From assembly GCA_019326865.1 (NCBI GenBank), contig GCA_019326865.1_4101.1: a DNA stretch of 64,000 nucleotides, one strand, 5' to 3'. The notes beneath the pieces were generated by a model. It had not been told where the DNA came from. It saw nothing but the letters and a program-made list of their open reading frames with translations, and made no database searches. Position 1 is the stretch's first letter. Each line of letters opens with the position of its first letter. This document shows positions 1 to 64,000 of this stretch, one piece after another. The translations under genes were made by a program, and so were the position numbers. Origin of the DNA: a phage.

Positions 1-34
1 TTAAAGTATTTTTGCAAAAAGTAATAAAAAGTAC

Positions 35-62
35 TTGCACGATTAAGAGATTAGAGTATAAT
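35..62 (+). promoter_or_regulatory. sigma70-like promoter
   Basis: TTGCAC-16nt-TATAAT upstream of ATG 108. Confidence 0.5.
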
Positions 63-107
63 TAATTACATCAAGACAAGACACCTTAACTAACTGAGGA
101 TATAAAG

Positions 108-260
108 ATGAATACTTATGAACTGGATTGTTTTACTTTACAAGTAATGTCAGTATGCAGTAAAAAAGATTGGTCATCAAAGGAATTTAAAGCAGTTATT
201 GCGTGTGCAAAACACGGCAAGACTATCAATGAAACGGCATCAATCATTGATAAACTTTAA
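108..260 (+). CDS. hypothetical small protein (50 aa)
   Basis: hand-translated MNTYELDCF...IIDKL; SD GAGGA 6 nt upstream; below ORF-track size cutoff. Confidence 0.4.
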   Translation: MNTYELDCFTLQVMSVCSKKDWSSKEFKAVIACAKHGKTINETASIIDKL

Positions 261-268
261 AAAATAGT

Positions 269-297
269 TTGACAATAGTTTTAAGTACTGCGATAAT
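269..297 (+). promoter_or_regulatory. sigma70-like promoter
   Basis: TTGACA-17nt-GATAAT; same cassette recurs at 6834. Confidence 0.55.
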
Positions 298-331
298 ACA
301 TACATCAACTACTGAATAGGAATAAAAAACA

Positions 332-559
332 ATGGCTATCGTAATCACTCGCGTAACTGGTACTACTGGCACTGCTTCAAATGTTGCTGTAATTACTAAT
401 AAGAAAGGTGCAGAATTACATTTTGCAATGGATAAATGGGCCGTTAATGAGTTTGGTCAGTGGGCAAGTGTAGCATACATTGAAACCTATCAAGTGCCAT
501 CGATTAGCTTAACTGATTTAGGTGTAGAACGTATCCTTTGCCTGGATGAATTAAATTAA
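332..559 (+). CDS. hypothetical protein (75 aa)
   Basis: ORF track; SD AGGAAT upstream; promoter 269-297. Confidence 0.6.
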   Translation: MAIVITRVTGTTGTASNVAVITNKKGAELHFAMDKWAVNEFGQWASVAYIETYQVPSISLTDLGVERILCLDELN

Positions 560-567
560 AAAAGTAC

Positions 568-595
568 TTGCAAAGTAAATCGAATAAAGTATAAT
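568..595 (+). promoter_or_regulatory. sigma70-like promoter with 5' leader hairpin
   Basis: TTGCAA-16nt-TATAAT, followed by GGGGAGAA..TTCTCCCC stem-loop 608-628 and SD AAGAGGAAA. Confidence 0.55.
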
Positions 596-645
596 ACATT
601 ACATCAAGGGGAGAAAATGGTTCTCCCCACTAAGAGGAAACTAAT

Positions 646-789
646 ATGAAAACTTGTCAATGTGGTAAAAAATCTATTACTGGTTTGAAACGGGGCGTTG
701 CACTTTGCCAGTACCATTATAATTTACAAGTATGGGGTAAAGAATGGGCCGATCAGGTGGAAGCAATAAAGAAAGCAAAAAGTAAGTAA
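646..789 (+). CDS. hypothetical Cys-rich small protein (47 aa)
   Basis: hand-translated MKTCQCGKK...CQYHY...; SD AAGAGGAAA; below ORF-track cutoff. Confidence 0.45.
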   Translation: MKTCQCGKKSITGLKRGVALCQYHYNLQVWGKEWADQVEAIKKAKSK

Positions 790-869
790 AAAATATTATC
801 ACAGTACTATTGACATAGATTGATAGTACTGGCATAATAGATTTTATTAAAACAACTGAGGAAATTAAA
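790..869. repeat. promoter cassette copy 1 (about 80 bp, near-identical copies at 1081 and 3744)
   Basis: AAAATATTATCACAGTACTATTGACATAGATTGATAGTACTGGCATAATAG...GAGGAAATTAAA; contains TTGACA(810)-17-CATAAT. Confidence 0.8.
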
Positions 870-1082
870 ATGGCTATCATTACTAAAATCAAAGTAAACA
901 AAACACTGGTTAAGCTGGAACAAGTGAAAGAAGGTTATAAAGTATCTTGGTGCGGTATGTATCGGACGTTCGCAGATGTAGACGATGCAATCAATTACTA
1001 CACTGACACGGTTAAAAACTTTGTTCGTGCTGATGTGGTTATGGCAGTGGCAACATATAAAGCATCAAAAGAAAGTAAGTAA
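870..1082 (+). CDS. hypothetical protein (70 aa)
   Basis: ORF track; cassette promoter and SD GAGGAAA. Confidence 0.6.
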   Translation: MAIITKIKVNKTLVKLEQVKEGYKVSWCGMYRTFADVDDAINYYTDTVKNFVRADVVMAVATYKASKESK

Positions 1083-1164
1083 AAATATTATCACAGTACT
1101 ATTGACATAGATTGATAGTACTGGCATAATAGATTTTATCAAGACAACTAAGAGGAAATTAAAA
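1081..1164. repeat. promoter cassette copy 2
   Basis: near-identical to 790-869; TTGACA(1101)-17-CATAAT. Confidence 0.8.
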
Positions 1165-1509
1165 ATGGCTAACATCAATACTATAGCAGCACAAAATATC
1201 AACCTGTCTTCTGTTGAAGTTGTACACATTGCCGCCCGGCGTTGGTTCCAGGCGTCTTATGGTAATACGTATTTCTCTTTAACGGTAGATGTTGAAATCA
1301 ATGGCGAATTTATTGAAGTAGTAAACGTGCCGTTCCAATATGGCTACGGGGATCATTTTGACACTGTAGCAATGGAAGAATTTAGCAAGGTTATTAATAT
1401 GGAAGGTAAAGAGTTTTTACGCGGTTCTTATCTTTCCCGTTTTTGCCGTGATAATAATATCACTGTTTATAGTTCTGTTAGTGATGTTAAACGCAAAAAA
1501 GATCTTTAA
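1165..1509 (+). CDS. hypothetical protein (114 aa), paralog of 7526..7849
   Basis: ORF track; shares GNTY, YGYG and C-terminal DVKRKKD with 7526..7849. Confidence 0.65.
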   Translation: MANINTIAAQNINLSSVEVVHIAARRWFQASYGNTYFSLTVDVEINGEFIEVVNVPFQYGYGDHFDTVAMEEFSKVINMEGKEFLRGSYLSRFCRDNNITVYSSVSDVKRKKDL

Positions 1510-1589
1510 TTAGCTTTACTTTATGCAGATACTTTGATATAGTGTCTGCATAGGGGAAAGAAATTAAATCAACTTAAGAGGATAGTAAA

Positions 1590-1859
1590 ATGAAAAATAT
1601 CAGTACTTTAATCGATGCAGGTACACATGTTCGTCGGTCTATGGTTGCAACCAGTTCTACAAAACAAGTAGCGAGCGGTTATCTTGTATTTGTGCACGAT
1701 GGAAAACTCCTGGAACGTTCAATCAATTTTGATGTTAAAAACAATTGCCGTTTTATTATCTTTCGCCGTGAACAATACAAGATCGACATTCCAGCAAAGC
1801 CCATTAGCGGGGCGTACAACGTGCAATCATTGTTTGAGCGTCAACCATACACCTATTAA
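1590..1859 (+). CDS. hypothetical protein (89 aa)
   Basis: ORF track; SD AAGAGGA upstream; overlapping 1684..1911 frame rejected. Confidence 0.6.
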   Translation: MKNISTLIDAGTHVRRSMVATSSTKQVASGYLVFVHDGKLLERSINFDVKNNCRFIIFRREQYKIDIPAKPISGAYNVQSLFERQPYTY

Positions 1860-1910
1860 TCAAAACATCGTTAGCGGTCGATTTAGGCCGCTTATACTGG
1901 GGATTATATA

Positions 1911-2183
1911 ATGAATACTAATCAAGTACTGAATGAGATTGAAAGCATCATTAAACCGATGAAGCGTACTGATGCAATGTTAACACCGGAAGAATGCCGC
2001 CTATATGAGCGTTATAGCGTCGAACAAGTCCAGGAAATGGCTATGGCTATCCCTGCCGTTCAACAGCCTGAGAATGCGTCACAGGACGTTACAGGGGATT
2101 ATAACATCAATCCAGTACTAGGGAAGATTACACCAATTACCGAAGAAGAAAAAGACTACTTAAGCCAGTACTTAAAAGGTTAA
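1911..2183 (+). CDS. hypothetical protein (90 aa)
   Basis: ORF track; tightly packed after previous gene. Confidence 0.55.
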   Translation: MNTNQVLNEIESIIKPMKRTDAMLTPEECRLYERYSVEQVQEMAMAIPAVQQPENASQDVTGDYNINPVLGKITPITEEEKDYLSQYLKG

Positions 2184-2188
2184 TTAAT

Positions 2189-2398
2189 ATGCTTACTGTA
2201 CAGGATAAGATCGACATCTTAAAGGTTAATATGTATGTGATTGATGCAGATCCTGAAAAAGTATTTGCATACGATGATTCTAATCGTAGTCCTTTTTATT
2301 GTAGTCATGTAGTTGGATATGTGCCGTTATCGTATGTTATCGAAAGAGTGGTTGATTCAGCATACAAACATTTTTTAGAAAATAGTACTTGCAATTAG
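2189..2398 (+). CDS. hypothetical protein (69 aa)
   Basis: ORF track. Confidence 0.5.
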   Translation: MLTVQDKIDILKVNMYVIDADPEKVFAYDDSNRSPFYCSHVVGYVPLSYVIERVVDSAYKHFLENSTCN

Positions 2399-2416
2399 TT
2401 TTTAGTACTGTATAAT
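2389..2416 (+). promoter_or_regulatory. sigma70-like promoter with 5' leader hairpin
   Basis: TTGCAA-16nt-TATAAT; GGGGGG..TTCTCCCC hairpin 2429-2448. Confidence 0.5.
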
Positions 2417-2466
2417 GTTTTACATGAAGGGGGGAAATGATTCTCCCCAATAACAGGAGAAACAAA

Positions 2467-2619
2467 ATGAAACAATACAACGCTCGGTTTGATGTTACTA
2501 TCGGCAACGGCAAAGGTCAATTCTCTTTCAGTGCTCGTAAGAGTTATACAGAAAACTTCTTGCGTAATTGTGCACTGACCGCCGCACAAATTAAACATTA
2601 TTTTCAGGCTAAAAAATGA
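2467..2619 (+). CDS. hypothetical small protein (50 aa)
   Basis: start moved from track ATG 2437 (inside hairpin loop) to ATG after SD AGGAGAAAC. Confidence 0.5.
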   Translation: MKQYNARFDVTIGNGKGQFSFSARKSYTENFLRNCALTAAQIKHYFQAKK

Positions 2620-2705
2620 AATCATTAGCTTATTATAGCTCGGCCCTGGTCGGTGCATTGATCGCGGCATTGTTAGTAGCTTATCTATTCTTTATGGTGA
2701 TTTAA
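2616..2705 (+). CDS. hypothetical hydrophobic peptide (29 aa)
   Basis: hand-translated MKSLAYYSSALVGALIAALLVAYLFFMVI; ATGA-coupled to upstream gene; single TM-like helix. Confidence 0.3.
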   Translation: MKSLAYYSSALVGALIAALLVAYLFFMVI

Positions 2706-2843
2706 ATGAATCCTAACGGTATAATTTACAGTACTCCTAAAACTAAAGCAGATAAAGCGGAAGCACGTAAAGCGAAAGTAAAGGAGTACATCAAGCAAGG
2801 TATGACACGAAAGGCGGCGATTCTAAAAGCTAAAAATAAATGA
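2706..2843 (+). CDS. hypothetical basic small protein (45 aa)
   Basis: hand-translated MNPNGIIYSTPKTKADKAEARKAK...; directly follows previous stop. Confidence 0.35.
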   Translation: MNPNGIIYSTPKTKADKAEARKAKVKEYIKQGMTRKAAILKAKNK

Positions 2844-2975
2844 AAAAAAGTGGTTGACTTCGGTCAGCCATTTTGCTATTATATATTCATTGAGAGATAG
2901 CTCACTAGCCCACAGGGTGCGGGAGTGTATCTATTATATAAGTATTGAGTACTGAAAACTATTTTAAAAGTACAT
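2844..2975. repeat. intergenic element R copy 1 (terminator-like hairpin + promoter + conserved core)
   Basis: hairpin TGGTTGAC-TTCG-GTCAGCCA with flanking A/T runs; TTGACT(2854)-17-TATTAT; core CTAGCCCACAGGGTGCGGGAGTGTATC. Confidence 0.75.
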
Positions 2976-2986
2976 GTATAAAGTAC

Positions 2987-3014
2987 TTGCAAACTATCTC
3001 AATTGGCGTATAAT
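2987..3014 (+). promoter_or_regulatory. sigma70-like promoter with 5' leader hairpin
   Basis: TTGCAA-16nt-TATAAT; AGGGGAAA..TTTCCCCT hairpin 3028-3046. Confidence 0.55.
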
Positions 3015-3065
3015 GTTTTACATCGAGAGGGGAAACGGTTTCCCCTAGTAATAAGGAATAAAATC

Positions 3066-3407
3066 ATGACTATTGCAATTGTACAATCTAACTTTGAAAA
3101 TGAAATCATCGCCCAAGCACTGCGTTTAAATGATGGTCGGGCCGAAATTAATTACGGTTTCAATTCAGGCGGTTGTGAAAAATATCAGTACTTTATAACT
3201 GCTGATGGCGGTGTCCTGGGTATTAATACAGTTATTGTAAACATTCAGAAAATTAATTTCAATGATCCAGACGATAGCCAGTTTTACATTGTAGGCGTAG
3301 ACGTGAACTATGAGGATGACTCACTAACTGATGATTACACTGGCGAGAAGTTAGAAAGTGCATACGGTGAAGATGATTATCAGTCAGTACCGGAAGATTT
3401 TGAATAA
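3066..3407 (+). CDS. hypothetical acidic protein (113 aa)
   Basis: start moved from track 3003 to ATG after SD AAGGAAT; acidic C-terminus. Confidence 0.6.
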   Translation: MTIAIVQSNFENEIIAQALRLNDGRAEINYGFNSGGCEKYQYFITADGGVLGINTVIVNIQKINFNDPDDSQFYIVGVDVNYEDDSLTDDYTGEKLESAYGEDDYQSVPEDFE

Positions 3408-3421
3408 TATTAAAAAATAGT

Positions 3422-3449
3422 TTGACAATAGATTATAGTACTGTATAAT
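3422..3449 (+). promoter_or_regulatory. sigma70-like promoter with double leader hairpin
   Basis: TTGACA-16nt-TATAAT; two stem-loops (GGGAAGTTTTAAAAACTTCCC and GGGAGAATAGTTCTCCCC) before SD. Confidence 0.55.
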
Positions 3450-3531
3450 AGTTTACATCAAGGGCGACGGGAAGTTTTAAAAACTTCCCTATAGGGAGAA
3501 TAGTTCTCCCCACTAACAGAGAGAAAACAAA

Positions 3532-3744
3532 ATGGCTAATATCTGCACTGTACTGAAAAATGCAAAACAAGTTTTATTTTCTGATCACGATCATTTAAAC
3601 AAGGATATTACTGGCGTTCGGAATATCAAAGATGTAAAACGTGTTATGGGTATCTATTGCAATATGAAACGTGTCGGCACGTTCGGTAATAAATTTCTAT
3701 ACCAGGCGGGGGATTACAATTTTACACTGACTATCATTAACTAA
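3532..3744 (+). CDS. hypothetical protein (70 aa)
   Basis: ORF track; SD AGAGAGAAA. Confidence 0.6.
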   Translation: MANICTVLKNAKQVLFSDHDHLNKDITGVRNIKDVKRVMGIYCNMKRVGTFGNKFLYQAGDYNFTLTIIN

Positions 3745-3823
3745 AAATATTATCACAGTACTATTGACATAGATTGATAGTACTGGCATAATAGATTTTA
3801 TTAAAACAACTGAGGAAATTAAA
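3744..3823. repeat. promoter cassette copy 3
   Basis: near-identical to 790-869; TTGACA(3764)-17-CATAAT. Confidence 0.8.
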
Positions 3824-4003
3824 ATGGCTATCATCGCAAAAACTGAAATCATCGGCCTGGATTCTATCATCATGACGTTTGAAGATCAAAAAGGTATGTA
3901 TGTAGTTTCCTATGGTGATTATGTTCGGGAGTATGAAACGGTAGACGAAGCCTTTGAAAGTTACATTCGCCAGGTGAATAAAGCATACGACGATTACCGC
4001 TAA
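3824..4003 (+). CDS. hypothetical protein (59 aa)
   Basis: hand-translated MAIIAKTEIIGLD...DDYR; same cassette and N-terminal MAII as 870..1082. Confidence 0.5.
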   Translation: MAIIAKTEIIGLDSIIMTFEDQKGMYVVSYGDYVREYETVDEAFESYIRQVNKAYDDYR

Positions 4004-4030
4004 AATATATTACCAGTACTATCAAAGCTA

Positions 4031-4058
4031 TTGACAACGTTTGATAGTACTGTATAAT
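4031..4058 (+). promoter_or_regulatory. sigma70-like promoter
   Basis: TTGACA-16nt-TATAAT. Confidence 0.55.
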
Positions 4059-4104
4059 AAGTTTTATCAACTGTAGTTAACTTAACAAAAGAGAGAGAAA
4101 CAAA

Positions 4105-4248
4105 ATGATCGCACTGGATTCATTCATCGATGCAGTTCTGGCAAAAACTGGCGAGGATCTGACCGCAGAACAATACGCGATGATCGAGCAATGCCAGCAA
4201 GACGGTAAATCGGTGAAAGATACTGTTAAGATTATCCGCAAGATGTAA
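4105..4248 (+). CDS. hypothetical small protein (47 aa)
   Basis: hand-translated MIALDSFIDAVLAKTGEDL...; SD AGAGAGAGAAA; followed by hairpin AGCCCA..TGGGCT. Confidence 0.45.
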   Translation: MIALDSFIDAVLAKTGEDLTAEQYAMIEQCQQDGKSVKDTVKIIRKM

Positions 4249-4354
4249 GATTATAAGCCCATTAGTTAACGCTGGTGGGCTTTAATCATTTACCCTATAC
4301 AATGCCAGTACTAAACCGTTTATCTCGTTAGAATGCATTACAGGACGTTTAACA

Positions 4355-4552
4355 ATGATTAGCATGAAATCAGTACAAAAACAAATAGAAACATTATCAA
4401 AAATTAAACGTAAACAGTACTCATTAGAATATAATATCAATGGTAACTATCATCTAATGAAAGAGAATAATTTTATCGTCATTGATGAATCATTGCAAAT
4501 TATTAGTATAGTACTGAAAGCATTAATTAATGATAGAAAAAGGTTAAAATAA
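4355..4552 (+). CDS. hypothetical protein (65 aa)
   Basis: ORF track; no strong promoter seen. Confidence 0.4.
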   Translation: MISMKSVQKQIETLSKIKRKQYSLEYNINGNYHLMKENNFIVIDESLQIISIVLKALINDRKRLK

Positions 4553-4809
4553 TGGCAGTAGGATTCGCGAAAGATGGAGCCGAGCAAGATGAGATTAACG
4601 CAGTTATTCAAGCCGCCGTTAACCACGCTAGAAAGCAAATTAACGCACAAATAGAATCACTGATACATTGCCTCGACTGCGGCGATAAAATCCCTGAGAA
4701 TCGCCGACAGGCTGTTAAGGGATGTAAGTACTGCATAACCTGCCAGGAAGATCATGATAGTACTTTTAAACGAGATCCGCGTAATTGTTGGCATAGATCT
4801 ATGAGATAA
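4552..4809 (+). CDS. TraR/DksA-type C4 zinc-finger protein
   Basis: CLDCGDKIPENRRQAVKGCKYCITCQ = C-x2-C-x17-C-x2-C typical of TraR/DksA fingers. Confidence 0.55.
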   Translation: MAVGFAKDGAEQDEINAVIQAAVNHARKQINAQIESLIHCLDCGDKIPENRRQAVKGCKYCITCQEDHDSTFKRDPRNCWHRSMR

Positions 4810-4816
4810 AAAGTAA

Positions 4817-4844
4817 TTGACAGTACTGAAAGATAGTGTATAAT
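4817..4844 (+). promoter_or_regulatory. sigma70-like promoter
   Basis: TTGACA-16nt-TATAAT. Confidence 0.55.
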
Positions 4845-4873
4845 GTTTTATATCTTAACTGAGGATAGAAATC

Positions 4874-5230
4874 ATGGGAATACAACATATCACGCTGACC
4901 ACTGACAATGGCGAGATCACTGGTTATCAAGTACAGGGCAAAGTAGCACAATTGCAGTACTGGTTTGTTAAACGTGGAATCATTGCACCGGATCTTGATT
5001 ATGACCGTGTAGCGTTTATTGATTCTCTTTATGTTGATCCTGAAAGTCGGGGCAATGGTGAAGGTAACGAATTAATGAATGCCTTTATTGATGCCGCCGA
5101 TGATTCAGATTGTATCATTTTAGAATGCGATACGGGAGAAGATAACGCCTTCAATCTTAAAGAATGGTATGAAGGTTTCGGATTCGAAGTACTGATCGAT
5201 AGTGAATATCCTATCATGATTTTATCATAG
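4874..5230 (+). CDS. small GNAT-family acetyltransferase-like protein
   Basis: VDPESRGNGEGNELM resembles GNAT motif A (R-G-x-G-x-G); NAFNLKEWYEGFGF resembles motif B. Confidence 0.5.
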   Translation: MGIQHITLTTDNGEITGYQVQGKVAQLQYWFVKRGIIAPDLDYDRVAFIDSLYVDPESRGNGEGNELMNAFIDAADDSDCIILECDTGEDNAFNLKEWYEGFGFEVLIDSEYPIMILS

Positions 5231-5244
5231 TACTAAAAAAGTAA

Positions 5245-5272
5245 TTGACAGTACTATCAGATAGTATATAAT
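5245..5272 (+). promoter_or_regulatory. sigma70-like promoter with 5' leader hairpin
   Basis: TTGACA-16nt-TATAAT; AGGGGAA..TTCCCCT hairpin 5283-5302. Confidence 0.55.
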
Positions 5273-5319
5273 GTTTTACATAGAGGGGAAACATCTTCCC
5301 CTACTAAGAGGAAAGAAAA

Positions 5320-5508
5320 ATGGAAAACTTATCAAGTATTTTAGTACAAGATGATTTTGGTAATCCTGGAAGTGCTATCATTGTTCGGGGTAATAAAGCA
5401 ACGTTTGTTATTGCTGGTGGACCTGTACAGCGTAGCATTAAAAACAATGCTGTTACTATTAATAATGTACGCTATCGCTTAGATAAAGAATTGATTCATA
5501 AACTGTAA
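5320..5508 (+). CDS. hypothetical protein (62 aa)
   Basis: ORF track; SD AAGAGGAAAG. Confidence 0.55.
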   Translation: MENLSSILVQDDFGNPGSAIIVRGNKATFVIAGGPVQRSIKNNAVTINNVRYRLDKELIHKL

Positions 5509-5535
5509 TATTAATTTAATAGAGGATAACAATAA

Positions 5536-5859
5536 ATGTACATTCATACTACTATCACAAAGGAAGTCCGTTGCCAGTTCGAAAGTATTCCGGGCGTATG
5601 TTTCATCACTGGTACGTTTTCCCCTGGTGATCGTGATAATCCAGTACTGTTACAGTTACGCCATCCATTATGGGATAAAGCATTTGATCTACCGTTGAAT
5701 GAATTCGCAACTACTGCTGAAAAGTACATTAAAAATATTCGCGAGAATGATCGACTATTCATTAATGCTTTTAGTGATTCCGCGTTAAGCGAGATCCACG
5801 GCGTATTGGTTGCAATCATGGAATCAATGGAGAAAACTAAATTCAAACAAGGTGAATAA
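5536..5859 (+). CDS. hypothetical protein (107 aa)
   Basis: ORF track; SD AGAGGATAA. Confidence 0.6.
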   Translation: MYIHTTITKEVRCQFESIPGVCFITGTFSPGDRDNPVLLQLRHPLWDKAFDLPLNEFATTAEKYIKNIRENDRLFINAFSDSALSEIHGVLVAIMESMEKTKFKQGE

Positions 5860-5865
5860 AAACTA

Positions 5866-5893
5866 TTGACAATGTAATCTAGTACTGTATAAT
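5866..5893 (+). promoter_or_regulatory. sigma70-like promoter with 5' leader hairpin
   Basis: TTGACA-16nt-TATAAT; GGGGAGAAATGATTCTCCC hairpin. Confidence 0.55.
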
Positions 5894-5943
5894 AAGTTAC
5901 ATGAAGGGGAGAAATGATTCTCCCTACTAAGAGGAAAGAAAAA

Positions 5944-6156
5944 ATGCAAGGTCAACTAATCGTTCGTAAATGGTCTGATACTAATGAAAAACCGTGGGAT
6001 GTACAATACATCGGACCGGATGGGGTATCACGTTATCAGCCTGGCGTAACGCATAGTACTGAGCAATATGCCGCCGCTCATCGTGAACGCCTGTTAGAAT
6101 CTATGCAACAGGGTTTAGGTGAAAAATTCATTCAAGATCATTGGCTGAAAGATTAA
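5944..6156 (+). CDS. hypothetical protein (70 aa)
   Basis: start moved from track 5914 (ATG in hairpin loop) to ATG after SD AAGAGGAAAG. Confidence 0.55.
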   Translation: MQGQLIVRKWSDTNEKPWDVQYIGPDGVSRYQPGVTHSTEQYAAAHRERLLESMQQGLGEKFIQDHWLKD

Positions 6157-6164
6157 AAAGTACT

Positions 6165-6191
6165 TGTGTAGTATAGAAAATAAAGTATAAT
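6165..6191 (+). promoter_or_regulatory. sigma70-like promoter with 5' leader hairpin
   Basis: TTGTGT-15nt-TATAAT; GGAAGGGGAATAGTTCCCCTCC hairpin. Confidence 0.45.
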
Positions 6192-6242
6192 GTTTAATAC
6201 AGGAAGGGGAATAGTTCCCCTCCTAACAAAAAGGAAAGTAAC

Positions 6243-6416
6243 ATGATTCATGTAGAATTGTCAGTACTGAGAGATTTGTTTTATCGGATGGGTACTACTG
6301 GCGAATATCCGAAGGGTGATACTGCAAAACTTTTTGTATCTCTCGACTTATGGCAACGCGAACAATTAGTAATGTCGTGGCGTAAAGGTAAAGCAGATCG
6401 CGAGGTGAAAGCATGA
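6243..6416 (+). CDS. hypothetical protein (57 aa)
   Basis: hand-translated MIHVELSVLRDLFYRMG...; SD AAAGGAAAG. Confidence 0.4.
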   Translation: MIHVELSVLRDLFYRMGTTGEYPKGDTAKLFVSLDLWQREQLVMSWRKGKADREVKA

Positions 6417-6562
6417 AAGAATTTTTATTCGAAGTAGTTTTTATTGGTGTAAGTAGTCACCAATTGATTCGCTCAAGTGGTTACAATGTTTGCCAGGCAT
6501 GGAATAACATTAAACAAATGTACCCGAACGCTATCACATATCGCAACCCAAAACAAGTTTAA
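6413..6562 (+). CDS. hypothetical protein (49 aa)
   Basis: hand-translated MKEFLFEVVFIGVSSHQ...; ATGA-coupled to upstream ORF. Confidence 0.35.
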   Translation: MKEFLFEVVFIGVSSHQLIRSSGYNVCQAWNNIKQMYPNAITYRNPKQV

Positions 6563-6570
6563 AAATAATT

Positions 6571-6705
6571 AAAAAAAGGATTGACTTCGGTCAGTCCTTT
6601 TTGCTATTATATATTCATTGAGAGATAGCTCACTAGCCCACAGGGTGCGGGAGTGTATCTATTATATGTTGGTGGGTGTATTATCTAGTACTGAAAACTA
6701 TTTGA
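6571..6705. repeat. intergenic element R copy 2
   Basis: hairpin GGATTGAC-TTCG-GTCAGTCC; TTGACT(6581)-18-TATTAT; conserved core as in copy 1. Confidence 0.75.
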
Positions 6706-6715
6706 TAAAAAGTAC

Positions 6716-6743
6716 TTGCATTGTACTTAGAATCAAGTATAAT
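6716..6743 (+). promoter_or_regulatory. sigma70-like promoter driving an ORF-less structured leader
   Basis: TTGCAT-16nt-TATAAT; followed by about 80 nt with nested inverted repeats and no ORF before the next promoter. Confidence 0.45.
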
Positions 6744-6833
6744 GTTTTACATCAGGACAGGGAACGAAATAAGTAACTTCCCGTTAAGTAGCCCAGGAGT
6801 AAGGCATACGAAAAACTCCCCTGATAAAATAGT

Positions 6834-6862
6834 TTGACAATAGTTTTAAGTACTGATAAAAT
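6834..6862 (+). promoter_or_regulatory. sigma70-like promoter
   Basis: TTGACA-17nt-TAAAAT; cassette homologous to 269-330. Confidence 0.5.
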
Positions 6863-6894
6863 AATCACATCAACTACTGATAAGGAAACATAAA

Positions 6895-7170
6895 ATGCGG
6901 GTTCTTCTGACAGCTAACGAAATCGAGCAAGTACTTACTACTAACCTGGAACAATGGAAACGTGAAGCAGATATCCAGGCGGTTCAATTGTTAAATGAGA
7001 AGTTAACGCCGGATGATTTAAGTAAGATTGTAGATCCTCAATTCTACGAAGATATTCACGACACCGCGTTAAGCGTCGAGGATGTACTAGATAAACACTA
7101 CATTGATACTAATTTACAGGGTTACGGTCGTAAAAATTTTATTACTATTCACGACATTTACAATAATTAA
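6895..7170 (+). CDS. hypothetical protein (91 aa)
   Basis: ORF track; SD AAGGAAAC. Confidence 0.6.
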   Translation: MRVLLTANEIEQVLTTNLEQWKREADIQAVQLLNEKLTPDDLSKIVDPQFYEDIHDTALSVEDVLDKHYIDTNLQGYGRKNFITIHDIYNN

Positions 7171-7173
7171 GTA

Positions 7174-7201
7174 TTGACAAAGTATCTTAGTACTGTATAA
7201 T
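7174..7201 (+). promoter_or_regulatory. sigma70-like promoter with 5' leader hairpin
   Basis: TTGACA-16nt-TATAAT; GAGGGGAATGGTTCCCCTC hairpin; cassette repeated at 7443. Confidence 0.6.
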
Positions 7202-7256
7202 AGTTTACATCAAGTGAGGGGAATGGTTCCCCTCCTAACAAAGAGAGAAATAAAAA

Positions 7257-7439
7257 ATGGCTAAGTGCACTATCTGTAAGAAAGAAATAGTATTAGTTCC
7301 AAGTGCCCGTGAGCGTGCAGCTCGGTTCGGTGGCAAAGCGTCAGACTATACAAAAATGTTTACTACTCATGCAAATTGCCAGGTAGCAAAACGTTCACAA
7401 GAAAGCGTAGAATTAATGCGTAAACTTTCCAAAAAATAA
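7257..7439 (+). CDS. hypothetical Cys-containing protein (60 aa)
   Basis: ORF track; CTIC...H..C possible zinc ligands. Confidence 0.55.
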   Translation: MAKCTICKKEIVLVPSARERAARFGGKASDYTKMFTTHANCQVAKRSQESVELMRKLSKK

Positions 7440-7442
7440 GTA

Positions 7443-7470
7443 TTGACAAAGTATCTTAGTACTGTATAAT
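7443..7470 (+). promoter_or_regulatory. sigma70-like promoter with 5' leader hairpin
   Basis: TTGACA-16nt-TATAAT; near-identical to 7174 cassette. Confidence 0.6.
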
Positions 7471-7525
7471 AGATTACATCAAGTGAGGGGAAACGGTTCC
7501 CCTCCTAACAAAGAGAGAAATAAAA

Positions 7526-7849
7526 ATGACTATGATCCTTGCCCAGAAAGTAGAACTGAAAATTGTAACTTCCTTTGACATTAAAGTTAATCGCTGGACT
7601 GATCGGAACGGTAATACTTACCACTCTTGCTACGTGTCTGCATTGATTGGTGATCGTTGGGAAGACTTGGGACACGAAACCTTTACATACGGTTACGGTA
7701 CGCAAGGCGAATACACTGGTTTGGAGATCATTAAAGAAACCGTTATAGGTTTCAACCCGAAAGAAAAAGTTATTCACCGCATCGAAAAAGAGATTAATAA
7801 AGAAATAACAGTTCGCTACTACGATGTAAAACGTAAGAAAGACATGTAA
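7526..7849 (+). CDS. hypothetical protein (107 aa), paralog of 1165..1509
   Basis: ORF track; shared YGYG and C-terminal DVKRKKD. Confidence 0.65.
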   Translation: MTMILAQKVELKIVTSFDIKVNRWTDRNGNTYHSCYVSALIGDRWEDLGHETFTYGYGTQGEYTGLEIIKETVIGFNPKEKVIHRIEKEINKEITVRYYDVKRKKDM

Positions 7850-7871
7850 TAGAATCCATTTAAAGTACTAT

Positions 7872-7900
7872 TTGACATTACACAGATAGTACTTTATAAT
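7872..7900 (+). promoter_or_regulatory. sigma70-like promoter
   Basis: TTGACA-17nt-TATAAT. Confidence 0.55.
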
Positions 7901-7935
7901 AGACTCTAACTTGTAGTATTAACTTAACTAATAGG

Positions 7936-8340
7936 ATGTATACCATGATTACTAAATTCTACGCTACCCGTGAAGCTGCCCGTATTGTTGCACGCGAGGA
8001 AGGAGCGGCATTTAAAGACATGGGCAAAGATGCACCGAAAGGCCAACGCTGGAGCGTACAGTTCAAAGAAATCTCTGATATTGTGAATTCACCTGAACCA
8101 GTACTGACAGCAGCAGAACAGAAGAAAGCTGATGAACTGGCGGCAATTCTTAACGCTCAAGATGAATTCGTCGAGGGTGCTGATATCCAGGTTGTAGTAA
8201 ATTCGAATGCATGGACTCACGCGGATCATCTGGCTAACCTGAAGCGTCCAAGCGTATTGATTCGCAACCATAAAGAGATCCGACACGACCGCAAGGGCAA
8301 CCGTGTTACTGTATACAGTAAACGCCGCCAGGTTATCTAA
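7936..8340 (+). CDS. hypothetical protein (134 aa)
   Basis: ORF track; alternative start ATG 7945; followed by terminator. Confidence 0.6.
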   Translation: MYTMITKFYATREAARIVAREEGAAFKDMGKDAPKGQRWSVQFKEISDIVNSPEPVLTAAEQKKADELAAILNAQDEFVEGADIQVVVNSNAWTHADHLANLKRPSVLIRNHKEIRHDRKGNRVTVYSKRRQVI

Positions 8341-8362
8341 TACCTAGCAGTACTAACAACAC

Positions 8363-8388
8363 GGCGGGATCTGTTCCCGCCTTTTTTA
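8363..8388 (+). terminator. rho-independent terminator
   Basis: GGCGGGA-TCTGT-TCCCGCC followed by TTTTTT. Confidence 0.7.
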
Positions 8389-8402
8389 CAGGATAAACTA
8401 AA

Positions 8403-8657
8403 ATGATTAAGGTAAAACTATCTAAAGATAATATCTTGCGGGTACACTATAAAGCCCCTCAGAGAATCATCACAAAGGCCGTACAGCTTGCGAATGAGTT
8501 TATTAATGGTAATCTATTACCTAGGAAGTTAAGCAACGGAAAACTGCGTGTAATCGATGTAGACACTAACAACAGAATAGTAATAGAGAATACCGGAAAG
8601 ATAAACCTATATGAACACCAACAATATAATAAGAAAATAAAACTAATTAGTCGTTGA
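8403..8657 (+). CDS. hypothetical protein (84 aa)
   Basis: ORF track. Confidence 0.55.
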   Translation: MIKVKLSKDNILRVHYKAPQRIITKAVQLANEFINGNLLPRKLSNGKLRVIDVDTNNRIVIENTGKINLYEHQQYNKKIKLISR

Positions 8658-8711
8658 CAGTACTCAAATGTTTTAGTACTATATATCTATACCAACACGG
8701 AGAGAAACAAA

Positions 8712-8930
8712 ATGAAATTATCTAAAATCGAAAAGAAAACTATTGACGTAGCTATCCAACATGGTTACACCTTTCGTAATGATTTACATTTTACCAATTT
8801 TCAACAAGGGTATCGTACTATTAAAAAACTAATTGACAAAGGTTTATTAGTTAAAGTAGACAACGGCAACGGCGTTGAATATCAACCAACACAGGACGCA
8901 TTTAATTTTAAGAAATATAATATTATCTAA
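8712..8930 (+). CDS. hypothetical protein (72 aa), possible winged-helix DNA binder
   Basis: ORF track; promoter TTGACA 8654; IKKLIDKGLLVKVDNGNG wing-like segment (weak). Confidence 0.5.
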   Translation: MKLSKIEKKTIDVAIQHGYTFRNDLHFTNFQQGYRTIKKLIDKGLLVKVDNGNGVEYQPTQDAFNFKKYNII

Positions 8931-8987
8931 TTGACAGTACTCAAATGTTTTAGTACTATATCTATACCAACACAGGAAAAAAACAAA

Positions 8988-9572
8988 ATGCGTAATTATA
9001 CTAAATTCATCCGTACACTGTCAGAAATGGAAACCAACAAAGAGATCTTGACAGCTTGTCGGTTAGCTGGTCTGGAGATCATCGGTGCGGGGTCTTCCCG
9101 TATTGTATTCGCTTTAAATGATCGGTTAGTGATTAAGGTCGCGAATTGTGATGCGGGTGTAGAACAAAATGAAACAGAATGTAAAGTATGGAATTTTTTA
9201 GATTATGACCGACCTCAGTTGAAACAGTTCTTTGCTAAAGTACATATGCATTTAAGCGATCCTGATAATATGTTTATTGTTATGGATCGGTTGAGTACTG
9301 CAAGTAAAGGCAGTGTAAAGCACGTTAACGCGTGCAACGAATTAAAGTACAATATTAAACGTAATGCAATCGAACGCCAGCACCGCTTTGCTGATGCACT
9401 ACAACACGTCGATGATACATTATCAACACTAACGATCAGAGATATCAGAAAACAGAATATCGGACAGGATCGAAATGGACTGATTAAAGTACTTGATTAT
9501 GGTTTAACCCGCAATATCTGGAATCAGTACTATAAAAAGCGTGATGTAAAAGCCGTAACTATAACACGATAA
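8988..9572 (+). CDS. compact protein-kinase-like protein (194 aa)
   Basis: start moved from track TTG 8931; Gly-loop IGAGSSRIVF, VIKV lysine, catalytic-loop-like RDIRKQN, DFG-like LDYG. Confidence 0.5.
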   Translation: MRNYTKFIRTLSEMETNKEILTACRLAGLEIIGAGSSRIVFALNDRLVIKVANCDAGVEQNETECKVWNFLDYDRPQLKQFFAKVHMHLSDPDNMFIVMDRLSTASKGSVKHVNACNELKYNIKRNAIERQHRFADALQHVDDTLSTLTIRDIRKQNIGQDRNGLIKVLDYGLTRNIWNQYYKKRDVKAVTITR

Positions 9573-9580
9573 AAAAGATT

Positions 9581-9705
9581 AAAAAAGGGATTGACTCCGG
9601 TCAGTCCCTTTGCTATTATATATTCATTGAGAGATAGCTCACTAGCCCACAGGGTGCGGGAGTGTATCTATTATATAAGTATTGAGTACTGAAAACTATT
9701 TTTAA
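9581..9705. repeat. intergenic element R copy 3
   Basis: hairpin GGGATTGAC-TCCG-GTCAGTCCC; TTGACT(9591)-17-TATTAT; conserved core. Confidence 0.75.
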
Positions 9706-9713
9706 AAAGTACT

Positions 9714-9740
9714 TGCATTGTACTTAGATTCAAGTATAAT
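9714..9740 (+). promoter_or_regulatory. sigma70-like promoter with 5' leader hairpin
   Basis: TTGCAT-15nt-TATAAT; imperfect GGGGGAACGTCCC hairpin; SD AAGGAAT. Confidence 0.55.
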
Positions 9741-9787
9741 GTTTTATATCGAGAGGGGGAACGTCCCTGATAATAAGGAATAAAATC

Positions 9788-10009
9788 ATGACTACAATGA
9801 CTTGCATTTACGCTTCCAATCTTCTGAATGATGCTGTTTTTAATGTTGATTCAGAATATCAATGTTATCGGGATGAAAATAAAAAAGTTTTTGTAGTTGA
9901 TAATAATGGTTTCCATATTGAATTACAATCCGGCTTCACTGGTGTTGATGGTAAATCAGTATGGGGCGTACAGGATGATAAAGGCACATATCATTTTAAA
10001 CGTAATTAA
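9788..10009 (+). CDS. hypothetical protein (73 aa)
   Basis: ORF track; SD AAGGAAT. Confidence 0.6.
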   Translation: MTTMTCIYASNLLNDAVFNVDSEYQCYRDENKKVFVVDNNGFHIELQSGFTGVDGKSVWGVQDDKGTYHFKRN

Positions 10010-10012
10010 GTA

Positions 10013-10040
10013 TTGACAAAGTATCTTAGTACTGTATAAT
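10013..10040 (+). promoter_or_regulatory. sigma70-like promoter with double leader hairpin
   Basis: TTGACA-16nt-TATAAT; same double hairpin as at 3460-3510. Confidence 0.6.
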
Positions 10041-10124
10041 AGTTTACATCAAGGGCAACGGGAAGTTTTAAAAACTTCCCTATAGGGAGAACAGTTCTCC
10101 CCGATACTAAAAGGAAACAAAAAT

Positions 10125-10397
10125 ATGTCTAGCTACTCCGCTACTATGATCATTAAAGATATGAACGGTAATCCTACTGCTGCTGGTGGATCATTTGGAA
10201 ACATTAACTTAGATGGTCGGTTAACCATGCAATCAGCCATCAATGCAGCGAAAGAAGTTTTTAAGAATGAATGCACTGTAAGTAAGCTGGATTATATGGG
10301 ATTCGCTATCGAGAAAACTAATCGTTTTGTGAACTACAAAAATCCACTGATGATTGATACTAACCTGAAAGCTAACGAAGTGGAATACTTATTATGA
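10125..10397 (+). CDS. hypothetical protein (90 aa)
   Basis: ORF track; SD AAAGGAAAC. Confidence 0.6.
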   Translation: MSSYSATMIIKDMNGNPTAAGGSFGNINLDGRLTMQSAINAAKEVFKNECTVSKLDYMGFAIEKTNRFVNYKNPLMIDTNLKANEVEYLL

Positions 10398-10585
10398 CAG
10401 TTGAAGAAGTTAAAAAAGTACTGGCAGTTCTACGCTATCATAACCATTGCAAGGTGAAGAATGATTCTGATTATCTTGATTCATCCCTTGAGGAAGACAC
10501 ATTAAACGCAATAAGCTATATGCAAACATTATTAAAACGTATGACCGAAAAGAATAGACCGGACTATATCGGAAATAAAATTTAA
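10394..10585 (+). CDS. hypothetical protein (63 aa)
   Basis: ORF track; ATGA-coupled. Confidence 0.5.
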   Translation: MTVEEVKKVLAVLRYHNHCKVKNDSDYLDSSLEEDTLNAISYMQTLLKRMTEKNRPDYIGNKI

Positions 10586-10593
10586 AAAGTACT

Positions 10594-10620
10594 TGCATTG
10601 TAGTTAGATTAACGTATAAT
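10594..10620 (+). promoter_or_regulatory. sigma70-like promoter with 5' leader hairpin
   Basis: TTGCAT-15nt-TATAAT; GAGGGGAAATGGTTTCCCCTC hairpin. Confidence 0.55.
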
Positions 10621-10671
10621 GTTTTATATCGAGAGGGGAAATGGTTTCCCCTCAAGTCCAGGAGATACACA

Positions 10672-10935
10672 ATGAACACTATCGAAATCACTATCAATGC
10701 TCACGTATACGACAACGTAGTACTGCAAACTACTATGACCGCTAATGATACCAGTACTTTGCGGAATACTGTTATTAGTGCTGTATGTGCCGCTATCGGT
10801 GATGTCGCCCTGGAAAATGCAAAACACGTAAACGATGGTTTCACTATGTGCAAGCGTGATAACGCAAAACATATCATCGTAGAAGGTTACGGCGGTGTAG
10901 AATATAATGTTTATATGAAAAAAGTACTTGCATAA
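10672..10935 (+). CDS. hypothetical protein (87 aa)
   Basis: ORF track; SD CAGGAGA; 3' end overlaps next promoter. Confidence 0.6.
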   Translation: MNTIEITINAHVYDNVVLQTTMTANDTSTLRNTVISAVCAAIGDVALENAKHVNDGFTMCKRDNAKHIIVEGYGGVEYNVYMKKVLA

Positions 10936-10955
10936 TAACTAAAACAAAGTATAAT
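10928..10955 (+). promoter_or_regulatory. sigma70-like promoter with 5' leader hairpin
   Basis: TTGCAT-16nt-TATAAT; GGGGGAGATATCCTCCCCC hairpin. Confidence 0.55.
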
Positions 10956-11002
10956 GTTTTGCATAGGGGGAGATATCCTCCCCCACTAAAAGGAGTAATA
11001 AA

Positions 11003-11227
11003 ATGGCTAACTTTGATGAACTGATGCGGGAAGTAGCTAACCTGGCAGAAGAGAAGAAATCATTCGATTCTATCTATAACACCTCTTACCGTGATTCAGT
11101 ACTGGCATGTAACCAGGATCAAAAAGATGAACTAATCGCCACCTATTATGAAGCATGGAAGTACTACCGACAATGGGAGAAAGAAGAAAGTGAGTCTACC
11201 ATTGACGGCCTCAATAATCTAATCTAA
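11003..11227 (+). CDS. hypothetical protein (74 aa)
   Basis: ORF track; SD AAAGGAG. Confidence 0.6.
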   Translation: MANFDELMREVANLAEEKKSFDSIYNTSYRDSVLACNQDQKDELIATYYEAWKYYRQWEKEESESTIDGLNNLI

Positions 11228-11245
11228 AGTTTTATTTCAGTACTA

Positions 11246-11274
11246 TTGACATAGATTGATAGTACTGATATGAT
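11246..11274 (+). promoter_or_regulatory. sigma70-like promoter
   Basis: TTGACA-17nt-TATGAT; partial copy of the 790 cassette. Confidence 0.45.
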
Positions 11275-11302
11275 AACTTTACTATCTACAAGGGGAAACA
11301 TC

Positions 11303-11560
11303 ATGGAACAATTCACACAATATCGGGTAAATCCTCAAGCTATGGCATACGTAGAAGACCATAAAACGTTACCAGTACAAACACCAATTAAAGGCCATAT
11401 CTATCGTGCAATGTCATGGAATCCGGCCCAGTATGGCTATAACACCGTAGCCGTGGGCATGTACTGCGGCAATGGTGAATGGTTTGATCCTAACAATCCG
11501 ATTGCACTTGATAGTACTGAAAAAATGAAATGGGCCGACTACATCGAAGATATTTCATAA
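11303..11560 (+). CDS. hypothetical protein (85 aa)
   Basis: start moved from track 11270 (ATG inside -10 region) to ATG after SD AAGGGGAAA. Confidence 0.55.
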   Translation: MEQFTQYRVNPQAMAYVEDHKTLPVQTPIKGHIYRAMSWNPAQYGYNTVAVGMYCGNGEWFDPNNPIALDSTEKMKWADYIEDIS

Positions 11561-11567
11561 AAATTAT

Positions 11568-11595
11568 TTGACAGTACTAACCAGTAATGTATAAT
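11568..11595 (+). promoter_or_regulatory. sigma70-like promoter with 5' leader hairpin
   Basis: TTGACA-16nt-TATAAT; GCGGGGGAATAGTTCTCCCGC hairpin. Confidence 0.55.
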
Positions 11596-11650
11596 GTTTT
11601 ACATAGAGCGGGGGAATAGTTCTCCCGCCAATAGTTTGGAGTAAAACATT

Positions 11651-11851
11651 ATGTCTATCGCTATCGCCCTGGTCGAAGTACTGAAAGAAGCTAAAGCCAA
11701 CCTTATCGATGTACAGATTAAGGAATTGCAAAATGGCTTAATCGGCTGTACTTGTACCGCTGGTGGCCCGTCAGACTATCGGGAATTCGAATCACTTGAA
11801 TCGATGGTCCGTTATCTTACAATCATCGTAGAAGATTGGAGAATCATCTAA
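11651..11851 (+). CDS. hypothetical protein (66 aa)
   Basis: ORF track; SD TTTGGAG. Confidence 0.55.
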   Translation: MSIAIALVEVLKEAKANLIDVQIKELQNGLIGCTCTAGGPSDYREFESLESMVRYLTIIVEDWRII

Positions 11852-11865
11852 CAAAAAAAAAGAAT

Positions 11866-12005
11866 AAAAAGGGATTGACTCCGGTCAGTCCCTTTGCTAT
11901 TATATACGCATAGACAAAAACTAGCCCACAGGGTGCATAGGTGTATCTTAAATATATAGTTAATAACGGTGAGTAACTATCTGCTGGTGGGGTGAAAACT
12001 ATTAA
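11866..12005. repeat. intergenic element R copy 4 (diverged)
   Basis: same hairpin and TTGACT(11875)-17-TATTAT; central part diverged, keeps CTAGCCCACAGGGTGC. Confidence 0.7.
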
Positions 12006-12014
12006 TAAAAAGTA

Positions 12015-12043
12015 TTGACAAAGTATATCAGTACTGCAATAAT
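12015..12043 (+). promoter_or_regulatory. sigma70-like promoter
   Basis: TTGACA-17nt-AATAAT. Confidence 0.45.
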
Positions 12044-12097
12044 GTATCTCGTAGGGCGGCAATGGTGCGACGGTCCACAAAGTTAGGAGATTCACAA

Positions 12098-12430
12098 ATG
12101 AGTACTTCAATCGCTATCGTTAAAGCTTTCATCCGTACCAACGTTTCATCTGTATTCATTGACGGACTGGATCGGGAAGTAGAATACTCAATCATTATCG
12201 CACAAACTGCAAACGGTGCTCGGTACATCCTTAATAATAGTGAAGCAAATCACTACTACTTCACTAAAGCCACTGGCTTTAAACGCATCGATGCTGATGT
12301 AGTATACGCTAAGATGAATAAGCTGGTAGACAAGATTAACGCGAAAGGTACTATCGATTTACAGTACTGGACCGAAACCGATCCAGAATATGGATCTCAC
12401 CGCTACCTGAATCCAGGTATTAAAATGTAA
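12098..12430 (+). CDS. hypothetical protein (110 aa)
   Basis: start moved from track 12062 to ATG after SD AGGAGA. Confidence 0.6.
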   Translation: MSTSIAIVKAFIRTNVSSVFIDGLDREVEYSIIIAQTANGARYILNNSEANHYYFTKATGFKRIDADVVYAKMNKLVDKINAKGTIDLQYWTETDPEYGSHRYLNPGIKM

Positions 12431-12437
12431 AAAGTAC

Positions 12438-12465
12438 TTGCATAGTACTTAGATTTAAGTATAAT
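12438..12465 (+). promoter_or_regulatory. sigma70-like promoter with 5' leader hairpin
   Basis: TTGCAT-16nt-TATAAT; GAGGGGGAAATGGTTCTCCCTCC hairpin. Confidence 0.55.
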
Positions 12466-12519
12466 GTTTTTCATAGAGAGGGGGAAATGGTTCTCCCTCC
12501 TAAATTAAGGAGTTTTATC

Positions 12520-12921
12520 ATGACCTTCTCAATCACTTCCTTCGCTGACGTTTTAGTACTGGCTCGGACTTTCGGCAAAGCTGGCCTTGAGCACGCTGTA
12601 AGTAATGGTTATATGCACCCGGAATATTGCCGCATTATCGGTAGCTGTAAACGTTGGGCCGTGTCCCGTAATATTGAGATTGAAAACTTCAATGATGGTA
12701 ACAACGAATATACAGTTGATGCAGTATTCGAATCCGTTGATCTCGGCGGTATCTATAACACTAACCTGAATGATGTGCGTATTGTTCGCACGGGGTTCGG
12801 TGCTTATGATGTATCTATCCGTGAAGCGATGGACAAGGGATACATTAGCAAGGATCAGTTAGCTTACATTATGCAGCAGACTAAAGAGCGTAATGAAGCA
12901 CGCACTATCTTAGGTCTGTAA
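12520..12921 (+). CDS. hypothetical protein (133 aa)
   Basis: start moved from track 12487 (ATG in hairpin loop) to ATG after SD AAGGAG. Confidence 0.6.
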   Translation: MTFSITSFADVLVLARTFGKAGLEHAVSNGYMHPEYCRIIGSCKRWAVSRNIEIENFNDGNNEYTVDAVFESVDLGGIYNTNLNDVRIVRTGFGAYDVSIREAMDKGYISKDQLAYIMQQTKERNEARTILGL

Positions 12922-12989
12922 GCATTACACATCACTAAACATCATAGGCCGCTCTCTAGCGGCCTTAACTATATCAGGAGTACATACAC

Positions 12990-13199
12990 ATGATCTATAC
13001 AGTATACAGTGTTCTAGGCACTATTGCAGGTGTACACGATAATGTCGATGATACTATGATTACAGTACTGCAACAGGTTCCACTAAAGCCTAAGACAGTT
13101 AAGAAGATGACCGCACGACTAACCAGGGCGACGGCTGGCGTGGAAGTATGGCAGGACTACGGGGATACACAGGTAATCGTAAGCGTAACGAGGGATTAA
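12990..13199 (+). CDS. hypothetical protein (69 aa)
   Basis: ORF track; SD CAGGAG; preceded by hairpin AGGCCGCT-CTCT-AGCGGCCT. Confidence 0.55.
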   Translation: MIYTVYSVLGTIAGVHDNVDDTMITVLQQVPLKPKTVKKMTARLTRATAGVEVWQDYGDTQVIVSVTRD

Positions 13200-13418
13200 T
13201 ACGTAAAATGATTTAGTACTGATTCAGAAAAAAGTCAAGGCGTTTTTAAAATTATGCGTTAAAAAAATGCATAGGTAATCCCTTGACTTTTTTGAAATAA
13301 AAGGGATTGGACTATGGCAAAATGCGTAGGGGGGCTAAAGTGCGGGTAACTTAGCGGCTTCGATAAAGGGGTATTACGAATAAAATGTTATTGACTTTTT
13401 ATATAAATCGTATAAAAT

Positions 13419-13646
13419 ATGATTGATAATAATTTTAAGGGAGTCCCTGTGCGTATTTTAACTCAAGCAGAACACCACGAAAGACTTATCAATAACATGG
13501 CTATGATAATGTATAAGTCCCATGACCGTGGTATTGCCTATAAGCGTGAATTAGTACTGGAACTATTCATTGGAACTAACTTTCAGGAAAGGTATGTCAA
13601 CGATTGGATTTGGTATTTAATTGAAGATATAACGAGTAAACTATGA
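13419..13646 (+). CDS. family A paralog (LGTNYQ motif), hypothetical
   Basis: famA motif IGTNFQERYV; start may be GTG 13446 after SD AGGGAG. Confidence 0.6.
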   Translation: MIDNNFKGVPVRILTQAEHHERLINNMAMIMYKSHDRGIAYKRELVLELFIGTNFQERYVNDWIWYLIEDITSKL

Positions 13647-13837
13647 TCATTTTAAATAAAGAAGAATATCAAGAACTGTTACGTAAAAACTTTGTAAAGA
13701 TTTATAATACAGACACACACGTAGAACGAATGGAGTTATACCTTTTGATTACATTGGGAACTAACTATCAGGAAAGATGGGTGATTCAATATATGGATAC
13801 ATTGAAAAATAAAATATTGTCCACGAGGAAACAATGA
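13643..13837 (+). CDS. family A paralog, hypothetical
   Basis: famA LGTNYQERWV; ATGA-coupled. Confidence 0.6.
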   Translation: MIILNKEEYQELLRKNFVKIYNTDTHVERMELYLLITLGTNYQERWVIQYMDTLKNKILSTRKQ

Positions 13838-14043
13838 AAACTATAACACGAACCCAATCATTCGGACTTATCTTGAAATACATGGACTTAATGGTGGATA
13901 TCAGCAAAGACCTGCCTAAAACTGCAATTGAAGTTGCAAGAGCAGAGATCCGCATGTTGGCTGTACTGAACACAAACCATCAGGAAGAGTATGTTGACGA
14001 TTGGATTCGATTTTTAATAGAAGATATTAAGAGTAAACTATGA
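13834..14043 (+). CDS. family A paralog, hypothetical
   Basis: famA LNTNHQEEYV; ATGA-coupled. Confidence 0.6.
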   Translation: MKTITRTQSFGLILKYMDLMVDISKDLPKTAIEVARAEIRMLAVLNTNHQEEYVDDWIRFLIEDIKSKL

Positions 14044-14252
14044 TTATATTAACACCTGAAGAATATAAGAAACGTTTTAATTCTGTCCAGACTGAAATAT
14101 TACTTATATACCTTTCAAATGCAGATCTTAACTTATCAAGGGTAATGGAGAAGGATTTACTTATGGGTGCATTTTTGGATACAGACTTTCAGGAGTATTA
14201 TGTAGGGGAATACTTTATTGCACTTCAGAACCACATTAAGAGTAAACTATGA
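14040..14252 (+). CDS. family A paralog, hypothetical
   Basis: famA LDTDFQEYYV; ATGA-coupled. Confidence 0.6.
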   Translation: MIILTPEEYKKRFNSVQTEILLIYLSNADLNLSRVMEKDLLMGAFLDTDFQEYYVGEYFIALQNHIKSKL

Positions 14253-14464
14253 TTATTCTAGAAAAATCATATCAATATACTGAACGCATCGCTGCCAGAC
14301 AACTTGAAATCCTCATAATATACGAAGAGACTTCTGATTTAAACTTAGCCGAGGTATTGGAAAATGAAATACTTTTGGGTGCATTCTTGGGAACAGACTA
14401 TCAGGAGTATTATGAGGAAAAGTATTTGTCATCTCTTGAGAAATACGTCAGGAGCAAACTATGA
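14249..14464 (+). CDS. family A paralog, hypothetical
   Basis: famA LGTDYQEYYE; ATGA-coupled. Confidence 0.6.
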   Translation: MIILEKSYQYTERIAARQLEILIIYEETSDLNLAEVLENEILLGAFLGTDYQEYYEEKYLSSLEKYVRSKL

Positions 14465-14688
14465 AACATTTAAGTAATATAGAGAAGAATAAAATTATCA
14501 TTGCTGTAATAAACAAATATTTTACACTTCCACAAAAAGAATGTTTATCTATAAGGGAACACAGGATAAACACCACCGAGATTCGCATGTTGGCTGTACT
14601 GGGGACTAACTTCCAAGAAGGCTATGTTCATGAGCACATCGTTGCACTCACTAATTACATAATGGACAAATGCAATGAACATCATTAA
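14461..14688 (+). CDS. family A paralog, hypothetical
   Basis: famA LGTNFQEGYV. Confidence 0.6.
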   Translation: MKHLSNIEKNKIIIAVINKYFTLPQKECLSIREHRINTTEIRMLAVLGTNFQEGYVHEHIVALTNYIMDKCNEHH

Positions 14689-14899
14689 TAACTTTGAATA
14701 CGAGGCCCGTGTTAAGAGTGCCAGAAAAAAAGAGAACACCATTTACTTCACTATGATGTACTTACAATGGACTGAAATTGAAGAAAAGGTTGCTGAAGTA
14801 TGGATGTTGGAATTCATGGGGACGCAGTATCAGAATAGGTTTGCGGGTGAGTATATCAATGTTCTTATGAAACAAATAGAAAGGAAGGAAAAGAACTAA
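14675..14899 (+). CDS. family A paralog, hypothetical
   Basis: famA MGTQYQNRFA. Confidence 0.55.
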   Translation: MNIINNFEYEARVKSARKKENTIYFTMMYLQWTEIEEKVAEVWMLEFMGTQYQNRFAGEYINVLMKQIERKEKN

Positions 14900-14988
14900 T
14901 GGAGGGATGCTGTACTTTATTGGAACTTTTATATATTCATGAACACATAGTTGCCCTCACAAATCTAATAAAGGATAAATGTAAATGA
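14899..14988 (+). pseudogene. truncated family A remnant (29 codons)
   Basis: encodes MEGCCTLLELLYIHEHIVALTNLIKDKCK, matching only the C-terminal end of 14461..14688. Confidence 0.45.
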
Positions 14989-15242
14989 AACACTTGACTG
15001 ATGATGAACATGAAACTATAATTCGTAAACTAACCCCCATCACAAGGATAGTCTACGGTGATCCCAGCCTCACATGGAACCAAATGCGAGCTAAAGTTAA
15101 TGAGCTATGGTTGCTGTACTTTATGGGGACTCAATATCAAGATAAGTTTTGCACAGAATATATCGAACAATTAACGAATGTTATACAGGATAAACTAAAT
15201 GAACGAATTGTGGAAAAATATGAAAACTTTATCAAGCATTGA
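14985..15242 (+). CDS. family A paralog, hypothetical
   Basis: famA MGTQYQDKFC; N-terminus MKHLTDDEH shared with 17780. Confidence 0.6.
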   Translation: MKHLTDDEHETIIRKLTPITRIVYGDPSLTWNQMRAKVNELWLLYFMGTQYQDKFCTEYIEQLTNVIQDKLNERIVEKYENFIKH

Positions 15243-15471
15243 GTATCAGACTGCCCTCTTCTCTCTTCTAAACACCCTCCGCACGAACAATAAACTTTAT
15301 AATTCACGTGAAGCTGATATTGTCAACGCTGATGTATATCTTAATAAATTTATAGGGACTAACTATCAAGAACTGTTTGTTTTACGATATATCTCTGCAC
15401 TAAGAAACGAAATATCAGATAAAACCCGCCAAGCCAGAAGAGAATGGAAGAGACAATGCAACAAAGACTAA
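15199..15471 (+). CDS. family A paralog, hypothetical
   Basis: famA IGTNYQELFV; start may be ATG 15220. Confidence 0.55.
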   Translation: MNELWKNMKTLSSIEYQTALFSLLNTLRTNNKLYNSREADIVNADVYLNKFIGTNYQELFVLRYISALRNEISDKTRQARREWKRQCNKD

Positions 15472-15707
15472 ATCACAAAATGTATTGTAAACTATTACAG
15501 AATCTAGGACAAAAACACTATGATACAGTATCTGAAATATTACCCTATGATATCATGCGTTTAATTCATAGTGAGGCAGAGATGCTTGTACTGATGACCG
15601 GTACTGATAAAACAGCAATCACCAGATCGATAGAGCAATATATTGATGCACACTGTCAATGTATTAGAACTGAGATATGGAGGCGAGTAAATGAAAGTAC
15701 TGAATGA
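15444..15707 (+). CDS. family A-like divergent paralog, hypothetical
   Basis: position in array; degenerate motif MTGTDKTAI. Confidence 0.5.
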   Translation: MEETMQQRLNHKMYCKLLQNLGQKHYDTVSEILPYDIMRLIHSEAEMLVLMTGTDKTAITRSIEQYIDAHCQCIRTEIWRRVNESTE

Positions 15708-15906
15708 GTATCAGTATCATTGGAGGTTACAAACTATAAGAGGGAAAGTTGTTAGTATTTCTTTAGACAAGTCTATTGCACAAGAGGACAAATGTGTTAT
15801 AATAGCTGAAATGAAGTTGGGTGTATTTGTAGGAACAAACTATCAAAACATCTACACTGACGTATTATTAAGTGCCTTACGCAACAAGGTGTTATCCAGA
15901 GAATGA
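15691..15906 (+). CDS. family A paralog, hypothetical
   Basis: famA VGTNYQNIYT. Confidence 0.6.
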   Translation: MKVLNEYQYHWRLQTIRGKVVSISLDKSIAQEDKCVIIAEMKLGVFVGTNYQNIYTDVLLSALRNKVLSRE

Positions 15907-16121
15907 GAAAATTAATAGGTTACGAATATGTTAAGCTTCTGAAAACCTGTAGTATTAGCAGGGTAAAGATTCAATCTGATAAGAGTATTCCTGTTGAACT
16001 AAAGTACGCAATGATGGCTGAACTTTATGTAGGTGCACTATTGGGGACAAACTATCAACAAATGTATGTAGACCTATGGGTTGACGCTCTACTGAAAGAG
16101 GTCCAAAGTAAATGCAAATGA
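15903..16121 (+). CDS. family A paralog, hypothetical
   Basis: famA LGTNYQQMYV; ATGA-coupled. Confidence 0.6.
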   Translation: MRKLIGYEYVKLLKTCSISRVKIQSDKSIPVELKYAMMAELYVGALLGTNYQQMYVDLWVDALLKEVQSKCK

Positions 16122-16333
16122 TTCATTTATCTTACTATGAATATCAAAAACGTTTAAATGCATCAAGGGATATAAGGATTAAAATCTACAATAACAAAAG
16201 ATTGAAATCTGAAGCCAAAAAAATCAAAATGATAGAAGCTGAATTATGCAACTTCCTTGGGACGAACTATCAGGATGATAAGGTAACAAACTATCTTAGA
16301 GAACTAATGATTAGTATCAAGAGTAAATGTTAG
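16112..16333 (+). CDS. family A paralog, hypothetical
   Basis: famA LGTNYQDDKV. Confidence 0.6.
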   Translation: MQMIHLSYYEYQKRLNASRDIRIKIYNNKRLKSEAKKIKMIEAELCNFLGTNYQDDKVTNYLRELMISIKSKC

Positions 16334-16337
16334 GCAG

Positions 16338-16595
16338 ATGTACATGAAAATGATTAAATTATCTCAAGCAAAATATAAAGAACGCCTGGAAAAAATTACA
16401 CCTAGACTTAATGAAATCCATCACGGAGAAGTCATTAAACACGGAAATAAGATGATTATGAAACTTGAGTTAAAGGTGGGTGCATTCATAGGAACAAACT
16501 ATCAGGAGTATTATGTAGATGAATACATAATCGCACTTAAGAGATACATTGGAAGAAAACTATATCTACAAACTAAAGAATTGTATTGCAAATAA
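16338..16595 (+). CDS. family A paralog, hypothetical
   Basis: famA IGTNYQEYYV. Confidence 0.6.
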   Translation: MYMKMIKLSQAKYKERLEKITPRLNEIHHGEVIKHGNKMIMKLELKVGAFIGTNYQEYYVDEYIIALKRYIGRKLYLQTKELYCK

Positions 16596-16876
16596 ATGCA
16601 AGGATAATGAATATGAAAATGATCAATTTAAGTAAAGATGAATATACCGAGCGTATGACAAAAATTACGCACAAACGTAATACAATCTATCACAACCCAG
16701 AAATTCAACACAGTAAGAAAATGATTATGATGCGTGAGTTAAAGATGGGTGTATTCTTGGGAACAAACTATCAAGATACAGAAGTAAATCGCTTAATCGC
16801 GGAGTTACTACTGGAAATCAGAGGTAAGCTGTACTTTCATCAAATGACCCAACCACTGAGGTGTACTAAGAAATGA
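16586..16876 (+). CDS. family A paralog, hypothetical
   Basis: famA LGTNYQDTEV. Confidence 0.6.
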   Translation: MQINARIMNMKMINLSKDEYTERMTKITHKRNTIYHNPEIQHSKKMIMMRELKMGVFLGTNYQDTEVNRLIAELLLEIRGKLYFHQMTQPLRCTKK

Positions 16877-17088
16877 TCAACATCACATTGCAAGAAAGAT
16901 TCATCCGAATCAACTATGCAATTACCAAATTAGATGCTACTATAGGATTCCAAAGTCTACCGTTCCAAACAAGAATGATATTAGAGTGCGAAGCTAAATT
17001 GGGTGTACTGTTAGGAACGCAACACCAACAACGATATGTGGAAATCTGGATTGATCTTTTAACCCAAAATGTACATGAGAAAATGTAA
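16873..17088 (+). CDS. family A paralog, hypothetical
   Basis: famA LGTQHQQRYV; ATGA-coupled. Confidence 0.6.
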   Translation: MINITLQERFIRINYAITKLDATIGFQSLPFQTRMILECEAKLGVLLGTQHQQRYVEIWIDLLTQNVHEKM

Positions 17089-17325
17089 ATGAAAAATGAA
17101 ATGATATACTTAACGAATGAAGAGTTTCAAGAGAAGATGTTAAAAATCTATGATAATACTCTTGAGTACGTTCCAAATCAATCAATATATGAAGTGTCTG
17201 CGAATGTATTATTTCAGAAGCTACCATACGTTCTTGGAACGGATAAACAAGAATTTATGGTCAAAAATATGATTGAACATCTTATGATGAGTATTAAGGA
17301 AAAAGTGAATGCAAAAGAAAAATGA
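17089..17325 (+). CDS. family A paralog, hypothetical
   Basis: famA LGTDKQEFMV. Confidence 0.6.
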   Translation: MKNEMIYLTNEEFQEKMLKIYDNTLEYVPNQSIYEVSANVLFQKLPYVLGTDKQEFMVKNMIEHLMMSIKEKVNAKEK

Positions 17326-17572
17326 AATGATATACTTAACACCTGCTGAGTTAACAGAAAGACTAGTTAAATCCAGAAGATATACAAATCAACTTCCTCA
17401 CAACCCAAATCAAACCCCAGCGGAAAGGAGTGCAGAAGTTTTATTCCAATCACTACCATACCTTCTTGGAACTAATAGACAAGAGTATCATATCGAACGT
17501 ATAATTAAATATCTTAAAATTACTATTAAGGAAAAAGTAAATGCTCAAGAATTTAAAAATCCTAACAGTTAA
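17309..17572 (+). CDS. family A paralog, hypothetical
   Basis: famA LGTNRQEYHI; N-terminus near-identical to 17089. Confidence 0.6.
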   Translation: MQKKNEMIYLTPAELTERLVKSRRYTNQLPHNPNQTPAERSAEVLFQSLPYLLGTNRQEYHIERIIKYLKITIKEKVNAQEFKNPNS

Positions 17573-17783
17573 TGAATATCATAAGATTGTAATGAAAACT
17601 AATAGTGCAATTTCTAAAAAATCAAACCCAAAGTACATACTGGAACACACATTTGAAGAACGTCAATTAGCTTTAGTTGAAGCAAAACTTCTTGCACTCT
17701 TAGGAACAAACTATCAGGAAGAATACATCAGAAAACTAATATACCTTTTAACTAAACACATCAGGAAAAGAAAAAAAGCATGA
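17541..17783 (+). CDS. family A paralog, hypothetical
   Basis: famA LGTNYQEEYI. Confidence 0.6.
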   Translation: MLKNLKILTVNEYHKIVMKTNSAISKKSNPKYILEHTFEERQLALVEAKLLALLGTNYQEEYIRKLIYLLTKHIRKRKKA

Positions 17784-18010
17784 AGCACTTGACAGATGAT
17801 GAACATGGGCTTATAGTAATGGATGTAATCAACATCGAATACAAAAAGTTGATACGCTATCGTTGTTATGAAGATAAGCAACTAGTTCTAGCAGAACAGA
17901 AGTTGTTTCGACTCTTAAACACAAACTTCCAAGCACAATACGAAGAATCGTATATGTACCTTTTGGCGAGGAAAGCAAAAAGAGATTATGAAAATTTTAA
18001 GCAAAGGTGA
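17780..18010 (+). CDS. family A paralog, hypothetical
   Basis: famA LNTNFQAQYE; ATGA-coupled. Confidence 0.6.
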   Translation: MKHLTDDEHGLIVMDVINIEYKKLIRYRCYEDKQLVLAEQKLFRLLNTNFQAQYEESYMYLLARKAKRDYENFKQR

Positions 18011-18209
18011 TTCAGTAATATTACTTATAGAGAGTTCAAATAAATTCTTAAACATAACACTGTCTGATATAGATGAAGATGATAAAGAAGTACTGAGAGC
18101 AGATTTAAGAGTACTGTTACATCTCGGAACAAACCTACAAGAAGAATATGTAGAGTACTACATTGATGAACTTAAAGAATCAGTACTGAGAAGATGCAAA
18201 TGCGAATGA
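17988..18209 (+). CDS. family A paralog, hypothetical
   Basis: famA LGTNLQEEYV. Confidence 0.6.
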   Translation: MKILSKGDSVILLIESSNKFLNITLSDIDEDDKEVLRADLRVLLHLGTNLQEEYVEYYIDELKESVLRRCKCE

Positions 18210-18421
18210 TTACCGACGAAGAATACCTAACAATTATAAATGGATTGTTTTTGAAGTTGTTTGTTATTAACACATCAGATATACCAGATATGGATAAAAT
18301 TATTAAGAGAAATGAAATCTATGTTCTAGCTACCCTGGGAACTAACTATCAAGAATGCAATATTAATGATTATATTAATACACTTAAAGGAGCGATTGAA
18401 CTAAAATGCCAAAACCACTAG
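18194..18421 (+). CDS. family A paralog, hypothetical
   Basis: famA LGTNYQECNI. Confidence 0.6.
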   Translation: MQMRMITDEEYLTIINGLFLKLFVINTSDIPDMDKIIKRNEIYVLATLGTNYQECNINDYINTLKGAIELKCQNH

Positions 18422-18621
18422 GAACAGCAGAATACATTGAACTCATGGGATTACACTTCTCATCCTTTCAGAAACTTATGCGAGAATCAAAGAATGATTT
18501 AGAATATACCATCAGAGGTTCAGATTTAAGAATGCTTCTCACCCTAGACACAGATTCCCAAGAGAGATTTGTCAATGAGCATATTAGAGCACTTTTAATG
18601 GAAATTAAAAGTAAACTATGA
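18406..18621 (+). CDS. family A paralog, hypothetical
   Basis: famA LDTDSQERFV. Confidence 0.6.
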   Translation: MPKPLGTAEYIELMGLHFSSFQKLMRESKNDLEYTIRGSDLRMLLTLDTDSQERFVNEHIRALLMEIKSKL

Positions 18622-18833
18622 AGGTAATATCAAACCAAGAGTACTTGGCACTATTCAGGAAGAATAATCACAAATATATGGCACTTGATTCAAGAACTGA
18701 TATAGGGGAACTTGAAAAAAATCTTTTGCGTTCAGAGATGATAGTACTGACACTCTTAGGAACACAACATCAAGAGAGAACTGTTGATTCATATATTGAG
18801 ATTCTTAAGAAGCTTATACAGGAAAAACTATGA
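18618..18833 (+). CDS. family A paralog, hypothetical
   Basis: famA LGTQHQERTV; ATGA-coupled. Confidence 0.6.
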   Translation: MKVISNQEYLALFRKNNHKYMALDSRTDIGELEKNLLRSEMIVLTLLGTQHQERTVDSYIEILKKLIQEKL

Positions 18834-19060
18834 GAATCATAACACAAACAGACATATTTAAGTTAGCAAGGGAACATACATCTGAAATTGATGCTATAGT
18901 ATCAAAAAGTTACAATGACCCTTATACACAAGATGTGCACTACAATGAATTATGGGTGTATATACTTTTAGGTACAAATTATCAAGAGCAAGCAGTACAG
19001 AAGTATTTGGCAGCTTTAAGTACTGCTACTGCTAATAGTATAGGTATTAAAAAATGCTAG
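18830..19060 (+). CDS. family A paralog, hypothetical
   Basis: famA LGTNYQEQAV; ATGA-coupled. Confidence 0.6.
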   Translation: MRIITQTDIFKLAREHTSEIDAIVSKSYNDPYTQDVHYNELWVYILLGTNYQEQAVQKYLAALSTATANSIGIKKC

Positions 19061-19290
19061 TACTGACAGAACTAGAAATGTATCATAGATTTAATAAGTA
19101 CTATCATTTACTTAAGCCTATACAGAGGATTAAATGTCCATTTGAAGAGAAACAGGTATTAATTTATGAGCATAAGTTATTTGTATCATTAGGTACGAAT
19201 GAACAAGAGTATTATTTGAAGTTGTACTTAATTACTTTAATTGAATTGATTAATCACAAAACACAGAAAGCTAAGAAATCTAAAAAATGA
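19054..19290 (+). CDS. family A paralog, hypothetical
   Basis: famA LGTNEQEYYL. Confidence 0.6.
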   Translation: MLVLTELEMYHRFNKYYHLLKPIQRIKCPFEEKQVLIYEHKLFVSLGTNEQEYYLKLYLITLIELINHKTQKAKKSKK

Positions 19291-19625
19291 AAACTAATAT
19301 TCAACTCAAGGTATACATATCTTATGAATCTATATACATCAAATGCAGTCTATGTAAAGATGTAATGGATTATAAAGGTAAGCCATTCACAATTACTTAC
19401 AGTCTAACAGGAGGCTTTTATATATCTTTTGTTGATTACGAAAATAAAATATACAAGCACATTGATATTAAAGATTTAAGTACCTTGTCAGATGAGGAAT
19501 ACTTTCAAGAATCATTAGTATGGGATTTAGAGTTTCCTATGACATTAGTACACAAAATGATAGTACTAATGAAAGAAACTAAACCTGAGCCGAGTGGTTA
19601 TGAAGAATTCATTATTGAGTATTAA
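19287..19625 (+). CDS. family B paralog (acidic-FQxS motif), hypothetical
   Basis: famB SDEEYFQESLVWD; sits inside family A array. Confidence 0.6.
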   Translation: MKTNIQLKVYISYESIYIKCSLCKDVMDYKGKPFTITYSLTGGFYISFVDYENKIYKHIDIKDLSTLSDEEYFQESLVWDLEFPMTLVHKMIVLMKETKPEPSGYEEFIIEY

Positions 19626-19637
19626 GAGTACTGATAT

Positions 19638-19853
19638 ATGAAAAGATTATCATACAAAGATTACAGTAAACTTATCAGTACTTTACAACCAGAAATTAGA
19701 AGAATTAATTATCTTCCTATATCTAACGAAGAACGTGTAGTACTGAAAAATGAGTTAATATTAAAACGCACAGTAGGTACTAACTATCAAGATAATAGTG
19801 TTTGCGATTTAATTAGAGGGTTAATGATCACAATAAAGGCCAAGTGCTATTGA
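19638..19853 (+). CDS. family A paralog, hypothetical
   Basis: famA VGTNYQDNSV. Confidence 0.6.
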   Translation: MKRLSYKDYSKLISTLQPEIRRINYLPISNEERVVLKNELILKRTVGTNYQDNSVCDLIRGLMITIKAKCY

Positions 19854-19859
19854 CAGTAC

Positions 19860-19888
19860 TTGACGGAGCTTTTCATTACTGATATAGT
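19860..19888 (+). promoter_or_regulatory. sigma70-like promoter
   Basis: TTGACG-17nt-TATAGT upstream of 19918. Confidence 0.45.
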
Positions 19889-19917
19889 ATACTAACGTTA
19901 ATCATAGGGTAGAAATT

Positions 19918-20163
19918 ATGTTAAAATTTTTAAATTTCCTTATCGTCTTGTGTATTGTTCTTGGGATTGCACCGTTTGTACTGGTGTATATGGATTCAGA
20001 TGAAATGCAAAAGATGAATTGCACAAAGACGGGACAGAGTAGAGAAGAGACGATTCTTATGCCTGTTACTGTTATTGTTAATAATATGCCCATTACAAAC
20101 ATGGTCCCTACCCTAACGACAACGTACCAGTACTCTTGTACAGACGGGGAGAGGTGGAGATGA
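19918..20163 (+). CDS. hypothetical membrane protein (81 aa)
   Basis: ORF track; N-terminal hydrophobic helix FLNFLIVLCIVLGIAPFVLVY. Confidence 0.55.
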   Translation: MLKFLNFLIVLCIVLGIAPFVLVYMDSDEMQKMNCTKTGQSREETILMPVTVIVNNMPITNMVPTLTTTYQYSCTDGERWR

Positions 20164-20480
20164 AATTTAATATAGCAAAAACATCGAATGTATGTATATT
20201 TGGTTATGCAGAAGAGTTAGGTGATATTGACATTCTTTTGTACAAAAAGGATGGTGTTATGCATTTCAAGTACCAGGATGAAGAGGCAGACAATTATCTT
20301 TTGCCTAATTTAGTACAAATGCAGGAAGAGGAATTATTCCAGTACAGCTTAGTATATGACATTGATATTTGCACGATGCCAGTACTAATTAATATTCAAA
20401 AAGTGATGCTCGATGTGTTTGATAGGCTAATACAAGGCACACAAGGAAGAACCATATATGTCAATGTACAAGACAATTAA
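20136..20480 (+). CDS. family B paralog, hypothetical
   Basis: famB QEEELFQYSLVYD. Confidence 0.6.
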   Translation: MYRRGEVEMKFNIAKTSNVCIFGYAEELGDIDILLYKKDGVMHFKYQDEEADNYLLPNLVQMQEEELFQYSLVYDIDICTMPVLINIQKVMLDVFDRLIQGTQGRTIYVNVQDN

Positions 20481-20673
20481 TCAAGAATGGAAGAATCAAA
20501 AGTACAGAGAATTCAATAGGAATTTTACAAAAGACGAATTGAATATAAAAACAACAGAATTTGATATGTTTATTTTTCTCGGAACACGTTCTCAGGAGCA
20601 ATTTGTTCATTATTATATAAATTCGTTGCGAGCGGAGATAGTATGCAAAACAAAGGGTATTATAAAAAGGTAA
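20458..20673 (+). CDS. family A paralog, hypothetical
   Basis: famA LGTRSQEQFV. Confidence 0.55.
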   Translation: MSMYKTINQEWKNQKYREFNRNFTKDELNIKTTEFDMFIFLGTRSQEQFVHYYINSLRAEIVCKTKGIIKR

Positions 20674-20909
20674 ACCAACATTTGTACGCTACAAAGTACA
20701 GGGATTTTTGTTTAAAGGGTGGTGATGAAGATTTTTCTTTGCGATTATCAGAATTTAATCTGTTATTTTATCTTGGTACATCGGAACAAGAAGAAATGGC
20801 ACAGAAATTTCTCAATCACCTTGTACAAAAAATTAATATGCAAATTTTGATGCTTAAGTTACAGGATGAGATAAATGAATATGAACCCAACAATAGTACA
20901 GGATCTTAA
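20643..20909 (+). CDS. family A paralog, hypothetical
   Basis: famA LGTSEQEEMA. Confidence 0.55.
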   Translation: MQNKGYYKKVNQHLYATKYRDFCLKGGDEDFSLRLSEFNLLFYLGTSEQEEMAQKFLNHLVQKINMQILMLKLQDEINEYEPNNSTGS

Positions 20910-21270
20910 ACAAGTAATATTCCTTTTGAATACAAGAAGTGAATTGTATACAGAGTTTAAAGAGATTAATGCATTTTATCAGAATTTTGTAATTCAAGAG
21001 TTCAGTGATTTAATTACAGATGCATTATTTGAATTATCGGAAAAATACAAAGGAACAGAGTTCAGTGTTAAAAATGTATTACGTTCTTTATCAACGCGTA
21101 TAATAAAATTAGATCATTTCAAATTTGAAAATAAAGATTTATTCAGTCACAATCCAAGTACAGCTTTATATTTTATTCCTGATTCAGACAAAAATCATCC
21201 TATTCATTACGGATGGATTTTGTCGTACATAGTACAAGGAAAGGAGTATCCTATTAAATGGAACGATTAG
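20875..21270 (+). CDS. hypothetical protein (131 aa)
   Basis: ORF track; no family motif. Confidence 0.5.
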   Translation: MNMNPTIVQDLKQVIFLLNTRSELYTEFKEINAFYQNFVIQEFSDLITDALFELSEKYKGTEFSVKNVLRSLSTRIIKLDHFKFENKDLFSHNPSTALYFIPDSDKNHPIHYGWILSYIVQGKEYPIKWND

Positions 21271-21418
21271 GGCGATTAGATTATTACACAATTAATACAA
21301 ATTATTTGTTGCGTAATATAAAATCCGATTACAAAATATGGATAAAGAACAGAGATAGCATGTGTTATGAATTTTATTTAGATTATGCTATCAAACGATT
21401 TTTAAGAGAAGAACATTA

Positions 21419-21622
21419 GTGCAAAATAGTAATACGATAACATTAAATGCATTACAGGATTCATTATTAGATAGTATTAAGATGTATTACAATATACATT
21501 TGAGGGGTGGCATTGATGATTATAATTATTATTTGAGTTTAATTGTAATTGAGCACCTTTCAGTACAGGACAGGATTTTACATCCTACAAATCCTAGGTA
21601 TCCATCGATAGGTAAATTATGA
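21419..21622 (+). CDS. hypothetical protein (67 aa)
   Basis: ORF track; start is GTG per track. Confidence 0.4.
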   Translation: MQNSNTITLNALQDSLLDSIKMYYNIHLRGGIDDYNYYLSLIVIEHLSVQDRILHPTNPRYPSIGKL

Positions 21623-22176
21623 ATGAGATAGAGTTATTAGCACACAAGATAAGTACAATAATGCTTATCCTCAATAACAACCATCCTATATCGCAGATAG
21701 ATGGAATCCTGAGTCAGAGGACAGGTGGTAGTTTATATTTGTCCCTAAACGCAAATATCGCAAGGAAATACATTGACATTGGTGATGTTGATGCTGAAAT
21801 CGAATGTGATACAACTGGAATTGTTGATGTAGGTGCATTAATCAGTTCAAATCCTGTATCAGTATCCCCGTTGACCAAAGGTGTTAGTACAGGATTCGAA
21901 GGATATTTGTGGTATAATGCTAATGATAATTATTTTATATATCAGCATTCTAATACAAATTATGATGAAGATAAATTTGAGTTCATTGACCCTTATGATG
22001 AAGCTGGAGTATTTCAACAATCATTAATCACAAAACCACATCAAATGATGTATCTAATGTTATTCAGTACAATGAATTTGAATCCATTAATTAATGGTTT
22101 AAAGTTTTATATTCAATTGAATTTGGTTCATGTAGTTTATGATTTATTAATGCAAGGATATAGTTATGAAGTATAA
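21619..22176 (+). CDS. family B paralog, hypothetical
   Basis: famB DEAGVFQQSLITKP; ATGA-coupled. Confidence 0.6.
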   Translation: MNEIELLAHKISTIMLILNNNHPISQIDGILSQRTGGSLYLSLNANIARKYIDIGDVDAEIECDTTGIVDVGALISSNPVSVSPLTKGVSTGFEGYLWYNANDNYFIYQHSNTNYDEDKFEFIDPYDEAGVFQQSLITKPHQMMYLMLFSTMNLNPLINGLKFYIQLNLVHVVYDLLMQGYSYEV

Positions 22177-22468
22177 AATGATGTATACTCCAGATATGAT
22201 TTATGTTGAATTAGAAGACGATGACGACGGCTGGAATTTGATTTATTCAATTAGTTCAGGTTGGTACATGGCACATTTAAATGATAACAAAGTTACAGAT
22301 TATTTTGTAGATTTCAACACCTTATCCGATGAAGAATTGTTTCAACAACAATTAGTGATTGATACAGGTGGTTATGATGTGTTATTATTAAAAAAGATAC
22401 AGAAAGCTGTTATTGATTTTAAGCCCAATATGTTGCAAAGGAAATATTATGACATCGAAGTACAATAA
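22166..22468 (+). CDS. family B paralog, hypothetical
   Basis: famB SDEELFQQQLVID. Confidence 0.6.
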   Translation: MKYKMMYTPDMIYVELEDDDDGWNLIYSISSGWYMAHLNDNKVTDYFVDFNTLSDEELFQQQLVIDTGGYDVLLLKKIQKAVIDFKPNMLQRKYYDIEVQ

Positions 22469-22802
22469 TGTATTTGATATTAAGAAATTAAAAGAATGGG
22501 TTTATAGTATTGAAATTGAAGCAATTCCTTATCATAGATACAAACAATATGATTTATGTAATATAGATATTCGTGAGTTGTACGCATATTATCAGAGTGC
22601 ATTAGAGATGCATAAGATATTTTTGAGTTCAAATTACATGACACGTTGTAATGATGCTTTTAAAGAATTTAATAATTATAATTTAGTACAAAAATATGTA
22701 GTATCAAAGTACATGTACAATCAAGGAATTAAAGGTTGTATTGAATTCAATTCGGTCTTTGCTTTAGTTGAGATAATTTTATGCAGTACATGTCTGATTT
22801 AG
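22449..22802 (+). CDS. hypothetical protein (117 aa)
   Basis: track ORF 22413..22802; start moved to ATG 22449 (MTSKYNNV) to reduce overlap. Confidence 0.5.
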   Translation: MTSKYNNVFDIKKLKEWVYSIEIEAIPYHRYKQYDLCNIDIRELYAYYQSALEMHKIFLSSNYMTRCNDAFKEFNNYNLVQKYVVSKYMYNQGIKGCIEFNSVFALVEIILCSTCLI

Positions 22803-23278
22803 AGTTTAGTTTAGATGCTGCTTTTAAATTTGTACACAAGATAGAAACAATATATCGTACATTATGTGCAATACGATTAGTAACATCTGAACTTGATGTT
22901 GGTAAAAGGTATCAGGTATGGAATAACACATTTCTAGACAAAGAGCGTTGTTCAACTGGGTTTAATATTTTATCATTTAATCCAAGTAATTGTTACCCAG
23001 AGAAGCATGAGCGTTATCCGAATGATGACATGTGGTTTGAGTACAAAGAAGATGGTGATATGTCGTTCATTGAAGTTCCTGATGATTTTAATGCACAAGA
23101 TTTAACAGAAGAATGGTGGTTCCAGCAGAATTTAGTCCACGATGATATTGATTTATTTTTTTATGTAGTATTTAAAATGCTTTATCACAACAAGATAGTA
23201 CAAGATAGTGTATTTTTTTCATGTCTATATATTGATGATTTGTACAATGAAATTCAAATCAACATGCCTGTATCGTAA
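22781..23278 (+). CDS. family B paralog, hypothetical
   Basis: famB TEEWWFQQNLVHDD. Confidence 0.6.
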   Translation: MQYMSDLEFSLDAAFKFVHKIETIYRTLCAIRLVTSELDVGKRYQVWNNTFLDKERCSTGFNILSFNPSNCYPEKHERYPNDDMWFEYKEDGDMSFIEVPDDFNAQDLTEEWWFQQNLVHDDIDLFFYVVFKMLYHNKIVQDSVFFSCLYIDDLYNEIQINMPVS

Positions 23279-23303
23279 GATATGGGCTTTTTTTGTTTTG
23301 GTA

Positions 23304-23332
23304 TTGACATAGAAGTACAAAACTGTTATCAT
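23304..23332 (+). promoter_or_regulatory. sigma70-like promoter
   Basis: TTGACA-17nt-TATCAT; SD AAAGGAGG before ATG 23359. Confidence 0.5.
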
Positions 23333-23358
23333 GGGTAATCATTTTAAAGGAGGAATTT

Positions 23359-23880
23359 ATGGCGAGTTTTATGGTTCCAAGTACATACGAAGATGCATCA
23401 AGTGCAGTGCATAAGGTTCATCATATTTTTAATTTAATTATTAATGCATCAAAAAATAAAATGTATGCACCTCTAGTGAAATTTAATAAAAATGAGGAAA
23501 TTTTTGTTAGTACAGAACAAACGATTTTTCCATATTTCAATAAAGATAGATTATGGTTCATGCATTCAGTTGCATTACAAAGATATAATATAACAAGATC
23601 CAACGAAAATCATAATCCAGGATATTTGCATATATCGTTATACCATCCCGATATTGGAGAGGATGTATATTTTCAGTACAGCACAGTACACTGCCATGAA
23701 GATATCTTTGCTGCTATGCTTATTGCTAAACTGAACACCGTTGATTTGGAGTACCACAAATACAATAATAAATCATTTAAGATCATAATCCCTGCATTCA
23801 TAGCTCTTTATGATTATGTGGTGCATAACAAAAAAGATGATACATATGCTTTCAATGAAGAGTATTTGGATTTTTTTTAA
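23359..23880 (+). CDS. family B paralog, hypothetical
   Basis: famB GEDVYFQYSTVHCHED. Confidence 0.6.
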   Translation: MASFMVPSTYEDASSAVHKVHHIFNLIINASKNKMYAPLVKFNKNEEIFVSTEQTIFPYFNKDRLWFMHSVALQRYNITRSNENHNPGYLHISLYHPDIGEDVYFQYSTVHCHEDIFAAMLIAKLNTVDLEYHKYNNKSFKIIIPAFIALYDYVVHNKKDDTYAFNEEYLDFF

Positions 23881-23889
23881 GGAGAACAT

Positions 23890-24435
23890 ATGAGCAGTAC
23901 AACAGTACAGAAAGCAATGACATTCAATGAAATTGGTGCATTTAAAGATAAGATTATTGATAGTATTGAATATTTGATTTGTTGTAACATCAATAAGATA
24001 GATGTATATAACAAGGTAAATGGTTCATGTCACACAATGTACATGACAAACAACAATGGAACTATTCCATTTATTTCGGATAGTACAATATGGTACGCAT
24101 GTGATACAACAAAATACACAGCAGGTTCGTATGTGTTAGGGACACATAAGGAATTAATTATTCCTGAGCATTGTATACAAGAAGAAGAATATTTTCAAAT
24201 GCAGTTAGTACACGCACCATTAGAGATGGTTGCTTTATATATGATACCTTATATCTCTAAATGTGTTCATGAGAATAAAGCTCCATGGAATCATGAATTT
24301 GGTTCGTTGAAGTTATTGTATAATGTTTTAGCACAATATTATGATTACAGACACGAGGGTACAATCAGCGATGTATGGGATTTTGAATCACTAAGGGTGA
24401 AAACATACACAGGTGAATTATATGTCCAGAATTAA
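23890..24435 (+). CDS. family B paralog, hypothetical
   Basis: famB QEEEYFQMQLVHAP; SD AAGGAGAA. Confidence 0.6.
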   Translation: MSSTTVQKAMTFNEIGAFKDKIIDSIEYLICCNINKIDVYNKVNGSCHTMYMTNNNGTIPFISDSTIWYACDTTKYTAGSYVLGTHKELIIPEHCIQEEEYFQMQLVHAPLEMVALYMIPYISKCVHENKAPWNHEFGSLKLLYNVLAQYYDYRHEGTISDVWDFESLRVKTYTGELYVQN

Positions 24436-25036
24436 AATGTGTGATTTGATGCAGTACAGTAAAATTGCAATTCCAGTACTTAATAAAGTTCTTGATGCAT
24501 TCATTGCAAAATACCCTGAGAATTCAGAATTACGTATTCCGTTTCGTGTACCAGACATAGATGATACATTCTATGTAAATGTCAGTACACGTGGTATTAC
24601 ATTGCAGCAGAAATACAGGGATACAGAATACTATGGAATAAAGTTGGATTCGGGGCAGGGTTCTAAATCATCCTATGATTTTTTTGTTCCTAATAATATA
24701 GAGTCATGGGAAACAAACATTTCAAAGAAAGATGAAAATGATGTTCCTATTAGTGGTGAATTAAGCAATAAAGTTTTTTATTATTACGAAACTGATAAAT
24801 TCCCTGAAGAGTTATATTACAATTCAGAAATGAGTGAAGATGTAGATGCATTCATGTTTCAATTATCTTTAGTACAGGATATAATTAATGTTCAAGAGTT
24901 AAGAGCAGAAATCAATTTAGCTAAAGAGTTGTCGGACATGTTGCCACCGTTTAGTATGATTTTTTGTGAAGGAGGTTATTTTACAAAAGAAGTGTTTGAA
25001 CATTTCGTAGATGTTGTAAAAGGGTTGGATATATAG
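24413..25036 (+). CDS. family B paralog, hypothetical
   Basis: famB DVDAFMFQLSLVQD. Confidence 0.6.
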   Translation: MNYMSRIKMCDLMQYSKIAIPVLNKVLDAFIAKYPENSELRIPFRVPDIDDTFYVNVSTRGITLQQKYRDTEYYGIKLDSGQGSKSSYDFFVPNNIESWETNISKKDENDVPISGELSNKVFYYYETDKFPEELYYNSEMSEDVDAFMFQLSLVQDIINVQELRAEINLAKELSDMLPPFSMIFCEGGYFTKEVFEHFVDVVKGLDI

Positions 25037-25037
25037 T

Positions 25038-25268
25038 ATGCTTACTGATGATATTAAACAAAAATACCGTAAGTTTGATTGGTTCACCGACAGTTTCCAG
25101 CTTGAATTACTGCATTTGAATATAAGTGAGACATTATGTGCAGAAACACAAGATGAATTTGATGACAGAGTTCTTAACATAGTAATGCTTTCTTGCTTTA
25201 AACACTTTGGTTATTTTTCGAACAGGATTAAGGTACAAAATGCATCAACACAAGCATCATTCATATGA
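25038..25268 (+). CDS. hypothetical protein (76 aa)
   Basis: ORF track; no family motif. Confidence 0.45.
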   Translation: MLTDDIKQKYRKFDWFTDSFQLELLHLNISETLCAETQDEFDDRVLNIVMLSCFKHFGYFSNRIKVQNASTQASFI

Positions 25269-25755
25269 TTTTGCAATTAACATTATGAAGTTCATTCGAG
25301 CGTTGGAGGATGGGAAGCTTAGTCATAAGTACAGGAAAGAGGGTAACAATTGGTTCAGAAATGATTCCGAGTTCAGGAGTCATAACATCGTGTATAGCAA
25401 TCAGTACAGTGCTAATTACCTACAAGATGTAGTGATGTGTTTTGAATATGTATTGCAGTTCAGGGGTACAATCCAGAATGAATTAATGGATCACATGTAC
25501 ATCCGATACCTTCCAATGCATAAAGATGAAAATGCATTATTAGGTTCAATATACCAACGAGTAAGGGAAATTGAGTGCAGGGATATATTAGATACAGAAG
25601 AATCGTATTTCCAGCAATCTCTTATTACTGCACCTGATTCATTACAGGCACATAATTTGTTTAATACATTACGTCAGAACATCAGTACAGACATATTTTT
25701 GTCATTATTGGATTATGATACATTTGTCAAAGATTTAGAGGAAATAGGTTTATGA
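25240..25755 (+). CDS. family B paralog, hypothetical
   Basis: famB TEESYFQQSLITAPD; start moved from track 25207 to ATG 25240. Confidence 0.55.
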   Translation: MHQHKHHSYDFAINIMKFIRALEDGKLSHKYRKEGNNWFRNDSEFRSHNIVYSNQYSANYLQDVVMCFEYVLQFRGTIQNELMDHMYIRYLPMHKDENALLGSIYQRVREIECRDILDTEESYFQQSLITAPDSLQAHNLFNTLRQNISTDIFLSLLDYDTFVKDLEEIGL

Positions 25756-26108
25756 GTATATTTTCGGTTTATATAGTAAACGTCCACAACGATGGTAGTT
25801 TAATTGAATTTGATCTAGTTGATAACGATGATAATGCATATGGTATTAAAGTGCAGGGAGATGAAGTGCAGTTCACTACAAGAACAAATTTTGAAAATCC
25901 AGTCCAAGTTCCTAATTTCATAGAAGATGAAGCTGCACGATTCCAATACGAAACGATATACGAGAATGTACATATGCATACTGTTATGCAACAAAGTTTA
26001 GTTCAATTAGTTCCTTTGTTTAAACAAAATATATATGTACATGAATTGTCGATTAATGACGTTCGCAGTTCCGTTTTGTTCGGTTCCAGTGATACCGATG
26101 ATATGTAA
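25752..26108 (+). CDS. family B paralog, hypothetical
   Basis: famB DEAARFQYETIYEN; ATGA-coupled. Confidence 0.55.
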   Translation: MSIFSVYIVNVHNDGSLIEFDLVDNDDNAYGIKVQGDEVQFTTRTNFENPVQVPNFIEDEAARFQYETIYENVHMHTVMQQSLVQLVPLFKQNIYVHELSINDVRSSVLFGSSDTDDM

Positions 26109-26117
26109 GGAAGTGTT

Positions 26118-26666
26118 ATGAGTTTATTAGATACATTAGAAAAAGACCGAAGTGCAATTAAACGATTAAAAAAGCAAATTCAAAAGATTGTATACAACGT
26201 TGATAAGTTTGAGGTTCCTGGGAGAGTAGGTGATATTTCCCATACTGAGATCAAATCCCTTAAGTCAGATTTGTTGTTAAAAAATAAAAATGAGTTGATT
26301 TTAGTTTTGAGTTCAGATATGATGGGGGTAAGATATGGTTTTAATTCAGTATCAGTGCATCCTAAGAGTGAAGGGATATATCTATCACAGGGTTTCAATA
26401 GCAACGAGCAGAAGTGTTTTTACGATGCTGTACATGAACCTTTGAAGTTTACGAGAAGTGAAGCTCAAGCGTTATTAGAGCTATCAGACGAGAGTTTGTT
26501 TCAGTACAGTACAATGTACGACAATGACAAGCTTCGTTGTATGTACGCAGTGAAGCATTATGCACATGAGTTCTCTGGATTTGAATACCTTTTAGTTAGA
26601 ACCAATACAATGTATCTTGATATGTTAGAAGAATACATCGATAAAGTTGTTAATGAGTATCACTAA
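26118..26666 (+). CDS. family B paralog, hypothetical
   Basis: famB SDESLFQYSTMYDND. Confidence 0.6.
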   Translation: MSLLDTLEKDRSAIKRLKKQIQKIVYNVDKFEVPGRVGDISHTEIKSLKSDLLLKNKNELILVLSSDMMGVRYGFNSVSVHPKSEGIYLSQGFNSNEQKCFYDAVHEPLKFTRSEAQALLELSDESLFQYSTMYDNDKLRCMYAVKHYAHEFSGFEYLLVRTNTMYLDMLEEYIDKVVNEYH

Positions 26667-26819
26667 TGAAAGAGTTATTTGAAGATCAGTTCAATACCTA
26701 TGTGGATAATATTCTTTATTCCAATCGTGCCAGTCAACGAGGAAATCGTGCTTACAATATTGATTACCTATTAGTGGTACTGAGTTCACAGTACACACAC
26801 GCTGTACAGAGGATGTATT

Positions 26820-27023
26820 ATGAATAGTTATCACGATATTGCAAAGGAGAAGTTGGAGTGTAGTTTAGATTACGGTTTAAATAATTTTCTTACATGCACA
26901 ATGTACAGGGATGAAGATTATGAACAATCCGTAATTTCGTTGCATAGATATTTCGAAATAATTTACGCAAGATATCTTAGAAGGTTAGACGGGATAGGGG
27001 ATTGGAATTATGATTACGTTTGA
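26820..27023 (+). CDS. hypothetical protein (67 aa)
   Basis: ORF track. Confidence 0.45.
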   Translation: MNSYHDIAKEKLECSLDYGLNNFLTCTMYRDEDYEQSVISLHRYFEIIYARYLRRLDGIGDWNYDYV

Positions 27024-27264
27024 AGAACCTGAAACAATGAGTCCATATACGATGAAAGGTTTTGAATTCATGATGGATTCGATTTTGAAGAGTTCGTGTT
27101 TAGTACACAATCCTGGATGTGCTACAGTGAGGGAATATCAGGACAATGCATTGCATCGTGTAATGAATATGTACAGGAATACGAGCCGTAAGCTTTGTGC
27201 GATTAAAAGGATTAAAGAAATCAAGGCTTCTAAGATGAATAAAATCAATCCGTGTGATTTTTGA
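27010..27264 (+). CDS. hypothetical protein (84 aa)
   Basis: ORF track. Confidence 0.45.
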   Translation: MITFEEPETMSPYTMKGFEFMMDSILKSSCLVHNPGCATVREYQDNALHRVMNMYRNTSRKLCAIKRIKEIKASKMNKINPCDF

Positions 27265-27300
27265 AATCTTCGTATTCATATATCATAAGGTTTAATAAAA

Positions 27301-28029
27301 ATGAAATATAAAGAATTTTGTATAAAAACATGGATGTACACTGGTGAATTGCTTACGTGCTGTAATTTGTACAAGCGTGATGTAAACTTCACAAAGGACA
27401 AAGTTATCAAGTATGAAAATTCTCAATTTTATTTGATGGATTTTAGTACTGGGTTTCATGGTAAATCAACCGAGATGCTGGATTATACATTAATGGATGA
27501 GGCGGCACTATTTCAAGAATCATTAGTATTTGATAAGAAGTACATCTGTACATTAGAAGAGATGATTGAAATTCAGAATAAAATTAAATGTGTTCACAGG
27601 GAATGTATTGATAAATGGTGTAAAACTGGTGAAACTGATTTTAGTAATCATTTTAATTTAGGAGAAAGAGTGATGGAATTTGATTTTTTAATATCAGTGC
27701 ATACATTCAAGAATACACATCAGTACTTTTGTAATTTAAACAAAGGTGATTTAATGCACAGTGCGAATGAGTATATTCATTTTATGGATGGTAAATTCAC
27801 ATTCATTGATTACAGTTCATTACAATATCCACATCAAGATATGCCGGACTATACAATAATGAATGAGGCTGAACTATTTCAAGCTTCATTAGTATTTGAC
27901 AAGAAGTACATCTGTACATTTGAAGAAGTAATTACTATACAAAATGAAATGAAGGAGTATGCATCTTTGAATAAACCCAATGAAGGTATTAATCAAGAAT
28001 ACAAATTCAATATAGAGATTCCAAAATGA
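27301..28029 (+). CDS. family B paralog with internal tandem duplication
   Basis: two motif copies: DEAALFQESLVFDKKYICTLEEM and NEAELFQASLVFDKKYICTFEEV. Confidence 0.6.
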   Translation: MKYKEFCIKTWMYTGELLTCCNLYKRDVNFTKDKVIKYENSQFYLMDFSTGFHGKSTEMLDYTLMDEAALFQESLVFDKKYICTLEEMIEIQNKIKCVHRECIDKWCKTGETDFSNHFNLGERVMEFDFLISVHTFKNTHQYFCNLNKGDLMHSANEYIHFMDGKFTFIDYSSLQYPHQDMPDYTIMNEAELFQASLVFDKKYICTFEEVITIQNEMKEYASLNKPNEGINQEYKFNIEIPK

Positions 28030-28385
28030 CATATGATTATTCTATGTACTATTATAAGTTACCTAAAGGATGGGACTTGTGCTGTAATCTTATTAAGGGA
28101 GACTCGGAACATGAGTTGAATTTATATATGCACTACAAAGATTCTTGTTTTAAATTTATTCATGTATCACATGATGACTATGACTATGAATCTGAGAGTC
28201 TTATAGATTATACAGTACTGGACGATGGCGAACTATTTCAGGAAGCATTAGTGTTTGATAAGAATAAGTACTCCTGTACATTTGAAGAAATGGTTTCTTT
28301 GCAAACTGAAATGAAGAGATTTGAAAAAGAAAACGTATTTAATCCATCCCCATCAAGAACGAATAATTATTATTTCAATATATGA
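28026..28385 (+). CDS. family B paralog, hypothetical
   Basis: famB DDGELFQEALVFDKNKYSCTFEEM; ATGA-coupled; third copy of the unit in 27301..28029. Confidence 0.6.
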   Translation: MTYDYSMYYYKLPKGWDLCCNLIKGDSEHELNLYMHYKDSCFKFIHVSHDDYDYESESLIDYTVLDDGELFQEALVFDKNKYSCTFEEMVSLQTEMKRFEKENVFNPSPSRTNNYYFNI

Positions 28386-28394
28386 GATTATAAA

Positions 28395-28877
28395 ATGACA
28401 TTACAGAGTTCATTGGAAAAAGCAAAGAAGATTCATGAGTACATGAATATGGCAAAAGAAGGTTCAGTTTACGGTGTTTTCAAAGACACAAGTACTCAAT
28501 ATTATGTGCCGGATAACCTCCTTTATAATGACTACTCAGATACAGAAACGTGCGTACTGGATACCGACCCTAAAGATTATGAATGTTTCATTGATATGCA
28601 TTATGAGTACATGGTCTATATTAATGATGCAGATATTACCATATACAGTACTGACTGCGATTCTGATGACATTATAATTCCTAGTGAAGTTCTGAATGGC
28701 CCGTGGGATAGTGAAGAGTATTACTTCCAACAAAGTACTGTATACAATGAAGAAGTACTTGATGTTATTATAATTATGTGGTACTTTAAAAATATTGGTT
28801 CTGATAACTTCTATTTCGATTACAGATACGTAAAGAAAGCTATAGATAACGATATTAATAAACCACACGGGGGTTGA
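28395..28877 (+). CDS. family B paralog (WYFK subgroup)
   Basis: famB DSEEYYFQQSTVYNEE...WYFKN; N-terminus MTLQSSLEKAKK. Confidence 0.65.
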   Translation: MTLQSSLEKAKKIHEYMNMAKEGSVYGVFKDTSTQYYVPDNLLYNDYSDTETCVLDTDPKDYECFIDMHYEYMVYINDADITIYSTDCDSDDIIIPSEVLNGPWDSEEYYFQQSTVYNEEVLDVIIIMWYFKNIGSDNFYFDYRYVKKAIDNDINKPHGG

Positions 28878-28878
28878 A

Positions 28879-29349
28879 ATGAGTTTAGAAAGAGCATTAG
28901 AGATTGCGAAGTTAATTGATTTATGCAGCAAAGAAATTGTATCAAATTGTCTCAATGGATATCTATTCAAGGAAGGTAAATCATATTGTCGAATGAGATA
29001 CGATGACAGTAGTGAGTATATTCACATGTATGAAGAAGACCTTGATGATTCCGAAATAACACTGAATGGGTGTGATGTTAATCTGGAAGATAATTACATT
29101 TACTTCAGTCGTGGTGCTGATATTTTAATACAAGAAACATCAATTCAACATGTGAATCCAGATGTATATCTTCCATATTCAGTACTGGATAATGACTGGG
29201 GAAGTGAAGAGGTTTACTTTCAGCATAATACTATCTACGATGAAGATGTGCTTGACAAGCTTGTCATTCTGTGGTACTTTAAGAACACTGATACTCCCAA
29301 CTTCTATATGGATTTGGATCTACTACGAGTTATAAAAGAGGATATATGA
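28879..29349 (+). CDS. family B paralog (WYFK subgroup)
   Basis: famB GSEEVYFQHNTIYDED...WYFKN. Confidence 0.65.
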   Translation: MSLERALEIAKLIDLCSKEIVSNCLNGYLFKEGKSYCRMRYDDSSEYIHMYEEDLDDSEITLNGCDVNLEDNYIYFSRGADILIQETSIQHVNPDVYLPYSVLDNDWGSEEVYFQHNTIYDEDVLDKLVILWYFKNTDTPNFYMDLDLLRVIKEDI

Positions 29350-29789
29350 GTTTAGCAAGTGCACTTAAACTGGCACACAAAATACATCACTTCCACGATA
29401 ACATAAAAAGTGGGTTCAATGGTGATAAAGTAAGTGCATTGGGTAATGAGTATTATCTATCAGGTATAAAGACATACTCTGATGATATTTTACTTATGGG
29501 ACATGATAAAGACAATACTATACAGTACTCTTCATGTAGTCAATATACTAGTTTTATGGTATATATTCCAGGTACTAAGATTACGTTTGACACATCAAAT
29601 TCACCTGTTGACTTCGGGGTACTTGATGGCCCGTGGGGTACTGAAGAGTATTACTTCCAACAGAGTCTTATTTTCAACCAAGAAATTCTTGATTCCTTGG
29701 TTGTTTTGTGGTACTTTAAGGAATTGAATTTTGAACCATTCTTTCTTGACTGGGGAGCATGTGAGTATTTAAGTACAGGGGATTTGTAA
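29346..29789 (+). CDS. family B paralog (WYFK subgroup)
   Basis: famB GTEEYYFQQSLIFNQE...WYFKE; ATGA-coupled. Confidence 0.65.
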   Translation: MSLASALKLAHKIHHFHDNIKSGFNGDKVSALGNEYYLSGIKTYSDDILLMGHDKDNTIQYSSCSQYTSFMVYIPGTKITFDTSNSPVDFGVLDGPWGTEEYYFQQSLIFNQEILDSLVVLWYFKELNFEPFFLDWGACEYLSTGDL

Positions 29790-30277
29790 TGTCGTTACAA
29801 AGTGCATTAAAAGAAGCAAAGAAAATCCATGAGTACATGATTATGGTACAAGAAGGTTCAGTCCCAGGTGTGTATAAAACATCTGATACTGAATTTTTTG
29901 TAAAAGACCGTGACGATTATGATGAGTCAGAGATATGTGCAGAAACGTTAGTACTGCACACTGATACTGGTGATAGTGATAACTGTGAATATCATATGTA
30001 CAATCAATACATTAGTTATTGCCGTAATGAAGATATTACCATCTACAACACAGATATTGATGCTGATGACACTATCATTCCGTATTCAGTACTGGAAGGT
30101 CCGTGGGATAGTGAAGAGTATTACTTTCAGAATAGTACTATCTACAATGAAGAAGAACTGGATGTTATTGTGATTATGTGGTACTTTAAAAGTATTGACT
30201 CCAGTAGTTTCTATTTTGATTATGAATATGTAGAGAATACAGTAGGAGAAGGTAATGTCATTACAAAGTGCTCTTGA
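29789..30277 (+). CDS. family B paralog (WYFK subgroup)
   Basis: famB DSEEYYFQNSTIYNEE...WYFKS. Confidence 0.65.
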   Translation: MSLQSALKEAKKIHEYMIMVQEGSVPGVYKTSDTEFFVKDRDDYDESEICAETLVLHTDTGDSDNCEYHMYNQYISYCRNEDITIYNTDIDADDTIIPYSVLEGPWDSEEYYFQNSTIYNEEELDVIVIMWYFKSIDSSSFYFDYEYVENTVGEGNVITKCS

Positions 30278-30701
30278 AAAAGCAAAAGAACTACATGGAT
30301 ACTTTGAAGATATAAAGGCAGGAAAGTTCAAAGAAGTATACAAAGCCGAGAACGGTAACTACTACAAAGATGAAATATATAATAATTCCGTTGGTGTAAG
30401 GGTTATTCTTGGGTTGAATTCCAATAGTCCTGTGTCGTTTTCTGAATACAATAGAGATGCAGAATTCATTAGTTATGTTGAAAATGGTAGCATTCGTTTT
30501 ATTAATAGACAAAAACCATTAATTTTGAATTATGAAGTTCTGGATGGTCAATGGGATAATGAAGAGTATTACTTCCAAAACAGTACTGTATACGACGATG
30601 AAGTACTTGAAGCATTAGTTATTATGTGGTACTTCAAGAGTATTAACTGTCCTCGATTTTATTTGGATTTCGAAGAACTTGGTAAAGATCCAGAGGTATA
30701 G
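30255..30701 (+). CDS. family B paralog (WYFK subgroup)
   Basis: famB DNEEYYFQNSTVYDDE...WYFKS; SD AGGAGAAGG. Confidence 0.65.
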   Translation: MSLQSALEKAKELHGYFEDIKAGKFKEVYKAENGNYYKDEIYNNSVGVRVILGLNSNSPVSFSEYNRDAEFISYVENGSIRFINRQKPLILNYEVLDGQWDNEEYYFQNSTVYDDEVLEALVIMWYFKSINCPRFYLDFEELGKDPEV

Positions 30702-31017
30702 AATGAAAAACTTATTCAGTGTTCAGTACGTTCCAGGTGAAATTAGTTTATTGTATCTCTTTGACCATGATAATTCATTATTACTAGTAGTAAAGAAATG
30801 TCAAGCTAGTTCGTTTGTTGAATACATTCACGATAATGAATATATACCTGATTTTTTAGAGTGCGATTATTACGATGATCATGAATCATTTATTTTTCAG
30901 GAATCGCTAGTATGGGACAAATCGATTAACTTCTTTACGTTAATTGAATTACAAAAGCAAGTGAAGTATCATTGGGATTATTTAATTACACAGGATTACA
31001 TTGAGATAGAAATATAA
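30679..31017 (+). CDS. family B paralog, hypothetical
   Basis: famB DHESFIFQESLVWDKS. Confidence 0.55.
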   Translation: MVKIQRYRMKNLFSVQYVPGEISLLYLFDHDNSLLLVVKKCQASSFVEYIHDNEYIPDFLECDYYDDHESFIFQESLVWDKSINFFTLIELQKQVKYHWDYLITQDYIEIEI

Positions 31018-31325
31018 TGACTAAAAATGAATTTGATTCACTTTGTACTGTTTATAATTCATTAACAGAAATACCTAACTTTATTAGTTATATTTCAGCT
31101 TTAAATCACATTATGCATAGTTTTGAACAATCGTTTGAGGAGAAATATGCTGGAAGAAAAGTTCTATGTCATATGCCAATGTACTTAGGAGATGGTGAGC
31201 CTTACACTACAAGTACTACATGTGAAATAAAAAAATATAATATATTATTGGGTACTATAGAATTCACAGTATCCAATGGCGGTAGTTATATGTACTTTAG
31301 AGATGGAGTGGTTGAATTATTATGA
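31017..31325 (+). CDS. hypothetical protein (102 aa)
   Basis: ORF track; no family motif. Confidence 0.5.
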   Translation: MTKNEFDSLCTVYNSLTEIPNFISYISALNHIMHSFEQSFEEKYAGRKVLCHMPMYLGDGEPYTTSTTCEIKKYNILLGTIEFTVSNGGSYMYFRDGVVELL

Positions 31326-31771
31326 GTTACGAAAGTGCAATCAAGAAAGCAAATGATATTCTACGCGTCGTTCAATTCTTCAAAGAAAATCCTGAATACG
31401 TAGATGATAAAAACCAAGAGCACGATGAGAGATTGAGACGAAAAATTATCTCTTTATTTGACACTAATAAAGATAATTGGAGTCTAATTGAGTTAGCATA
31501 CGATTATATTTCATTGAACCGAAATGATGATGTAGTTAAGATAGAAAGGCATGAATCAGAAGAATCTTTTAAAATTTCAGATATTTTATCCCTGAGTACT
31601 GAAGAAGGGTACTTCCAGGGTAGCACTCTTTATAATGAAGAAACACTTGACAATCTATGCACATTCAGTGTAATATATCAGAAATCTGTACTAGATATAT
31701 TTTATCTTGACACTGCTGAACTGCATACCCTAACCAATTTTGTTACTACCGAAGAGGCTACATTCGAGTGA
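31322..31771 (+). CDS. family B paralog, hypothetical
   Basis: famB STEEGYFQGSTLYNEE; ATGA-coupled. Confidence 0.6.
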   Translation: MSYESAIKKANDILRVVQFFKENPEYVDDKNQEHDERLRRKIISLFDTNKDNWSLIELAYDYISLNRNDDVVKIERHESEESFKISDILSLSTEEGYFQGSTLYNEETLDNLCTFSVIYQKSVLDIFYLDTAELHTLTNFVTTEEATFE

Positions 31772-32304
31772 TGAAAGTTAACATTAATGACTTTGATGCA
31801 TTACAAGATTTATCAAAAAAGATTCGCACCATCGTACCAGTACTTAAAAAATGCAGTACTGGTTTAATCGATCCTAGTTCTGTTGTCAATGAGAAGTACA
31901 ATTTTCATCGTGTATTACAGGGGACAGGTGCATTTCAGAAGTGTGAGGTACGTGAGAAACATGTAATTGATACATCGTTGTTTTCTATTGGTGCACCTGT
32001 GTCAAACAATACTATTTTCCTGGATGCATCTGGAAATATTCAACAATTAACATTTAAGAAAAGGAAAAAGAATAATAACATTGGTGTGTACGCGATGAAG
32101 TGGGGACAGCCAGCGTTGATGCGTGACATTCACATTCCTAAGTACAATTTCAATGCATTTGAAGAACAGTGTTTTCAACTTTCTTGTACTGACCCTGACT
32201 ATGCTATCATTCAATTCTATATGGAATTGCAGATTGCATTTAATAGTAATTTGTATATTAACTTATTGGCAATGAACATAGATGAAGTATTCAAAAACAT
32301 TTAA
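31768..32304 (+). CDS. family B paralog, hypothetical
   Basis: famB AFEEQCFQLSCTDPD; ATGA-coupled. Confidence 0.55.
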   Translation: MMKVNINDFDALQDLSKKIRTIVPVLKKCSTGLIDPSSVVNEKYNFHRVLQGTGAFQKCEVREKHVIDTSLFSIGAPVSNNTIFLDASGNIQQLTFKKRKKNNNIGVYAMKWGQPALMRDIHIPKYNFNAFEEQCFQLSCTDPDYAIIQFYMELQIAFNSNLYINLLAMNIDEVFKNI

Positions 32305-32500
32305 TCGAATTGAATACATGAGAACTGTGAGAGCGGTGTGGAATATATGGTACACTACTAAACCAAAAATGGATTACCATGATTTTAAGCTCTTGTTCTT
32401 TGTTGGCTCTAACAAACAGGATGTTGCAATGAAGGGTTATATTCAGCACTTACAGGAACTAATCCAGAAGAGAATATATGAAAATAATAGACCAAAATGA
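32282..32500 (+). CDS. family A paralog, hypothetical
   Basis: famA-like VGSNKQDVAM; stray copy inside family B array. Confidence 0.5.
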   Translation: MKYSKTFNRIEYMRTVRAVWNIWYTTKPKMDYHDFKLLFFVGSNKQDVAMKGYIQHLQELIQKRIYENNRPK

Positions 32501-32669
32501 CATTGCTAAACTATTCAATATATATTCTACTAGAATGATGCAAACAGATTCATATAGTACTAAATTCAAAGAGTTGAAAGTACTGATGTACTTGGGAACA
32601 CAATATCAGGAACAAGTTATTTTAGAATATATTAATTCATTAAAGAAGGATATCCGTGATGTACGATGA
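32478..32669 (+). CDS. family A paralog, hypothetical
   Basis: famA LGTQYQEQVI. Confidence 0.55.
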   Translation: MKIIDQNDIAKLFNIYSTRMMQTDSYSTKFKELKVLMYLGTQYQEQVILEYINSLKKDIRDVR

Positions 32670-33219
32670 TTTAGATCTTGCGTTTGAACGCATGAAAATT
32701 TTAATGCAATGCAATGAAATGCATGAGACAATCCGTCGCACCAAAGGGATTGAATATACAAGTAAACTATTCTCATACGAAAGTCGTCGAGGGATGGATC
32801 ATTTTTACTGCACTGATTGTTCAAAGTTTTCAGTACTGAAATATTATCATCCTACTGTTTCCAATAATAGTTTAATATCCACATATGACGGTGATCTGTT
32901 TAGTGTAATGTATGACACATTACATCCATCAATTTCAATATATAAAGATTGCGATAGTAGTCTATCGTATATAATTGAAGATTACTTATCTCCTAATACT
33001 GAAGAGAATATATTTCAAAACAGTGTATTGCATGATGAATTAAGTATAAAATGCATCTATATGTTCAATAAGTTAAAAGAATACGTTGATAATAATTACT
33101 TAATTGATGAGTTAGCTGTGTTTTCGGTTTCAGTTTTCAATACAAATGATGTTGATATGAAATACTATAATGAAATTTGTAAAGTACATAACATGTATAA
33201 GGAACTCTTATGCTACTAA
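32656..33219 (+). CDS. family B paralog, hypothetical
   Basis: famB TEENIFQNSVLHDE. Confidence 0.55.
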   Translation: MMYDDLDLAFERMKILMQCNEMHETIRRTKGIEYTSKLFSYESRRGMDHFYCTDCSKFSVLKYYHPTVSNNSLISTYDGDLFSVMYDTLHPSISIYKDCDSSLSYIIEDYLSPNTEENIFQNSVLHDELSIKCIYMFNKLKEYVDNNYLIDELAVFSVSVFNTNDVDMKYYNEICKVHNMYKELLCY

Positions 33220-33812
33220 ATGCCAATAAATGTTGTAGTGCAGATGTGCATTTGTTTTTTAAGAAATTGGCAAATGATATTATATATATGCAGGAAATGA
33301 TTTACCACAAACGAACAGATTTAGAAAAAGCATTAGTACAGTTCTCCTTTATGCTTGATGGTGATATATTTCTACATGGTGATACATTGCGAACAGTACT
33401 GGACGGAAATTCAAATAGAAGTTTCATTTGTACAAATAATAAATTTTCTTCCACGATGTGCCGTACTTTTTATAATCCTGATTCGGACTTATATCAAGTG
33501 TCGTATTCTAAAGGTGCAGTTGAATCATCATATTGTGATAGTTCAGCTTTAGGTAAAAGTCGTCCATATATGCAATCATTTGAAATTGAACTCATCAGTA
33601 CTGATGAAGATGCAATGTTCACAAATGATATAACGATGGATCGTGAATCTGCAATGATATATATTACAAATTCTATGCATACATTCTTTCAACGATTAGA
33701 ATTTGATAATGTATATATATCAAATGTAAATATTTTCAATGATCTGTGTCAGTACTTGAAAAGTGTTTGTGATTTTGATGAAAGCTATTGTAAGCTTTAT
33801 ACTGAGGTATAA
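33210..33812 (+). CDS. hypothetical protein (200 aa), possible degenerate family B
   Basis: ORF track; weak motif TDEDAMFTNDITMD. Confidence 0.5.
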   Translation: MLLNANKCCSADVHLFFKKLANDIIYMQEMIYHKRTDLEKALVQFSFMLDGDIFLHGDTLRTVLDGNSNRSFICTNNKFSSTMCRTFYNPDSDLYQVSYSKGAVESSYCDSSALGKSRPYMQSFEIELISTDEDAMFTNDITMDRESAMIYITNSMHTFFQRLEFDNVYISNVNIFNDLCQYLKSVCDFDESYCKLYTEV

Positions 33813-33817
33813 AACAA

Positions 33818-34180
33818 ATGAACACATTAAGTATTACATACTATACAACTAAAAAATTAGTTACTTGTTTAATATCATTGAAGTCAAAAAATGATGATAT
33901 GTTTGATATGGCTGCATATGAATTAGAATTATCAGAAGATGGTTTCAAGATCTATGAAGTATATAGCTATGTTCGTGAAGATGTAATTGACACTACACTA
34001 ATGCAAGAGGATGAGTTATTCCAAGAAAGTTTAGTATGGGATAATAAGTACGATTGTAACTTTGATTTCTTATGTTTAATCCAAAAAGAAATGAAAAGAA
34101 TCTTTGATAATTATCCAATCAAACGTTTCAGTACTGCACCTGAGCAATATAAAAGGATTATATTCACCTATGAAGATTGA
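33818..34180 (+). CDS. family B paralog, hypothetical
   Basis: famB QEDELFQESLVWDNKYDCNFD. Confidence 0.6.
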   Translation: MNTLSITYYTTKKLVTCLISLKSKNDDMFDMAAYELELSEDGFKIYEVYSYVREDVIDTTLMQEDELFQESLVWDNKYDCNFDFLCLIQKEMKRIFDNYPIKRFSTAPEQYKRIIFTYED

Positions 34181-34547
34181 ATTTGAAGTTATTACATATA
34201 GTATAGGTGATGGTATCCGTTGCTACGTACAAGCAAGGCATATTGTTCCTGATGATAAACTGTCACCCAAAAGTTTCCTTATTACACAAGAACTCTTAGA
34301 TATTAACAGAGAGAACAAGTATACATATTATCTCACTAAGGGTTATTGTGGTTCGCGTGGTTTTAATATTGTAGCTGTTTCTAGAGATGAAATTGATGAT
34401 TTAACTGAGTACGGTGAAGAAGAGATGTTCCAGTACAGTACTGTTTTTAATGATCTGGATGTGTTTCTGTTACGAAAAATACAACACATTATGCAAGAAT
34501 GTTTGCATCATAAGAGAGGTATTGTATGCGACGTGAAATTGAATTAG
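34170..34547 (+). CDS. family B paralog, hypothetical
   Basis: famB GEEEMFQYSTVFND; start moved from track 34104 to ATG 34170. Confidence 0.55.
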   Translation: MKIEFEVITYSIGDGIRCYVQARHIVPDDKLSPKSFLITQELLDINRENKYTYYLTKGYCGSRGFNIVAVSRDEIDDLTEYGEEEMFQYSTVFNDLDVFLLRKIQHIMQECLHHKRGIVCDVKLN

Positions 34548-34867
34548 TTAAAGTAATGTACGCTACTCATATTAAACTACTACTTGTGAAATTTGATTAT
34601 AATAAAAAACATAATGATTTCTATACGTTGATTCGTGATGAAAATTCATTCTCCTTGCGATGCAACAATATACAGTGGACGATAAATGATTTTTCTTCAC
34701 TTGACGAAGGTGAATTATTTCAAGAATCATTAGTTCTTAATAGTAATATAAAAATTGATATAGAAGCTATTAAAAAATACCAGATTTTATTAAACAAAAT
34801 TATGAATTGTTATCCATGTGAAATAGGCGGTAATATGCAGTTCAAATCAAAAATGTATGAATTATGA
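34526..34867 (+). CDS. family B paralog, hypothetical
   Basis: famB LDEGELFQESLVLNS. Confidence 0.55.
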   Translation: MRREIELVKVMYATHIKLLLVKFDYNKKHNDFYTLIRDENSFSLRCNNIQWTINDFSSLDEGELFQESLVLNSNIKIDIEAIKKYQILLNKIMNCYPCEIGGNMQFKSKMYEL

Positions 34868-35411
34868 GGTTTATATGTTAGATGAAAAAATGAACGCTGG
34901 AACTCAATATAATCATCTTAAGTTGGATACATTTGAATCAGCTATCAGTACTGCACAAGATATTATCGATATTATTAAGTACATTAAAGAAAATAAGTTA
35001 AAATGTGTGAAAACACCCGAACGTACAATGTATAAAGATGACTGTATTCACGTATCTGTTGTTAATCCAAAAGATAAGGATGGTAATAGAGATTTCTATA
35101 ATAACAGTGAGCAGTTCGAATGTGAATATGATCCAGAATTCAGAGGCGGTTTCATGTGTTACAGTATGAAGGATACCTCACACATTGAGATACGTTCATC
35201 TAAAGGTGGCATACGTACATTAGAGTTCATTGATATAGTTTTAAATCAGGAATACTACTTTCAACTATCATTATTGTTTCCTGCATACGATTTAGGAGTT
35301 CTATTCATGTATAAGTACTTTTATGAGCACTTGAATGAAGACTTCTATCTGGACTTAGAAGATTACCAATTAGTTTGGGAAGAAATGGTAGAACTTCGCA
35401 ACCACCCTTGA
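34857..35411 (+). CDS. family B paralog, hypothetical
   Basis: famB NQEYYFQLSLLFPA. Confidence 0.55.
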   Translation: MNYEVYMLDEKMNAGTQYNHLKLDTFESAISTAQDIIDIIKYIKENKLKCVKTPERTMYKDDCIHVSVVNPKDKDGNRDFYNNSEQFECEYDPEFRGGFMCYSMKDTSHIEIRSSKGGIRTLEFIDIVLNQEYYFQLSLLFPAYDLGVLFMYKYFYEHLNEDFYLDLEDYQLVWEEMVELRNHP

Positions 35412-35470
35412 CACCCACCGATTCTTTGTGATATAATCCCTTTATATTAATTTTAAAGGGTTATAACACA

Positions 35471-35947
35471 ATGTCAAACGAACTCACATTCACCAATGCA
35501 CAAAAGATAGCAAAAGACATTATCAGGGTTTATAAATTCCTTGCGAATGTTACTGAAGATTTTTTAATTGATAAAAATAAAGTTATTAAGCGAAATGGAT
35601 ACCTTTCCTTTATGGATGGGTTGCTCTATAGTTCAGATGAGTCAGCTTGTAGTATTAGAGTACTTGATACTGTACCAAGTGGTGATTTTATTTCATACCA
35701 TTTTCCAAGTTCAGATAAGTTCAAATACTACAATAGTATTCTCATAGCAGAAGACTTTGATACGATTGTAATTAACACTGAAGAAGAGTTCTTCCAGTAC
35801 AGTACTGTGTACCCAGAGAGGATTGTTTTCAGTTCAGTGATTTACACTACCCTTAAAAATGAACTAAATTCCGATAGTGATCATTTCTACTTGGACCTGA
35901 ATAATATCGATTGTATTATTGAGTACATGGAGAAAAATGGTTTATGA
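35471..35947 (+). CDS. family B paralog, hypothetical
   Basis: famB TEEEFFQYSTVYPE. Confidence 0.6.
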   Translation: MSNELTFTNAQKIAKDIIRVYKFLANVTEDFLIDKNKVIKRNGYLSFMDGLLYSSDESACSIRVLDTVPSGDFISYHFPSSDKFKYYNSILIAEDFDTIVINTEEEFFQYSTVYPERIVFSSVIYTTLKNELNSDSDHFYLDLNNIDCIIEYMEKNGL

Positions 35948-36447
35948 TTACTACAGAATATGATTACAATAGTGTCCTTGAATTTGCAGAAAATATATAT
36001 CGTATTGCAAAGGAGTTCAGAAGTCCTGAGCCGTTTGGTGGTATGTTCGAATACGATGAGTTTAGTTCATCAAAAGGAAGACTTGCATTTACTAATGGTA
36101 GAGGTAATCAAATCTACACAGAGTACTTTGATGACAATGACTTTCATCACAAAGCCGAATACATTTCATATTGCCCTGGGTCTGATTTGAAGATTCATAT
36201 TGAAAGAGATATAGAAAATGTATTTGTTCCATATACTGATTTAGTCTTCATGTCAGAGGAAATGTACTTTCAGGAATCATTGATTCATGATACAAAAGTA
36301 CTTAATACTATATTATTATATGGTACACTACTTAATCATTACAAATACAATCAAAGATTCTTTTTAGATTTAGTAGTATACCATCAATGTGTGGATTATT
36401 TGAATGCAAAATCAGACAACAATTCAGTACATGACCGATGGTTCTGA
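35944..36447 (+). CDS. family B paralog, hypothetical
   Basis: famB SEEMYFQESLIHDT; ATGA-coupled. Confidence 0.6.
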   Translation: MITTEYDYNSVLEFAENIYRIAKEFRSPEPFGGMFEYDEFSSSKGRLAFTNGRGNQIYTEYFDDNDFHHKAEYISYCPGSDLKIHIERDIENVFVPYTDLVFMSEEMYFQESLIHDTKVLNTILLYGTLLNHYKYNQRFFLDLVVYHQCVDYLNAKSDNNSVHDRWF

Positions 36448-36766
36448 ATACTTTGTTTCAAGATATGTAATAAATCACAACCATTATGTAACCTATATTC
36501 CAGAGTACAATCAATTTTATATCCAGATTTATCAACATAATGGAAAGAGAAATGATATATATTCAGAAATAAAAATCCCTGATTATAGTTCTTTATCAGA
36601 AGAGGAATTGTTTCAGGAGAGCACTATCAGTACTGAAGATGTGTACGAAATAATGGAGTACCAGAAGGTACTTAAACATTTTCATGAAACAAATGATATA
36701 CAAATAGATATTGTTAAACCGTGGTGTTACAATACATATGAGGTAAATTATGTTAGAAATGATTAA
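36431..36766 (+). CDS. family B paralog, hypothetical
   Basis: famB SEEELFQESTISTED; start moved from track 36404 to ATG 36431. Confidence 0.55.
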   Translation: MTDGSEYFVSRYVINHNHYVTYIPEYNQFYIQIYQHNGKRNDIYSEIKIPDYSSLSEEELFQESTISTEDVYEIMEYQKVLKHFHETNDIQIDIVKPWCYNTYEVNYVRND

Positions 36767-37163
36767 AATTATGCAACGCTGTCTTATTGACAAATACGGG
36801 ATATATGGATATCGTTTAAGTGCTCCTATTGACAAAAATAAAACAACCTATGTAAGTTATAATGCTGTACAAGGGTTTGATATATTCATTAGTACTAATT
36901 ATCAAATCAAACAAGCTAAAGATGTGTCTATAATGACCCCTGATGAGTTATTTCAGTACAGCTTAGTTCTTCCTACATGTATCGATTTACAACGTCTAGG
37001 AGCGATACAGAAGGTTTTACGCGAACATAAAGTACAACCCAATAAAGTCACGCACATTCCAGAAACAATCTTCAAAACTATAGAAGTAGAAACCCCTGAT
37101 TATATGTTAAGTGATGATGAATTCTACGAGAAGCACTTCCCTGGTAAAGTTTGGAGAGACTAA
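36750..37163 (+). CDS. family B paralog, hypothetical
   Basis: famB TPDELFQYSLVLPT. Confidence 0.55.
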   Translation: MLEMIKIMQRCLIDKYGIYGYRLSAPIDKNKTTYVSYNAVQGFDIFISTNYQIKQAKDVSIMTPDELFQYSLVLPTCIDLQRLGAIQKVLREHKVQPNKVTHIPETIFKTIEVETPDYMLSDDEFYEKHFPGKVWRD

Positions 37164-37645
37164 TGAACCGAAAGTACAGAGAAACTATGAAGTTCGCTAA
37201 GGAGTGTTTAGAGACATTTGATTTCATTTTCGATAACAAAGACTCACTTGGTCATTACTTCGTAATTACAAAAAAAGAAGATGAGAGATACAAGTGTCAA
37301 AGATTAGGATACAGTATTGAGTTATCCTTAATGAGTGATGGTATGATAAACTCCATATATGAATCTGGTAAGACAGATTACATTTCATTTAGATCATGGA
37401 GTGATAATATAATGTTCTTGAGTCCTAATGGAAGTAAATATCCATTCATTAATGATTTATCAGAAGAAAGTTACTTTCAAAACAGTTTAATTTATACAGA
37501 AAAAGAACTCAAAATGTTATTCATAATGTCGTACTTTAAAAAGTACTGTAAATTTAAATCATTATCTTTTGAGATTTCTGCGATGAAAGTATTCATTAAA
37601 AATGTAAAAGAATTAAAGAGGGCTTTTAATGTACATAGAAAATGA
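37151..37645 (+). CDS. family B paralog, hypothetical
   Basis: famB SEESYFQNSLIYTEKE...SYFKK. Confidence 0.6.
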   Translation: MERLMNRKYRETMKFAKECLETFDFIFDNKDSLGHYFVITKKEDERYKCQRLGYSIELSLMSDGMINSIYESGKTDYISFRSWSDNIMFLSPNGSKYPFINDLSEESYFQNSLIYTEKELKMLFIMSYFKKYCKFKSLSFEISAMKVFIKNVKELKRAFNVHRK

Positions 37646-38171
37646 GAATGTAAAATGCATCACTGACATTTGTATAAAATTAATGAAAATTTTCATTAAC
37701 CCAAAATACAAGACTCGTTCTTTACGTCATAATATTGATGAGCATTGTACCATTAATATCCTAGGTAGTATTCTTGATGTAAAATATGATGGTAAACTGT
37801 TATTCGGTATAAGAGAAGAGAAAATGGATGATGCATTCTTTTCTTGTAAAGATAAATTTGAACCTTCTGATTATAAAGTAATTATTCGTGATGATAGCAT
37901 CTATATTAGTAGTGATTATTCAAATTACTTCGATAAAATATACACTGAAAACGTTGATTACCATTATGAAATGCTAGATTTACCAGTAACAGACATTGAT
38001 ATGGAGAGAATCAAATTTTCATTATCAGATAATGAGTACTTAGGTATACAAACATATTATTCACTACAAGGAAAGATTCCACCTGCTATGTATATAAGGA
38101 TTGAGATTGGTAATGTATTCAATGATAAGGTTATATCAATTGCTGATAAAATATTGAGGGTTGAATTATGA
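37629..38171 (+). CDS. hypothetical protein (180 aa)
   Basis: ORF track; no clear family motif. Confidence 0.5.
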   Translation: MYIENENVKCITDICIKLMKIFINPKYKTRSLRHNIDEHCTINILGSILDVKYDGKLLFGIREEKMDDAFFSCKDKFEPSDYKVIIRDDSIYISSDYSNYFDKIYTENVDYHYEMLDLPVTDIDMERIKFSLSDNEYLGIQTYYSLQGKIPPAMYIRIEIGNVFNDKVISIADKILRVEL

Positions 38172-38731
38172 ATGGCCATGATTACCAATTCCATAGACTA
38201 GAATTTAGACACTGTGTTGCATATGCAAAAACATTAATGTGCATCATTGACACTCTTTCATCCGAACAATTTCGTAAGGATAATGATTTATTGCTGAAAA
38301 AAGGTCGTATAACATCATCCGATATCGGTATTGAACTATTTGTTGAAATCAGTGTTGATACCGGAGACAGTACAAGGGCTGGTTGTATAGGTCATATTGG
38401 CACACATTGTTTCACATGGAATCCAAATACAAGTCAAGTTAGAATTGATTATAGAAATTCACGTTGGGTTGATCTTAGTACTGAATCAGATTTAGAATCA
38501 GTTATGTTCCAGCTAAGTTTAATTCACGATCCTAATGAACTTCTTTATATTATTACTTTCAGTTATCTGTTACAAAACTACGATAGTCCATCAGGGTTTT
38601 TCATAGAATCAGATATAGATGAAATTATGGAAGAGATTCCTAGTTTAAAGAATATTCTGGAAGAAAAAGATTTCTATAAGGACTTCAGAGATTTATACGA
38701 CATGCACTTGGAGTTATTTAAGAATGGATAA
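38168..38731 (+). CDS. family B paralog, hypothetical
   Basis: famB LESVMFQLSLIHDPNE; ATGA-coupled. Confidence 0.55.
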   Translation: MNGHDYQFHRLEFRHCVAYAKTLMCIIDTLSSEQFRKDNDLLLKKGRITSSDIGIELFVEISVDTGDSTRAGCIGHIGTHCFTWNPNTSQVRIDYRNSRWVDLSTESDLESVMFQLSLIHDPNELLYIITFSYLLQNYDSPSGFFIESDIDEIMEEIPSLKNILEEKDFYKDFRDLYDMHLELFKNG

Positions 38732-39242
38732 AGATGATATTCTAATTAGACTAGTTCAGAGTTTGATAAAGTTCGCAAATAATGATATCAATACATACAA
38801 AGTAGGTGATATTGAATTCAAATCATTTGGTATGTACGGTGATGACGAAACATATTATGCTTCAATGAAATTTCAAGAATTTCACGAGATGTTAATATCG
38901 TTATCATACGAAGATGTTGACCCAAGATGGAGTTCCAGTATTTCACTATCGAGAATGGTAATTCGTAGTAAGCATCGTTACATTTCGTCAAAGAATACTC
39001 CTAACTTGATTAATATTGTGTTGAATGAAAATACAAACCCCCTATCTAAATATGATATCGTACCTTTAACCGATGAAGCAATTTTTCAATTGAGTACCAT
39101 TTGTGATGAAGATGTGATATCATGTATGAAAATTTATGAGAAAGTTGGGGGTGATATTCCCATGAACTATTACCTAACTATAGATGAAACGTATCTCCAA
39201 GATGATGTTCTGGCGTACATTGACAGTGTTTTACCAAAATAA
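38724..39242 (+). CDS. family B paralog, hypothetical
   Basis: famB TDEAIFQLSTICDED; followed by terminator. Confidence 0.55.
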   Translation: MDKDDILIRLVQSLIKFANNDINTYKVGDIEFKSFGMYGDDETYYASMKFQEFHEMLISLSYEDVDPRWSSSISLSRMVIRSKHRYISSKNTPNLINIVLNENTNPLSKYDIVPLTDEAIFQLSTICDEDVISCMKIYEKVGGDIPMNYYLTIDETYLQDDVLAYIDSVLPK

Positions 39243-39266
39243 AGACCCGTTATGGGTCTTTTTGTG
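39243..39266 (+). terminator. rho-independent terminator
   Basis: GACCC-GTTAT-GGGTC followed by TTTTTG. Confidence 0.6.
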
Positions 39267-39274
39267 TTTATGGC

Positions 39275-39303
39275 TTTACAAGAGCATTCAGGTGTGTTAT
39301 ACT
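39275..39303 (+). promoter_or_regulatory. sigma70-like promoter
   Basis: TTTACA-17nt-TATACT; SD GGAGGAAT before ATG 39319. Confidence 0.5.
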
Positions 39304-39318
39304 TGATTTCAAATAGAG

Positions 39319-39894
39319 TTGGAGGAATCTATGAGTACTGAATTAATTAAAGAAGTTACCTTACTTCTGAAGCATTGTTTTAAGTTCATTCCTGATACTG
39401 GTTCACGCCAGTACATTAAAGTTAATGAGAAATATAACATCAATATCCTTGTATCTGAAACTGCGAGCAGCTATGCTAACATTGAGTTGGATTCTGAAGA
39501 AAAATATACAGTATTACAAATCATAGCAGATGTACAACGTAAACAAGATTATCGTTCTTCATTTGACAACGATTATCTGTGTGTTTGCTCAAACTTCAGT
39601 GAGAATAAAATTGTGTATAAGAATTTATACACACATGAAGTGATTGATACATATAATTATAAAATTTCATCTGATGAATACAATGTGCTAATGTTCAACG
39701 CAAACCTTTTGTATGATGCCAGTACTGTACGCTGTTTAGAGTTAGCATATAAAATTCCAAAGATCATGGAAAGAAAAGATTTGATTCACTTTAAAACTAT
39801 TTTAAAATACAGTACAAAAGAATTAGAAGATTTAGTACAGGCTCTTAAGAATTTCATTAATGAACATGTACCTGTTAAATTAGAGGACTTATAA
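39319..39894 (+). CDS. hypothetical protein (191 aa), possible degenerate family B
   Basis: ORF track; degenerate SDEYNVLMFNANLLYD. Confidence 0.5.
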   Translation: MEESMSTELIKEVTLLLKHCFKFIPDTGSRQYIKVNEKYNINILVSETASSYANIELDSEEKYTVLQIIADVQRKQDYRSSFDNDYLCVCSNFSENKIVYKNLYTHEVIDTYNYKISSDEYNVLMFNANLLYDASTVRCLELAYKIPKIMERKDLIHFKTILKYSTKELEDLVQALKNFINEHVPVKLEDL

Positions 39895-40478
39895 TGCAAG
39901 TTGAACACATTCAAATTATGAAATTGATGCATGACATTGCGGAACTATCTGATAAGTACGATATTACTGTTCATGAGCCTATTGGAAATTATCGACTTAA
40001 AATTGAAAACAAATCACCACATCGTTTTGGTTCTGTAACTCTTGAATATTATAAAGTTTACGGTTATGAAACGGCAAAAAAAGGTTTCTGGGATACTATG
40101 GCAATGTATATCCGTACATCAAGACGTAGAGAACAAATCGGTTCAATCACGCCACATATGATATTTGTCAATGCTGTACACAGTGATATTAATCGAATTG
40201 TTGAATCTAATTTTGGTGACGTTGAGAACGATACATATTTAGAAATTCCACCAGAACTAGATCAATGTGAAGACATTCGTGAAGCATACATTTTCCAGAG
40301 ATCATTACTTGACAACTTCAATGAGTTTGAGTACTTGATGCTTTGCTATGAAACTGCAAAAGCTATTAAGACTGGTGAATTGGTAATGTATAATAATTTC
40401 ATTAACTGCAAATCCGATACACTTAAAGAGTTACACACTGCCATAAAAAACATCAAGGATACATATGAACGCTTATAG
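39894..40478 (+). CDS. family B paralog, hypothetical
   Basis: famB IREAYIFQRSLLDN. Confidence 0.55.
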   Translation: MQVEHIQIMKLMHDIAELSDKYDITVHEPIGNYRLKIENKSPHRFGSVTLEYYKVYGYETAKKGFWDTMAMYIRTSRRREQIGSITPHMIFVNAVHSDINRIVESNFGDVENDTYLEIPPELDQCEDIREAYIFQRSLLDNFNEFEYLMLCYETAKAIKTGELVMYNNFINCKSDTLKELHTAIKNIKDTYERL

Positions 40479-41043
40479 TTACATGACAGAACGTCATCAG
40501 ATATTATATGATATCAGTACTAAAATGTTATCAATTGTTAGTAGTGCGAAAGAAATTGAAAAACAATACCTCATCCGTGATGTAGCAATTTCATCTAAAT
40601 GTTGGTCCAATGAATATTACGATCATGGTATTCTTACTATTTCTGGGGCTAGAAATATTTGTATTGTAAAAAATAAGAAAAAATGCAATGAAGAGTGTGA
40701 GATTAGAACCGATATACAAATTAAGGATGATGGAAGTTTTTCACACCACCCATTCCATATTAGTACTGTTGGTGTTTTATATAATATTAAAGTACTATTC
40801 GGTGATGAAGAGTATGTGTTAAAAGCTATCAATCCAGAATCAAGTACAGTTGAAGAAGAACTGTTCCAGATGAGCACGGTTATACCTGAAGAGGTTCTTA
40901 GTACTGTTATTTTTTGTAGTTTAATTTATCATGAATACAAAAAGAACCAGTTCGATTTCCACATGTTAGGAACGTACATCTTCAATAATTTGAGCGTAGA
41001 TCGTTTAAAAGCATTAAATTCAGCGATGGATAAGGTTCTATAA
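40465..41043 (+). CDS. family B paralog, hypothetical
   Basis: famB VEEELFQMSTVIPEE. Confidence 0.6.
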   Translation: MNAYSYMTERHQILYDISTKMLSIVSSAKEIEKQYLIRDVAISSKCWSNEYYDHGILTISGARNICIVKNKKKCNEECEIRTDIQIKDDGSFSHHPFHISTVGVLYNIKVLFGDEEYVLKAINPESSTVEEELFQMSTVIPEEVLSTVIFCSLIYHEYKKNQFDFHMLGTYIFNNLSVDRLKALNSAMDKVL

Positions 41044-41471
41044 TGACAAGAGATGATTGTTTGTACATATGGGATGTAGTTGAAAATACACTTTCAAATC
41101 CAGAAAATTATAAAACACAAAAAAGACAGCGACACAAAACATGGATAGATTTGTTCGTTGAGGACATACATGCAGTGACTATTTGGGATTCACCGAGGGC
41201 ATCAGCATCTACTCTATTGGACAATGAATGCATTGATTGCATTAATTCCACTTTTCATCTACACGGTTCTACAATTTTTGGTACATTTCTGGATATTGAA
41301 AATAAAGATGATATTGATTCACTTGCGTTACAATATCAAGTACTGTATAATACTAAATTAATTTACGATTTAGTACTAGCTTCTTATGTGTATAAATTAA
41401 TGATGAAATATAATCACATTTCAGTATCAGTTTATACCAAGGATATTCTTTCATTAAGAGACAAAACATGA
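41043..41471 (+). CDS. hypothetical protein (142 aa)
   Basis: ORF track; motif degenerate. Confidence 0.5.
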   Translation: MTRDDCLYIWDVVENTLSNPENYKTQKRQRHKTWIDLFVEDIHAVTIWDSPRASASTLLDNECIDCINSTFHLHGSTIFGTFLDIENKDDIDSLALQYQVLYNTKLIYDLVLASYVYKLMMKYNHISVSVYTKDILSLRDKT

Positions 41472-41977
41472 GTTTATTAAATGCACGAGAATTAGTTGAG
41501 ATGTATGAGATCTTATCTTCATATAAAAATTCCCCAAAAGATGTAATTCTCAACAAAAAGTTCCATGTCAATGTTGATCATATGAAAAATATAGATATGA
41601 TTTCTTTAGTGGAAAGTAGTAAATCGGGTCTTGAGCGTGATATCATGCGTTTGATTTATATTACCAAACCATCATATACTAATGATAGTTCAATTAGTAA
41701 TGAGACATTTTTGTACACTCCTTATACTGATTGTACTTTAGTTTCAGTGTCTAATCAGAAACAAGATACTATCCAATTCATCAATACCAGTACTGATAAC
41801 ATTGAAGAAAATGAATTCCAAAACAATACATTAAGTTCATGTAGTAGTGTTATAACCTTTATGTCATATCTGTGGTCAATAAAATCAAATGCAATTGTAT
41901 ATAGTTCTAATTACACACAAGATAGTATTGTTGAATCATATAAAGCTCTGAAGGAATACTATGAAAATAACAAATGA
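41468..41977 (+). CDS. family B paralog, hypothetical
   Basis: famB IEENEFQNNTLSS; ATGA-coupled. Confidence 0.5.
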   Translation: MSLLNARELVEMYEILSSYKNSPKDVILNKKFHVNVDHMKNIDMISLVESSKSGLERDIMRLIYITKPSYTNDSSISNETFLYTPYTDCTLVSVSNQKQDTIQFINTSTDNIEENEFQNNTLSSCSSVITFMSYLWSIKSNAIVYSSNYTQDSIVESYKALKEYYENNK

Positions 41978-42542
41978 TTTTTTTAAATGTTTAGTACACC
42001 CTATGCTGAGTGTTATGAAAAAATTACAGAATCTACCGGAAGACAACGATTACAAGTTTAATCGTTTTGATTCAGATGTATTTTGTATTGAAATTGAAAT
42101 GAATAATAATCGTAATTTGCATTTAAAATTCAAAGAATCGTCAAGTCCGTATTACAACTTTGATATGAATTTTAAAATAGATACTGACATTGAAGAAAAC
42201 GTAATATCAAATCATACTAGCAAAAATGGTTTTAAGCATAGAACTACTATGTACAATAATAAAAATAGTATTATATCTAAATGGTTTCACCAATTCACCA
42301 AAATTGGTGAAATTGAATATAGTGATTTTGGTGAAGAGCAATACTTTCAGTTGAGTACAATTCATGAACTTCCACCATATGATTATGTTAAAACATGGTT
42401 TGATATTCATAATATAATTGATGATGCAATCAAACTTCCATTTGGGGTATCAATATCATATACTGCTCCTAAAACATTTGTTTTTACGGAAGATATGATT
42501 ATGAAAAAGATATGGGCAATTATCCCACTTATGATGGATTAA
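41961..42542 (+). CDS. family B paralog, hypothetical
   Basis: famB GEEQYFQLSTIHE. Confidence 0.6.
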   Translation: MKITNDFFKCLVHPMLSVMKKLQNLPEDNDYKFNRFDSDVFCIEIEMNNNRNLHLKFKESSSPYYNFDMNFKIDTDIEENVISNHTSKNGFKHRTTMYNNKNSIISKWFHQFTKIGEIEYSDFGEEQYFQLSTIHELPPYDYVKTWFDIHNIIDDAIKLPFGVSISYTAPKTFVFTEDMIMKKIWAIIPLMMD

Positions 42543-42546
42543 ATTT

Positions 42547-42575
42547 ATACCAGGGGTTGACTCTGGTATTTTTGT
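42547..42575 (+). terminator. rho-independent terminator (weak)
   Basis: ATACCAG-loop-CTGGTAT followed by TTTTT. Confidence 0.45.
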
Positions 42576-42603
42576 ATGATACATTATCCTAAAGGAGAAT
42601 TTT

Positions 42604-43155
42604 ATGAACTACAATCATGATCTTTTTACATTATGTGCATCAAAATGTGTTGATGGTTGGGCAGATAAAATCAATACCATAATTCATCGATATCTCGTCT
42701 TTAGTTCCCGTGCACGAAGTGAGGGGGCTATGGATTTCAAATATACACTATCTATTGATGGTGTAACTATCCATGCAGACGAAGAACGTCTGAGCATTAA
42801 TTTGTATGATTCCTGTGTATTTGCTATTCACCAAAAGATGGGGAAAGGATGGGGTTGTAATAACATTAACTCCAAAGCTATCTTTTGGGTTGGTCACCAT
42901 CAGACAGTACTTGATCCTTCAATTAAATCTAATCTTTTATCCGATAATATGGTTTATGATTTATTGTACTCCGAAGAACAACATTTTCAATTAAGTACAT
43001 TGCATGATCTGGCACAGTACGAGGATTGTTACAAAACATTAGAACTATGCCATTCCCTTGAACTCAAAGATAAATTGATACAAGTTTACCCTTCATTCTT
43101 TCATGAAGAAGTACAATGCACACTAGAACATATTTTATATGGGTACGACAAATGA
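42604..43155 (+). CDS. family B paralog, hypothetical
   Basis: famB SEEQHFQLSTLHD; SD AAGGAGAA. Confidence 0.6.
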   Translation: MNYNHDLFTLCASKCVDGWADKINTIIHRYLVFSSRARSEGAMDFKYTLSIDGVTIHADEERLSINLYDSCVFAIHQKMGKGWGCNNINSKAIFWVGHHQTVLDPSIKSNLLSDNMVYDLLYSEEQHFQLSTLHDLAQYEDCYKTLELCHSLELKDKLIQVYPSFFHEEVQCTLEHILYGYDK

Positions 43156-43754
43156 GAAAAAGTTATCAAAAAACTATTGACCTAATTAGAGAAGTTATTA
43201 AAGTGGCTCCTGGTGCGATAGCATTCAAGAAGTCCCTATATAAAAAGTATGGCTCCATGTCAAATATGTGTTGTCAAAAGAAACGTAGTAAATTCACTAC
43301 GCAGTACTGGCATGATTCTATTATTCTTAGTAATGAACATCATCGTATTTTAACAATCGAATCAGTAGATAATCAATATGGTGAAGGAATGATTTGTGTA
43401 CCTGATTATGATGAAATTAACTTCAACTGCGGTGATTTTGAAACAACATTATTACTTCACGAGGGTTATCCAGAAGGTGATGTATTAGCTGAGTACAATC
43501 CAAAAACTAAAATTCTCAAAAGAGGAATCCAGTTCACTATTAATAACAAAGATGATGTTGAAGCAGCACTAATGCAACTGAGTACAAGTGAACCTATTAC
43601 TATTAGTGTAGAAGAGTTATGGGGAATTATTTCAGTACTTAATGAGTGCTACAAAGTAAAATCATTACGTAATCACACCCTTATATTGCATACTAATATA
43701 GCACATATAAAATGTAAGCACATTCAAGAAATGGCGGTTCCAGATGGACTTTAA
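43152..43754 (+). CDS. family B-like paralog, hypothetical
   Basis: variant motif VEAALMQLSTSEP; start moved from track 43116 to ATGA-coupled ATG 43152. Confidence 0.5.
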   Translation: MRKSYQKTIDLIREVIKVAPGAIAFKKSLYKKYGSMSNMCCQKKRSKFTTQYWHDSIILSNEHHRILTIESVDNQYGEGMICVPDYDEINFNCGDFETTLLLHEGYPEGDVLAEYNPKTKILKRGIQFTINNKDDVEAALMQLSTSEPITISVEELWGIISVLNECYKVKSLRNHTLILHTNIAHIKCKHIQEMAVPDGL

Positions 43755-44337
43755 AGAAATTGAAAGTAAATTAAAGTACTTCAAAGATATCAAACTTCTT
43801 TGGGAAAAGTATAAAATTGATTACAAATTCAGTGATGATGAGACAATAAAATCCATTGATATTAATATCAAAATCAAGTTCAAGAATAATAATTATGGTG
43901 AAGTAAGCTTAAATCATACTGGTGTATCACTCAGGGACTATGATGGTTCAACACTCGCATATTTCGACTTCATTCCAGAACCAGGTGAAACACTACTTAG
44001 TGAGATAAATTCCTATGATATGGAAATATTCGGCGGGAATCCGTTACTGTTCCGACTGTCCGAAGAGTGGAGTGAAGAATACTACACTTACAAAGATGGT
44101 GTAGTACTTGACATTCATGGAGAAGTTGTGAATGACTTGGAAGAACGTTTGTTCCAAGAATTGTGTGTTTCAAATACTTCATATGCATACAATCATATCC
44201 TTGACATGTTTGATTTATATAGTAAAATAGATGCTGAAATGAATGCACATGGTATTCATTACCTTACAATTAACGACTATGCACAACTCGAAACCGCTGT
44301 GACAGCATTGTCTAAAGTACTGAAAATAGGAACGTAA
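43744..44337 (+). CDS. family B paralog, hypothetical
   Basis: famB LEERLFQELCVSN. Confidence 0.55.
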   Translation: MDFKEIESKLKYFKDIKLLWEKYKIDYKFSDDETIKSIDINIKIKFKNNNYGEVSLNHTGVSLRDYDGSTLAYFDFIPEPGETLLSEINSYDMEIFGGNPLLFRLSEEWSEEYYTYKDGVVLDIHGEVVNDLEERLFQELCVSNTSYAYNHILDMFDLYSKIDAEMNAHGIHYLTINDYAQLETAVTALSKVLKIGT

Positions 44338-44338
44338 T

Positions 44339-44752
44339 ATGAAACTGTACCATGCGAGTACTGTAAAAATTGATAACTTTTATATCCCGTATGGTGGTCT
44401 ACATATGGGAGGCAAACACAGTGCTTTGGAAGCTGCATTACGCAAGCTGAGAAGCCCACTGAACGTCGTAGACGCATGTACAGTATACTTGCATACCTTA
44501 GAAGTTGATGTTGATAACGTGCTTCTGTGTGAAGATTTAGGCAGTGATGATGAGTGGCGTTCACTTATTGAGAATTGCACTGTTCAAGGATATGATGCTG
44601 TTCAGTACAAAAATGATTACGAGCCAGACAATGTTCCTAGTTATATGATTTGGGATGCATCTAAAGTTCGTATAGTTGAAGTTGATGCTATGCATATGGA
44701 TGATGCTGAAATGATTATCGAAGATTTTCTTGATGAATATGAAGGTGTATAA
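44339..44752 (+). CDS. hypothetical protein (137 aa), unrelated to families A/B
   Basis: ORF track; no family motif; looks slightly GC-richer than neighbours by eye. Confidence 0.55.
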   Translation: MKLYHASTVKIDNFYIPYGGLHMGGKHSALEAALRKLRSPLNVVDACTVYLHTLEVDVDNVLLCEDLGSDDEWRSLIENCTVQGYDAVQYKNDYEPDNVPSYMIWDASKVRIVEVDAMHMDDAEMIIEDFLDEYEGV

Positions 44753-45288
44753 TGTCTGACCCGATGGTAGCACTGGCACGTACTAAATTACTATTAAAGA
44801 TTGGTGAGATATTCACAGATCTTCTGTGCAATAAAATTGATATTACCGATCTAGATATTAAGCAACCGTGGGAAGTGACTATGTTCTCGGCGTTCCACCG
44901 ATTGTCATATAAAGGTGAAAGTGTTCTTGATTTTAACCCCAAAGCAAAATTCATAGATTATGCCGCGTTGTACCGAGCGTTGCACAAAAATAGTTATTCA
45001 GGTTGTATAACCAATAACTTTGAACGAATTCAAGTTCAAACAGCATCACATGAGTTCAATGATTTACTCTATCCAGAATTTAATCTAACTGAAGAATTAC
45101 TATTTCAGTACTCGTTAATTCTTACAAATCTCGAAACGCTAGAGTACTACAAAGAGTTAGTAGATATTTTTATGAATACACGACTTTCAAAAGATATTGT
45201 GATATTCTGGTATACAGAGCATATTACAGAGGAATTGCTTAATGAATTTCTTCTAAATATGACAGCTATAAAGGAGAAGTTATGTTAG
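44752..45288 (+). CDS. family B paralog, hypothetical
   Basis: famB TEELLFQYSLILTN. Confidence 0.6.
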   Translation: MSDPMVALARTKLLLKIGEIFTDLLCNKIDITDLDIKQPWEVTMFSAFHRLSYKGESVLDFNPKAKFIDYAALYRALHKNSYSGCITNNFERIQVQTASHEFNDLLYPEFNLTEELLFQYSLILTNLETLEYYKELVDIFMNTRLSKDIVIFWYTEHITEELLNEFLLNMTAIKEKLC

Positions 45289-45755
45289 ATATTTTAGGAA
45301 ACATCGATACTGCAAATTATTTTATCCAAGACGCACTATTTAATACACTACAAAAAGGTTTAGAAGTTCGTTACAACGTATATCAAGGTGATGGATATTT
45401 TGTTGATATTCTAGAAACACGTAAAAATACATTTAATGTTAACATTACGACGTTTGGAAGACAGAACATTGCACGAATTTTAGTAAGTAAAGATGAAATA
45501 GTACTGAGATACAGTGCTAAGTTTATGTTGACGTACAAGAAAAAAACAGACATGTTCAGTACTAATTTATTTGATGAACCATTTGACCTTGTAGATATTG
45601 AAGCTACTTTCTTTACTCAAAGTACTATGGTAAAATACACTGATGTTCAATTTTCATCAGACGTTATGTCTGAAACATTACAAATGATCAAGGTATTATT
45701 TTATGCATTTGAGCAATTCAGAGAAGAAAGAAACAAGGTTAACAACCACAGATGA
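45282..45755 (+). CDS. hypothetical protein (157 aa), possible degenerate family B
   Basis: ORF track; degenerate IEATFFTQSTMVKY. Confidence 0.5.
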   Translation: MLDILGNIDTANYFIQDALFNTLQKGLEVRYNVYQGDGYFVDILETRKNTFNVNITTFGRQNIARILVSKDEIVLRYSAKFMLTYKKKTDMFSTNLFDEPFDLVDIEATFFTQSTMVKYTDVQFSSDVMSETLQMIKVLFYAFEQFREERNKVNNHR

Positions 45756-46116
45756 ACTAATAGAGGCGATCACTAAGGAGTCAAAATACCACAAAGGGAT
45801 TCGTCTATATTTTATAGATCTTGGTTCAATGGACGGCATATACATTTATGGTTCACAATCTTTATCTTATGATGTAATGCCAAAAAAATATGTAAAAATC
45901 TTTTTAGGGTCAAATAAGAAAACTTTCTTGACAATTAATGATAAAAACGTTATTATGAATTCTTTGGGTCATGATAAAGTGAAAATTGATCTAAACACGC
46001 TGGATGATATTGATTTTTTTCAATACGAATGTTTAGGTGTTGACTTACATGGAATCAGTAGTGATATGATAAAATCATTAATCAAATATTTCGAAGGCGT
46101 TCATAAATGTATCTAA
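45703..46116 (+). CDS. family B paralog, hypothetical
   Basis: famB DDIDFFQYECLGVD; 53-nt overlap with upstream ORF, start uncertain. Confidence 0.45.
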   Translation: MHLSNSEKKETRLTTTDELIEAITKESKYHKGIRLYFIDLGSMDGIYIYGSQSLSYDVMPKKYVKIFLGSNKKTFLTINDKNVIMNSLGHDKVKIDLNTLDDIDFFQYECLGVDLHGISSDMIKSLIKYFEGVHKCI

Positions 46117-46613
46117 CTAAATCGATGAAAAATTCATTTGATAAAATCAAGAGTTGTCTTGATGGAGAGAATATTACAAGTGTTACACAATCTGCTGACC
46201 AAATTCAATGCAGTTCAAGTGATTGTACTGTTATTTTGGGTTTACATAGTCTGCGTTTGTCAATAGTAAATAATATTGACAACACTGCTATTGTAATCAC
46301 ACCGTGCAATATTCAAAATGAGAATGGTGTATATCTTCATCACATGGGAACCGCATTTTATATTTTCAATACAAACAATACACTCGAAACAATCGTTAAG
46401 GAATATAATACACTTAACATTGATCCTGGTGAGTTATTTCAGATGAGTACGTTGTATTCATGTGATTTTACTGATACCTCACGTATTTTACCATTTTTCT
46501 TGGAAATTTTAAAGAAAATGGATAATTTAAATCGTCAATACAATAAAAAAATGGTTCCAGAAGCTATATTAAATATTACTGATGCTATGGAAAAATATAA
46601 AGCAGTGCCTTAA
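46107..46613 (+). CDS. family B paralog, hypothetical
   Basis: famB PGELFQMSTLYSCD. Confidence 0.55.
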   Translation: MYLTKSMKNSFDKIKSCLDGENITSVTQSADQIQCSSSDCTVILGLHSLRLSIVNNIDNTAIVITPCNIQNENGVYLHHMGTAFYIFNTNNTLETIVKEYNTLNIDPGELFQMSTLYSCDFTDTSRILPFFLEILKKMDNLNRQYNKKMVPEAILNITDAMEKYKAVP

Positions 46614-46656
46614 TAAAAAACGCACATGGAGTGCATATGAAGATCAAGGATAGATC

Positions 46657-47130
46657 ATGGAGATTAAAACTGTTGAAAATGGGAAAATTGATGACATTTT
46701 AGACTTGGACGCATTCAAAGTTCATGATATAATGTTTAATGTGAAGGACATTATTCAATGTCTGTTTTTATGCAGCAAGACTATGCATGATTTTTTTCAC
46801 AACCCGAATACTAATGTTTTTATACTTACAATCAGTACTGAAAACTCGTTTATCATGGGTATGCCCATGAGTACAAATGAACAGTATATTGATTGTGTTA
46901 TTCGCAATAATGATTGTATTACCCCACAATCTGAAGTTCGCAAAAAGAAAAACACTTACACAATCAAAGATGATAAAATCATGATGTGTTGCAGTAAAGG
47001 ATTTATATTGGACAATTTCATCGTCAAAGATAGTTATCATGACTTTAAAATTTCCGAAAATCAATCCAATGTAGTTCTTTATGCTAGTGATATCGAAAGT
47101 TTAACAGTCAAAGATCCTAGTTTGGAGTAA
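46657..47130 (+). CDS. hypothetical protein (157 aa)
   Basis: ORF track; no family motif. Confidence 0.5.
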   Translation: MEIKTVENGKIDDILDLDAFKVHDIMFNVKDIIQCLFLCSKTMHDFFHNPNTNVFILTISTENSFIMGMPMSTNEQYIDCVIRNNDCITPQSEVRKKKNTYTIKDDKIMMCCSKGFILDNFIVKDSYHDFKISENQSNVVLYASDIESLTVKDPSLE

Positions 47131-47132
47131 GT

Positions 47133-47264
47133 ATGGCTAAGAAAGTAAACAATTTCGTACAGAAACACATGAATGAGTTTAACAAGCCTCAGACACATGT
47201 GGATCGTAAAAAAGAAATGAAAAATGGTAAAGTAAAACACAAGTCGAGATTTATTCTCGACTAA
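47133..47264 (+). CDS. hypothetical basic small protein (43 aa)
   Basis: hand-translated MAKKVNNFVQKHMNEF...KHKSRFILD; 3' end lies in terminator stem. Confidence 0.35.
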   Translation: MAKKVNNFVQKHMNEFNKPQTHVDRKKEMKNGKVKHKSRFILD

Positions 47265-47270
47265 TTTTTT
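47243..47270 (+). terminator. rho-independent terminator
   Basis: GTCGAGA-TTTAT-TCTCGAC followed by TAATTTTTT. Confidence 0.6.
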
Positions 47271-47287
47271 GTCTAAATTTTTGAGGA

Positions 47288-48142
47288 TTGTATATGTTGG
47301 ACATTTCAGATTTTCTTAATTTTAAAAAGTATTCAGTACTTGAACATATCAACGAATTTCTGAATTCCCCAACACCATTTGGTATCAGTACATCAGATTC
47401 ATACGATGGATATAGAATCTTCCCATGCAATGACTTTCAAATTTCTGTCAAAAAAGGTTTTACAAAAGAAGTTGCAATTCGTGATGTAGTAATGTATAGC
47501 GATTCTTCTATTTCTTACTGTCATGATGTGAACAATTTTGAATCTCTTTCAACACCTAATTGTTCATACTACAAATCCCATGACACGATGATGTATAAAG
47601 AACAACATATCAATGGTGTTTCGTTCTACAAAACTAGCAGTGATAAATCATATACATCTAGAGATGATTTTGGAAAATACACATGTACTATGCACACGGA
47701 TAATGAAAAAACAAATTACACTCATTCATTCGAGTCCAAATTCCAAGAGAGTGAAGTTTCAAATATCACTATACAAGAACAGGTTTCAGAAGGCATTGTA
47801 TATCGTAGTACTGCATTCTTTCGCATGAAAGATGTTGCCACAGGCAGACCAATGATGTACAATATTGACATATACATGAAAGGTGATATATCAGAAGTAG
47901 TGATTAGTACTGGTTATCGTGAAAAATATACAGTTACAATGGAATCACCAGATGCATCGTTAGTTCACCTCTTTAACAATTTATATACATTCCAATTCGA
48001 ACTTAGTTTAGACTACAATGAATATCAAATATTCGATATATTAAAAAGTAATATTATTAATAAGTTAGAATATTACTACAAGTTAGGTGGTAAGATGTGC
48101 ATAGTTAATACTATGTTACATAACATAAAAGAAACATTATAA
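47288..48142 (+). CDS. hypothetical protein (284 aa), possible family B relative
   Basis: ORF track; C-terminal LYTFQFELSLDYNE. Confidence 0.55.
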   Translation: MYMLDISDFLNFKKYSVLEHINEFLNSPTPFGISTSDSYDGYRIFPCNDFQISVKKGFTKEVAIRDVVMYSDSSISYCHDVNNFESLSTPNCSYYKSHDTMMYKEQHINGVSFYKTSSDKSYTSRDDFGKYTCTMHTDNEKTNYTHSFESKFQESEVSNITIQEQVSEGIVYRSTAFFRMKDVATGRPMMYNIDIYMKGDISEVVISTGYREKYTVTMESPDASLVHLFNNLYTFQFELSLDYNEYQIFDILKSNIINKLEYYYKLGGKMCIVNTMLHNIKETL

Positions 48143-48158
48143 ATCTGGAGGATTTGGT

Positions 48159-48452
48159 ATGGATACTAAATTCAAAATTATTTTTAAAACTAAGCCGTAT
48201 ATTCCACATACAGCAGAACGTTTTATACCACATGATGCAGAGGAAATTATTCATCAAGATGGTACAAAGTTATATCTAGTGCCATGTTCATATGAACGTG
48301 CAGTAGAAATGTTACTCATGAATTCTAAATTATGTACAAACAAGTACATTAGTTACTTATATAATGAACATATTTTAGATTTTAATGATGAAAATATGTT
48401 TATTCTGGCAATTGAAGATTTTAATAATTGGTACAACATTATTAAAATCTGA
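48159..48452 (+). CDS. hypothetical protein (97 aa)
   Basis: ORF track; SD GGAGGA. Confidence 0.55.
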   Translation: MDTKFKIIFKTKPYIPHTAERFIPHDAEEIIHQDGTKLYLVPCSYERAVEMLLMNSKLCTNKYISYLYNEHILDFNDENMFILAIEDFNNWYNIIKI

Positions 48453-48522
48453 TAAAATATTGTGAACATATTAAATCTTTATGATATAATGTTCACATAT
48501 TTTTTTGATAATGGAGATATAG

Positions 48523-48909
48523 ATGAATACAAGTTCAATCCTAAAAGCAATTGGTGGTGTTTTACTTATTGAAGTGAAAGGTGAACCAAAACTGTGCTGT
48601 TTGGAAGATATGAAGAATACAAAACACTTCAGTACTGGTCAGATTTTTAATGCCATTCGTGTTCTAAATGATAAATCAATCGCTGATTATGGTAAAGTTT
48701 GGCCTGTATATCAAAACGCAGATGGTGATATCAGTTCTGACTGGAAAACCATTGAAGCAGTCCGACAAAGTTGTGATAGCGACTGGGACTTCATTGTAGA
48801 AGTATGTGACCAACTTCAAGAAGATGTACCAGAAATTGTGGAACGAAAGGAAGTTCTGGCAAATCTAGAAAAGTTCCGTCATGGAACACTACCATATGAT
48901 ACAATCTAA
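48523..48909 (+). CDS. hypothetical protein (128 aa)
   Basis: ORF track; SD TGGAGA; palindrome TGTGAACAT..ATGTTCACA upstream. Confidence 0.55.
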   Translation: MNTSSILKAIGGVLLIEVKGEPKLCCLEDMKNTKHFSTGQIFNAIRVLNDKSIADYGKVWPVYQNADGDISSDWKTIEAVRQSCDSDWDFIVEVCDQLQEDVPEIVERKEVLANLEKFRHGTLPYDTI

Positions 48910-48959
48910 TCTACTTATTAAAAAATAGCTAGTTAACATTATATAAAAAGGAATTTAAA

Positions 48960-49265
48960 ATGGAAGATAATGGAATGAAATTTGATATGTTTGAGGGTGT
49001 ACCTGAGTTTGATTTTAACAAACTAGAAAATGGTGAAGAGTCAGAACTCGTTAGTGTTACACTTAAAGCAGATTCTAAGAAGAAATATTCATCAGCAGTA
49101 CGTTCACGTTCACAAGAAGAATACGAAACATTTATTGAAAGTATTCATTATGAAACATTCCATCATGCAGATGGAACTCCATATGAAGTACGTGTAACAG
49201 TACTGAAGCCTGAAGTAAATCCAATGGAAAATCTACGTCCTGTTTACTGCTGGGCAAGTCACTAA
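48960..49265 (+). CDS. hypothetical protein (101 aa)
   Basis: ORF track; SD AAAGGAAT; followed by terminator. Confidence 0.55.
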   Translation: MEDNGMKFDMFEGVPEFDFNKLENGEESELVSVTLKADSKKKYSSAVRSRSQEEYETFIESIHYETFHHADGTPYEVRVTVLKPEVNPMENLRPVYCWASH

Positions 49266-49273
49266 TAAACCAA

Positions 49274-49306
49274 AGGACGGGATTTGTTATTTCGTCCTTT
49301 TTTTTG
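49274..49306 (+). terminator. rho-independent terminator
   Basis: AGGACG-14nt loop-CGTCCT followed by TTTTTTTT. Confidence 0.6.
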
Positions 49307-49317
49307 TCTGGAGATGT

Positions 49318-50172
49318 ATGAAACTTTATCTAATCGTTGACTACAATAAGGATTATGCTGGTAACTTCACCGAAGATTCGGATGGATATTGCACATCGAC
49401 TAATGTCAATGTACGTAGCAGTAGTGCTCATGAACATGAATCTTGTAAAAATCTAAAAGATTTTATCACATACCGAGCATTTGAAAAGAACTTCTGCCGC
49501 AGTAGATATTCTAAGTTTGAGTACCCATTAATTGATGTTCCTGATGAATTGATGTTCCAGCTAATGTTAACTGGAGTTCAAGATTATGATTATATTGCTT
49601 ATAATCACATAACAAAGAAGATTTACATTGGAACATCAGTACACGATACTTCCATGTATGCATCATGCCCAGATGATCGAATGAAGCATAGAAATTCATA
49701 CTATAGTGGATCAGTTGGTTCAAATAATTCATCAAATAAAAATTCATTCTTTGAGTACGTGTATGATTACCATCACGAGAAAAAAGAACGTGAAGATTAC
49801 TGTATAGAGATTGATAGTACTAATGGATATGAAGACGTAAAAGAAGCTCTTATGCCATACATTATAGAAAAATACTACAAAGATTTTCAGTACTGTAGTA
49901 ATTTTCTAATCAGAAATTCTATTCAAATCGGTCGTCAATCCACTGCATACGCTATGTACTACAGTGATTCTCCAGTTGTAGCAGGAAATGAAAGGGGTGA
50001 TATCCTACCAATTCCACGTGAAGATATGACATTCATTTTTACATCTTTTATTGAGGATGATGAATTGTACGTTAAAAATAAGCATCGTTTCATGCCAAGT
50101 AAAATTGAGATTATTAGAAGCATCAGTGTTGATATATTAACCAATTTTACTGAAAAAACTGAATATAACTGA
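49318..50172 (+). CDS. hypothetical protein (284 aa), possible family B relative
   Basis: ORF track; N-proximal VPDELMFQLMLTGVQD. Confidence 0.55.
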   Translation: MKLYLIVDYNKDYAGNFTEDSDGYCTSTNVNVRSSSAHEHESCKNLKDFITYRAFEKNFCRSRYSKFEYPLIDVPDELMFQLMLTGVQDYDYIAYNHITKKIYIGTSVHDTSMYASCPDDRMKHRNSYYSGSVGSNNSSNKNSFFEYVYDYHHEKKEREDYCIEIDSTNGYEDVKEALMPYIIEKYYKDFQYCSNFLIRNSIQIGRQSTAYAMYYSDSPVVAGNERGDILPIPREDMTFIFTSFIEDDELYVKNKHRFMPSKIEIIRSISVDILTNFTEKTEYN

Positions 50173-50202
50173 GACAAAATAGAAGTTAATGATATAATGT
50201 GA

Positions 50203-50231
50203 GGTGACAGTATATACTGTCACCTTTTTTT
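50203..50231 (+). terminator. rho-independent terminator
   Basis: GGTGACAGTATATACTGTCACC palindrome followed by TTTTTTT. Confidence 0.75.
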
Positions 50232-50849
50232 AATCCTGAAAGGTTCCTATAAGGAAATGATTAAAAGCCTAATCCACTCGAAAATGTAGAGGGTAGATGA
50301 GTAGTCCTTTCAGTACGAACAGCAGATGAAACCCGTTAGATGATGGCATAGTTTGAACCACTCACGGCAATGCGGCTGTATAAAGAACTCCAATAGGATA
50401 AAGAGAGTTCCTAGATAGACATATAAGGATCGCACCTTACCAATTATCTAAGGGAGATTTCATAAGAAATATGCGGTCGGAATTATACAATATAGTTGCG
50501 TCCAAATTTTGTGAAATCAAATACAAGTACTGGTCATATGGTATTTGTATTATGTGTCGGGATGTTTAAGACCGACGACCGTTGCTACAAGAACCGCGAT
50601 AGAGAGAAACAGAGCAACCCGCTTTCGTCTCGTAAGAGAATTCGTGATATGAACTATGTGAAGGCCACCAGCGTCAAACTTTTTTGTTCTTTCCCCTGCG
50701 GGGGGATGAAATATGCTCAAGCAAACCTCGTCAATATTAATTAAAAGACTTTATAATACTTGTAGAATTGTACATGCACCGCATGGAGAATTCTACTGAT
50801 GTTGATGTAATCAACATCACGTATATTCATTGATGTTTCCATAGGAATA

Positions 50850-51395
50850 ATGATGGCATTTATTAAAAAAGAAAAAACTATTACTTATAAAACTTTGAAT
50901 TTTGATGATTGTATTAATCAATCACAGGACGAAAATATTTTTACTGGATATGTGGTTATTAAAGAAAAAGGATGCATTTCTTATATAAAGGAATTGCAAA
51001 ATGGCATTGAAGTCACTTCAGTTAAATTACTTCCTACACAAAAACCAACAATATCAAAAGCCCAGTACGGTAATTATTTCGAGGAAAGATACAGTAATAA
51101 TTTAATAAGTGTTAAAGCTCATATTGTAAAAGGAGAACTAGAAGGAGAATATAGAAAATTCAACCCACAAGGAAAATGTGTTTGGGTTAAATACTACAAT
51201 TCAGGTGTTGATATAACATCTGAAATTATAGAGTTCTTAGGGTTGTCATGTACACCTGAAACTCTTCATGACTACAAATTTAATACTGAAGAAGAGTTTA
51301 ATCTGATGATGCGTTATGGATCACATTTTAAATTTTTATATGAATATAACGTTGACAGTAGTATTTTTGATAAAATAGTACATAACTGTCTATAA
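50850..51395 (+). CDS. hypothetical protein (181 aa), possible MORN/YwqK-like repeats
   Basis: ORF track; repeat-like GEYRKFNPQGKCVWVKYYNSG (weak). Confidence 0.5.
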   Translation: MMAFIKKEKTITYKTLNFDDCINQSQDENIFTGYVVIKEKGCISYIKELQNGIEVTSVKLLPTQKPTISKAQYGNYFEERYSNNLISVKAHIVKGELEGEYRKFNPQGKCVWVKYYNSGVDITSEIIEFLGLSCTPETLHDYKFNTEEEFNLMMRYGSHFKFLYEYNVDSSIFDKIVHNCL

Positions 51396-51411
51396 CAAAA
51401 GGATTTATATA

Positions 51412-51933
51412 ATGTCGAAGAAGGATACTTCGAATAAGCACTCAGTTCATTTCAGTACTGGAAAAGATAACTGGACAACCCCAAAAGATTTTTTTGAAGA
51501 TTTAGATGAGTTATGGGGATTTACACTTGATGCTGCTTGTGTAGATGAGACTGCATTGTGTGATAATTTTTTCACTCCAGAAGATGATTCACTGTCACAG
51601 GATTGGGGAAATAATATAGTTTGGTTGAATCCACCATATAGTGACTTAAAAACATGGTTATCTAAAGCTGTAGATGCATATAATAACGGAGCAACTGTAG
51701 TTATTCTTGTACCCTCAAGAACCGATACAATTGCTTTTCAGGATTATGCTGCTAAAATATGTGATTGTATTTGTTTTATTAAGGGAAGATTGCGATTTGG
51801 TATACCAGAAGAACCCGATAAGAAAACTGATTCAGCACCATTTCCTTCGTGTCTGATAGTTCTGGATAAGTACTTAACCACTGCTAAAATCAATTGTCTT
51901 AAATCTCTCGGATTGGTGATGAAGAATTTATGA
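51412..51933 (+). CDS. phage Dam-type DNA N6-adenine methyltransferase
   Basis: catalytic NPPY in WLNPPYSD; size and N-terminal DNWTTPKDFFEDL layout as in small phage Dam MTases (recalled, not searched). Confidence 0.65.
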   Translation: MSKKDTSNKHSVHFSTGKDNWTTPKDFFEDLDELWGFTLDAACVDETALCDNFFTPEDDSLSQDWGNNIVWLNPPYSDLKTWLSKAVDAYNNGATVVILVPSRTDTIAFQDYAAKICDCICFIKGRLRFGIPEEPDKKTDSAPFPSCLIVLDKYLTTAKINCLKSLGLVMKNL

Positions 51934-52463
51934 AAGAAACATGTATATTATCATTTATGAGATGTAACCCAGTCCACAATGGACATGGTTTAGTTTTTGA
52001 AAAGGCCAAAACATTACAAGAACAGTACAATGCTGATTTAAAAATTTATCTAAGCACTAGTACTGACAATATAAAAAACCCACTACCACCTGAACTAAAA
52101 ATGTATTATACAGAGGGATTCTATCCTTCAGTGCAAGAGAACATCTACACAGAGGACAATCTATTTGATATAATGAGAGAACTGGATGGAAAGTACTTAG
52201 ATGTTCTCTTCATATGTGGTTCTGACCGTATTGATTCTTTTCAGAAAACCCTTGACACTTACAATGGGAAGTTGTATAATTTTTGTAATATAAAAGTAAT
52301 TCAAGCAGGTATTGACCGCCAATCAAGTCGATATAGCTCAACACAAATGCGTAAGTTTGCCAAAAATGAAGATTTTGATAGTTTTCGTGAGTTTTTGCCT
52401 GGAAATGACGAGAACTTAAAAATTCAATTATTTGAAGATGTTATAAAATACATGAGGAAATAA
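51930..52463 (+). CDS. HxGH nucleotidyltransferase, NMN adenylyltransferase-like
   Basis: N-terminal RCNPVHNGH (H-x-G-H) and SSTQMRKF (S-x-T-x-x-R) as in short NMNAT/cytidylyltransferases; ATGA-coupled to methyltransferase. Confidence 0.55.
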   Translation: MKETCILSFMRCNPVHNGHGLVFEKAKTLQEQYNADLKIYLSTSTDNIKNPLPPELKMYYTEGFYPSVQENIYTEDNLFDIMRELDGKYLDVLFICGSDRIDSFQKTLDTYNGKLYNFCNIKVIQAGIDRQSSRYSSTQMRKFAKNEDFDSFREFLPGNDENLKIQLFEDVIKYMRK

Positions 52464-52465
52464 TT

Positions 52466-52759
52466 ATGTCAGTACTGTTCAAAACTAATCCAGTACTTTG
52501 GGAACAAAATGAACAATCAGGATTTCGTTCCATCCATGTTGAATACAAAGGTAATACAGTAGTTGCAATTATTGCTAACAAAACTCTAGGAAAATGGACC
52601 GCACAGGTTGTTCCTATGGGCTATTCTTATACATCTGATGAGGTTCAATTTTTAGCTGAACTTTATCGTCAAGTTCCTTTTATTATTAATGTGTTAGAAG
52701 GCAATGATACATTATCACATGAAGATGTGATTGATTTTCTTGGAAACTTACATGTGTGA
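52466..52759 (+). CDS. hypothetical protein (97 aa)
   Basis: ORF track. Confidence 0.5.
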   Translation: MSVLFKTNPVLWEQNEQSGFRSIHVEYKGNTVVAIIANKTLGKWTAQVVPMGYSYTSDEVQFLAELYRQVPFIINVLEGNDTLSHEDVIDFLGNLHV

Positions 52760-53039
52760 TGAAATAAATCTTACAGGATATTTTTTACAAGAATCTATGA
52801 TCAAATTTAGTGAACATTTCCCAGTACTGGATGGTATCGAAATGTGGCATGTCAAACCACTGTTTCACACTTTCAGTAAAGAGCACAAAATGTTATTGAC
52901 TGAAGCGAGTAAATCAAATAACATATGTGAAATCAAAATTGGTGTAAATGTCTATAAAGGGATGGTTATCTTTTTTGACAATAACAGCAACTACTTTTAT
53001 ATTGTTAAGGAGCAATACGTTGACAAATACAAATACTAA
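52752..53039 (+). CDS. hypothetical protein (95 aa)
   Basis: track ORF 52731..53039; start moved to ATG 52752 overlapping upstream stop. Confidence 0.45.
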   Translation: MCDEINLTGYFLQESMIKFSEHFPVLDGIEMWHVKPLFHTFSKEHKMLLTEASKSNNICEIKIGVNVYKGMVIFFDNNSNYFYIVKEQYVDKYKY

Positions 53040-53628
53040 TACATACTTCCGTTATCTTCGTTTAGGTCTTTCCCTTCGACCAATCCGTGGAAAGTGTGAT
53101 TCACTCGCAGACCTTGACTATGCATATGCATTACATCATGAGGGTGTACAGTATGTATTGGGTGATTATGGTGAATTTGAAGAAACAAATGACAGTACTG
53201 GAATTAATGCTGGTGTAGAAAATCTCAACAACATTGCAAACAGTTCGCGTCATGATATTGTGTTACAGATTCAAAACTTTATTGAGCAACACACTGGTAA
53301 ACGTGTTTGGTGTTATGTCGGAACTGATGCACAAATGTCTATTTCATTCGGTAATGATGACGGATATGTCGCACAGCTAATTATGGATTTTGAATCTGAA
53401 GAGAAGTTTTTAGAATTTAAAGATAAAATCATCAAATCACTCGTTGATATGGGTATCCCAGAAGATAAAATGCCAGAAGTTCAAAACATTGATGAATTTG
53501 TTTTGATTCCATCTGATGAGAAATACGATGCTATGTTTTCTGCTCTTAATATTCCAGGAGTCATTGTGGAGTACTTTGATGATGGTGATGATAGCATCTA
53601 TATCGATTTAGATGACGATGATGAATAA
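52948..53628 (+). CDS. hypothetical acidic protein, start unresolved
   Basis: track ORF with no in-frame ATG for about 130 codons; C-terminus DDGDDSIYIDLDDDDE; possible frameshift with 52752..53039. Confidence 0.4.
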   Translation: MSIKGWLSFLTITATTFILLRSNTLTNTNTNTYFRYLRLGLSLRPIRGKCDSLADLDYAYALHHEGVQYVLGDYGEFEETNDSTGINAGVENLNNIANSSRHDIVLQIQNFIEQHTGKRVWCYVGTDAQMSISFGNDDGYVAQLIMDFESEEKFLEFKDKIIKSLVDMGIPEDKMPEVQNIDEFVLIPSDEKYDAMFSALNIPGVIVEYFDDGDDSIYIDLDDDDE

Positions 53629-53633
53629 TATAT

Positions 53634-53661
53634 AGCCCGACATAAGTTCGGGCTATTTTTG
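53634..53661 (+). terminator. rho-independent terminator
   Basis: AGCCCGA-CATAAGT-TCGGGCT followed by ATTTTTG. Confidence 0.7.
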
Positions 53662-53672
53662 TAAGGGGAAAT

Positions 53673-53948
53673 ATGAATTATAAATTTCTACAATATACAT
53701 ACACAATATTATTTGATTTACATCACAATGGACGATATATCAACACAATACGAGAAAACACATTTACTCATATGTTATGGATTGATTACTTAGAAACGAT
53801 TCGTGCATATTTTGTTAATACTGAGATAATCATTCGTGGTAAAAAACAGAAGATTCAACATGTTAATAGTTATGGTGGTAAATTAACTCTAACATTTACC
53901 GATAATAATACTAATGAAATGTGTTGTATCGAGTTGGTGAACATATGA
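53673..53948 (+). CDS. family C paralog (about 90 aa), hypothetical
   Basis: N-terminus MNYKFLQYTYTILFDL; first of 5 tandem copies. Confidence 0.6.
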   Translation: MNYKFLQYTYTILFDLHHNGRYINTIRENTFTHMLWIDYLETIRAYFVNTEIIIRGKKQKIQHVNSYGGKLTLTFTDNNTNEMCCIELVNI

Positions 53949-54211
53949 ATTATAAAGATTTCCAATTAACATATAAGATTATTCGCAATCTAGCACACAG
54001 CAATAATAGCCCTAGTCTAGAAGACACATGCACAGAAATGATCCATACGATTCGTGCAAAGATTGAAGAAAATTTCAGTACTGTTATTATTAATGATGAC
54101 CATGCAGAATTTTCTGATATAATCATTAGACGTGATGGTAAAGTTGAGGTTCAGTACTACACTGATTTTGGATTTACAAGTGTACCGTTGGAGATATTCC
54201 CTTGGGATTAA
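53945..54211 (+). CDS. family C paralog, hypothetical
   Basis: MNYKDFQLTYKIIRNL; start moved from track 53921 to ATGA-coupled ATG. Confidence 0.55.
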   Translation: MNYKDFQLTYKIIRNLAHSNNSPSLEDTCTEMIHTIRAKIEENFSTVIINDDHAEFSDIIIRRDGKVEVQYYTDFGFTSVPLEIFPWD

Positions 54212-54513
54212 ATTTAAATGATATACAATTCACTTATAAGGTACTATATGATTTGTATGATGCATACCTTGTTAGTAACAAAATAGGTTCACATAACCCA
54301 ACCAAAGAACAATCATTTATTGATTTATATATTGAGTACTTAGATTCTATTGAAAACTATCTCAAAAAGAATTACAGTACTTTTATCGATGGAAATGATA
54401 CATTCGATTTCTATGGTGTGCAATCATATGATGGTATAATCCATGTTCAATTTCAGGAAAGAACCGATAGGGAATTTATCGAAATTAAAGTTGTGAAGTT
54501 GGTGAATTTATAA
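54202..54513 (+). CDS. family C paralog, hypothetical
   Basis: LNDIQFTYKVLYDL; track start is TTG, no in-frame ATG nearby. Confidence 0.5.
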   Translation: MGLNLNDIQFTYKVLYDLYDAYLVSNKIGSHNPTKEQSFIDLYIEYLDSIENYLKKNYSTFIDGNDTFDFYGVQSYDGIIHVQFQERTDREFIEIKVVKLVNL

Positions 54514-54523
54514 GAGGTTACAT

Positions 54524-54835
54524 ATGTTATTAAATGATATACAATTTACATACAAATTTTTGTATATCCAATTCGCAACGGTTGATGCTGGTGAATATAT
54601 CTACAGTGAAGTTTATCGTTCGATATGGATAAAGTTTTTAGATGAATTACATGAATATTACCATGATTTGCGTATAGTTCGTAATAATAAAATATACAAA
54701 TTCCGCGATATTGTTAGTCATAGCGGTAAGCTACGATTGGAATTAAGTACTGATAGTGATGTTGATTGGATTGGTGTAAATTTACTGGAGTTGGAGAATG
54801 AAAAGCAACTTAAAGGAAATACAAGTATTTTATAA
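54524..54835 (+). CDS. family C paralog, hypothetical
   Basis: MLLNDIQFTYKFLYIQF. Confidence 0.6.
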   Translation: MLLNDIQFTYKFLYIQFATVDAGEYIYSEVYRSIWIKFLDELHEYYHDLRIVRNNKIYKFRDIVSHSGKLRLELSTDSDVDWIGVNLLELENEKQLKGNTSIL

Positions 54836-55082
54836 ATTCTTATACTTGTCATATGTTAAAGATGAGTACTATGAAAGTGTGTATTATTTTTTATGGCAAC
54901 ATTACCGTACTATAGTAAGAGATTTATATCTAGGAAAATCTATCATATACAATGGTGAAAAATGTACATGTACGGATGTAGTTAGTTTTAATGGTTCTTT
55001 AACACTGTGTTTCAGATGCGATAATAATAGTGGGTCATTTTCATTAAACGTATATCAGTTAGAAGGAATAAATTTTGAATAA
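54798..55082 (+). CDS. family C paralog, hypothetical
   Basis: LKEIQVFYKFLYLSY. Confidence 0.55.
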   Translation: MKSNLKEIQVFYKFLYLSYVKDEYYESVYYFLWQHYRTIVRDLYLGKSIIYNGEKCTCTDVVSFNGSLTLCFRCDNNSGSFSLNVYQLEGINFE

Positions 55083-55275
55083 GTGTCCATATTGTAACAG
55101 TACTCAATTAGCTCGTTTCCGTTTAGATTCAGACTGGGCAACTGGTGCTGGGGATTTCTTCCCTATTAATGATGATGCGGAATACACCGAAGAACAACAC
55201 AAAGATTTTGATAAATCATGGCGACCGGACATTGAGTGCATTTATTGCCTTAATTGTGAGCGTGTCCATGACTAA
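55075..55275 (+). CDS. zinc-ribbon protein (66 aa)
   Basis: CPYC near N-terminus and CIYCLNC near C-terminus (paired CxxC). Confidence 0.55.
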   Translation: MNKCPYCNSTQLARFRLDSDWATGAGDFFPINDDAEYTEEQHKDFDKSWRPDIECIYCLNCERVHD

Positions 55276-55531
55276 AGCTGAACTAATAGTTCATACATAT
55301 AAAATGATATCAAGTACTGAGTTATCATATAGTGAAGATAATCCGGTACTGGATTATTTTGTGGAATTATTGAAAGACCATTATATTGGTAAATCACTGA
55401 ATCTTAATAATATTAATTTCACTGTAAAGGATGTAGCACCAGGTAAAAACGTACTAATAGTATGTGTTACTTCATCTGATAACCCAGTATACCCAATATC
55501 AATAACTTTTGAGATATTAGGGGATGTATGA
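55268..55531 (+). CDS. hypothetical protein (87 aa)
   Basis: track ORF 55145..55531; start moved to ATG 55268 (MTKAEL) just before upstream stop. Confidence 0.5.
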   Translation: MTKAELIVHTYKMISSTELSYSEDNPVLDYFVELLKDHYIGKSLNLNNINFTVKDVAPGKNVLIVCVTSSDNPVYPISITFEILGDV

Positions 55532-55818
55532 ATATCATTTTAATACAAAAAACATATACTCTACTAATGAAAGAATATGCTAATACTTATGATGAAAGGT
55601 GTAGTGCAATTCATAATATGTATGAATTTATTACTCAAGAGTACAGGGATTATATATATGCTGCGTTAGTGGGTAGATATTTCAGTACTAGAAAATACCC
55701 AAAACTTCAAATAGTTGATGTTTCTTTTTATTTCAATGGTCATATTACTATTCATAGTTTAGACCAAGATTCAACAACGTACTTAAACTTTTCATTTGAT
55801 GAGGTAACATTTTTATGA
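55528..55818 (+). CDS. hypothetical protein (96 aa), family C-like
   Basis: MNIILIQKTYTLLMKEY resembles family C N-termini; ATGA-coupled. Confidence 0.5.
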   Translation: MNIILIQKTYTLLMKEYANTYDERCSAIHNMYEFITQEYRDYIYAALVGRYFSTRKYPKLQIVDVSFYFNGHITIHSLDQDSTTYLNFSFDEVTFL

Positions 55819-55997
55819 GAACAGTATTTTTTATCTGGAGTCTTTTTTCATTGGCAGTACTGACAGTTTCAGGTGCTTATTCATTTTTAACAATGAACAC
55901 ATGGTATGTTAATTTACTATTCCCAATTGTTGGTGTTGGTTTAGGATTTAGTTTACATAGTGTATGTAAGGATTACAATGACAAATACAACAAATGA
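55815..55997 (+). CDS. small membrane protein (60 aa)
   Basis: two hydrophobic helices FFIWSLFSLAVLTVSGA and LLFPIVGVGLGFSL. Confidence 0.5.
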   Translation: MRTVFFIWSLFSLAVLTVSGAYSFLTMNTWYVNLLFPIVGVGLGFSLHSVCKDYNDKYNK

Positions 55998-56262
55998 AGT
56001 TCTTATTGCTGAAACAATGAAGATGATTTACTTTATTACTACGGCACAGGATTTGTCTTATCCAGTGAAATCGTTACTTAGGTCAATGTATCTTGATATT
56101 GTAAAAGAATATTATAAATCTAAACACAGAAGCATTATTAGTGTTTATCGTGATTATGAAAGGATTCGTATTTTATTCTGGAACAAGAATCGAGTACGTT
56201 CTGAATGTGATCTAGTAGATTTTAAATTAGAGAATCTTTATTCTTACAAAGCGGGACAATAG
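55978..56262 (+). CDS. hypothetical protein (94 aa)
   Basis: track ORF 55960..56262; start moved to ATG 55978. Confidence 0.45.
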   Translation: MTNTTNEVLIAETMKMIYFITTAQDLSYPVKSLLRSMYLDIVKEYYKSKHRSIISVYRDYERIRILFWNKNRVRSECDLVDFKLENLYSYKAGQ

Positions 56263-56320
56263 TTTAAATCATGATATAATAATGGATAAGGAACAATAAC
56301 TAACACAAGGAGTGTGTAAA

Positions 56321-57049
56321 GTGCTTGACCGTATCCGTTTCGCTACAGAGATGGCGAATGAATTAAACATGGCAAATTTCCAAATGTTAACATCAGTAAT
56401 GGCTGAACATGCATGTGCTTATTCTGTAAGCGGGGTGCAGTGTGGTCAGGAAAATATGTTAGCAGATGTTTATAGTGAAGTTCAAAGTAAACAATATAGT
56501 GTAAAGACTTACAAGGACAAGTTTGTCAGTCTTTACATGAATGAAGATATTAAAGAAGATCGTAAATTCACTGATTTTATTATTGAACGTCGAGTATCGG
56601 GTGTATCTAATCCTAATGCATCAAGTGATGAAGTATTTGTGGAAGTACTTCAAGATATATATGAAAATGAATTGAAAAGTAAGAATCATTACAATGTACG
56701 TGAAACTAGCACAGTGCTCTTGGGATATGATGAAGACGAACAATATTATTATTTCCGTATGACTGAAGTTCCATTTGAATATAAATCACCAAACACCACA
56801 TCAGTTAAAGAATTTACTGAAAAAAGTAAAAATTACATGAAACATGAAGGTAATCGCTGTAGTGTGAATGGTTATGATGAAAATGGTGTTCATGTTTACG
56901 AGTGGATTCATCCTAACTGTCAGACATACACCCGTTGCTTGAAAAAACGTTATAATTTAGAAGAGCATGACTCATTCTATTTTAAGGTAAAGAAACAAGA
57001 TTACCGTCGCCCTGATGATTCTGAATTAATGGGGATGGTCTATTTCTAA
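56321..57049 (+). CDS. hypothetical protein (about 242 aa)
   Basis: track ORF starts GTG 56312 only 1 nt after SD AAGGAG; GTG 56321 has better spacing. Confidence 0.5.
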   Translation: MLDRIRFATEMANELNMANFQMLTSVMAEHACAYSVSGVQCGQENMLADVYSEVQSKQYSVKTYKDKFVSLYMNEDIKEDRKFTDFIIERRVSGVSNPNASSDEVFVEVLQDIYENELKSKNHYNVRETSTVLLGYDEDEQYYYFRMTEVPFEYKSPNTTSVKEFTEKSKNYMKHEGNRCSVNGYDENGVHVYEWIHPNCQTYTRCLKKRYNLEEHDSFYFKVKKQDYRRPDDSELMGMVYF

Positions 57050-57059
57050 AGGAATCGTC

Positions 57060-57344
57060 ATGGATTTATACTCACATGCTTGGACATTCGAACAGTATAT
57101 TTCATTATATAATGAAATTTACAATACTGATATGTCATACTGCAATTATTTTCGCAATATGATCGATGAATATTCAAAGGAATTTAATAGTTTATACCTT
57201 TATGTTAATAAAGAAGTTACACATAAGACTATGAATAAAACAGGTACAATTGATGAAATTTCATTTGATTCCTATGGTGTGTATTTCTATATTACATTTT
57301 CTGATGATACTTTAGGTATACACACTTATAGTGAGTTAAAATAA
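57060..57344 (+). CDS. hypothetical protein (94 aa)
   Basis: ORF track; followed by terminator. Confidence 0.55.
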   Translation: MDLYSHAWTFEQYISLYNEIYNTDMSYCNYFRNMIDEYSKEFNSLYLYVNKEVTHKTMNKTGTIDEISFDSYGVYFYITFSDDTLGIHTYSELK

Positions 57345-57351
57345 AAATATA

Positions 57352-57376
57352 GGCCAGCGTTTGCTGGTCTTTTTTC
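57352..57376 (+). terminator. rho-independent terminator
   Basis: GGCCAGC-GTTT-GCTGGTC followed by TTTTTT. Confidence 0.65.
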
Positions 57377-57388
57377 GCAGGTACAAAG

Positions 57389-57691
57389 ATGATCAGTATA
57401 GATTTAATTGATAGTACTATAAAAATGTTGGCTGATTTAGTGAGACAATCCAATGAAACTTTATACCAATCAATGTATAAAATGTTTGACCGATACATCA
57501 AGGATTGTAACATATCATTATATGGACTTGCTGTTGATATAGACGATTACTATGGTATTAATACTTCATATGAAACAGGAATTTTAATTGGTATTAATAT
57601 AAAGATGGGATATTATCCTTATTACTGTATAGGATTACCAGATAATACGTTGGTAGAATATCCAGCCAGTACTATTAAATTAAGAGGATAA
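57389..57691 (+). CDS. hypothetical protein (100 aa)
   Basis: ORF track. Confidence 0.5.
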   Translation: MISIDLIDSTIKMLADLVRQSNETLYQSMYKMFDRYIKDCNISLYGLAVDIDDYYGINTSYETGILIGINIKMGYYPYYCIGLPDNTLVEYPASTIKLRG

Positions 57692-57698
57692 AACTAAA

Positions 57699-58277
57699 AT
57701 GAATGTATTAGAATTAAGTACGAAGCTGATTAGTATGCGTAACGAGTGGTACGATTGGTTTTATAATGGTACTGATATGGATTTTTCAAAATATCCATTT
57801 ATGGAATCAGGATGTGATTCAAGATACCGCTGGTTGAGCAAAAGTGGTTCTGGTTTATTCATTCGTGTTGATGATAGTGGTCGAGGAATTATAAAAGATT
57901 TCATTCAAGTTGAAGAACTCGTCTATGATAATTGGGGTGATAACGATCCATACCTTGGAAATATGATTTATGTAAGTGAAAATGATTGCATATTCGTTAT
58001 CCAGCGTCATGGTGATTCTATGTTTTATGTAGCGGACAACAATACACCTGACGGTGCAGCAGCCGATGGACTTATGCCTAAGATTGATATATTGGAATTT
58101 GGATTACCTGAGCATTTTCAGATTAGTACTTTATACGATATCCCACCACTTGAGTTCTTTGAAGAATTTAAATTATACTACAATGAACTTCAAAAATTGA
58201 GTACTGAACATCGAATTGAAATAACAGTCAAGTACATAGATGGGACAAAATTAACCGATACGGGGATAGAATTTTGA
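57699..58277 (+). CDS. family B paralog (distal stray), hypothetical
   Basis: famB GLPEHFQISTLYDIPP. Confidence 0.55.
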   Translation: MNVLELSTKLISMRNEWYDWFYNGTDMDFSKYPFMESGCDSRYRWLSKSGSGLFIRVDDSGRGIIKDFIQVEELVYDNWGDNDPYLGNMIYVSENDCIFVIQRHGDSMFYVADNNTPDGAAADGLMPKIDILEFGLPEHFQISTLYDIPPLEFFEEFKLYYNELQKLSTEHRIEITVKYIDGTKLTDTGIEF

Positions 58278-58963
58278 TTAAAGATTTAGATAGAATTTTA
58301 TATGTACTAAGGGGTGTAATTACATTACATCCACACATCAATCGAATTGAAAGTACATTTCAGTTGGAGTCAAGAGAAACTCAATATTCACATATATCAA
58401 ATGTAGTTGGCTCACTTAGTACTGAAGACTCGCCTTACGATATTTGTGTATGTGAAGTACAACCAAGTTCGGATCTTGGATTTGCTATTTTTGATAAAAA
58501 TCAAAATCTCATTAGTATGTTTCAGTGCAATAATCCTTTTTGGAAAACATGCCTGTATCCAGAGTGGGCTATGCTTGATCCAACCAAGAGCACCATTAAA
58601 GTTTATGACTCTAAAAATGATGAAGTCGTTATTGATTTGGATGAGTCAATGTCCGAGGAAGAACACTTTCAGCTAATGATGATGCGTGCTATGCCTGAAT
58701 ACAATGCAATGATTAACACTGTGCAATACATTAAGGATACCATGCCATCATTGCGTACACATGAGTTTTGTCATCCGGTATTGTATGAACATTTAGATTT
58801 AGATTTCAGTACTATTAAATTTAAAGATAGTGTCATTGAGTATATCCAAGAGGTTACTAAATTCGATTTCATTAGTACAATGAATAATAACCCTGAAACA
58901 AATTTCAGACGACAATACAATGAATCTTTGTCTAATGGACGTGATACAAGTTGGTGGAAATAA
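58274..58963 (+). CDS. family B paralog (distal stray), hypothetical
   Basis: famB SEEEHFQLMMMRAMPE; ATGA-coupled. Confidence 0.55.
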   Translation: MIKDLDRILYVLRGVITLHPHINRIESTFQLESRETQYSHISNVVGSLSTEDSPYDICVCEVQPSSDLGFAIFDKNQNLISMFQCNNPFWKTCLYPEWAMLDPTKSTIKVYDSKNDEVVIDLDESMSEEEHFQLMMMRAMPEYNAMINTVQYIKDTMPSLRTHEFCHPVLYEHLDLDFSTIKFKDSVIEYIQEVTKFDFISTMNNNPETNFRRQYNESLSNGRDTSWWK

Positions 58964-58964
58964 T

Positions 58965-59228
58965 ATGAATATTCAAGATAGATTACAATTACTATACACT
59001 ATTGAACAGGCTGCTTTTGAACTTGTTAATAAAATCTCCGAAGAACTTCCCAAAGGAACTATAGTTCGTGTACGTGAGAGGGATTATGAATCTGGAGAAA
59101 TTGAAGAACTAGTACTGACCGTGAATAAAGTAACATACTATGAATCTGAGTTGGCTATCCAATGTAGATCGGAAGATGGTAAAATATACTATTATGACAC
59201 TGGTGTAGATATAGAGGTAATAAAATGA
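58965..59228 (+). CDS. hypothetical protein (87 aa)
   Basis: track ORF 58920..59228; start moved to ATG 58965 after upstream stop. Confidence 0.5.
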   Translation: MNIQDRLQLLYTIEQAAFELVNKISEELPKGTIVRVRERDYESGEIEELVLTVNKVTYYESELAIQCRSEDGKIYYYDTGVDIEVIK

Positions 59229-60367
59229 CCCTTTTGCAAATATATGAAGATTTAATGCACTTGTGCAATACAAACGATGCGTTCTTTTATGTGGATCATA
59301 AAAGTCCTGCTGGTGGAACGTATCGTGTATTCAGTTATCGTCTAGCATCATATACTGATTTCATGCAACCCAATGCATTAGAAACCCGTGGATCTATGTG
59401 GGAAATTGATGAAGAAGGTAATATGATTCGTTGTGCTGCTCGTACTATGAAAAAGTTCTTTAATGCTTACGAGAATCCTGCTACAATGTTCCCTGCTAAC
59501 ACCACATGCGATGACATTGCAGTAGTGATGCCTAAATTGGATGGTTCAGTGATCAGTACTTACCGTGACAATGATGGTGAGATTCGTTGTAAATCACATA
59601 CTGCATTGTATTCTGACCATGCGATTAACAGTACTCGACTTATTAACGAGAACCAGAATCTATATCAGTACATCGATGAAGCTGAACGTTTAGGTTACAC
59701 AGTTAATATGGAGTATACAAGCCCAGAGTACCGAATTGTATTACCGTATCAGGTAGAACAATTGTTTGTGCTGAACGTTCGTCATCGTGTAAGTGGTGAG
59801 TTGCTATGTGGTAAAGCATTACGTGATAAGTTTCCATGTCTTTCACAGTACAGCACTAATATGACAGGAAAAGATATTCATCACACTTTTCCTGTGCGAA
59901 ATTCATTCCGTGAAAGCGTTGATGAAGTTCATAAAATGCTTGACATTGAGGGTTTTGTTTGCATTTTAAAAGATGGGACAATGTGTAAAATAAAGACTGA
60001 CTGGTACAGTTCATTACATCTTACAAAAGATAGTATTATTATTGATTCTCATTTATATGAAGCTGTATTAAATGGTTCAAGTGATGATTTAAAACAATTG
60101 TTCAGTTCTGACGAATATGCTATGCAAAAGATATTAAGAATGGAACAGTTGGTTTTTTCGTGCTATAATGCATTACAAGATGAAGTAGAAAGCTTCGTCA
60201 ATGAACACAAGCACTTAGAGCGAAAGGAATTCGCATTGAAGGTTCAGACGTGCTTATCTAGTGAACTGAATCGTCAGGGCTTGGCATTTGCAATGTATAA
60301 TAATAAGAAAGTTGATTACAAAGATACACTTATCAAATACATGAAAATTATACTAAAAGATTTTTAG
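59225..60367 (+). CDS. rnlA: RNA ligase 1 (T4 RnlA-like)
   Basis: FFYVDHKSPAGGTYRVFSYRLASYTDFMQPNALETRGSMWEID aligns with the T4 Rnl1 N-terminus as recalled; nucleotidyl-lysine motif KLDGS; CILKDGTMCKIKTDWY as in T4. Confidence 0.85.
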   Translation: MTLLQIYEDLMHLCNTNDAFFYVDHKSPAGGTYRVFSYRLASYTDFMQPNALETRGSMWEIDEEGNMIRCAARTMKKFFNAYENPATMFPANTTCDDIAVVMPKLDGSVISTYRDNDGEIRCKSHTALYSDHAINSTRLINENQNLYQYIDEAERLGYTVNMEYTSPEYRIVLPYQVEQLFVLNVRHRVSGELLCGKALRDKFPCLSQYSTNMTGKDIHHTFPVRNSFRESVDEVHKMLDIEGFVCILKDGTMCKIKTDWYSSLHLTKDSIIIDSHLYEAVLNGSSDDLKQLFSSDEYAMQKILRMEQLVFSCYNALQDEVESFVNEHKHLERKEFALKVQTCLSSELNRQGLAFAMYNNKKVDYKDTLIKYMKIILKDF

Positions 60368-60397
60368 TACTAACTAGCCTAAGCACAAGGAGAAGTG

Positions 60398-60652
60398 ATG
60401 GCTAAACCTAAGTATAAAAATGACGGTTCCCTTTCTCCAACTGAGTTCAGGAAAATACAACAAGAAATCGATGAATTACAGCACAAACGCTCAATGAAAG
60501 GTGTGAAGATAAGTAAGAAGAGAATCGAGAATACTTTCGGATGTAGTAGTACTGAATATAAGAAGAAAAGGAAACCGAAGGGTGTTAAGCCGAGAATACA
60601 TGATGTAACTCGCTATACATCAAAACGTGAAAATAAATTTGATCCACTATAA
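60398..60652 (+). CDS. hypothetical basic protein (84 aa)
   Basis: track starts GTG 60395; ATG 60398 follows SD AAGGAGAA. Confidence 0.5.
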   Translation: MAKPKYKNDGSLSPTEFRKIQQEIDELQHKRSMKGVKISKKRIENTFGCSSTEYKKKRKPKGVKPRIHDVTRYTSKRENKFDPL

Positions 60653-60661
60653 GGAGTTCAT

Positions 60662-60892
60662 ATGAAAGTTGAAGTTCAGCATAGTATTGTTCAAGATATG
60701 TCTGTAGTTAAATTTCTTTCATTAAAAGATTACTTTAGATGTATCAAGTTCCTAGAAGAATCTCATTTAAAATGGACTCCATTAAAGTACAGTTCATCCA
60801 AAGACACTGCTAGTATTCGTTGTGATGAAGCTGTACTCGTAAAAATCTCTAAAAGATTTGGGATAGGTAAAGTGAATGAGCACAGTAAATGA
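60662..60892 (+). CDS. hypothetical protein (76 aa)
   Basis: ORF track; SD AAGGAG. Confidence 0.55.
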   Translation: MKVEVQHSIVQDMSVVKFLSLKDYFRCIKFLEESHLKWTPLKYSSSKDTASIRCDEAVLVKISKRFGIGKVNEHSK

Positions 60893-61130
60893 ACTAAAAT
60901 ACTACAACAAAATTGCGGATACGTTTATTACTCATTTATATGAAGAATTCAGTAGTATCCGCAAGGAATATACAGGTAAATGTATTTTATATAGTTCTTA
61001 TCTTAGTGGAAGAATTGAACGTGCTTACATTACTAAAGTGAAGTTTTCTGATGATTATCAATTACTATTTGAATTGGATGATTGTTTAGTCATTGAAGCT
61101 GATTTAATAGTAGATGTGCTGAACAATTGA
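60876..61130 (+). CDS. hypothetical protein (84 aa)
   Basis: ORF track. Confidence 0.5.
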   Translation: MSTVNELKYYNKIADTFITHLYEEFSSIRKEYTGKCILYSSYLSGRIERAYITKVKFSDDYQLLFELDDCLVIEADLIVDVLNN

Positions 61131-61136
61131 GGACAT

Positions 61137-61451
61137 ATGAATAAAGAACTTGCATATAAGGGTATCGAAAAGCTAAAGTTCGTTGAAAAGGAACTAATAG
61201 AATCAGTTGAAACAATGGTTGAAGATTACGTTTTTGATTTTAAGAAAACATTAATTGGATGTAAAGTCAAATGCTGGGATCATACCATTAGAGAATGGTT
61301 CAGTGCTATAATTCTTGATGTTAAAGTATCTCGAACTGGTATTGGTAACTTAGTAAATGGTGAATGCTTTGTATACACTGAATACAATAACGGTACAAGA
61401 CACCTTTCAAAAGGATGGCACAATCTCGAAGATGTAGAATTCATTGAGTAA
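61137..61451 (+). CDS. hypothetical protein (104 aa)
   Basis: ORF track; SD TGAGGA. Confidence 0.55.
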   Translation: MNKELAYKGIEKLKFVEKELIESVETMVEDYVFDFKKTLIGCKVKCWDHTIREWFSAIILDVKVSRTGIGNLVNGECFVYTEYNNGTRHLSKGWHNLEDVEFIE

Positions 61452-61463
61452 CAAGGAGTAATA

Positions 61464-62396
61464 ATGCCAACTATCACCTTAACAATTGGGTTGCCTGGGT
61501 GTGGTAAAACTACATGGGCAGTGCAAGAGATTAAAAACGCCAAATCTAAGACTATCAACATCAACCGTGATGATATTCGTGAATCTATGGCGGGGTCACA
61601 TGATGCTTACAAATTCAACGATGCTAATGAGCAGTACGTAACTACTTTACAGTTCAGTGCAGCAAATTTAGCAGCAGAGAATGGTTGGAACATCATCATA
61701 TCCGATACGAACCTTAAACAACATTTCCGTGATCTCTGGAAAGTATGGGCTAAAGATAATGATTATGATTACAAAGAAAAGAACTTCTATGATGATTTTG
61801 TACCTAATGAAGACCGTGGTGCAGATGTTCATGAATTCTTTAAGATTAAAGAGTTCGTAAAACTTTGTAAGAAATATAACCGCCAGCGTGAGCGTTCAGT
61901 ACAAGATAATATCATTGACACTATGGCAGATACTTACTATTATAGTAAAGCAATGCACATTGGTTACTATGGTAATTCAAGAGAAGCCGCTGTTATCGTT
62001 GATATTGACGGAACTCTTGCTCATAAATGGGGTCGTAATCCTTACGATGAAAGTACTGTACTACAAGATACACCAGATGAAGAAGTTATTTTGTCTATTA
62101 TCGCTGAAGCAGTTTTCCATAAACGTAAGATTATTGTAATGAGTGGGCGTACTGAAGGGTGTCGTGCAGACACAGAACAGTGGCTTAAGAATTGGGGTGT
62201 TCCTTACGATGCATTGTTTATGCGAGGCATCGATGATAAACGACCCGATGATGTGGTAAAATATGAGTTGTATATGAATAACGTCGTGCATCATTACGAT
62301 GTTAAAAAAGTATACGATGACAGATCACAAGTCGTATTCATGTGGCGTAAACTACTTGGATTAAAAGTGATGCAAGTTGCAGAAGGAAATTTCTGA
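61464..62396 (+). CDS. pnk: polynucleotide 5'-kinase/3'-phosphatase (T4 Pnk-like)
   Basis: P-loop GLPGCGKTT; NINRDDIRES; HAD phosphatase motif IVDIDGTLA; C-terminus WRKLLGLKVMQVAEGNF aligns with T4 Pnk as recalled. Confidence 0.85.
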   Translation: MPTITLTIGLPGCGKTTWAVQEIKNAKSKTININRDDIRESMAGSHDAYKFNDANEQYVTTLQFSAANLAAENGWNIIISDTNLKQHFRDLWKVWAKDNDYDYKEKNFYDDFVPNEDRGADVHEFFKIKEFVKLCKKYNRQRERSVQDNIIDTMADTYYYSKAMHIGYYGNSREAAVIVDIDGTLAHKWGRNPYDESTVLQDTPDEEVILSIIAEAVFHKRKIIVMSGRTEGCRADTEQWLKNWGVPYDALFMRGIDDKRPDDVVKYELYMNNVVHHYDVKKVYDDRSQVVFMWRKLLGLKVMQVAEGNF

Positions 62397-62403
62397 CACA
62401 AAA

Positions 62404-62430
62404 GGGATCAATGTATGATCCCTTTTTCTT
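62404..62430 (+). terminator. rho-independent terminator
   Basis: GGGATCA-ATGTA-TGATCCC followed by TTTTTC. Confidence 0.7.
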
Positions 62431-62621
62431 TTAAGGTATATTATAATGAATGTAAAAACACAGATGTTATTACAAAAAGAATACTTAGAAAATATAGAAA
62501 TGTTCTATAGATTGTCTTTATACGAAAATAAACATAAAAAATATAACTTTTCTAAACAACTAACCACAAGTACTAATGATTATCTATTTTCATCAATGTT
62601 TTATGTGAGAGGTTTATTATA

Positions 62622-62879
62622 ATGGATAAATTTCACACAGATATAACACAGATAGGTAATCTTATCAATAGTCTAATTACTGATTTAGAAGAAAAGTACT
62701 TAGGTCGAAATGTATACGTTGAAATGTATGAAACATATGGTGTTATTGATATGATTTATTACAGTGCATTGAAGTGTGAAATACGTTTAACAGTATGTTT
62801 GTTTGAAAAAGATACATTCAACAGAAGTACTGCAATTCGTCAGGTTGGTGTAGATGACATTGAATTATATGAGGAATAA
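62622..62879 (+). CDS. hypothetical protein (85 aa)
   Basis: ORF track. Confidence 0.5.
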   Translation: MDKFHTDITQIGNLINSLITDLEEKYLGRNVYVEMYETYGVIDMIYYSALKCEIRLTVCLFEKDTFNRSTAIRQVGVDDIELYEE

Positions 62880-63133
62880 TGATGTTTGAACAGGACGTAG
62901 AGCTATTCAAAAGACATATTGAATATTTGACTGTTTTAGAGAATGATTTAACCACAAAATACAAAGGAATTAGAGTCCAGTGTTGGTATGATGACTGGGA
63001 TTATAAAAGGGAACTTACTATTGACCGAATTTATTTCAGTGATGGTGTACTGAATGTACATGGTGTAAATGATTTTGGTCATTCATATACATATTCTAAT
63101 AATGCTAAATTTAAAAGGATCTGCAATGAATGA
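62879..63133 (+). CDS. hypothetical protein (84 aa)
   Basis: ORF track; stop/start overlap with upstream. Confidence 0.5.
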   Translation: MMFEQDVELFKRHIEYLTVLENDLTTKYKGIRVQCWYDDWDYKRELTIDRIYFSDGVLNVHGVNDFGHSYTYSNNAKFKRICNE

Positions 63134-63428
63134 ATATTATCATAATTTATTCGATTACATAAAACTAATAGATGATCTTTCTTTTGAATTTCTCAGTACT
63201 GAAAAAGTTGATGAACCTCTCTATTATGATTGTATTAGTTCACTGTGTTTAGATGAAAAAGAGATATTAGCAAATAACTTACCATCCACGGTCTGTGTAA
63301 TCAATGGTTCCAAGGCTGTGGTGTCTGAGGTTAATTTTCATAAATCACTTAATACAATTGTTTACAAGTTCGATAACACTTGGTTTAATCACGTAACTAG
63401 TAATATTAAATCTGTGAGATTTTTATGA
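63126..63428 (+). CDS. hypothetical protein (100 aa)
   Basis: track ORF 63069..63428; start moved to ATG 63126 (MNEYYHNL) overlapping upstream stop. Confidence 0.5.
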   Translation: MNEYYHNLFDYIKLIDDLSFEFLSTEKVDEPLYYDCISSLCLDEKEILANNLPSTVCVINGSKAVVSEVNFHKSLNTIVYKFDNTWFNHVTSNIKSVRFL

Positions 63429-63721
63429 ATATAAAAAAATTATTTGAACAAGTAAATTTATTGTACTGGTGTTCAGACGGCTCAGATAAGGAATATAGTG
63501 AAGTTTATTTAGAACTATTTAGAACTGAAATACATCTAATTCGAAGATACCTAATTGATAACAAAACTGAAGTAAAAGTTAGATACCATAATGGTACTTT
63601 AAAGAATGGTATAATTATTGGATTGATAGTTACACGAATGTCCAGTAATATTAAAGTTGCAGTAAGATTAATGACTGATGATGGTGTCTACACAATAGAA
63701 GCTAATGAGATTATATATTAA
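63425..63721 (+). CDS. hypothetical protein (98 aa)
   Basis: ORF track; ATGA-coupled. Confidence 0.5.
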   Translation: MNIKKLFEQVNLLYWCSDGSDKEYSEVYLELFRTEIHLIRRYLIDNKTEVKVRYHNGTLKNGIIIGLIVTRMSSNIKVAVRLMTDDGVYTIEANEIIY

Positions 63722-64000
63722 ATGGATATACAAACATTCAATAAACTAAAGTACTATGATAATGGTTTTGTATTAATAATTAACGAACTTGATAGTATAC
63801 CATACGAATATCATAATCAAGTAATGAATATAGTAAAAAATATATGTGAAGAACTAAAAAGTATATTTAAAAATGAATATGTTTATGATTTAGGTAATAA
63901 TAGAACAAAACTATACATAAAGAAATTCTGGGGAACACATTGTGGTTTGATGGTCGATTTGGGTTTAAGTTTAGACAATAATTTCGAATCATGTTCATTA
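63722..64000 (+). CDS. hypothetical protein, 3'-truncated by window edge
   Basis: ATG 63722 right after upstream stop; open frame MDIQTFNKLKYYDNGF... runs to window end. Confidence 0.4.
   Translation, partial: MDIQTFNKLKYYDNGFVLIINELDSIPYEYHNQVMNIVKNICEELKSIFKNEYVYDLGNNRTKLYIKKFWGTHCGLMVDLGLSLDNNFESCSL

Follow-up and report, generated by a model that had tools for sequence, protein, structure and literature searches.

A recurrent promoter, leader hairpin and ribosome-binding-site cassette on small early genes of an Asteriusvirus jumbo phage

Results

The window analyzed here, a stretch of 64,000 nucleotides, derives from an Asteriusvirus (121Q/PBECO4-like), a 350-kb E. coli jumbo phage of the Rak2-like lineage. 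Fifteen small early genes between positions 560 and 12,520 carry one shared plug-in cassette, i.e., a strong host-type promoter, a short hairpin in which G precedes C, and a ribosome site. The canonical hairpin follows 14 promoters, two of them with a double hairpin, and one further promoter is followed by a decayed copy. From 5' to 3', the cassette opens with an upstream tract rich in A and a sigma-70 promoter close to consensus, whose spacer is 16 nt. A conserved start region (..TTACAT..) comes next, and then, from about +6, an initial transcribed segment rich in purines/G, its pyrimidine complement, 4-10 nt, the Shine-Dalgarno (SD) sequence and the ATG. The hairpins fold with 7-10 bp at -11 to -16 kcal/mol. 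They start 10-14 nt past the consensus TATAAT, farther than the distance of within about 10 nt given in the first-pass annotation; the stem start lies 11-12 nt past this hexamer in 80 of 93 cases, while the distance to the ATG is looser (16-22 nt).

All cassettes lie on the plus strand, and their hairpins are given here as 5' arm/loop/3' arm. The first three share the promoter TTGCAA-16-TATAAT. Cassette 1 (568..648; promoter at 568-595) has the hairpin GGGGAGAA/aatgg/TTCTCCCC at 608-628 (-13.8 kcal/mol; covariance model (CM) score of 22.2 bits), the SD AAGAGGAAA and the ATG at 646. It is followed by cassette 2 (2389..2469; GGGGGGAA/atga/TTCTCCCC at 2429-2448, with one G·U) and cassette 3 (2987..3068; AGGGGAAA/cgg/TTTCCCCT at 3028-3046; ATG at 3066; CM 35.2 bits). 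Cassette 4 (3422..3534; TTGACA-16-TATAAT; ATG at 3532; -21 kcal/mol, z -3.2) is double: an extra hairpin, GGGAAGTTT/taa/AAACTTCCC at 3469-3489, precedes the canonical GGGAGAA/tag/TTCTCCC at 3494-3510, whereas in BF17 and JNE01 its orthologues carry a single hairpin. The same promoter hexamers and spacer occur in cassette 5 (5245..5322; AGGGGAA/acatc/TTCCCCT at 5284-5302; ATG at 5320) and cassette 6 (5866..5946; GGGGAGAA/atga/TTCTCCCT at 5905-5924, with a basal G·U). Cassette 7 (6164..6245) combines TTGTGT-16-TATAAT with AGGGGAA/tag/TTCCCCT at 6205-6221 (ATG at 6243; CM 33.1 bits). Cassettes 8 (7174..7259) and 9 (7443..7528), both with TTGACA-16-TATAAT, have the hairpins GAGGGGAA/tgg/TTCCCCTC at 7216-7234 and GAGGGGAA/acgg/TTCCCCTC at 7485-7504, ahead of ATGs at 7257 and 7526.

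In cassette 10 (9713..9790; TTGCAT-16-TATAAT; ATG at 9788), the decayed copy near 9750-9772 has left the remnant GGGGGAACGTCCC at about 9753-9767 (CM E 1.1), and orthologues have retained the intact AGGGGGAA/tgg/TTCTCCCT. Cassette 11 (10013..10127; TTGACA-16-TATAAT; ATG at 10125) is the second double form, with hairpins at 10060-10080 and 10085-10101; its gene in ph0011 has a single hairpin. Both double-hairpin leaders and the decayed copy had escaped the first-pass annotation. The remaining cassettes are 12 (10593..10674; TTGCAT-16-TATAAT; GAGGGGAAA/tgg/TTTCCCCTC at 10633-10653; ATG at 10672; CM 34.9 bits), 13 (10928..11005; TTGCAT-16-TATAAT; GGGGGAG/atatc/CTCCCCC at 10966-10984; ATG at 11003), 14 (11568..11653; TTGACA-16-TATAAT; GCGGGGGAA/tag/TTCTCCCGC at 11608-11628, with C-G at the second pair and one G·U; ATG at 11651; CM 35.6 bits) and 15 (12438..12522; TTGCAT-16-TATAAT; GAGGGGGAA/atgg/TTCTCCCTC at 12478-12499). 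In cassettes 2, 6 and 15, the loop contains an ATG (2437, 5914 and 12487), at which the list of open reading frames starts the genes instead of at 2467, 5944 and 12520. This misleading effect of the loops had been recognized from the start, as had the recurrence of the cassette, and all 12 positions named for it hold a hairpin. A related variant in which the same promoter class is followed by no open reading frame lies at 6716..6833 on the plus strand; its structured leader is longer (GGGAAC...TTCCC, with CAGG...CCTG as the closing pairs), the next promoter follows at 6834, and the variant is conserved in ph0011, BF17, 121Q, JNE01 and Justusliebigvirus muut.

Strong GC-rich hairpins occur at 24 loci within positions 1-13,000 (16 leader, 7 terminator-like and 1 intragenic), and dinucleotide shuffles of this region yielded 1.5 ± 1.2 loci of any kind, with a maximum of 6. 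Such leader hairpins number zero in the remaining 51 kb of the window. The covariance model built from the cassette hairpins gave 12 matches with E<0.01 in the window, all on the plus strand and within 604-12,502, and none with E<1 past 12.5 kb. The hairpin is moreover tied to one promoter class, being present on 14 of 19 promoters with a 16-nt spacer as compared to 0 of 14 with a 17-18-nt spacer (TG-extended CATAAT/GATAAT; TTGACT...TATTAT; Fisher p = 1.5e-5). Every hairpin-bearing promoter combines TATAAT with a 16-nt spacer; of the spacers of 16 or 17 nt initially described, only the former is thus found with a hairpin. The cassette is genuine, and selection acts on it.

In order to characterize the hairpin across relatives, 99 unique leaders from five related genomes, picked by promoter sequence alone, were compared. 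A fold at <= -8 kcal/mol was obtained for 85 of them (median -12.9), and 14 leaders behind a 16-nt spacer had no hairpin. Since these and the promoters with 17-18-nt spacers manage without it, the hairpin is dispensable for expression. Pairing was found in 91.8% of stem cells as compared to 79% in shuffles, and double-sided stem changes numbered 38 as compared to 12; neither value was reached in any of 500 shuffles, although such statistics overstate independence because common descent and gene conversion link the sequences. For 83 distinct rows, the corresponding values were 91.5% versus 79.5% and 99 versus 37.6 (0/500), and controls slid along these rows paired at <= 77%. The covariance analysis that had been suggested as a check on the hairpins thus revealed compensatory stem changes in excess of all 500 shuffles. 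Wobble pairs were strand-biased, with 34 G·T/T·G versus 16 A·C/C·A over eight stem positions of the 99 leaders, and 16 versus 2 at pairs 3-6 from the loop. Since G·T lies far above A·C, the complementary strand would fold worse, and the plus strand scored 10-20 bits above the minus strand in the covariance model. The comparison indicates that selection acts on the coding-sense strand in its folded, single-stranded form.

The compensatory changes and the G·U pairs confined to the coding strand indicate that what selection maintains is a hairpin formed by the 5' leader RNA rather than an operator in the DNA or a terminator. An element acting as DNA, be it the operator of a dimeric repressor at early promoters or a recombination-promoting cruciform, is very improbable. 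The inverted repeat at +6 to +28 occupies the site expected for a roadblock repressor, and crossovers in the promoter-early stem-loop (PeSL) cassettes of RB49 mapped in or beside the loop. However, G-run and C-run lie anywhere from 15 to 21 nt apart, a range too wide for a dimeric DNA operator, and the stems covary without keeping a fixed recognition sequence.

The hairpins have a constant polarity and variable loops. For 66 of 66 hairpins, purines made up 95% of the 5' arm, and in no leader was a G-run found without its partner C-run. Two parts of the stem, the apex GAA...UUC and one G-C pair, hardly vary, and the remaining pairs covary; a purely structural role leaves this apex unaccounted for. 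Loops have 3-5 nt and at least 12 kinds of sequence, and an AUG spans the loop-closing A and the loop in 43% of distinct hairpins. In every predicted fold, the SD and the AUG were unpaired. If transcription starts at the usual 6th-8th nucleotide past TATAAT, the hairpin lies inside the transcript near its 5' end, in line with the original proposal. With +1 placed by this promoter geometry, about 5-7 nt ahead of the stem are predicted to be unpaired in most leaders, and in about one quarter of them added flanking pairs bring the helix to 1-3 nt from a start at the 8th nucleotide after the -10 hexamer.

Ends of homology blocks between related phages fell into cassettes in 28 of 49 cases, with cassettes making up about 22% of the sequence (p = 8.5e-8), and the same gene can carry different cassettes in different phages. 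These alignments place the cassettes at mosaic breakpoints, like the PeSL modules of T4-like phages. The cassette may be a self-contained, exchangeable unit of early expression; since it brings its own context, recombination between cassettes could place it ahead of any small gene.

Discussion

The cassette is a variant of promoter/stem-loop modules known earlier from T4-like phages. Among the closest systems are the PeSL cassettes of RB49/phi1, T4/PST and KVP40/nt-1 (Arbiol et al. 2010, PMC2839356; Comeau et al. 2014, PMC4122927). They share with the cassette described here an upstream tract rich in A/T, an early sigma-70 promoter close to consensus, a G(n)-loop-C(n) element with G·T pairs and a 3' SD with ATG; both are repeated between small ORFan genes of a hyperplastic early region and mark boundaries of insertion, deletion or replacement between close relatives. 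The PeSL stem-loop, however, precedes the start site (located within the -35/-10 spacer, as in RB49, over a hexamer, or just 5' of the promoter) and has been interpreted as a terminator of upstream transcription. The hairpin described here, from the separate lineage of Rak2-like jumbo phages, always lies 10-14 nt past the -10 hexamer, within its own transcript and without a T tail.

That it nevertheless acts as a PeSL-type attenuator or terminator damping upstream read-through, in a cassette serving mainly as a recombination module, is quite doubtful. It shares its G(n)-loop-C(n) sequence with the RB49/phi1 PeSLs, one of which cut downstream lacZ as strongly as rrnB T1 (PMC2839356), and the position at mosaic breakpoints suits such a module. 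Yet ACTAAG, CCTAAC or AGTAAT follow the leader hairpins instead of T tails, and canonical T-tailed intrinsic terminators are already used inside the array (2847, 6573, 8363, 9584 and 11868). The ARNold annotation in the G17 record likewise places terminators after stop codons and never on leader hairpins. Located behind its own promoter, the hairpin would also damp its own message and fail to shield this promoter from occlusion.

Short stable hairpins also begin the highly expressed messages of T7 gene 10 (phi10), ompA (hp1) and papA, with the SD free downstream. The first-pass annotation had accordingly suggested a 5'-terminal stabilizer, which would block RppH and 5'-end-dependent entry of RNase E. 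The stable hairpin that 85 of 99 leaders form near the predicted 5' end, its tightly fixed distance from the promoter, the helices 1-3 nt from the start in about one quarter of leaders and the close resemblance to the T7 phi10 leader are consistent with this suggestion, which we nonetheless consider unlikely. In the known cases, 0-4 nt separate the stem from the 5' end, and protection from RNase E and RppH reportedly requires a stem within about 2-4 nt of this end (Emory et al. 1992). With about 5-7 nt unpaired in most leaders, such shielding is expected to be weak, making classical 5'-end protection a poor fit. The constant order with the purine arm first would also be left unexplained, and we know of no 5' exonuclease in E. 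coli against which protection would be needed. Substrates with 4 unpaired nt before the stem were cut fast by RNase E, a simple (orthogonal) 5' UTR stem-loop gave negligible protection from scanning (PMC11194081), and RppH requires only 2-3 unpaired nt (PMC3997798).

Small RNA hairpins just past early promoters are also found in lambda nut (boxB) and HK022 put, which act in cis on the nascent transcript. A phage or host RNA-binding factor could read the hairpin as a tag and co-regulate all transcripts of the promoter class, e.g., by destroying immediate-early messages at a set time or shutting off their translation (as with T4 RegB/RegA), or by loading of an antitermination factor (as with nut and put). 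The near-constant apex within an otherwise covarying stem, the restriction to one promoter class, the site just past the start and the five intrinsic terminators inside the array would fit a tag. It is an improbable explanation, since the loops, the part that most hairpin-binding proteins read, vary in length and sequence, which weakens the case for a sequence-specific regulator site. Whereas boxB is accompanied by boxA and its purine pentaloop is conserved and GNRA-like, the hairpins here lack a boxA-like motif; put is a two-stem structure of about 70 nt, and nut and put occur once per operon rather than before nearly every gene. Antitermination would be unneeded, since every unit past a terminator is served by promoters of its own. 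None of the early genes that were scanned was recognized as encoding an RNA-binding protein, and the presence of the cassette in unrelated phages such as Justusliebigvirus muut would require the same factor there.

We tentatively favor, with a probability of roughly 40%, that the leader hairpin masks a purine/G-rich initial transcribed segment, which itself favors promoter escape, and insulates or stabilizes the message. First, the promoter would bind polymerase very tightly, and the G/A-rich arm may come first because it doubles as the initial transcribed sequence, in which a purine-rich start with GG/GA near +6 would favor escape. Second, once out of the polymerase, the 3' arm would fold the purine segment away. 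Folding of this SD-like, AUG-bearing segment could keep ribosomes from binding there by mistake, or the segment from base-pairing to the cargo gene; the true SD would stay open, and the compact 5' structure may prolong the life of the message. The escape argument is drawn by analogy with T5 N25, lambda PR and lacUV5, and not from the cassette promoter. Productive yield is known to track purine content, GG/GA near +6 aids escape, and a contribution from early RNA:DNA hybrids that are stable is possible (PMC5961368).

The T5 early promoters (PN25 and relatives) resemble the cassette: both are sigma-70 promoters of very high strength, preceded by an upstream tract rich in A, and in both the initial transcribed sequence, which governs escape, is rich in purines. 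N25 also shares TATAAT-AGATT.. with it. Unlike the cassette, N25 has no complementary pyrimidine tract and, hence, no leader hairpin. The T7 phi10 leader, GGGAGACCACAACGGUUUCCC, offers a parallel in this respect: its hairpin is likewise G-first and built on the initial transcribed sequence (GGGAGA), transcribed by T7 RNA polymerase instead of the host sigma-70 RNA polymerase.

Leader Hairpins Follow One Class of Sigma-70 Promoters

The window matched the Asteriusvirus jumbo myophages 121Q, PBECO4, phAPEC6 and ph0011 (~350 kb) as a mosaic with 90–94% identity, and in several records this region lies near the left end of the genome or within the direct terminal repeat. Positions 1-13,000 hold an array of tiny plus-strand genes, the majority of which have their own sigma-70-type promoter. 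The few recognizable products are a DksA/TraR-type zinc finger protein (4552-4809), a GNAT acetyltransferase (4874-5230) and a weakly protein-kinase-like protein (8988-9572). The layout of the array and RNA-seq of the relative PA5oct, in which host RNA polymerase is used, suggest that these are early genes. The stretch between 13419 and about 20909 carries ~30 small genes (64-90 aa) in tandem, whose stop and start codons overlap. These genes are all paralogues with a common motif (LGTNYQE..YV), and no promoter precedes any individual gene.

Every position at which the first-pass annotation had placed a leader hairpin, i.e., an RNA stem-loop with the G-rich arm first and the C-rich arm second between promoter and SD, holds a perfect G-first hairpin; two double-hairpin leaders and one decayed copy came in addition. 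Strong GC-rich hairpins occurred at 24 loci in 1-13 kb (16 in leaders, seven terminator-like and one intragenic), as compared to 1.5 ± 1.2 loci in dinucleotide shuffles of the same region. An unfiltered covariance model search of all 64 kb returned 12 matches with E < 0.01, all on the plus strand and all within 604-12,502, and its sole further match at E < 1 was a true terminator (8359-8385). An Rfam scan of the whole window gave no match at the gathering score, and a tRNA scan of the window found nothing. The element is real, strongly non-random and located at the RNA level. Literature on promoters or hairpins of 121Q, PBECO4, RaK2, CBB and PA5oct contained only generic reports of sigma-70 motifs and no leader hairpin; the literature searched gives no description of the element for this phage group.

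Of 19 promoters that combine a perfect TATAAT with a 16-nt spacer, 14 were followed by the hairpin, as compared to 0 of 14 promoters with a 17-18-nt spacer (p = 1.5e-5), the latter being of the TG-extended CATAAT/GATAAT or the TTGACT...TATTAT type. Of the 16- or 17-nt spacer proposed initially, the 16-nt spacer was retained and the longer one was dropped. The cassette delimits one promoter class, with about 25 early transcription units per genome. Jumbo phages of the Rak2/121Q type rank with the largest coliphages, and the cassette offers a handle on how their early genes are regulated. One reading of this class-wide occurrence is that the hairpin is a tag bound by a factor, which we regard as unlikely; that a dedicated phage factor reads the tag and so marks all transcripts of the 16-nt-spacer immediate-early promoters is quite unlikely. 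Such marking would make it possible to switch the class as a unit, by destruction, silencing or terminator resistance of its transcripts, with the hairpin-less extended -10 promoters on a schedule of their own, and Rak2-like jumbo phages would possess a post-transcriptional code for temporal classes.

Position and Composition of the Hairpin

For the 93 hits with a promoter, the start of the stem lay 11-12 nt (80 hits), 13-14 nt (nine) or 30-42 nt (four) downstream of the -10 hexamer, the last group being the double-hairpin form. Stem-to-ATG distances were spread evenly over 16-22 nt. Thus, the element is anchored on the promoter side. We take transcription to start at the 6th-8th nt after the -10 hexamer; with T5 N25 as the model, the A within the conserved CAT is the likeliest position, and the G-run would then begin at about +6. 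With this start, the predicted unpaired 5′ tail comprises 5-7 nt in ~70% of the leaders; the share with only 1-3 nt is about 13-25%, according to whether the 6th or the 8th nucleotide is taken as +1.

These tails bear on the possibility that the hairpin is a classical 5′-terminal stabilizer of the ompA or T7 g10 type, which would have at most about 2-4 unpaired nt before its stem and would lengthen mRNA half-life in dependence on RNase E and RppH. Given the assumed start site, a stable hairpin does lie within the 5′ untranslated leader, as such a stabilizer would. However, since most leaders are predicted to carry the 5-7-nt tail and orthogonal stem-loops barely hinder RNase E (PMC11194081), the classical mechanism fits poorly and is improbable as an account of the element.

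The 5′ arm was 95% purine in 66 of 66 hairpins, and no leader contained a G-run without its partner C-run. The loops varied in length and sequence (at least 12 kinds, among them TAG, TGG, CGG, ATGA and ACATC), with a nearly invariant apical GAA...UUC. A lambda-type nut site was rejected: a 5-bp stem with a conserved purine-rich pentaloop and an upstream boxA are both missing, the sequence upstream of the hairpin being ACATCAA/ACATCGAG.

In 31 of 72 distinct hairpins, the loop forms an AUG together with the final A of the 5′ arm. As the first-pass annotation had pointed out, such loop ATGs misled the ORF caller: three mechanical ORF starts sit on them, and at least three start-codon calls in the window were corrected by means of the cassette. 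Functional upstream ORFs were rejected since the loop ATG is not conserved and swaps with ACG between orthologous cassettes. In cassette 15 (12497-12512), the 3′ arm with its flank (CTCC) is able to pair alternatively with the SD (AAGGAG). In four cassettes, the 3′ arm and flank read CCCCTCCTAA, which resembles the 16S rRNA 3′ end; not all cassettes share this likeness.

Selection for Base Pairing in the RNA

Homologous regions of ph0011, BF17, 121Q and JNE01 were compared, with leaders chosen by promoter sequence alone (TTGnnn-N16-TATAAT-RNNTTNYAT). Out of 99 unique leaders obtained in this way, 85 folded at -8 kcal/mol or below (median -12.9), and the hairpin started 6-9 nt into the presumed transcript. 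Counting was based on a fixed-geometry seed of 31 sequences and on a covariance-model alignment of 83 distinct rows; an early MAFFT alignment, in which stems with differing loop lengths were out of register, was excluded. The covariance analysis that had been proposed as a check spoke for the hairpins, with pairing and double-sided changes above all 500 shuffles in both alignments. In the 31 sequences, 91.8% of cells were paired (79% in shuffles) and 38 double-sided changes were found (12 in shuffles), while the 83 rows gave 91.5% (79.5%) and 99 double-sided changes (37.6), 0/500 shuffles reaching any of these values, although such counts overstate independence since the sequences are related by descent. 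Controls in which the partners of the 31 sequences were slid by 1-3 columns keep this relatedness and point in the same direction, with only 47-69% of cells paired. Single stem positions of the 83 rows included G-C, A-U, C-G, U-A and G-U pairs. The shuffle z-scores of single hairpins were weak (about -1.4 to -3) because G-runs and C-runs still pair after shuffling; therefore, the case is built on recurrence, position and covariation, and not on single-fold energies.

A strand-symmetric search of all 99 leaders revealed 34 cells with G·T or T·G as compared to 16 with A·C or C·A, and at pairs 3-6 from the loop the respective counts were 16 and 2. Since G·T/T·G outnumber A·C/C·A, the coding-sense strand is the strand that must fold. 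An element acting at the DNA level is extremely improbable: a palindromic operator was rejected as the mismatches are strand-biased and the distance from G-run to C-run is not fixed but varies from 15 to 21 nt, which is unsuited to a dimeric DNA-binding protein.

Relation to PeSL Cassettes and Genome Mosaicism

In the promoter-early stem-loop (PeSL) cassettes of T4-like phages, an A/T-rich tract and a sigma-70 promoter occur together with a G(n)-loop-C(n) stem-loop and SD/ATG; termination of upstream transcription and the modular shuffling of ORFans were proposed as their roles (PMC2839356, PMC4122927). Their stem-loop is located upstream of the start and therefore acts on transcripts arriving from upstream; it may occupy the AT-rich region or the spacer, cover the -35 or the -10, or immediately precede +1. 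Direct inspection of RB49 showed GGGGATC-acc-GATCCCC stem-loops that either sit within the -35/-10 spacer or overlap the -10 hexamer; they are not part of the transcript of their own cassette. In contrast, 89 of 93 stems of the Asteriusvirus cassette started 11-14 nt downstream of the -10 hexamer. In every other sequence feature and in evolutionary behavior, the two are alike: the promoters (TTGACA/TTGCAA-16-TATAAT) are sigma-70-like and preceded by A/T-rich AAAAAGTA.., the G(n)-loop-C(n) stem tolerates G·T pairs, the 3′ end of the cassette provides the SD and start codon for the gene behind it, and the cassettes cluster in hyperplastic regions between ORFans and at the boundaries of indels and replacements.

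In spite of this likeness, a PeSL-type attenuator is very unlikely, since the sequence argues against it. No leader hairpin is followed by a T run, and none was listed as an intrinsic (Rho-independent) terminator in a scan that did list canonical terminators of the same region at 2847, 6573, 8363, 9584 and 11868. ARNold in the G17 record placed terminators after stop codons and never at leader hairpins. The element is best filed as a PeSL-kind early regulatory cassette whose stem-loop has moved into the 5′ leader.

When the window was compared with four relatives, 28 of 49 ends of homology blocks fell in cassettes, which cover about 22% of the sequence (p = 8.5e-8), and most of the remaining ends lay within about 15 nt of a cassette. 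Whole genes between two cassettes were present or absent (e.g., 4874-5230, 5536-5859 and 10672-10935); the GNAT acetyltransferase gene is not found in BF17, where two promoter cassettes bound the deletion. A given gene can be preceded by a hairpin cassette in one phage and by a hairpin-less cassette in another. The cassette explains the swapping of small ORFan genes between phages. Unrelated Justusliebigvirus phages (about 146 kb) have copies as well, as do the more distant Rak2-like phages of Salmonella, Klebsiella and Erwinia. A pattern scan of IMG/VR matched 34 stretches, and true cassettes were confined to the 348-366-kb contigs, a 153-kb contig and a 109-kb contig that represents part of a Rak2-like phage; single matches were discarded as unrelated hairpins.

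A hairpin-less promoter cassette was present in three near-identical copies of ~68 nt (783-850, 1075-1142 and 3737-3804). Two of these flank the gene at 870-1082, while the closest relative ph0011 has a single cassette at this place and no such gene; this difference is suggestive of insertion or deletion by way of the direct repeats.

Proposed Function in Promoter Escape and Masking

Three facts have to be explained jointly, namely that RNA pairing is selected, that the purine arm invariably comes first, from about +6, and that only the tightest promoters carry the hairpin. Work on promoter escape reported that the purine content of the initial transcribed sequence tracks productive yield, that GG or GA near +6 favors escape and that stable RNA:DNA hybrids formed early may be of help (PMC5961368). 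In view of these findings, the 5′ arm may serve as an initial transcribed sequence favorable to escape. The 3′ arm would then mask the 5′ arm, whose SD-like G-rich segment would be folded away upon emergence, and some increase in message lifetime is possible. The true SD is open in every predicted fold, and therefore the module would act alike before any cargo gene. Escape plus masking as a whole is tentatively proposed, and we assign it a probability of roughly 0.4. The T7 phi10 leader is alike in having a required start GGGAGA, a partner UUUCCC and a fold of -16 kcal/mol. If correct, escape plus masking would show how natural sigma-70 promoters of consensus strength cope with a G-rich initial transcribed sequence, and would provide a compact, context-independent expression module for synthetic biology; a major change of paradigm would not follow.

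Other Elements of the Window

The palindrome AGTACT, often as CAGTACTG, occurred 202 times in the window, a 12-fold excess over about 17 expected. A 15-22-fold excess was seen in loci of other Rak2-like jumbo phages, and none in Justusliebigvirus muut and RB49. Intragenic copies lie in all three reading frames, which argues for selection on DNA. In many early promoters the palindrome overlaps the -35 hexamer or sits in the spacer; the literature searched contained no link of AGTACT to jumbo phages.

A composite terminator/promoter element was found in four copies (2847-2940, 6573-6668, 9584-9680 and 11868-11961). Its terminator hairpin has a UUCG/UCCG loop and a T tail, and the stem holds the -35 TTGACT of a TGnTATTAT promoter; the 3′ part contains the conserved box RRCCCAYNGGGTGCR...GTATCT and no ORF. 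Across six sources, 23 copies were collected, in which the box downstream of the TTGACT promoters showed no covariation. This composite element, with a terminator overlapping a promoter, is a textbook PeSL.

Finally, a promoter of the hairpin class at 6716-6833 is followed by a structured leader of ~85 nt without an ORF before the next promoter. This leader is conserved across four Asteriusvirus genomes, and Justusliebigvirus muut has it along with the gene downstream; a small RNA or a decayed cassette could account for it.

Follow-up and report, generated by a model that had tools for sequence, protein, structure and literature searches.

PeSL-type hairpin-promoter cassettes followed by a predicted structured leader RNA in Rak2-like jumbo phages

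What is the role of an intergenic unit, here called R, that joins a terminator-like hairpin to a promoter and a conserved ORF-less segment, and that recurs four times among the early genes of a jumbo phage? We have addressed this question in a window of 64,000 nt (the whole stretch of DNA analysed), which corresponds to the early region, with its small ORFs, in an Asteriusvirus-like (121Q/PBECO4/G17) jumbo phage of the E. coli type. The window shows 90–94% identity to phages of the 121Q/PBECO4/G17 type, where the features matched are tiny hypothetical genes, and the first 23 kb of G17 are collinear with it; the G17 annotation lists the R hairpins as ARNold terminators. On the plus strand of positions 1–14000, we have found about 30 good promoters, with almost every early gene of the window having its own, and five convincing terminators, four of which are the R hairpins.

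Anatomy of the four R copies

The four units that the first-pass annotation had placed at 2844–2975, 6571–6705, 9581–9705 and 11866–12005 were all recovered, on the plus strand in each case. The core CTAGCCCACAGGGTGC occurs exactly four times, only on this strand (at 2905, 6633, 9642 and 11921), against a chance expectation of 0.05, and none of 100 shuffles reached four copies; for the hairpin sequence GATTGACTYCGGTCAGTCC, four occurrences compare with 0.02 expected. Each unit starts with an A-run, a 12–13 bp hairpin (dG −15.9 to −19.5 kcal/mol, z −5.5 to −6.8; loop UUCG in copies 1–2 and UCCG in copies 3–4) and a T-run, and the hairpin lies 4–17 nt past the stop codon of the early gene upstream of it. 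The sigma70-like promoter with TTGACT in the stem, proposed in the same annotation, holds as well: TATTAT follows after spacers of 17, 18, 17 and 17 nt, and since TG precedes it in all four copies, the −10 region (TGcTATTAT) is of the extended type. From GCTATTATAT through GTATCTATTATAT, copies 1–3 are identical, while copy 4, which is shorter, shows a 5-nt gap and has diverged in its 5' part but keeps the core unchanged. The conserved segment indeed contains no credible ORF; 33-aa TTG ORFs at 2854 and 9591 start within the −35 box, and indels break them in copies 2 and 4.

In R1, the upstream ORF has its stop codon at 2843, and the hairpin AAAGTGGTTGAC-TTCG-GTCAGCCATTTT (2847–2874; dG −15.9, z −5.5) is flanked by the A-run on its 5' side and the T-run on its 3' side. 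The promoter (2854–2882) takes its −35 TTGACT (2854–2859) from the 5' arm of this hairpin, followed after 17 nt by the −10 TATTAT (2877–2882) with TG at 2874–2875, a geometry that recurs in nearly all members of the family described below. The leader domain, in its long form, covers 2888–2938 with a predicted start at A2889, and is identified by a covariance model (70.3 bits, E 3e-17), pair counts and RNAalifold. Its predicted helices are P1 (2891–2894 with 2901–2904, loop AGAUAG) and P2 (2908–2911 with 2915–2918, loop ACA), and after P2 come GC and the tail GGGAGUGUAUCUAUUAUA. The palindrome AGTACT (GAGTACTGAAAAC) lies 10 nt 3' of the leader at 2948–2953, and an ordinary early promoter at 2987–3014 (plus strand, TTGCAA-16-TATAAT) serves the gene with ATG at 3067.

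The other copies, also on the plus strand, follow the same plan. In R2, the upstream ORF ends at 6562, the hairpin (6573–6602; 13 pairs, UUCG loop, dG −17.0) overlaps the promoter (6581–6610; TTGACT, spacer 18 nt, TG, TATTAT), and the long-form leader (6616–6666, predicted start A6617), which has the same sequence as in R1 and R3, is followed by AGTACT at 6687–6692. In R3, the upstream ORF ends at 9572, with the hairpin at 9584–9611 (12 pairs, UCCG loop, dG −19.5), the promoter at 9591–9619 (TTGACT, spacer 17 nt, TG, TATTAT), the long-form leader at 9625–9675 (predicted start A9626, 70.3 bits) and AGTACT at 9685–9690. In R4, the upstream ORF ends at 11851, the hairpin occupies 11868–11895 (12 pairs, UCCG loop, dG −19.5) and the promoter 11875–11903 (TTGACT, spacer 17 nt, TG, TATTAT). 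Its leader (11909–11954, predicted start A11910; 46.4 bits, E 4e-10) is the short form, where the P1 stem is missing and AGACAAAAA is predicted to be single-stranded, while P2, GC and tail are as in the other copies. The next promoter (12015–12043, TTGACA-17-AATAAT) serves a gene with a Shine-Dalgarno sequence at 12085–12089 and ATG at 12098.

The predicted leader RNA and its relatives

The segment described earlier as an ORF-less core is non-coding, as stated, but more specifically it covers positions +1 to about +50 of the transcript predicted for the R promoter. In the predicted fold, P1 is an optional stem of 3–4 bp with free sequence and a purine-rich hexaloop (e.g. AGAUAA, GAGAAA, GCGAAA), followed by a linker YUR, by P2, which is a near-invariant hairpin R-CCC-AYA-GGG-U, by GC, and by a conserved tail RNRRNU..UAUCUAU. 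In an alignment that was itself fitted to the covariance model, 94.8% of the cells are paired; shuffles give 72.2%, and none of 500 came up to the observed figure. Covariation scores 0.434 versus 0.135, and this signal collapses when the partners are slid by 1–3 columns. Double changes are observed at all four P1 pairs (UA, GC, AU, UG, CG), and RNAalifold independently predicts both P1 and P2. The concern about the fitted alignment is lessened because an unbiased mutual-information scan places exactly the four P1 pairs at the top ranks, because of the slide controls, and because at least 13 visibly different stems are present in the raw sequences.

Within the window, the covariance model matches the four R copies only. 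The element had been regarded as a four-copy one, which is true of the window, but the family is far larger, clade-wide and present on both strands. Model R1 gives 125 matches (102 distinct) in 24 sources of Rak2-like jumbo phages, which amounts to more than 100 copies in related giant phages. P2 and the tail are conserved in Asteriusvirus, Alcyoneusvirus, Mimasvirus and Eneladusvirus, with 5–14 clustered copies per genome on both strands. The motif CCCNNNGGGTGC has 61 non-redundant occurrences in the first 14 loci and the window, about 57 of which lie 20–30 nt past the −10 of a TTGAC[AT]-17/18-TAnnAT promoter; across 107 distinct copies, the end of the −10 almost always lies 5 nt upstream of the C of CAT. 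AGTACT is a recurrent companion, 0–35 nt downstream in 72 of the 107.

On the other hand, hairpin and core are not one fused unit as first described. They are separable, and more than half of the family has an ordinary promoter without the hairpin. Of 105 copies, 46 have a hairpin that carries TTGAC in its 5' arm and reaches a dG of −10 or better; 33 of these hairpins are distinct, their outer stems covary, and they are preceded by an A-run and followed by a T-run. Relatives also contain promoter-leader-terminator units of about 95–130 nt (a good intrinsic terminator within 100 nt past the leader in about 12 of 107 copies), convergent pairs, and mRNA leaders, with the leader directly before a ribosome-binding site and ATG in about 12 copies.

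The Rfam scan suggested earlier gave no match for the leader, nor did E. coli genomes, and a literature search by sequence string returned nothing relevant. Among loci that all contain the 12-nt core by chance, the model has no match in 754 kb of bacterial sequence and one weak match in 854 kb of viral sequence. Judged from these sequence comparisons, the leader domain is a predicted, previously undescribed RNA family of Rak2-like jumbo phages. Overall, computation shows how the units are built, their coupling to promoters, the covariation of base pairs and the exchange of copies (below).

Copy exchange and the comparison with known elements

The leader copies exchange via gene conversion. In the window, R2 has the same long leader as R1 and R3 of this genome while the G17 ortholog is a short form, which points to a patch of about 60 nt copied by gene conversion. 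A stretch of about 65 nt is the same in R1, R2 and R3, whereas the orthologous G17 loci differ from each other, one of them being a short form. The earlier suggestion of a recombination module is thus supported by this long-for-short swap.

The hairpin and promoter together form a cassette of the PeSL type known from T4-type phages. PeSLs (promoter-early stem-loops) of phages RB49 and phi1 are experimentally strong promoters and effective terminators; in one subclass the stem-loop overlaps the −35, and PeSLs recombine with each other (Arbiol et al. 2010, PMC2839356). Like them, R is an intergenic repeat located where tiny orphan genes form a hyperplastic region, with a strong sigma70-like promoter, an AT-rich upstream tract, a stem-loop that is a predicted terminator in R and overlaps the −35, and recombining copies. 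Unlike them, R resides in Rak2-like jumbo phages, its stem is based on TTGAC/GTCAA with a UUCG loop rather than on GGGG...CCCC, and it carries an extra conserved domain of 45–51 nt, predicted to be transcribed and structured. In addition, the window leaders run into a second promoter, whereas PeSLs lead directly to a Shine-Dalgarno sequence and ATG.

Other likenesses are more distant. T7 A1–A3 and T5-type early promoters are also near-consensus promoters for host RNA polymerase with AT-rich upstream sequence at the entering end of a lytic genome, and transcription from T7 A1 starts with the same bases, ATCGAGAGGG, as that from ordinary early promoters of the window; however, the T7 and T5 promoters are not fused to terminators and have no repeated conserved 50-nt structured leader. 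REP/BIME and Neisseria Correia elements likewise recur between genes as short repeats in many copies, have the potential to form hairpins and can contribute promoters, terminators or processing sites, but R is phage-borne, strictly promoter-coupled at a fixed distance, and as a rule without terminal inverted repeats or target-site duplication.

R is probably a PeSL-type transcription-insulator cassette extended by a conserved structured RNA family, with promoter activity, termination and the transcript itself being predictions. The hairpin would terminate transcription accumulating from the many upstream early promoters. The same DNA, when double-stranded, would supply the −35 TTGACT, which combines with the T-run and TGcTATTAT into an extended −10 sigma70 promoter close to consensus, from which host RNA polymerase is predicted to restart at once. 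The new transcript would start at the A of CAT with the RNA domain.

Candidate roles of the leader

It is possible, though doubtful, that the domain is the body of a multi-copy early trans-acting small RNA, which might act as a regulator or else capture a host or defence factor as a decoy (sponge). The small-RNA promoter proposed initially stands in kind, as the segment begins at the predicted start and contains a covarying hairpin, and the relatives' promoter-leader-terminator units would be the canonical genes. These terminator-followed copies, such as G17 L001 7540–7589(−), ending at the annotated terminator 7497–7517, as well as L013 9991–10035(−), L014 16265(−) and L014 23333(−), lie on the strand opposite to the genes and have no ORF. 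Many copies behind near-consensus promoters would mean very high early abundance, and the near-invariant P2-GC block fits one conserved recognition partner. However, the window copies would not yield a discrete RNA of 60–100 nt: since all four have no terminator of their own, as is the case for most copies, their RNA would be a leader that continues into the promoter and gene downstream, and elsewhere copies run into a facing copy. The same RNA would then be fused to mRNA here, and either processing within its AU-rich tail would free it, or it would be attenuated at an AU-rich hairpin that R2 and R3 have in the spacer of the next promoter, followed by UUUUA (~9715–9742). Besides, we found no conserved single-stranded seed with an identifiable target and no similar or mimicked sequence in E. 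coli genomes, and a cis role would account equally well or better for the fixed position at the extreme 5' end of heterogeneous transcripts.

A cis role as 5' stability or processing element, with hairpins shielding early transcripts from RNase E/RppH or directing a defined cleavage, seems unlikely. P1 does begin 2–4 nt from the predicted 5' end, and there is a parallel in the GGGGAAA..TTTCCCC hairpin that the ordinary early promoters of the window place about 9 nt beyond the start, and their transcripts have the first 9 nt, CAUYGAGAG, in common with the long-form leader; copies directly before a ribosome-binding site and ATG are also in line with it. But short forms without P1 leave about 15 nt unpaired at the 5' end, protection needs structure only and leaves the near-invariance of P2 sequence, GC and tail across genera unexplained, and so it does the copies with nothing downstream to stabilise.

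It is likewise improbable that R acts at the DNA level with an incidental fold, whether as a PeSL-like homologous-recombination linker or selfish cassette, an operator, or an R-loop (T4 oriF-like) origin. The gene conversion above, the mini-circles formed by recombining PeSLs (PMC2839356), the AGTACT companion, and the strong promoter with a G-cluster and AT-rich unwinding tract (GGGTGCGGGAGTG then TATCTATTATATAAGTATT, a composition suggestive of an R-loop initiation zone and unwinding element) would suit it, but conversion within single genomes cannot account for P2 and tail conserved across four genera while P1 stems change compensatorily, 5–14 clustered copies on both strands are unusual for origins, and an operator would conserve sequence rather than pairing. 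For P1, a regulator-binding site on DNA, raised earlier, is disfavoured because the stem sequence varies with the pairing kept.

We therefore return to the leader as a handle on RNA. Our preferred guess, a tentative one, is nut/put-like control of elongation or termination. Lambda nut and HK022 put are also short structured RNAs just 3' of strong early promoters with terminators in the region, and P1 resembles boxB in its short free-sequence stem and purine-rich loop, with a conserved block after it. R differs from them in having no boxA consensus, which speaks against such a role, in the 6-nt loop and optional 3–4 bp stem of P1, in its copy number on both strands, and in showing no sequence or Rfam similarity; no N-like protein or other candidate partner protein was found. 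P1 is dispensable, being absent from short forms. Some copies run at once into a terminator or face another copy, and for these a free small RNA fits better. Read-through is also not obviously needed, since almost every early gene has its own promoter.

Overall, the role that we favour for the leader RNA is that of a factor-binding handle on nascent early transcripts, recognised by a conserved protein or by RNA polymerase itself. If it is nut/put-like, transcripts initiated at R would behave unlike those from ordinary early promoters when they reach the R hairpins.

Anatomy of the four intergenic copies

We have read and aligned all four sites of the repeated intergenic unit (R1–R4, at 2844-2975, 6571-6705, 9581-9705 and 11866-12005, + strand), and the first-pass annotation's description of a terminator-like hairpin followed by a promoter and a conserved core has been borne out. 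The 16-nt core CTAGCCCACAGGGTGC has four exact occurrences in the window, all on the + strand, against 0.05 expected, and the hairpin sequence GATTGACTYCGGTCAGTCC has four against 0.02. That is, the four-copy observation is real and highly non-random. Copies 1–3 are identical across ~65 nt in the alignment, and copy 4 is a shorter variant. The core was also described as free of ORFs, and this holds: 33-aa ORFs starting with TTG and minus-strand ORFs can be drawn over it, but all are disrupted by indels between the copies and none survives.

In all four copies the hairpin begins 4–17 nt past the stop codon of a small ORF (45–213 aa), and the surrounding genes all lie on the + strand and are annotated as hypothetical proteins in relatives. 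The unit runs from an A-run through a 12–13 bp hairpin with a UUCG or UCCG tetraloop (dG −15.9 to −19.5 kcal/mol, z −5.5 to −6.8) to a T-run that leads into TGcTATTAT. The distance between TTGACT, which lies in the stem's 5' arm, and TATTAT is 17, 18, 17 and 17 nt, respectively, and TG precedes the −10 box in every copy; the predicted promoter TTGACT-17/18-TGcTATTAT agrees with the consensus at 10 of 12 positions and carries an extended −10 and an upstream A-run. Each hairpin also has the makings of an intrinsic terminator, namely a GC-containing stem, a U-run directly 3' and an A-run 5', the U-run being short (UUU(U)GCUAUUAU). The orthologous hairpins are annotated as ARNold terminators in phages G17 and GAP32.

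On the + strand of window 1-14000 we have found ~30 good sigma70-type promoters, ten of which are perfect TTGACA-16-TATAAT, and only five convincing terminators, four of which are the R hairpins. From this scarcity, the R elements would be predicted to cut the early region into blocks of 2.3–3.7 kb and to restart transcription immediately. The first 14 kb hold only one further strong terminator (GGCGGGATCTGTTCCCGCC with TTTTTT after it, 8363-8381), which scores on both strands and has no promoter or leader attached.

A promoter-coupled leader RNA family

Searching related loci with CCCNNNGGGTGC returned 61 non-redundant sites on both strands, and ~57 of them lie 20–30 nt downstream of the −10 box of a strong sigma70 promoter, with or without the hairpin. 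A covariance model trained on nine gap-free sequences gave 125 matches, 102 of them distinct, in the window and 23 loci from G17, 121Q, GAP32, CBB, RaK2, Yersinia fHe-Yen9-03/-04, Serratia BF and uncultivated contigs of ~350 kb. In the window it recovers the four known sites only, at 70.3 bits for copies 1–3 and 46.4 bits for copy 4. Overall, genomes carry 5–14 leader copies each, and the family has more than 100 distinct members clade-wide. Of 107 distinct copies, almost all have a conserved CAT whose C lies 5 nt after the end of the −10 hexamer, and this fixed distance places the predicted RNA start at the A of CAT. Judged from this arrangement, the segment earlier called an ORF-less core is the 5' end of a predicted transcript and defines an RNA family.

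The specificity of the model was controlled on loci in which the exact 12-nt core lies 3' of a TTGAC by chance: bacterial loci totalling 754 kb gave no match, and viral loci totalling 854 kb gave one weak match. These loci came from a scan of bacterial genomes and IMG/VR with TTGAC-N40-60-CCCAYAGGGTGC, a pattern that proved too loose, nearly all matches being chance ones in GC-rich genomes; the stricter leader pattern CTARCCCAYAGGGTGCNNNNNTNNNTCTAT is expected to give few chance matches.

From 5' to 3', the leader consists of the CAU start, a first hairpin (P1), a linker YUR, a second hairpin (P2) of the form R-CCC-AYA-GGG-U, a GC, and a tail RNRRNU..UAUCUAU. P1 is a stem of 3–4 bp closed by a purine-rich hexaloop (AGAUAA, GAGAAA, GCGAAA or GAACAA). 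In the short forms, including window copy 4, the P1 stem is absent and the A-rich stretch is kept.

The evidence for this fold comes from pairing and covariation. In the alignment of the 102 distinct sequences, which was fitted to the covariance model, standard pairs fill 94.8% of the pair cells against 72.2% after shuffling, with none of 500 shuffles as high; the raw, unaligned sequences show 13 or more distinct stems on the same loop. The covariation score for the same set is 0.434 against 0.135 shuffled, and both measures collapse when the 3' partners are slid by 1–3 columns. Each of the four P1 pairs changes in both partners and takes up to five pair types, and a mutual-information scan of all column pairs, blind to the model structure, ranked these four pairs first and showed no Watson-Crick covariation beyond them. 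P2 hardly varies; its closing pair is A-U or G-U, and CCU/AGG variants are few. RNAalifold independently predicts the same two helices. The covariation evidence is thus clear for one helix of the leader. A third helix, a pseudoknot between the P1 loop AGAUA and the tail UAUCU, and the long-range helix preferred by RNAfold for the window copies were also considered; they have no covariation support and are not conserved in the other loop classes.

The leader has no counterpart among the RNAs with which it was compared. The Rfam comparison that had been suggested for the element matched no family in the window: with Rfam 15 there were no matches at the gathering threshold in the window and 117 kb of related early regions, and chance-level matches only (E ≥ 0.76) at a permissive one. 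Mimicry of a host RNA was rejected, as the leader has no match in 5,426 E. coli genomes. No description of the element turned up in full-text literature searches, whether by motif string or for transcriptome studies of these phages, and no R-type element is listed in the CBB genome paper, which has RpoD-like promoters and 74 terminators. The structured leader RNA family therefore appears to be undescribed. For the distant relative PA5oct, abundant non-coding RNAs supported by RNA-seq have been reported in the terminal repeat, with highly expressed ones at 8263-8498 and 21951-22401 (PMC7318152). In PA5oct MK797984 7000-24000, a 17-kb stretch that includes both of them, the covariance model gave no significant leader match.

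Cassette organisation, genomic setting and exchange among copies

Bases 2500-12500 of the window match Escherichia phages of the 121Q/PBECO4/G17 type at 90–94% identity, piecewise, and the matched genes encode tiny hypothetical proteins. These phages belong to the genus Asteriusvirus and have genomes of ~350 kb. Window 1-13350 is collinear with 9244-22802 of the G17 locus, the matching region is an annotated direct terminal repeat in several relatives, and G17 has further leader copies ahead of the window's first base. From the terminal-repeat setting and these extra copies, the four window copies would be the portion of a larger cluster that falls inside the window. Further along, 13500-20400 and 27400-36700 hold two arrays of diverged paralogous genes, with repeated blocks of 50–240 nt at 60–90% identity (repeat families D2, D8, D9, D11-D13, D15 and D17-D20).

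Previous work on the T4-type phages RB49 and phi1 has revealed promoter-early stem-loops (PeSLs), intergenic cassettes that combine a strong sigma70-like promoter with a terminating stem-loop; both activities were measured experimentally, in some subclasses the stem-loop overlaps the −35 box, and the cassettes recombine with each other (PMC2839356, Arbiol et al. 2010). The R unit resembles them in several ways. It is intergenic, among dense small orphan early genes; its predicted sigma70-like promoter, near-consensus by sequence match, has an AT-rich upstream tract; a stable stem-loop overlaps the promoter boxes, with TTGAC in the 5' arm, and is a predicted terminator via its T-run; and the copies appear to be sites of homologous exchange. 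PeSLs differ in having a Shine-Dalgarno sequence and a start codon at the 3' end, whereas each of the four copies in the window continues with the leader, then a second promoter, and the downstream gene starts 170–280 nt farther along. About 12 family copies in relatives do have this PeSL feature.

Among 105 family copies, the hairpin accompanies the promoter in 46, in 33 distinct versions. TTGAC/GTCAA is constant, the outer stem covaries (GTGG/CCAT, GGGA/TCCC, GTAC/GTAC, GGGG/CCCC and others), and an A-run precedes and a T-run follows. BLAST matches outside the Rak2-like group, among them Vibrio and Aeromonas T4-like phages and Brochothrix A9, are restricted to the hairpin-promoter part, which indicates that the design recurs widely and the core does not. 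Overall, the terminator/promoter fusion is, by its sequence features, a PeSL-kind cassette in a different phage group.

In relatives, what follows the leader varies. A second promoter comes next in ~40 copies, as in the window. Another ~33 copies stand in convergent pairs at fixed spacings, inside ORF-free gaps of ~0.4–2 kb; with such pairing each transcript would enter its partner's antisense and could fold into a long hairpin. Directly 5' of a ribosome-binding site and ATG lie ~12 copies, one such gene encoding the virion structural protein phrog_16530. A good intrinsic terminator follows within 100 nt in ~12 copies, giving non-coding units of 95–130 nt, usually on the other strand from the genes; the unit at G17 7540-7589 (− strand), for example, ends at the annotated terminator 7497-7517. 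The first-pass proposal of a promoter for a small RNA is supported in kind by these copies bounded by their own terminator, whereas in the window all four lack a terminator before the next promoter or gene. Convergent pairs or antisense-oriented promoter-leader-terminator units are seen at 5252-5355, 3201-3467 and 7540-7589 (− strand) of the G17 locus and at 3768-3878, 6597-6707 and 22878-22988 of the GAP32 locus, those of G17 lying upstream of the window start.

The R2 locus is informative about exchange. Its flanks are orthologous between the window and G17, while its leader is the long form in the window, identical to R1 and R3, and the short form in G17; the window's three long copies are identical, and their G17 orthologues differ from one another. 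By this comparison, the locus carries a ~60-nt gene-conversion patch, which supports both the earlier idea of a recombination module and the PeSL analogy.

The 10-nt CTATTATATA stands on both sides of the long-form leader, at 2876-2885 (−10 region) and 2930-2939 (tail end) in R1 and likewise in R2 and R3. A target-site duplication was rejected, as the two occurrences are the −10 region and the tail, and are confined to Asteriusvirus copies. The second CTATTATATA is a −10-like element at ~+45 and could be a sigma70-dependent pause site. In addition, the promoter that follows R2 or R3 has in its spacer an AU-rich 10-bp hairpin, CATTGTACTT-AGAWTC-AAGTATAATG, followed by TTTTA (~6717-6745 and ~9715-9742, respectively), which may attenuate R-promoter transcripts to an RNA of ~120 nt.

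The ordinary early promoters form ~30 cassettes on the + strand between 24 and 12496 (repeat families D1, D3 and D5; e.g., 2976-3045, 9702-9771 and 10571-10651). They are themselves PeSL-like, with the stem-loop downstream of the −10 box: a GGGGAAA-nnn-TTTCCCC hairpin lies ~9 nt past the start, and a ribosome-binding site follows. They share their initial transcribed bases, ATCGAGAGGG, with the A1 promoter of phage T7. The palindrome AGTACT, the only 6-bp one enriched more than 2.5-fold in the window, occurs 202 times in 64 kb, where 17 would be expected, and 78 of these copies lie in the first 14 kb, where the expectation is 4 (e.g., at 2948, 2982, 6687, 6711, 9685 and 9708). It falls within 35 nt after the leader in 72 of 107 copies, compared with ~26% expected. 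In the common early promoter (AAAAAGTACTTGCA) the hexamer lies in the −35 region; spacer or extended −10 positions (CCAGTACTGGCATAAT, TAGTACTGTATAAT) and sites right behind the R leader (TTCAGTACTGAA) hold it as well. Its palindromic forms point to an operator bound by a dimeric protein.

Possible roles of the leader and their implications

At the sequence level, the R element is a terminator-like hairpin that shares bases with a near-consensus promoter, joined to a promoter-coupled RNA domain in which one hairpin covaries and the other is invariant; that domain is found clade-wide and is subject to conversion among copies. On this basis, the R hairpin would stop transcription arriving from upstream, host RNA polymerase would restart from the promoter embedded in it, and the restarted transcript would bear a recognition handle at its 5' end. 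A conserved protein, or RNA polymerase itself, may read the handle on nascent RNA, similar to the lambda nut and HK022 put antitermination sites, and R-initiated transcripts could then respond to R hairpins differently from transcripts of ordinary promoters.

We favour such recognition, as a tentative possibility, because P2, the GC and the tail are conserved across genera and always occupy the extreme 5' end, with heterogeneous sequence downstream; the genera that share the leader have only ~33–38% of their proteins in common (CBB genome paper). The nut/put-like part is weak, and several points count against it. The boxA of lambda nut (CGCUCUUA / UGCUCUUUAACAA type) is absent from the leader consensus, P1 can be missing, almost all genes have a promoter of their own, and the leader has no known partner. 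Lambda boxB is a 5-bp stem with a GNRA-like purine pentaloop bound by an arginine-rich peptide; P1, for its part, is a covarying 3–4 bp stem with a purine-rich 6-nt loop, absent in short forms. Compared by description, the HK022 put RNA has two adjacent stem-loops in ~65–70 nt and acts in cis on RNA polymerase, and R has two small hairpins within ~35 nt. A basic 178-aa ORF directly behind some leaders was considered as an N-like partner and rejected, as it belongs to the phrog_16530 virion structural protein family and is absent from the window.

The main rival is that the leader works in trans, as a multi-copy early small RNA or a decoy. The stand-alone promoter-leader-terminator units favour this reading, the terminator-less majority of copies does not fit it, and we regard it as doubtful. 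A role as 5' stabiliser fits the data less well and is improbable. The DNA-level readings (recombination linker only, operator, or R-loop origin), with a poorer fit to the data, have equally little to recommend them.

On the boldest reading, the 45–51 nt leader would be a new class of phage RNA signal, acting either by reprogramming RNA polymerase on the nascent transcript or as an abundant decoy. We consider this reading rather unlikely. If it is true, the strongest promoters used by host polymerase would yield many copies of the RNA only seconds into infection. Reprogramming would then mean antitermination, factor-dependent or -independent, or an anti-Rho activity, specific to R-initiated transcripts; a decoy would target a conserved enterobacterial RNA-binding or defence protein; and the convergent pairs would supply antisense or double-stranded RNA as a built-in antagonist.

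The hairpin, in which the same 22 nt serve a predicted RNA terminator and a DNA −35 box, would be a compact natural insulator part that could serve synthetic biology. The PeSL idea, that is, mobile promoter/terminator cassettes that shuffle orphan genes, would be extended to a second, very different phage group, with gene-conversion evidence. Rak2-like jumbo phages are being isolated and considered for phage therapy, and to our knowledge the early transcription programme of 121Q, PBECO4, RaK2, K64-1, GAP32, CBB and their relatives is essentially unmapped. The leader family gives a concrete entry point to the layout of host-polymerase transcription over their hundreds of tiny early genes.

Follow-up and report, generated by a model that had tools for sequence, protein, structure and literature searches.

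It is well established that λ, P2, VP882 and the F plasmid use TraR-type proteins to reprogram host RNA polymerase (RNAP). F-plasmid TraR and λ Orf73 (5W1S, 6N57; PMC9239242) are regulators that act through the RNAP secondary channel, and the activity of both requires the two Asp residues of a DxxDxA motif, which lies on an N-terminal helix and extends to the active-site region (PMC9239242). The TraR homologues of five phages or prophages bind to RNAP and act as inhibitors of rRNA promoters; λ Orf73 represses the promoters of rRNA and ribosomal protein genes and makes the host grow more slowly; and it has been suggested that an N-terminal extension might in part explain why VHML Orf8 is less active (PMC9239242). 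E. coli YbiI (2KGO; NF008243) is an uncharacterised protein of the same DksA/TraR family, for which an iron-related role has been proposed (PMC2613031). The same authors reported, as ‘data not shown’, that YbiI at a high level rescues ΔdksA auxotrophy (PMC2613031), and this is the sole functional datum on the protein.

Among phage GNAT acetyltransferases, Rac (gp28 of LUZ19 and phiKMV-like phages) causes the α subunit of RNAP to be cleaved (PMC7552054); it has been linked to inactivation of host transcription, and serves in the literature as the model of a phage GNAT acting by modification of host proteins. A further GNAT family has been described beside an ART domain in phage polyvalent proteins (Iyer et al. 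2017, PMC5512222). In T4-type phages, repeated promoter/stem-loop units around small accessory genes are known as PeSLs (promoter-early stem-loop; PMC2839356, PMC4122927).

The window that we analysed, a stretch of 64,000 nucleotides, comes, judging by the 92–94% nucleotide identity of the region to Asteriusvirus genomes, from an Asteriusvirus-type jumbo coliphage, a giant phage of E. coli. An earlier note on this DNA had placed a TraR/DksA-type zinc finger at 4552..4809 and a minimal GNAT acetyltransferase at 4874..5230, and had proposed that the two fit a host shut-off module behind strong early promoters. Open reading frames of 85 and 118 aa do lie at these positions on the + strand. In sister phages the near-identical genes are already labelled ‘DksA-like zinc-finger protein’ and ‘acetyltransferase’ in GenBank, so that the domain-level identity of both is already known from these public records.

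Both genes sit in an array of small + strand genes, most of which have their own consensus σ70 promoter. Ten perfect promoters fall within 3.4–11.6 kb, all on the + strand, where 0.013 would be expected, and the intergenic regions are filled by repeat families of promoter and stem-loop sequences (D1–D10). According to the annotation of a close relative, the array lies inside a 21.5-kb direct terminal repeat; in fEgEco12 a repeat of 20,993 bp has been confirmed by restriction digests (PMC13070987). Early expression would be consistent with this setting of a dense σ70 array within a terminal repeat. We found neither expression nor proteomic data for the two genes in the Asteriusvirus literature that we searched, and an Rfam scan of the whole window gave no match at the gathering score. 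Purifying selection acts on the two genes (dN/dS 0.04–0.12 against four relatives). Our overall reading, which we regard as probable, is that a promoter-dense terminal repeat here carries two independent small genes, one encoding a YbiI-like TraR/DksA finger and the other a reduced GNAT.

On the strength of profiles, alignments and an AF2 model, we place the product of 4552..4809, a C4 zinc-finger protein, in the YbiI-like branch of TraR/DksA. Its 45 bits exceed the cut-off of the Pfam model zf-dskA_traR (PF01258; 24.9), and it matches PHROG 54, ‘DksA-like zinc-finger protein’, at 3.8e-19. The nearest solved structures by sequence are E. coli YbiI (2KGO, 2.7e-12) and then TraR (8e-6). The YbiI equivalog NF008243 is the top-scoring NCBIfam model, yet at 82.2 bits against 96 the match is below its cut-off, as is that to TIGR02419, the phage/conjugal plasmid TraR subfamily (52.8 bits against 59.7). 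The AF2 model, which is of moderate confidence (pLDDT 71) and least certain at the N-terminus, places helices at residues 5–29 and 62–72, and its predicted helix–knuckle–helix shape resembles that of RNAP-bound TraR. A Foldseek search with this model returned YbiI 2KGO first, followed by the TraR–RNAP complexes 6N57 and 5W1S, and then DksA. Thus, profile and fold both bear out the assignment made in the earlier note. Residues 60–85 also match PHROG 25948; a second domain or overlapping gene was considered on this basis and rejected, the match being to a remnant of 54 aa in Mosigvirus, in which nothing but the second CxxC and the tail survives.

YbiI is the best match to the finger in both sequence and fold. 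The 88-aa bacterial members of the family, which their sources name only as ‘TraR family’, show 42–52% identity to the finger in the family alignment and 49–62% by local BLAST. The phage and bacterial proteins are nearly equal in length (85 and 88 aa) and share the N-terminus MAxG[FW]AKDGAxQ, the C4 finger and an IPExRR motif. The zinc ligands C40, C43, C61 and C64 (CxxC-N17-CxxC) are invariant in 57 homologues, and the 12-residue N-terminus, MAxGFAKDGAxQ, is almost invariant across phage and bacterial YbiI-like members. The two clades differ at position 11, with Glu in phage members and Val in bacterial members, and at the C-terminus, where each has its own invariant tail: FKRxPRNCWHRSMR in the phages, NRRGSKDSQLR in the bacteria. 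The basic tail of the present protein reads FKRDPRNCWHRSMR. Gene context differs as well, the finger being phage-borne whereas YbiI belongs to an iron-regulated host operon. Relatives of the finger are found in 675 phage records, many of them from T4-like and jumbo virulent phages.

Like TraR and λ Orf73, the finger is predicted to consist of one N-terminal helix, a C4 zinc knuckle and a C-terminal helix, and as with these two, its gene belongs to a mobile element and its host is a proteobacterium with the βSi1 and β′Si3 insertions in RNAP. R51 and R52, which are invariant in the 57 homologues, align by phmmer and MAFFT with the ARR residues of TraR and are the equivalents of TraR R48/R49 (rim helices/β′Si3); they stand at the same distance from the first Cys, with 11 residues from C40 to R51 as from C37 to R48. 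There are also differences. Identity to TraR and λ Orf73 is only 30–40%, the N-terminus is 2–5 residues longer, depending on the register, and there is an extra basic tail of 13 residues. [quoted passage not shown] The DxxDxA motif is incomplete in every register, reading F5xxD8xA10 in the MAFFT alignment or D8xxE11xD13 in the spacing register. The carrier, too, is a virulent jumbo phage rather than a plasmid or temperate phage. Against the earlier suggestion that the finger could act on host RNAP through the secondary channel stands the lack of the complete DxxDxA that full TraR activity needs (PMC9239242), although the RR pair is retained.

We propose that the finger would dock in the secondary channel of host RNAP without binding DNA, and would disfavour initiation at promoters whose open complexes are short-lived, those of the rRNA and ribosomal protein genes. 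Given the incomplete DxxDxA tip motif and the extended N-terminus, its potency or outcome is probably unlike that of TraR. The phage's own consensus promoters, which have AT-rich discriminators, should be insensitive to the finger. Even for the characterised homologues, ‘shut-off’ is too strong a term, as what λ Orf73 does is to reprogram transcription (PMC9239242).

An alternative is that the YbiI-like finger is not an initiation reprogrammer of the TraR kind at all, and that the MAxGFAKDGAxQ N-terminus and the clade-specific tail serve some other end: reaching far into the secondary channel to alter or block catalysis or elongation, keeping the host factors DksA or GreA/B off RNAP, or engaging a partner other than RNAP. 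The near-invariance of the first 12 residues in proteins that lack a canonical DxxDxA would fit such a role, as would the separate invariant tails of the phage and bacterial clades and the possible tie between the N-terminal extension of VHML Orf8 and its lower activity (PMC9239242). There are precedents in the family, in that certain TraR/DksA-family proteins act unlike DksA, and the TraR of VP882 acts in complex with a partner protein. In contrast, the finger keeps both the RNAP-contact residues R51/R52 and a TraR-like overall shape, and the reported rescue of ΔdksA by overexpressed YbiI points to a DksA-like action. The literature that we searched contained no published functional test of the YbiI-like branch. 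On balance we consider this alternative unlikely, and retain TraR-like action in the secondary channel, with a probably different potency or outcome, as the preferred reading.

The promoter arrangement of the two genes is not the same. The closest consensus promoter 5′ of the zinc-finger gene is a perfect TTGACA-N16-TATAAT (12/12 match) at 4031..4058 on the + strand, which we assign to a 47-aa ORF (4105..4248). Between this ORF and the unit that contains the finger lies a terminator-like stem-loop (4245..4293, + strand), a strong hairpin followed by UUUAAUCAUUU. Its folding energy is −21.8 kcal/mol (z = −5.1), none of 200 shuffles folded equally well, and PBECO4 keeps it with pair-preserving changes. 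The finger unit begins with a 65-aa ORF without an assigned function (4355..4552, + strand; phrog_36844; dN/dS about 0.08–0.13), whose stop codon overlaps the zinc-finger ATG (TAATG), and this overlap suggests translational coupling of the two. Directly 5′ of the unit no σ70-like promoter was found at 9/12 or better, and manual inspection of 4250–4354 gave a lone TAGAAT without a −35 element. With no recognisable promoter and a terminator-like hairpin upstream, the finger gene is no more than a candidate for early expression. Of the strong early promoters invoked in the earlier note, therefore, the one for the GNAT is present and one for the finger is not.

That promoter of the GNAT is a second perfect TTGACA-N16-TATAAT (4817..4844, + strand, 12/12), 30 nt 5′ of the start codon; it is preceded by an A-rich stretch, its discriminator is AT-rich, and a GAGGA Shine-Dalgarno sequence follows. 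On the other side of the gene, the next perfect promoter (5245–5272) and its 5′ stem-loop (GGGGAA/TTCCCC, 5285–5301) form the downstream boundary of the cassette at 5245..5301 on the + strand. Homology with Shigella phage SF1-1, which has the GNAT without the zinc finger, runs from the −10 box of the 4817–4844 promoter onward, and the homology block ends within the flanking promoters. The cassette is absent from PBECO4, its GNAT is frameshifted in CMSTMSU, and an unrelated 146-kb phage carries the GNAT at 94% identity. In all, the cassette occurs in only 25 phage records, and by record counts about one in three of the relatives that keep the finger lack the GNAT. On this distribution, the GNAT is a facultative, self-contained promoter-plus-gene cassette, which is gained, lost and exchanged among unrelated coliphages through recombination in the repeated promoter/stem-loop sequences. 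The notion of a host shut-off pair is not borne out by relatives in which the GNAT is lost, frameshifted or without a finger. A co-inherited operon of the two genes was considered separately and is ruled out by the distribution in PBECO4, SF1-1 and the record counts.

The arrangement is like that of PeSL cassettes in that consensus early promoters and stem-loop repeats flank small accessory genes, and in that the presence or absence of the GNAT and its exchange boundaries fall in such units; the likeness is one of arrangement of the units, rather than of motif sequence aligned with published PeSLs. The units also differ in location, since those of T4-type phages belong to hyperplastic regions, whereas the present ones lie in the Asteriusvirus terminal repeat and are common to a Stephanstirmvirinae-like phage.

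The product of 4874..5230 (+ strand, 118 aa) is a reduced GNAT acetyltransferase by its profiles, motif A and AF2 model. The earlier note was right on this assignment too, and for both proteins the curated Pfam thresholds are passed, so that the refutation named in the note, a lack of profile support, does not apply. Here the matches are to Acetyltransf_1 (PF00583; 37.3 bits against 20.7) and Acetyltransf_7 (PF13508; 33.7 bits against 27), together with PHROG 1249, ‘acetyltransferase’, at 3.4e-10. The AF2 model (pLDDT 91, pTM 0.84) has the predicted topology β-β-α-β-α-β-α-β-β, and Foldseek matches it with probability 1.0 to Naa60, NatC and other GNATs at a TM of about 0.6, as well as to many viral GNATs of 104–127 aa. 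The Pfam matches reach only the C-terminal half (profile positions 53–116 of 116), and the N-terminal arm is incomplete, with two strands and one helix before the motif-A strand in place of the full β1-α1-α2-β2-β3; the ‘mini’ label is justified by this reduced arm and partial coverage. Motif A (Q/R-x-x-G-x-G/A), which binds the acetyl-CoA pyrophosphate, is R59-G-N-G62-E-G64. Across 54 family members R59 and G62 are conserved in at least 90%, G64 and Y99 are invariant and D86 is nearly so. Y99 and D86 presumably occupy the general acid/base positions of RimI-type enzymes. From motif and model, the enzyme looks catalytically competent.

When PDB profiles were searched to place the protein in a particular GNAT subfamily, the matches were all generic. 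The word-seeded search for homologues returned just two proteins, and the family was recovered by an exhaustive search of representatives. The N-terminal domain of one protein, P0080, aligns over the full query length at 38% identity (BLASTP 6e-22), and is followed by PARP/ART and ParB_N domains. This architecture fits the polyvalent-protein GNAT family found beside an ART domain, in which, as in the present family, solo and fused versions coexist; the placement of P0080 there is made by matching the published description (PMC5512222). The present GNAT is a solo 118-aa protein with its own promoter, outside any long multidomain protein. The neighbourhoods of distant relatives are phage-like, mobile-element-like or plain bacterial chromosomal, and no consistent partner gene was found beside them.

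The GNAT may acetylate a host protein, in the service of takeover or of counter-defence. Rac offers a parallel for takeover as a phage-encoded predicted GNAT, but there is no detectable sequence relationship between the two and the hosts differ: in a tblastn search of 50,697 phage records, all matches to the GNAT were from phages of Escherichia, Shigella or Klebsiella, and none was from Pseudomonas or phiKMV-like phages. A more specific proposal, which we consider rather unlikely, is that the GNAT is a counter-defence enzyme, which would acetylate and so inactivate a host immunity protein, in the way that AcrVA5 disarms Cas12a, or else detoxify a small molecule. Its patchy, accessory distribution in the genus and the near-identical copies in an unrelated coliphage are in keeping with this, as are the fusion of the family domain to ART and ParB in a polyvalent-type protein (PMC5512222) and the mobile-element neighbourhoods of distant relatives, which contain a DNA methylase and a weak match to Anti-Pycsar Apyc1-like proteins. 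AcrVA5 is described as an acetyltransferase which inactivates Cas12a (10.1101/2021.11.16.468554). Set against this, AcrVA5 lies outside the best 60 PDB profile matches and the top 50 Foldseek matches, nothing points to a target, and the PADLOC models, a library of defence rather than anti-defence proteins, gave no match to the GNAT, nor to the finger. As for detoxification, models of aminoglycoside and arsinothricin acetyltransferases match far below their cut-offs.

It is highly improbable that the GNAT is instead toxin-like, acetylating aminoacyl-tRNA in the manner of TacT, AtaT and KacT and so halting host protein synthesis. Foldseek does list AtaT and related toxin structures (6gtr, 6ajm, 7byy), but only from rank 24 downward, at a TM of about 0.5–0.6 and 13–16% identity, and dozens of unrelated GNATs match at least as well. 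An antitoxin-like partner gene is absent, and the phage depends on host translation. Acetylation of a host protein remains our preferred reading of the GNAT.

Taken together, host-takeover roles for both genes are plausible. One might go further and see in the mini-GNAT a horizontally mobile counter-defence enzyme that would disable a specific E. coli immunity protein by acetylating it, by analogy with AcrVA5 and Cas12a, and in the finger, with its invariant, extended N-terminus and its tail peculiar to phages, a mechanistically distinct class of RNAP secondary-channel effector that T4-like and jumbo virulent phages would have in common, but we think this combined view distinctly unlikely. Neither gene changes current understanding. 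Their interest lies in the fact that the YbiI-like branch occurs in hundreds of large virulent phages and in enterobacterial chromosomes, and that its incomplete DxxDxA makes the finger a natural experiment on the role of the tip motif. The mini-GNAT, for its part, is a small protein and a candidate for a phage enzyme that modifies proteins, and its distribution indicates that single promoter-plus-gene cassettes move between unrelated coliphages.

The earlier note had described two early regulators, a TraR/DksA-type zinc finger ('the finger') at 4552..4809 and a minimal GNAT acetyltransferase at 4874..5230, and ORFs of 85 and 118 aa are indeed present there on the + strand. Both domain calls are correct, each protein passing its Pfam cut-offs, and both are already public in sister-phage records: in ph0011 the homologues are annotated as 'DksA C4-type domain-containing protein' and 'N-acetyltransferase domain-containing protein'. 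Comparison with ph0011, PBECO4, vB_Ec-M-J and SF1-1 indicates purifying selection on both genes, with dN/dS of 0.04–0.09 for the finger and 0.07–0.12 for the GNAT.

The finger scores 45 bits against Pfam zf-dskA_traR (cut-off 24.9) and matches PHROG 54 at 3.8e-19. Its nearest solved structure is Escherichia coli YbiI (2KGO, 2.7e-12), with TraR as solved in RNAP complexes coming next (8e-6). The best NCBIfam model is the YbiI equivalog, which falls below its cut-off (82 versus 96 bits), and TIGR02419, the phage/plasmid TraR subfamily, is just missed (52.8 versus 59.7). The AF2 model (pLDDT 71) consists of a long N-terminal helix (5–29), the knuckle, a helix at 62–72 and a less ordered tail, and Foldseek ranks YbiI first, then TraR on RNAP (6N57, 5W1S), then DksA proteins. 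In an alignment of 57 homologues the four cysteines are invariant, as is the R51 R52 pair inside a conserved IPExRR, and an almost invariant N-terminus, MAxG[FW]AKDGAxQ, is common to phage and bacterial members. The C-terminal tail, in contrast, differs by clade, reading FKRxPRNCWHRSMR in phages (Asteriusvirus together with T4-like Dhakavirus, Moonvirus and Yersinia phages) and NRRGSKDSQLR in bacteria.

TraR function needs three features: an N-terminal DxxDxA helix, R48 and R49 of the globular domain, and a C-terminal helix contacting βSi1 (PMC9239242, Gopalkrishnan et al.). The arginines have counterparts in R51/R52 of the finger, at identical spacing from the first cysteine, and a C-terminal helix is also predicted. 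However, DxxDxA, whose D3 and D6 are both required in TraR and in λ Orf73 (PMC9239242), is incomplete in either register. MAFFT places the near-invariant D8-G-A10 opposite D6-E-A8 of TraR and D6-S-A8 of Orf73, so that aromatic F5 takes the place of D3; when the register is instead set by spacing, D8 to C40 equals D3 to C35 of Orf73 (32 residues), and the finger reads D8xxE11xD13. In both registers its N-terminus is 2–5 residues longer than that of TraR. As for the YbiI branch, overexpression of YbiI rescues ΔdksA auxotrophy (data not shown in that report), and an iron-related role has been suggested (PMC2613031); our literature search found no later functional study of YbiI. Judged by homology, the finger is likely to bind in the RNAP secondary channel, where its predicted effect on initiation may be weaker than that of TraR, or different. 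A host-RNAP-directed role is the best-supported mechanism for the finger, by homology to a branch for which no published functional test was found; one defining motif is incomplete.

Of 50,697 phage records, 675 contain relatives of the finger, among them T4-like phages of Escherichia, Klebsiella, Acinetobacter and Enterobacter, jumbo phages of Erwinia, Vibrio and Klebsiella, and lambdoid Stx phages. In PBECO4 (KC295538; local positions 2882–3139) the gene is intact, without annotation in the GenBank/RefSeq record. In Dhakavirus the gene is one of a group of small ORFs that follow the thymidine kinase gene. Mosigvirus has in the same place a 54-aa remnant, reduced to the second CxxC plus the tail, which accounts for the finger's second PHROG match. 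In Mosigvirus vB_EcoM-RPN187 (local positions 2417–2581) this protein has an unrelated N-terminus, after which come the second CxxC and then the invariant tail, IYCVGCQSMHDEIFKREPRNCWHRSMR; either the gene is in decay, or its persistence points to an independent function of the tail.

The GNAT passes the Pfam cut-offs for Acetyltransf_1, _7 and _10, though the matches are confined to the half of each profile that holds motifs A and B. Its AF2 model is confident (pLDDT 91, pTM 0.84), with the topology β(4-10)-β(13-21)-α(25-33)-β(45-54)-α(63-74)-β(80-84)-α(95-101)-β(105-108)-β(114-117), and has only two strands and one helix before the motif-A strand, in contrast to the canonical β1-α1-α2-β2-β3. 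Foldseek gave a probability of 1.0 against Naa60, NatC, Ard1 and many other GNATs, and likewise against many viral GNATs of 104–127 aa, so small viral GNATs are common. Whereas a word-seeded search returned near-identical proteins only, an exhaustive search yielded 285 representatives, mostly 117–140 aa long and with full-length alignments. Conservation in this family of the acetyl-CoA motif (R59, G62, G64), of D86 (nearly invariant, where the predicted fifth strand, 80–84, ends), of Y99 (invariant, inside helix 95–101) and of an N-terminal G(S)xxGYxV...EQxxNW motif speaks for catalytic activity, and the protein is very probably an active acetyltransferase.

Domains of this GNAT family also form part of larger proteins, such as P0080, where the domain precedes PARP/ART and ParB_N domains (BLASTP 6e-22), and P0127, where it is joined to an amidoligase domain. 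These fusions fit the description of the (pro)phage polyvalent-protein GNAT family, a member of the RimI-like clade with adjoining ART domains, solo versions and predicted protein substrates (Iyer et al., PMC5512222). In a later survey, jumbo-phage GNATs were predicted to act on host RNAP as phiKMV Rac does (PMC7824862; PMC7552054); a search of phage records detected no homology of this GNAT to Rac. Its substrate is probably a protein; its PDB profile matches are generic and the gene contexts of distant relatives are mixed.

A perfect σ70-type promoter (4817–4844, +) lies 30 nt upstream of the GNAT gene, and the next (5245–5272, +) follows it. PBECO4 lacks the GNAT entirely, the next small gene directly following its unannotated finger gene, and the CMSTMSU copy is frameshifted. 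A GNAT of 94% identity, without the finger, is present in Shigella phage SF1-1 (146 kb, not an Asteriusvirus); the block in common starts at the upstream promoter's −10 box and extends no further than the stem-loop past the downstream promoter. The GNAT is therefore a facultative mobile promoter-plus-gene cassette rather than the finger's fixed partner, and it behaves as an accessory element. A coordinated 'host shut-off module' is unsupported. Translational coupling is suggested for the finger gene and the 65-aa ORF directly upstream (orf65, 4355..4552). No σ70-like promoter was found for this unit, which a strong terminator-like hairpin precedes, so the placing of both genes behind strong early promoters is right for the GNAT alone. 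Between orf65 and the finger, PBECO4 and vB_Ec-M-J have an additional cassette with promoter-like sites and a 48-aa ORF.

The gene region is 92–94% identical in nucleotide sequence to Asteriusvirus jumbo coliphages (such as ph0011, PBECO4, 121Q and JP4; genomes of about 350 kb). The left end of vB_Ec-M-J is colinear with the window, position 1 corresponding to about 7.5 kb there, and its annotated direct terminal repeat of 21,525 bp projects to an end near 13,350. Restriction digests confirmed a terminal repeat of 20,993 bp in the relative fEgEco12 (PMC13070987), and the GNAT gene is found twice in records containing both repeat copies; the finger and GNAT genes thus lie inside a long terminal repeat. 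G+C is 0.35–0.39 in the gene-bearing stretch versus about 0.30–0.33 beyond, with a drop from about 0.37 to about 0.31 around the point (~13350) where the repeat is inferred to end. Past the repeat end in vB_Ec-M-J (local positions 21600–27000), densely packed, overlapping ORFs of 65–85 aa, alike in size, form a long series that looks like a paralogous gene array.

Elsewhere in the repeat region, the 213-aa ORF at 8931..9572 (+) has a weak, sub-threshold kinase match (Pkinase, 18.4 bits versus a cut-off of 31.7) and its ph0011 homologue carries the annotation 'protein kinase domain-containing protein'; the product is a possible host-modifying kinase like T7 gp0.7. Two further ORFs, 1165..1509 and 7526..7849 (+), both match PHROG 6246 and are paralogues within one early array. 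Four copies of a 12–13-bp hairpin, AAAGGGATTGACTCCGGTCAGTCCCTTT, followed by GCTATTATAT (2847–2874, 6573–6602, 9584–9611 and 11868–11895, +; repeat families D7 and D9), carry a TTGACT −35-like box in the 5' arm and a TG-extended TATTAT in the tail, which is why the element scored as both terminator-like and promoter-like; a composite terminator/promoter unit is a possible reading.

Perfect TTGACA-N16/17-TATAAT sites number 10 in the first 12 kb of the window, where 0.013 would be expected, and all of them are on the + strand. The same stretch contains repeated promoter units that fall into several families; in many of them a GGGGAA/TTCCCC-type stem-loop and then a Shine-Dalgarno sequence come after the promoter. 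Over 1–12500 (+) there are at least 30 such units, most with both elements after them, so that almost all of the small genes have a unit each. In one variant the sequence is AAAAAGTACTTGCA...GTATAATGTTTTACAT, another carries TTGACA, and an AGTACT palindrome recurs inside or beside the spacers. The units resemble the PeSL cassettes of T4-type phages (PMC2839356, PMC4122927), and their arrangement is a PeSL-like architecture in the Asteriusvirus terminal repeat.
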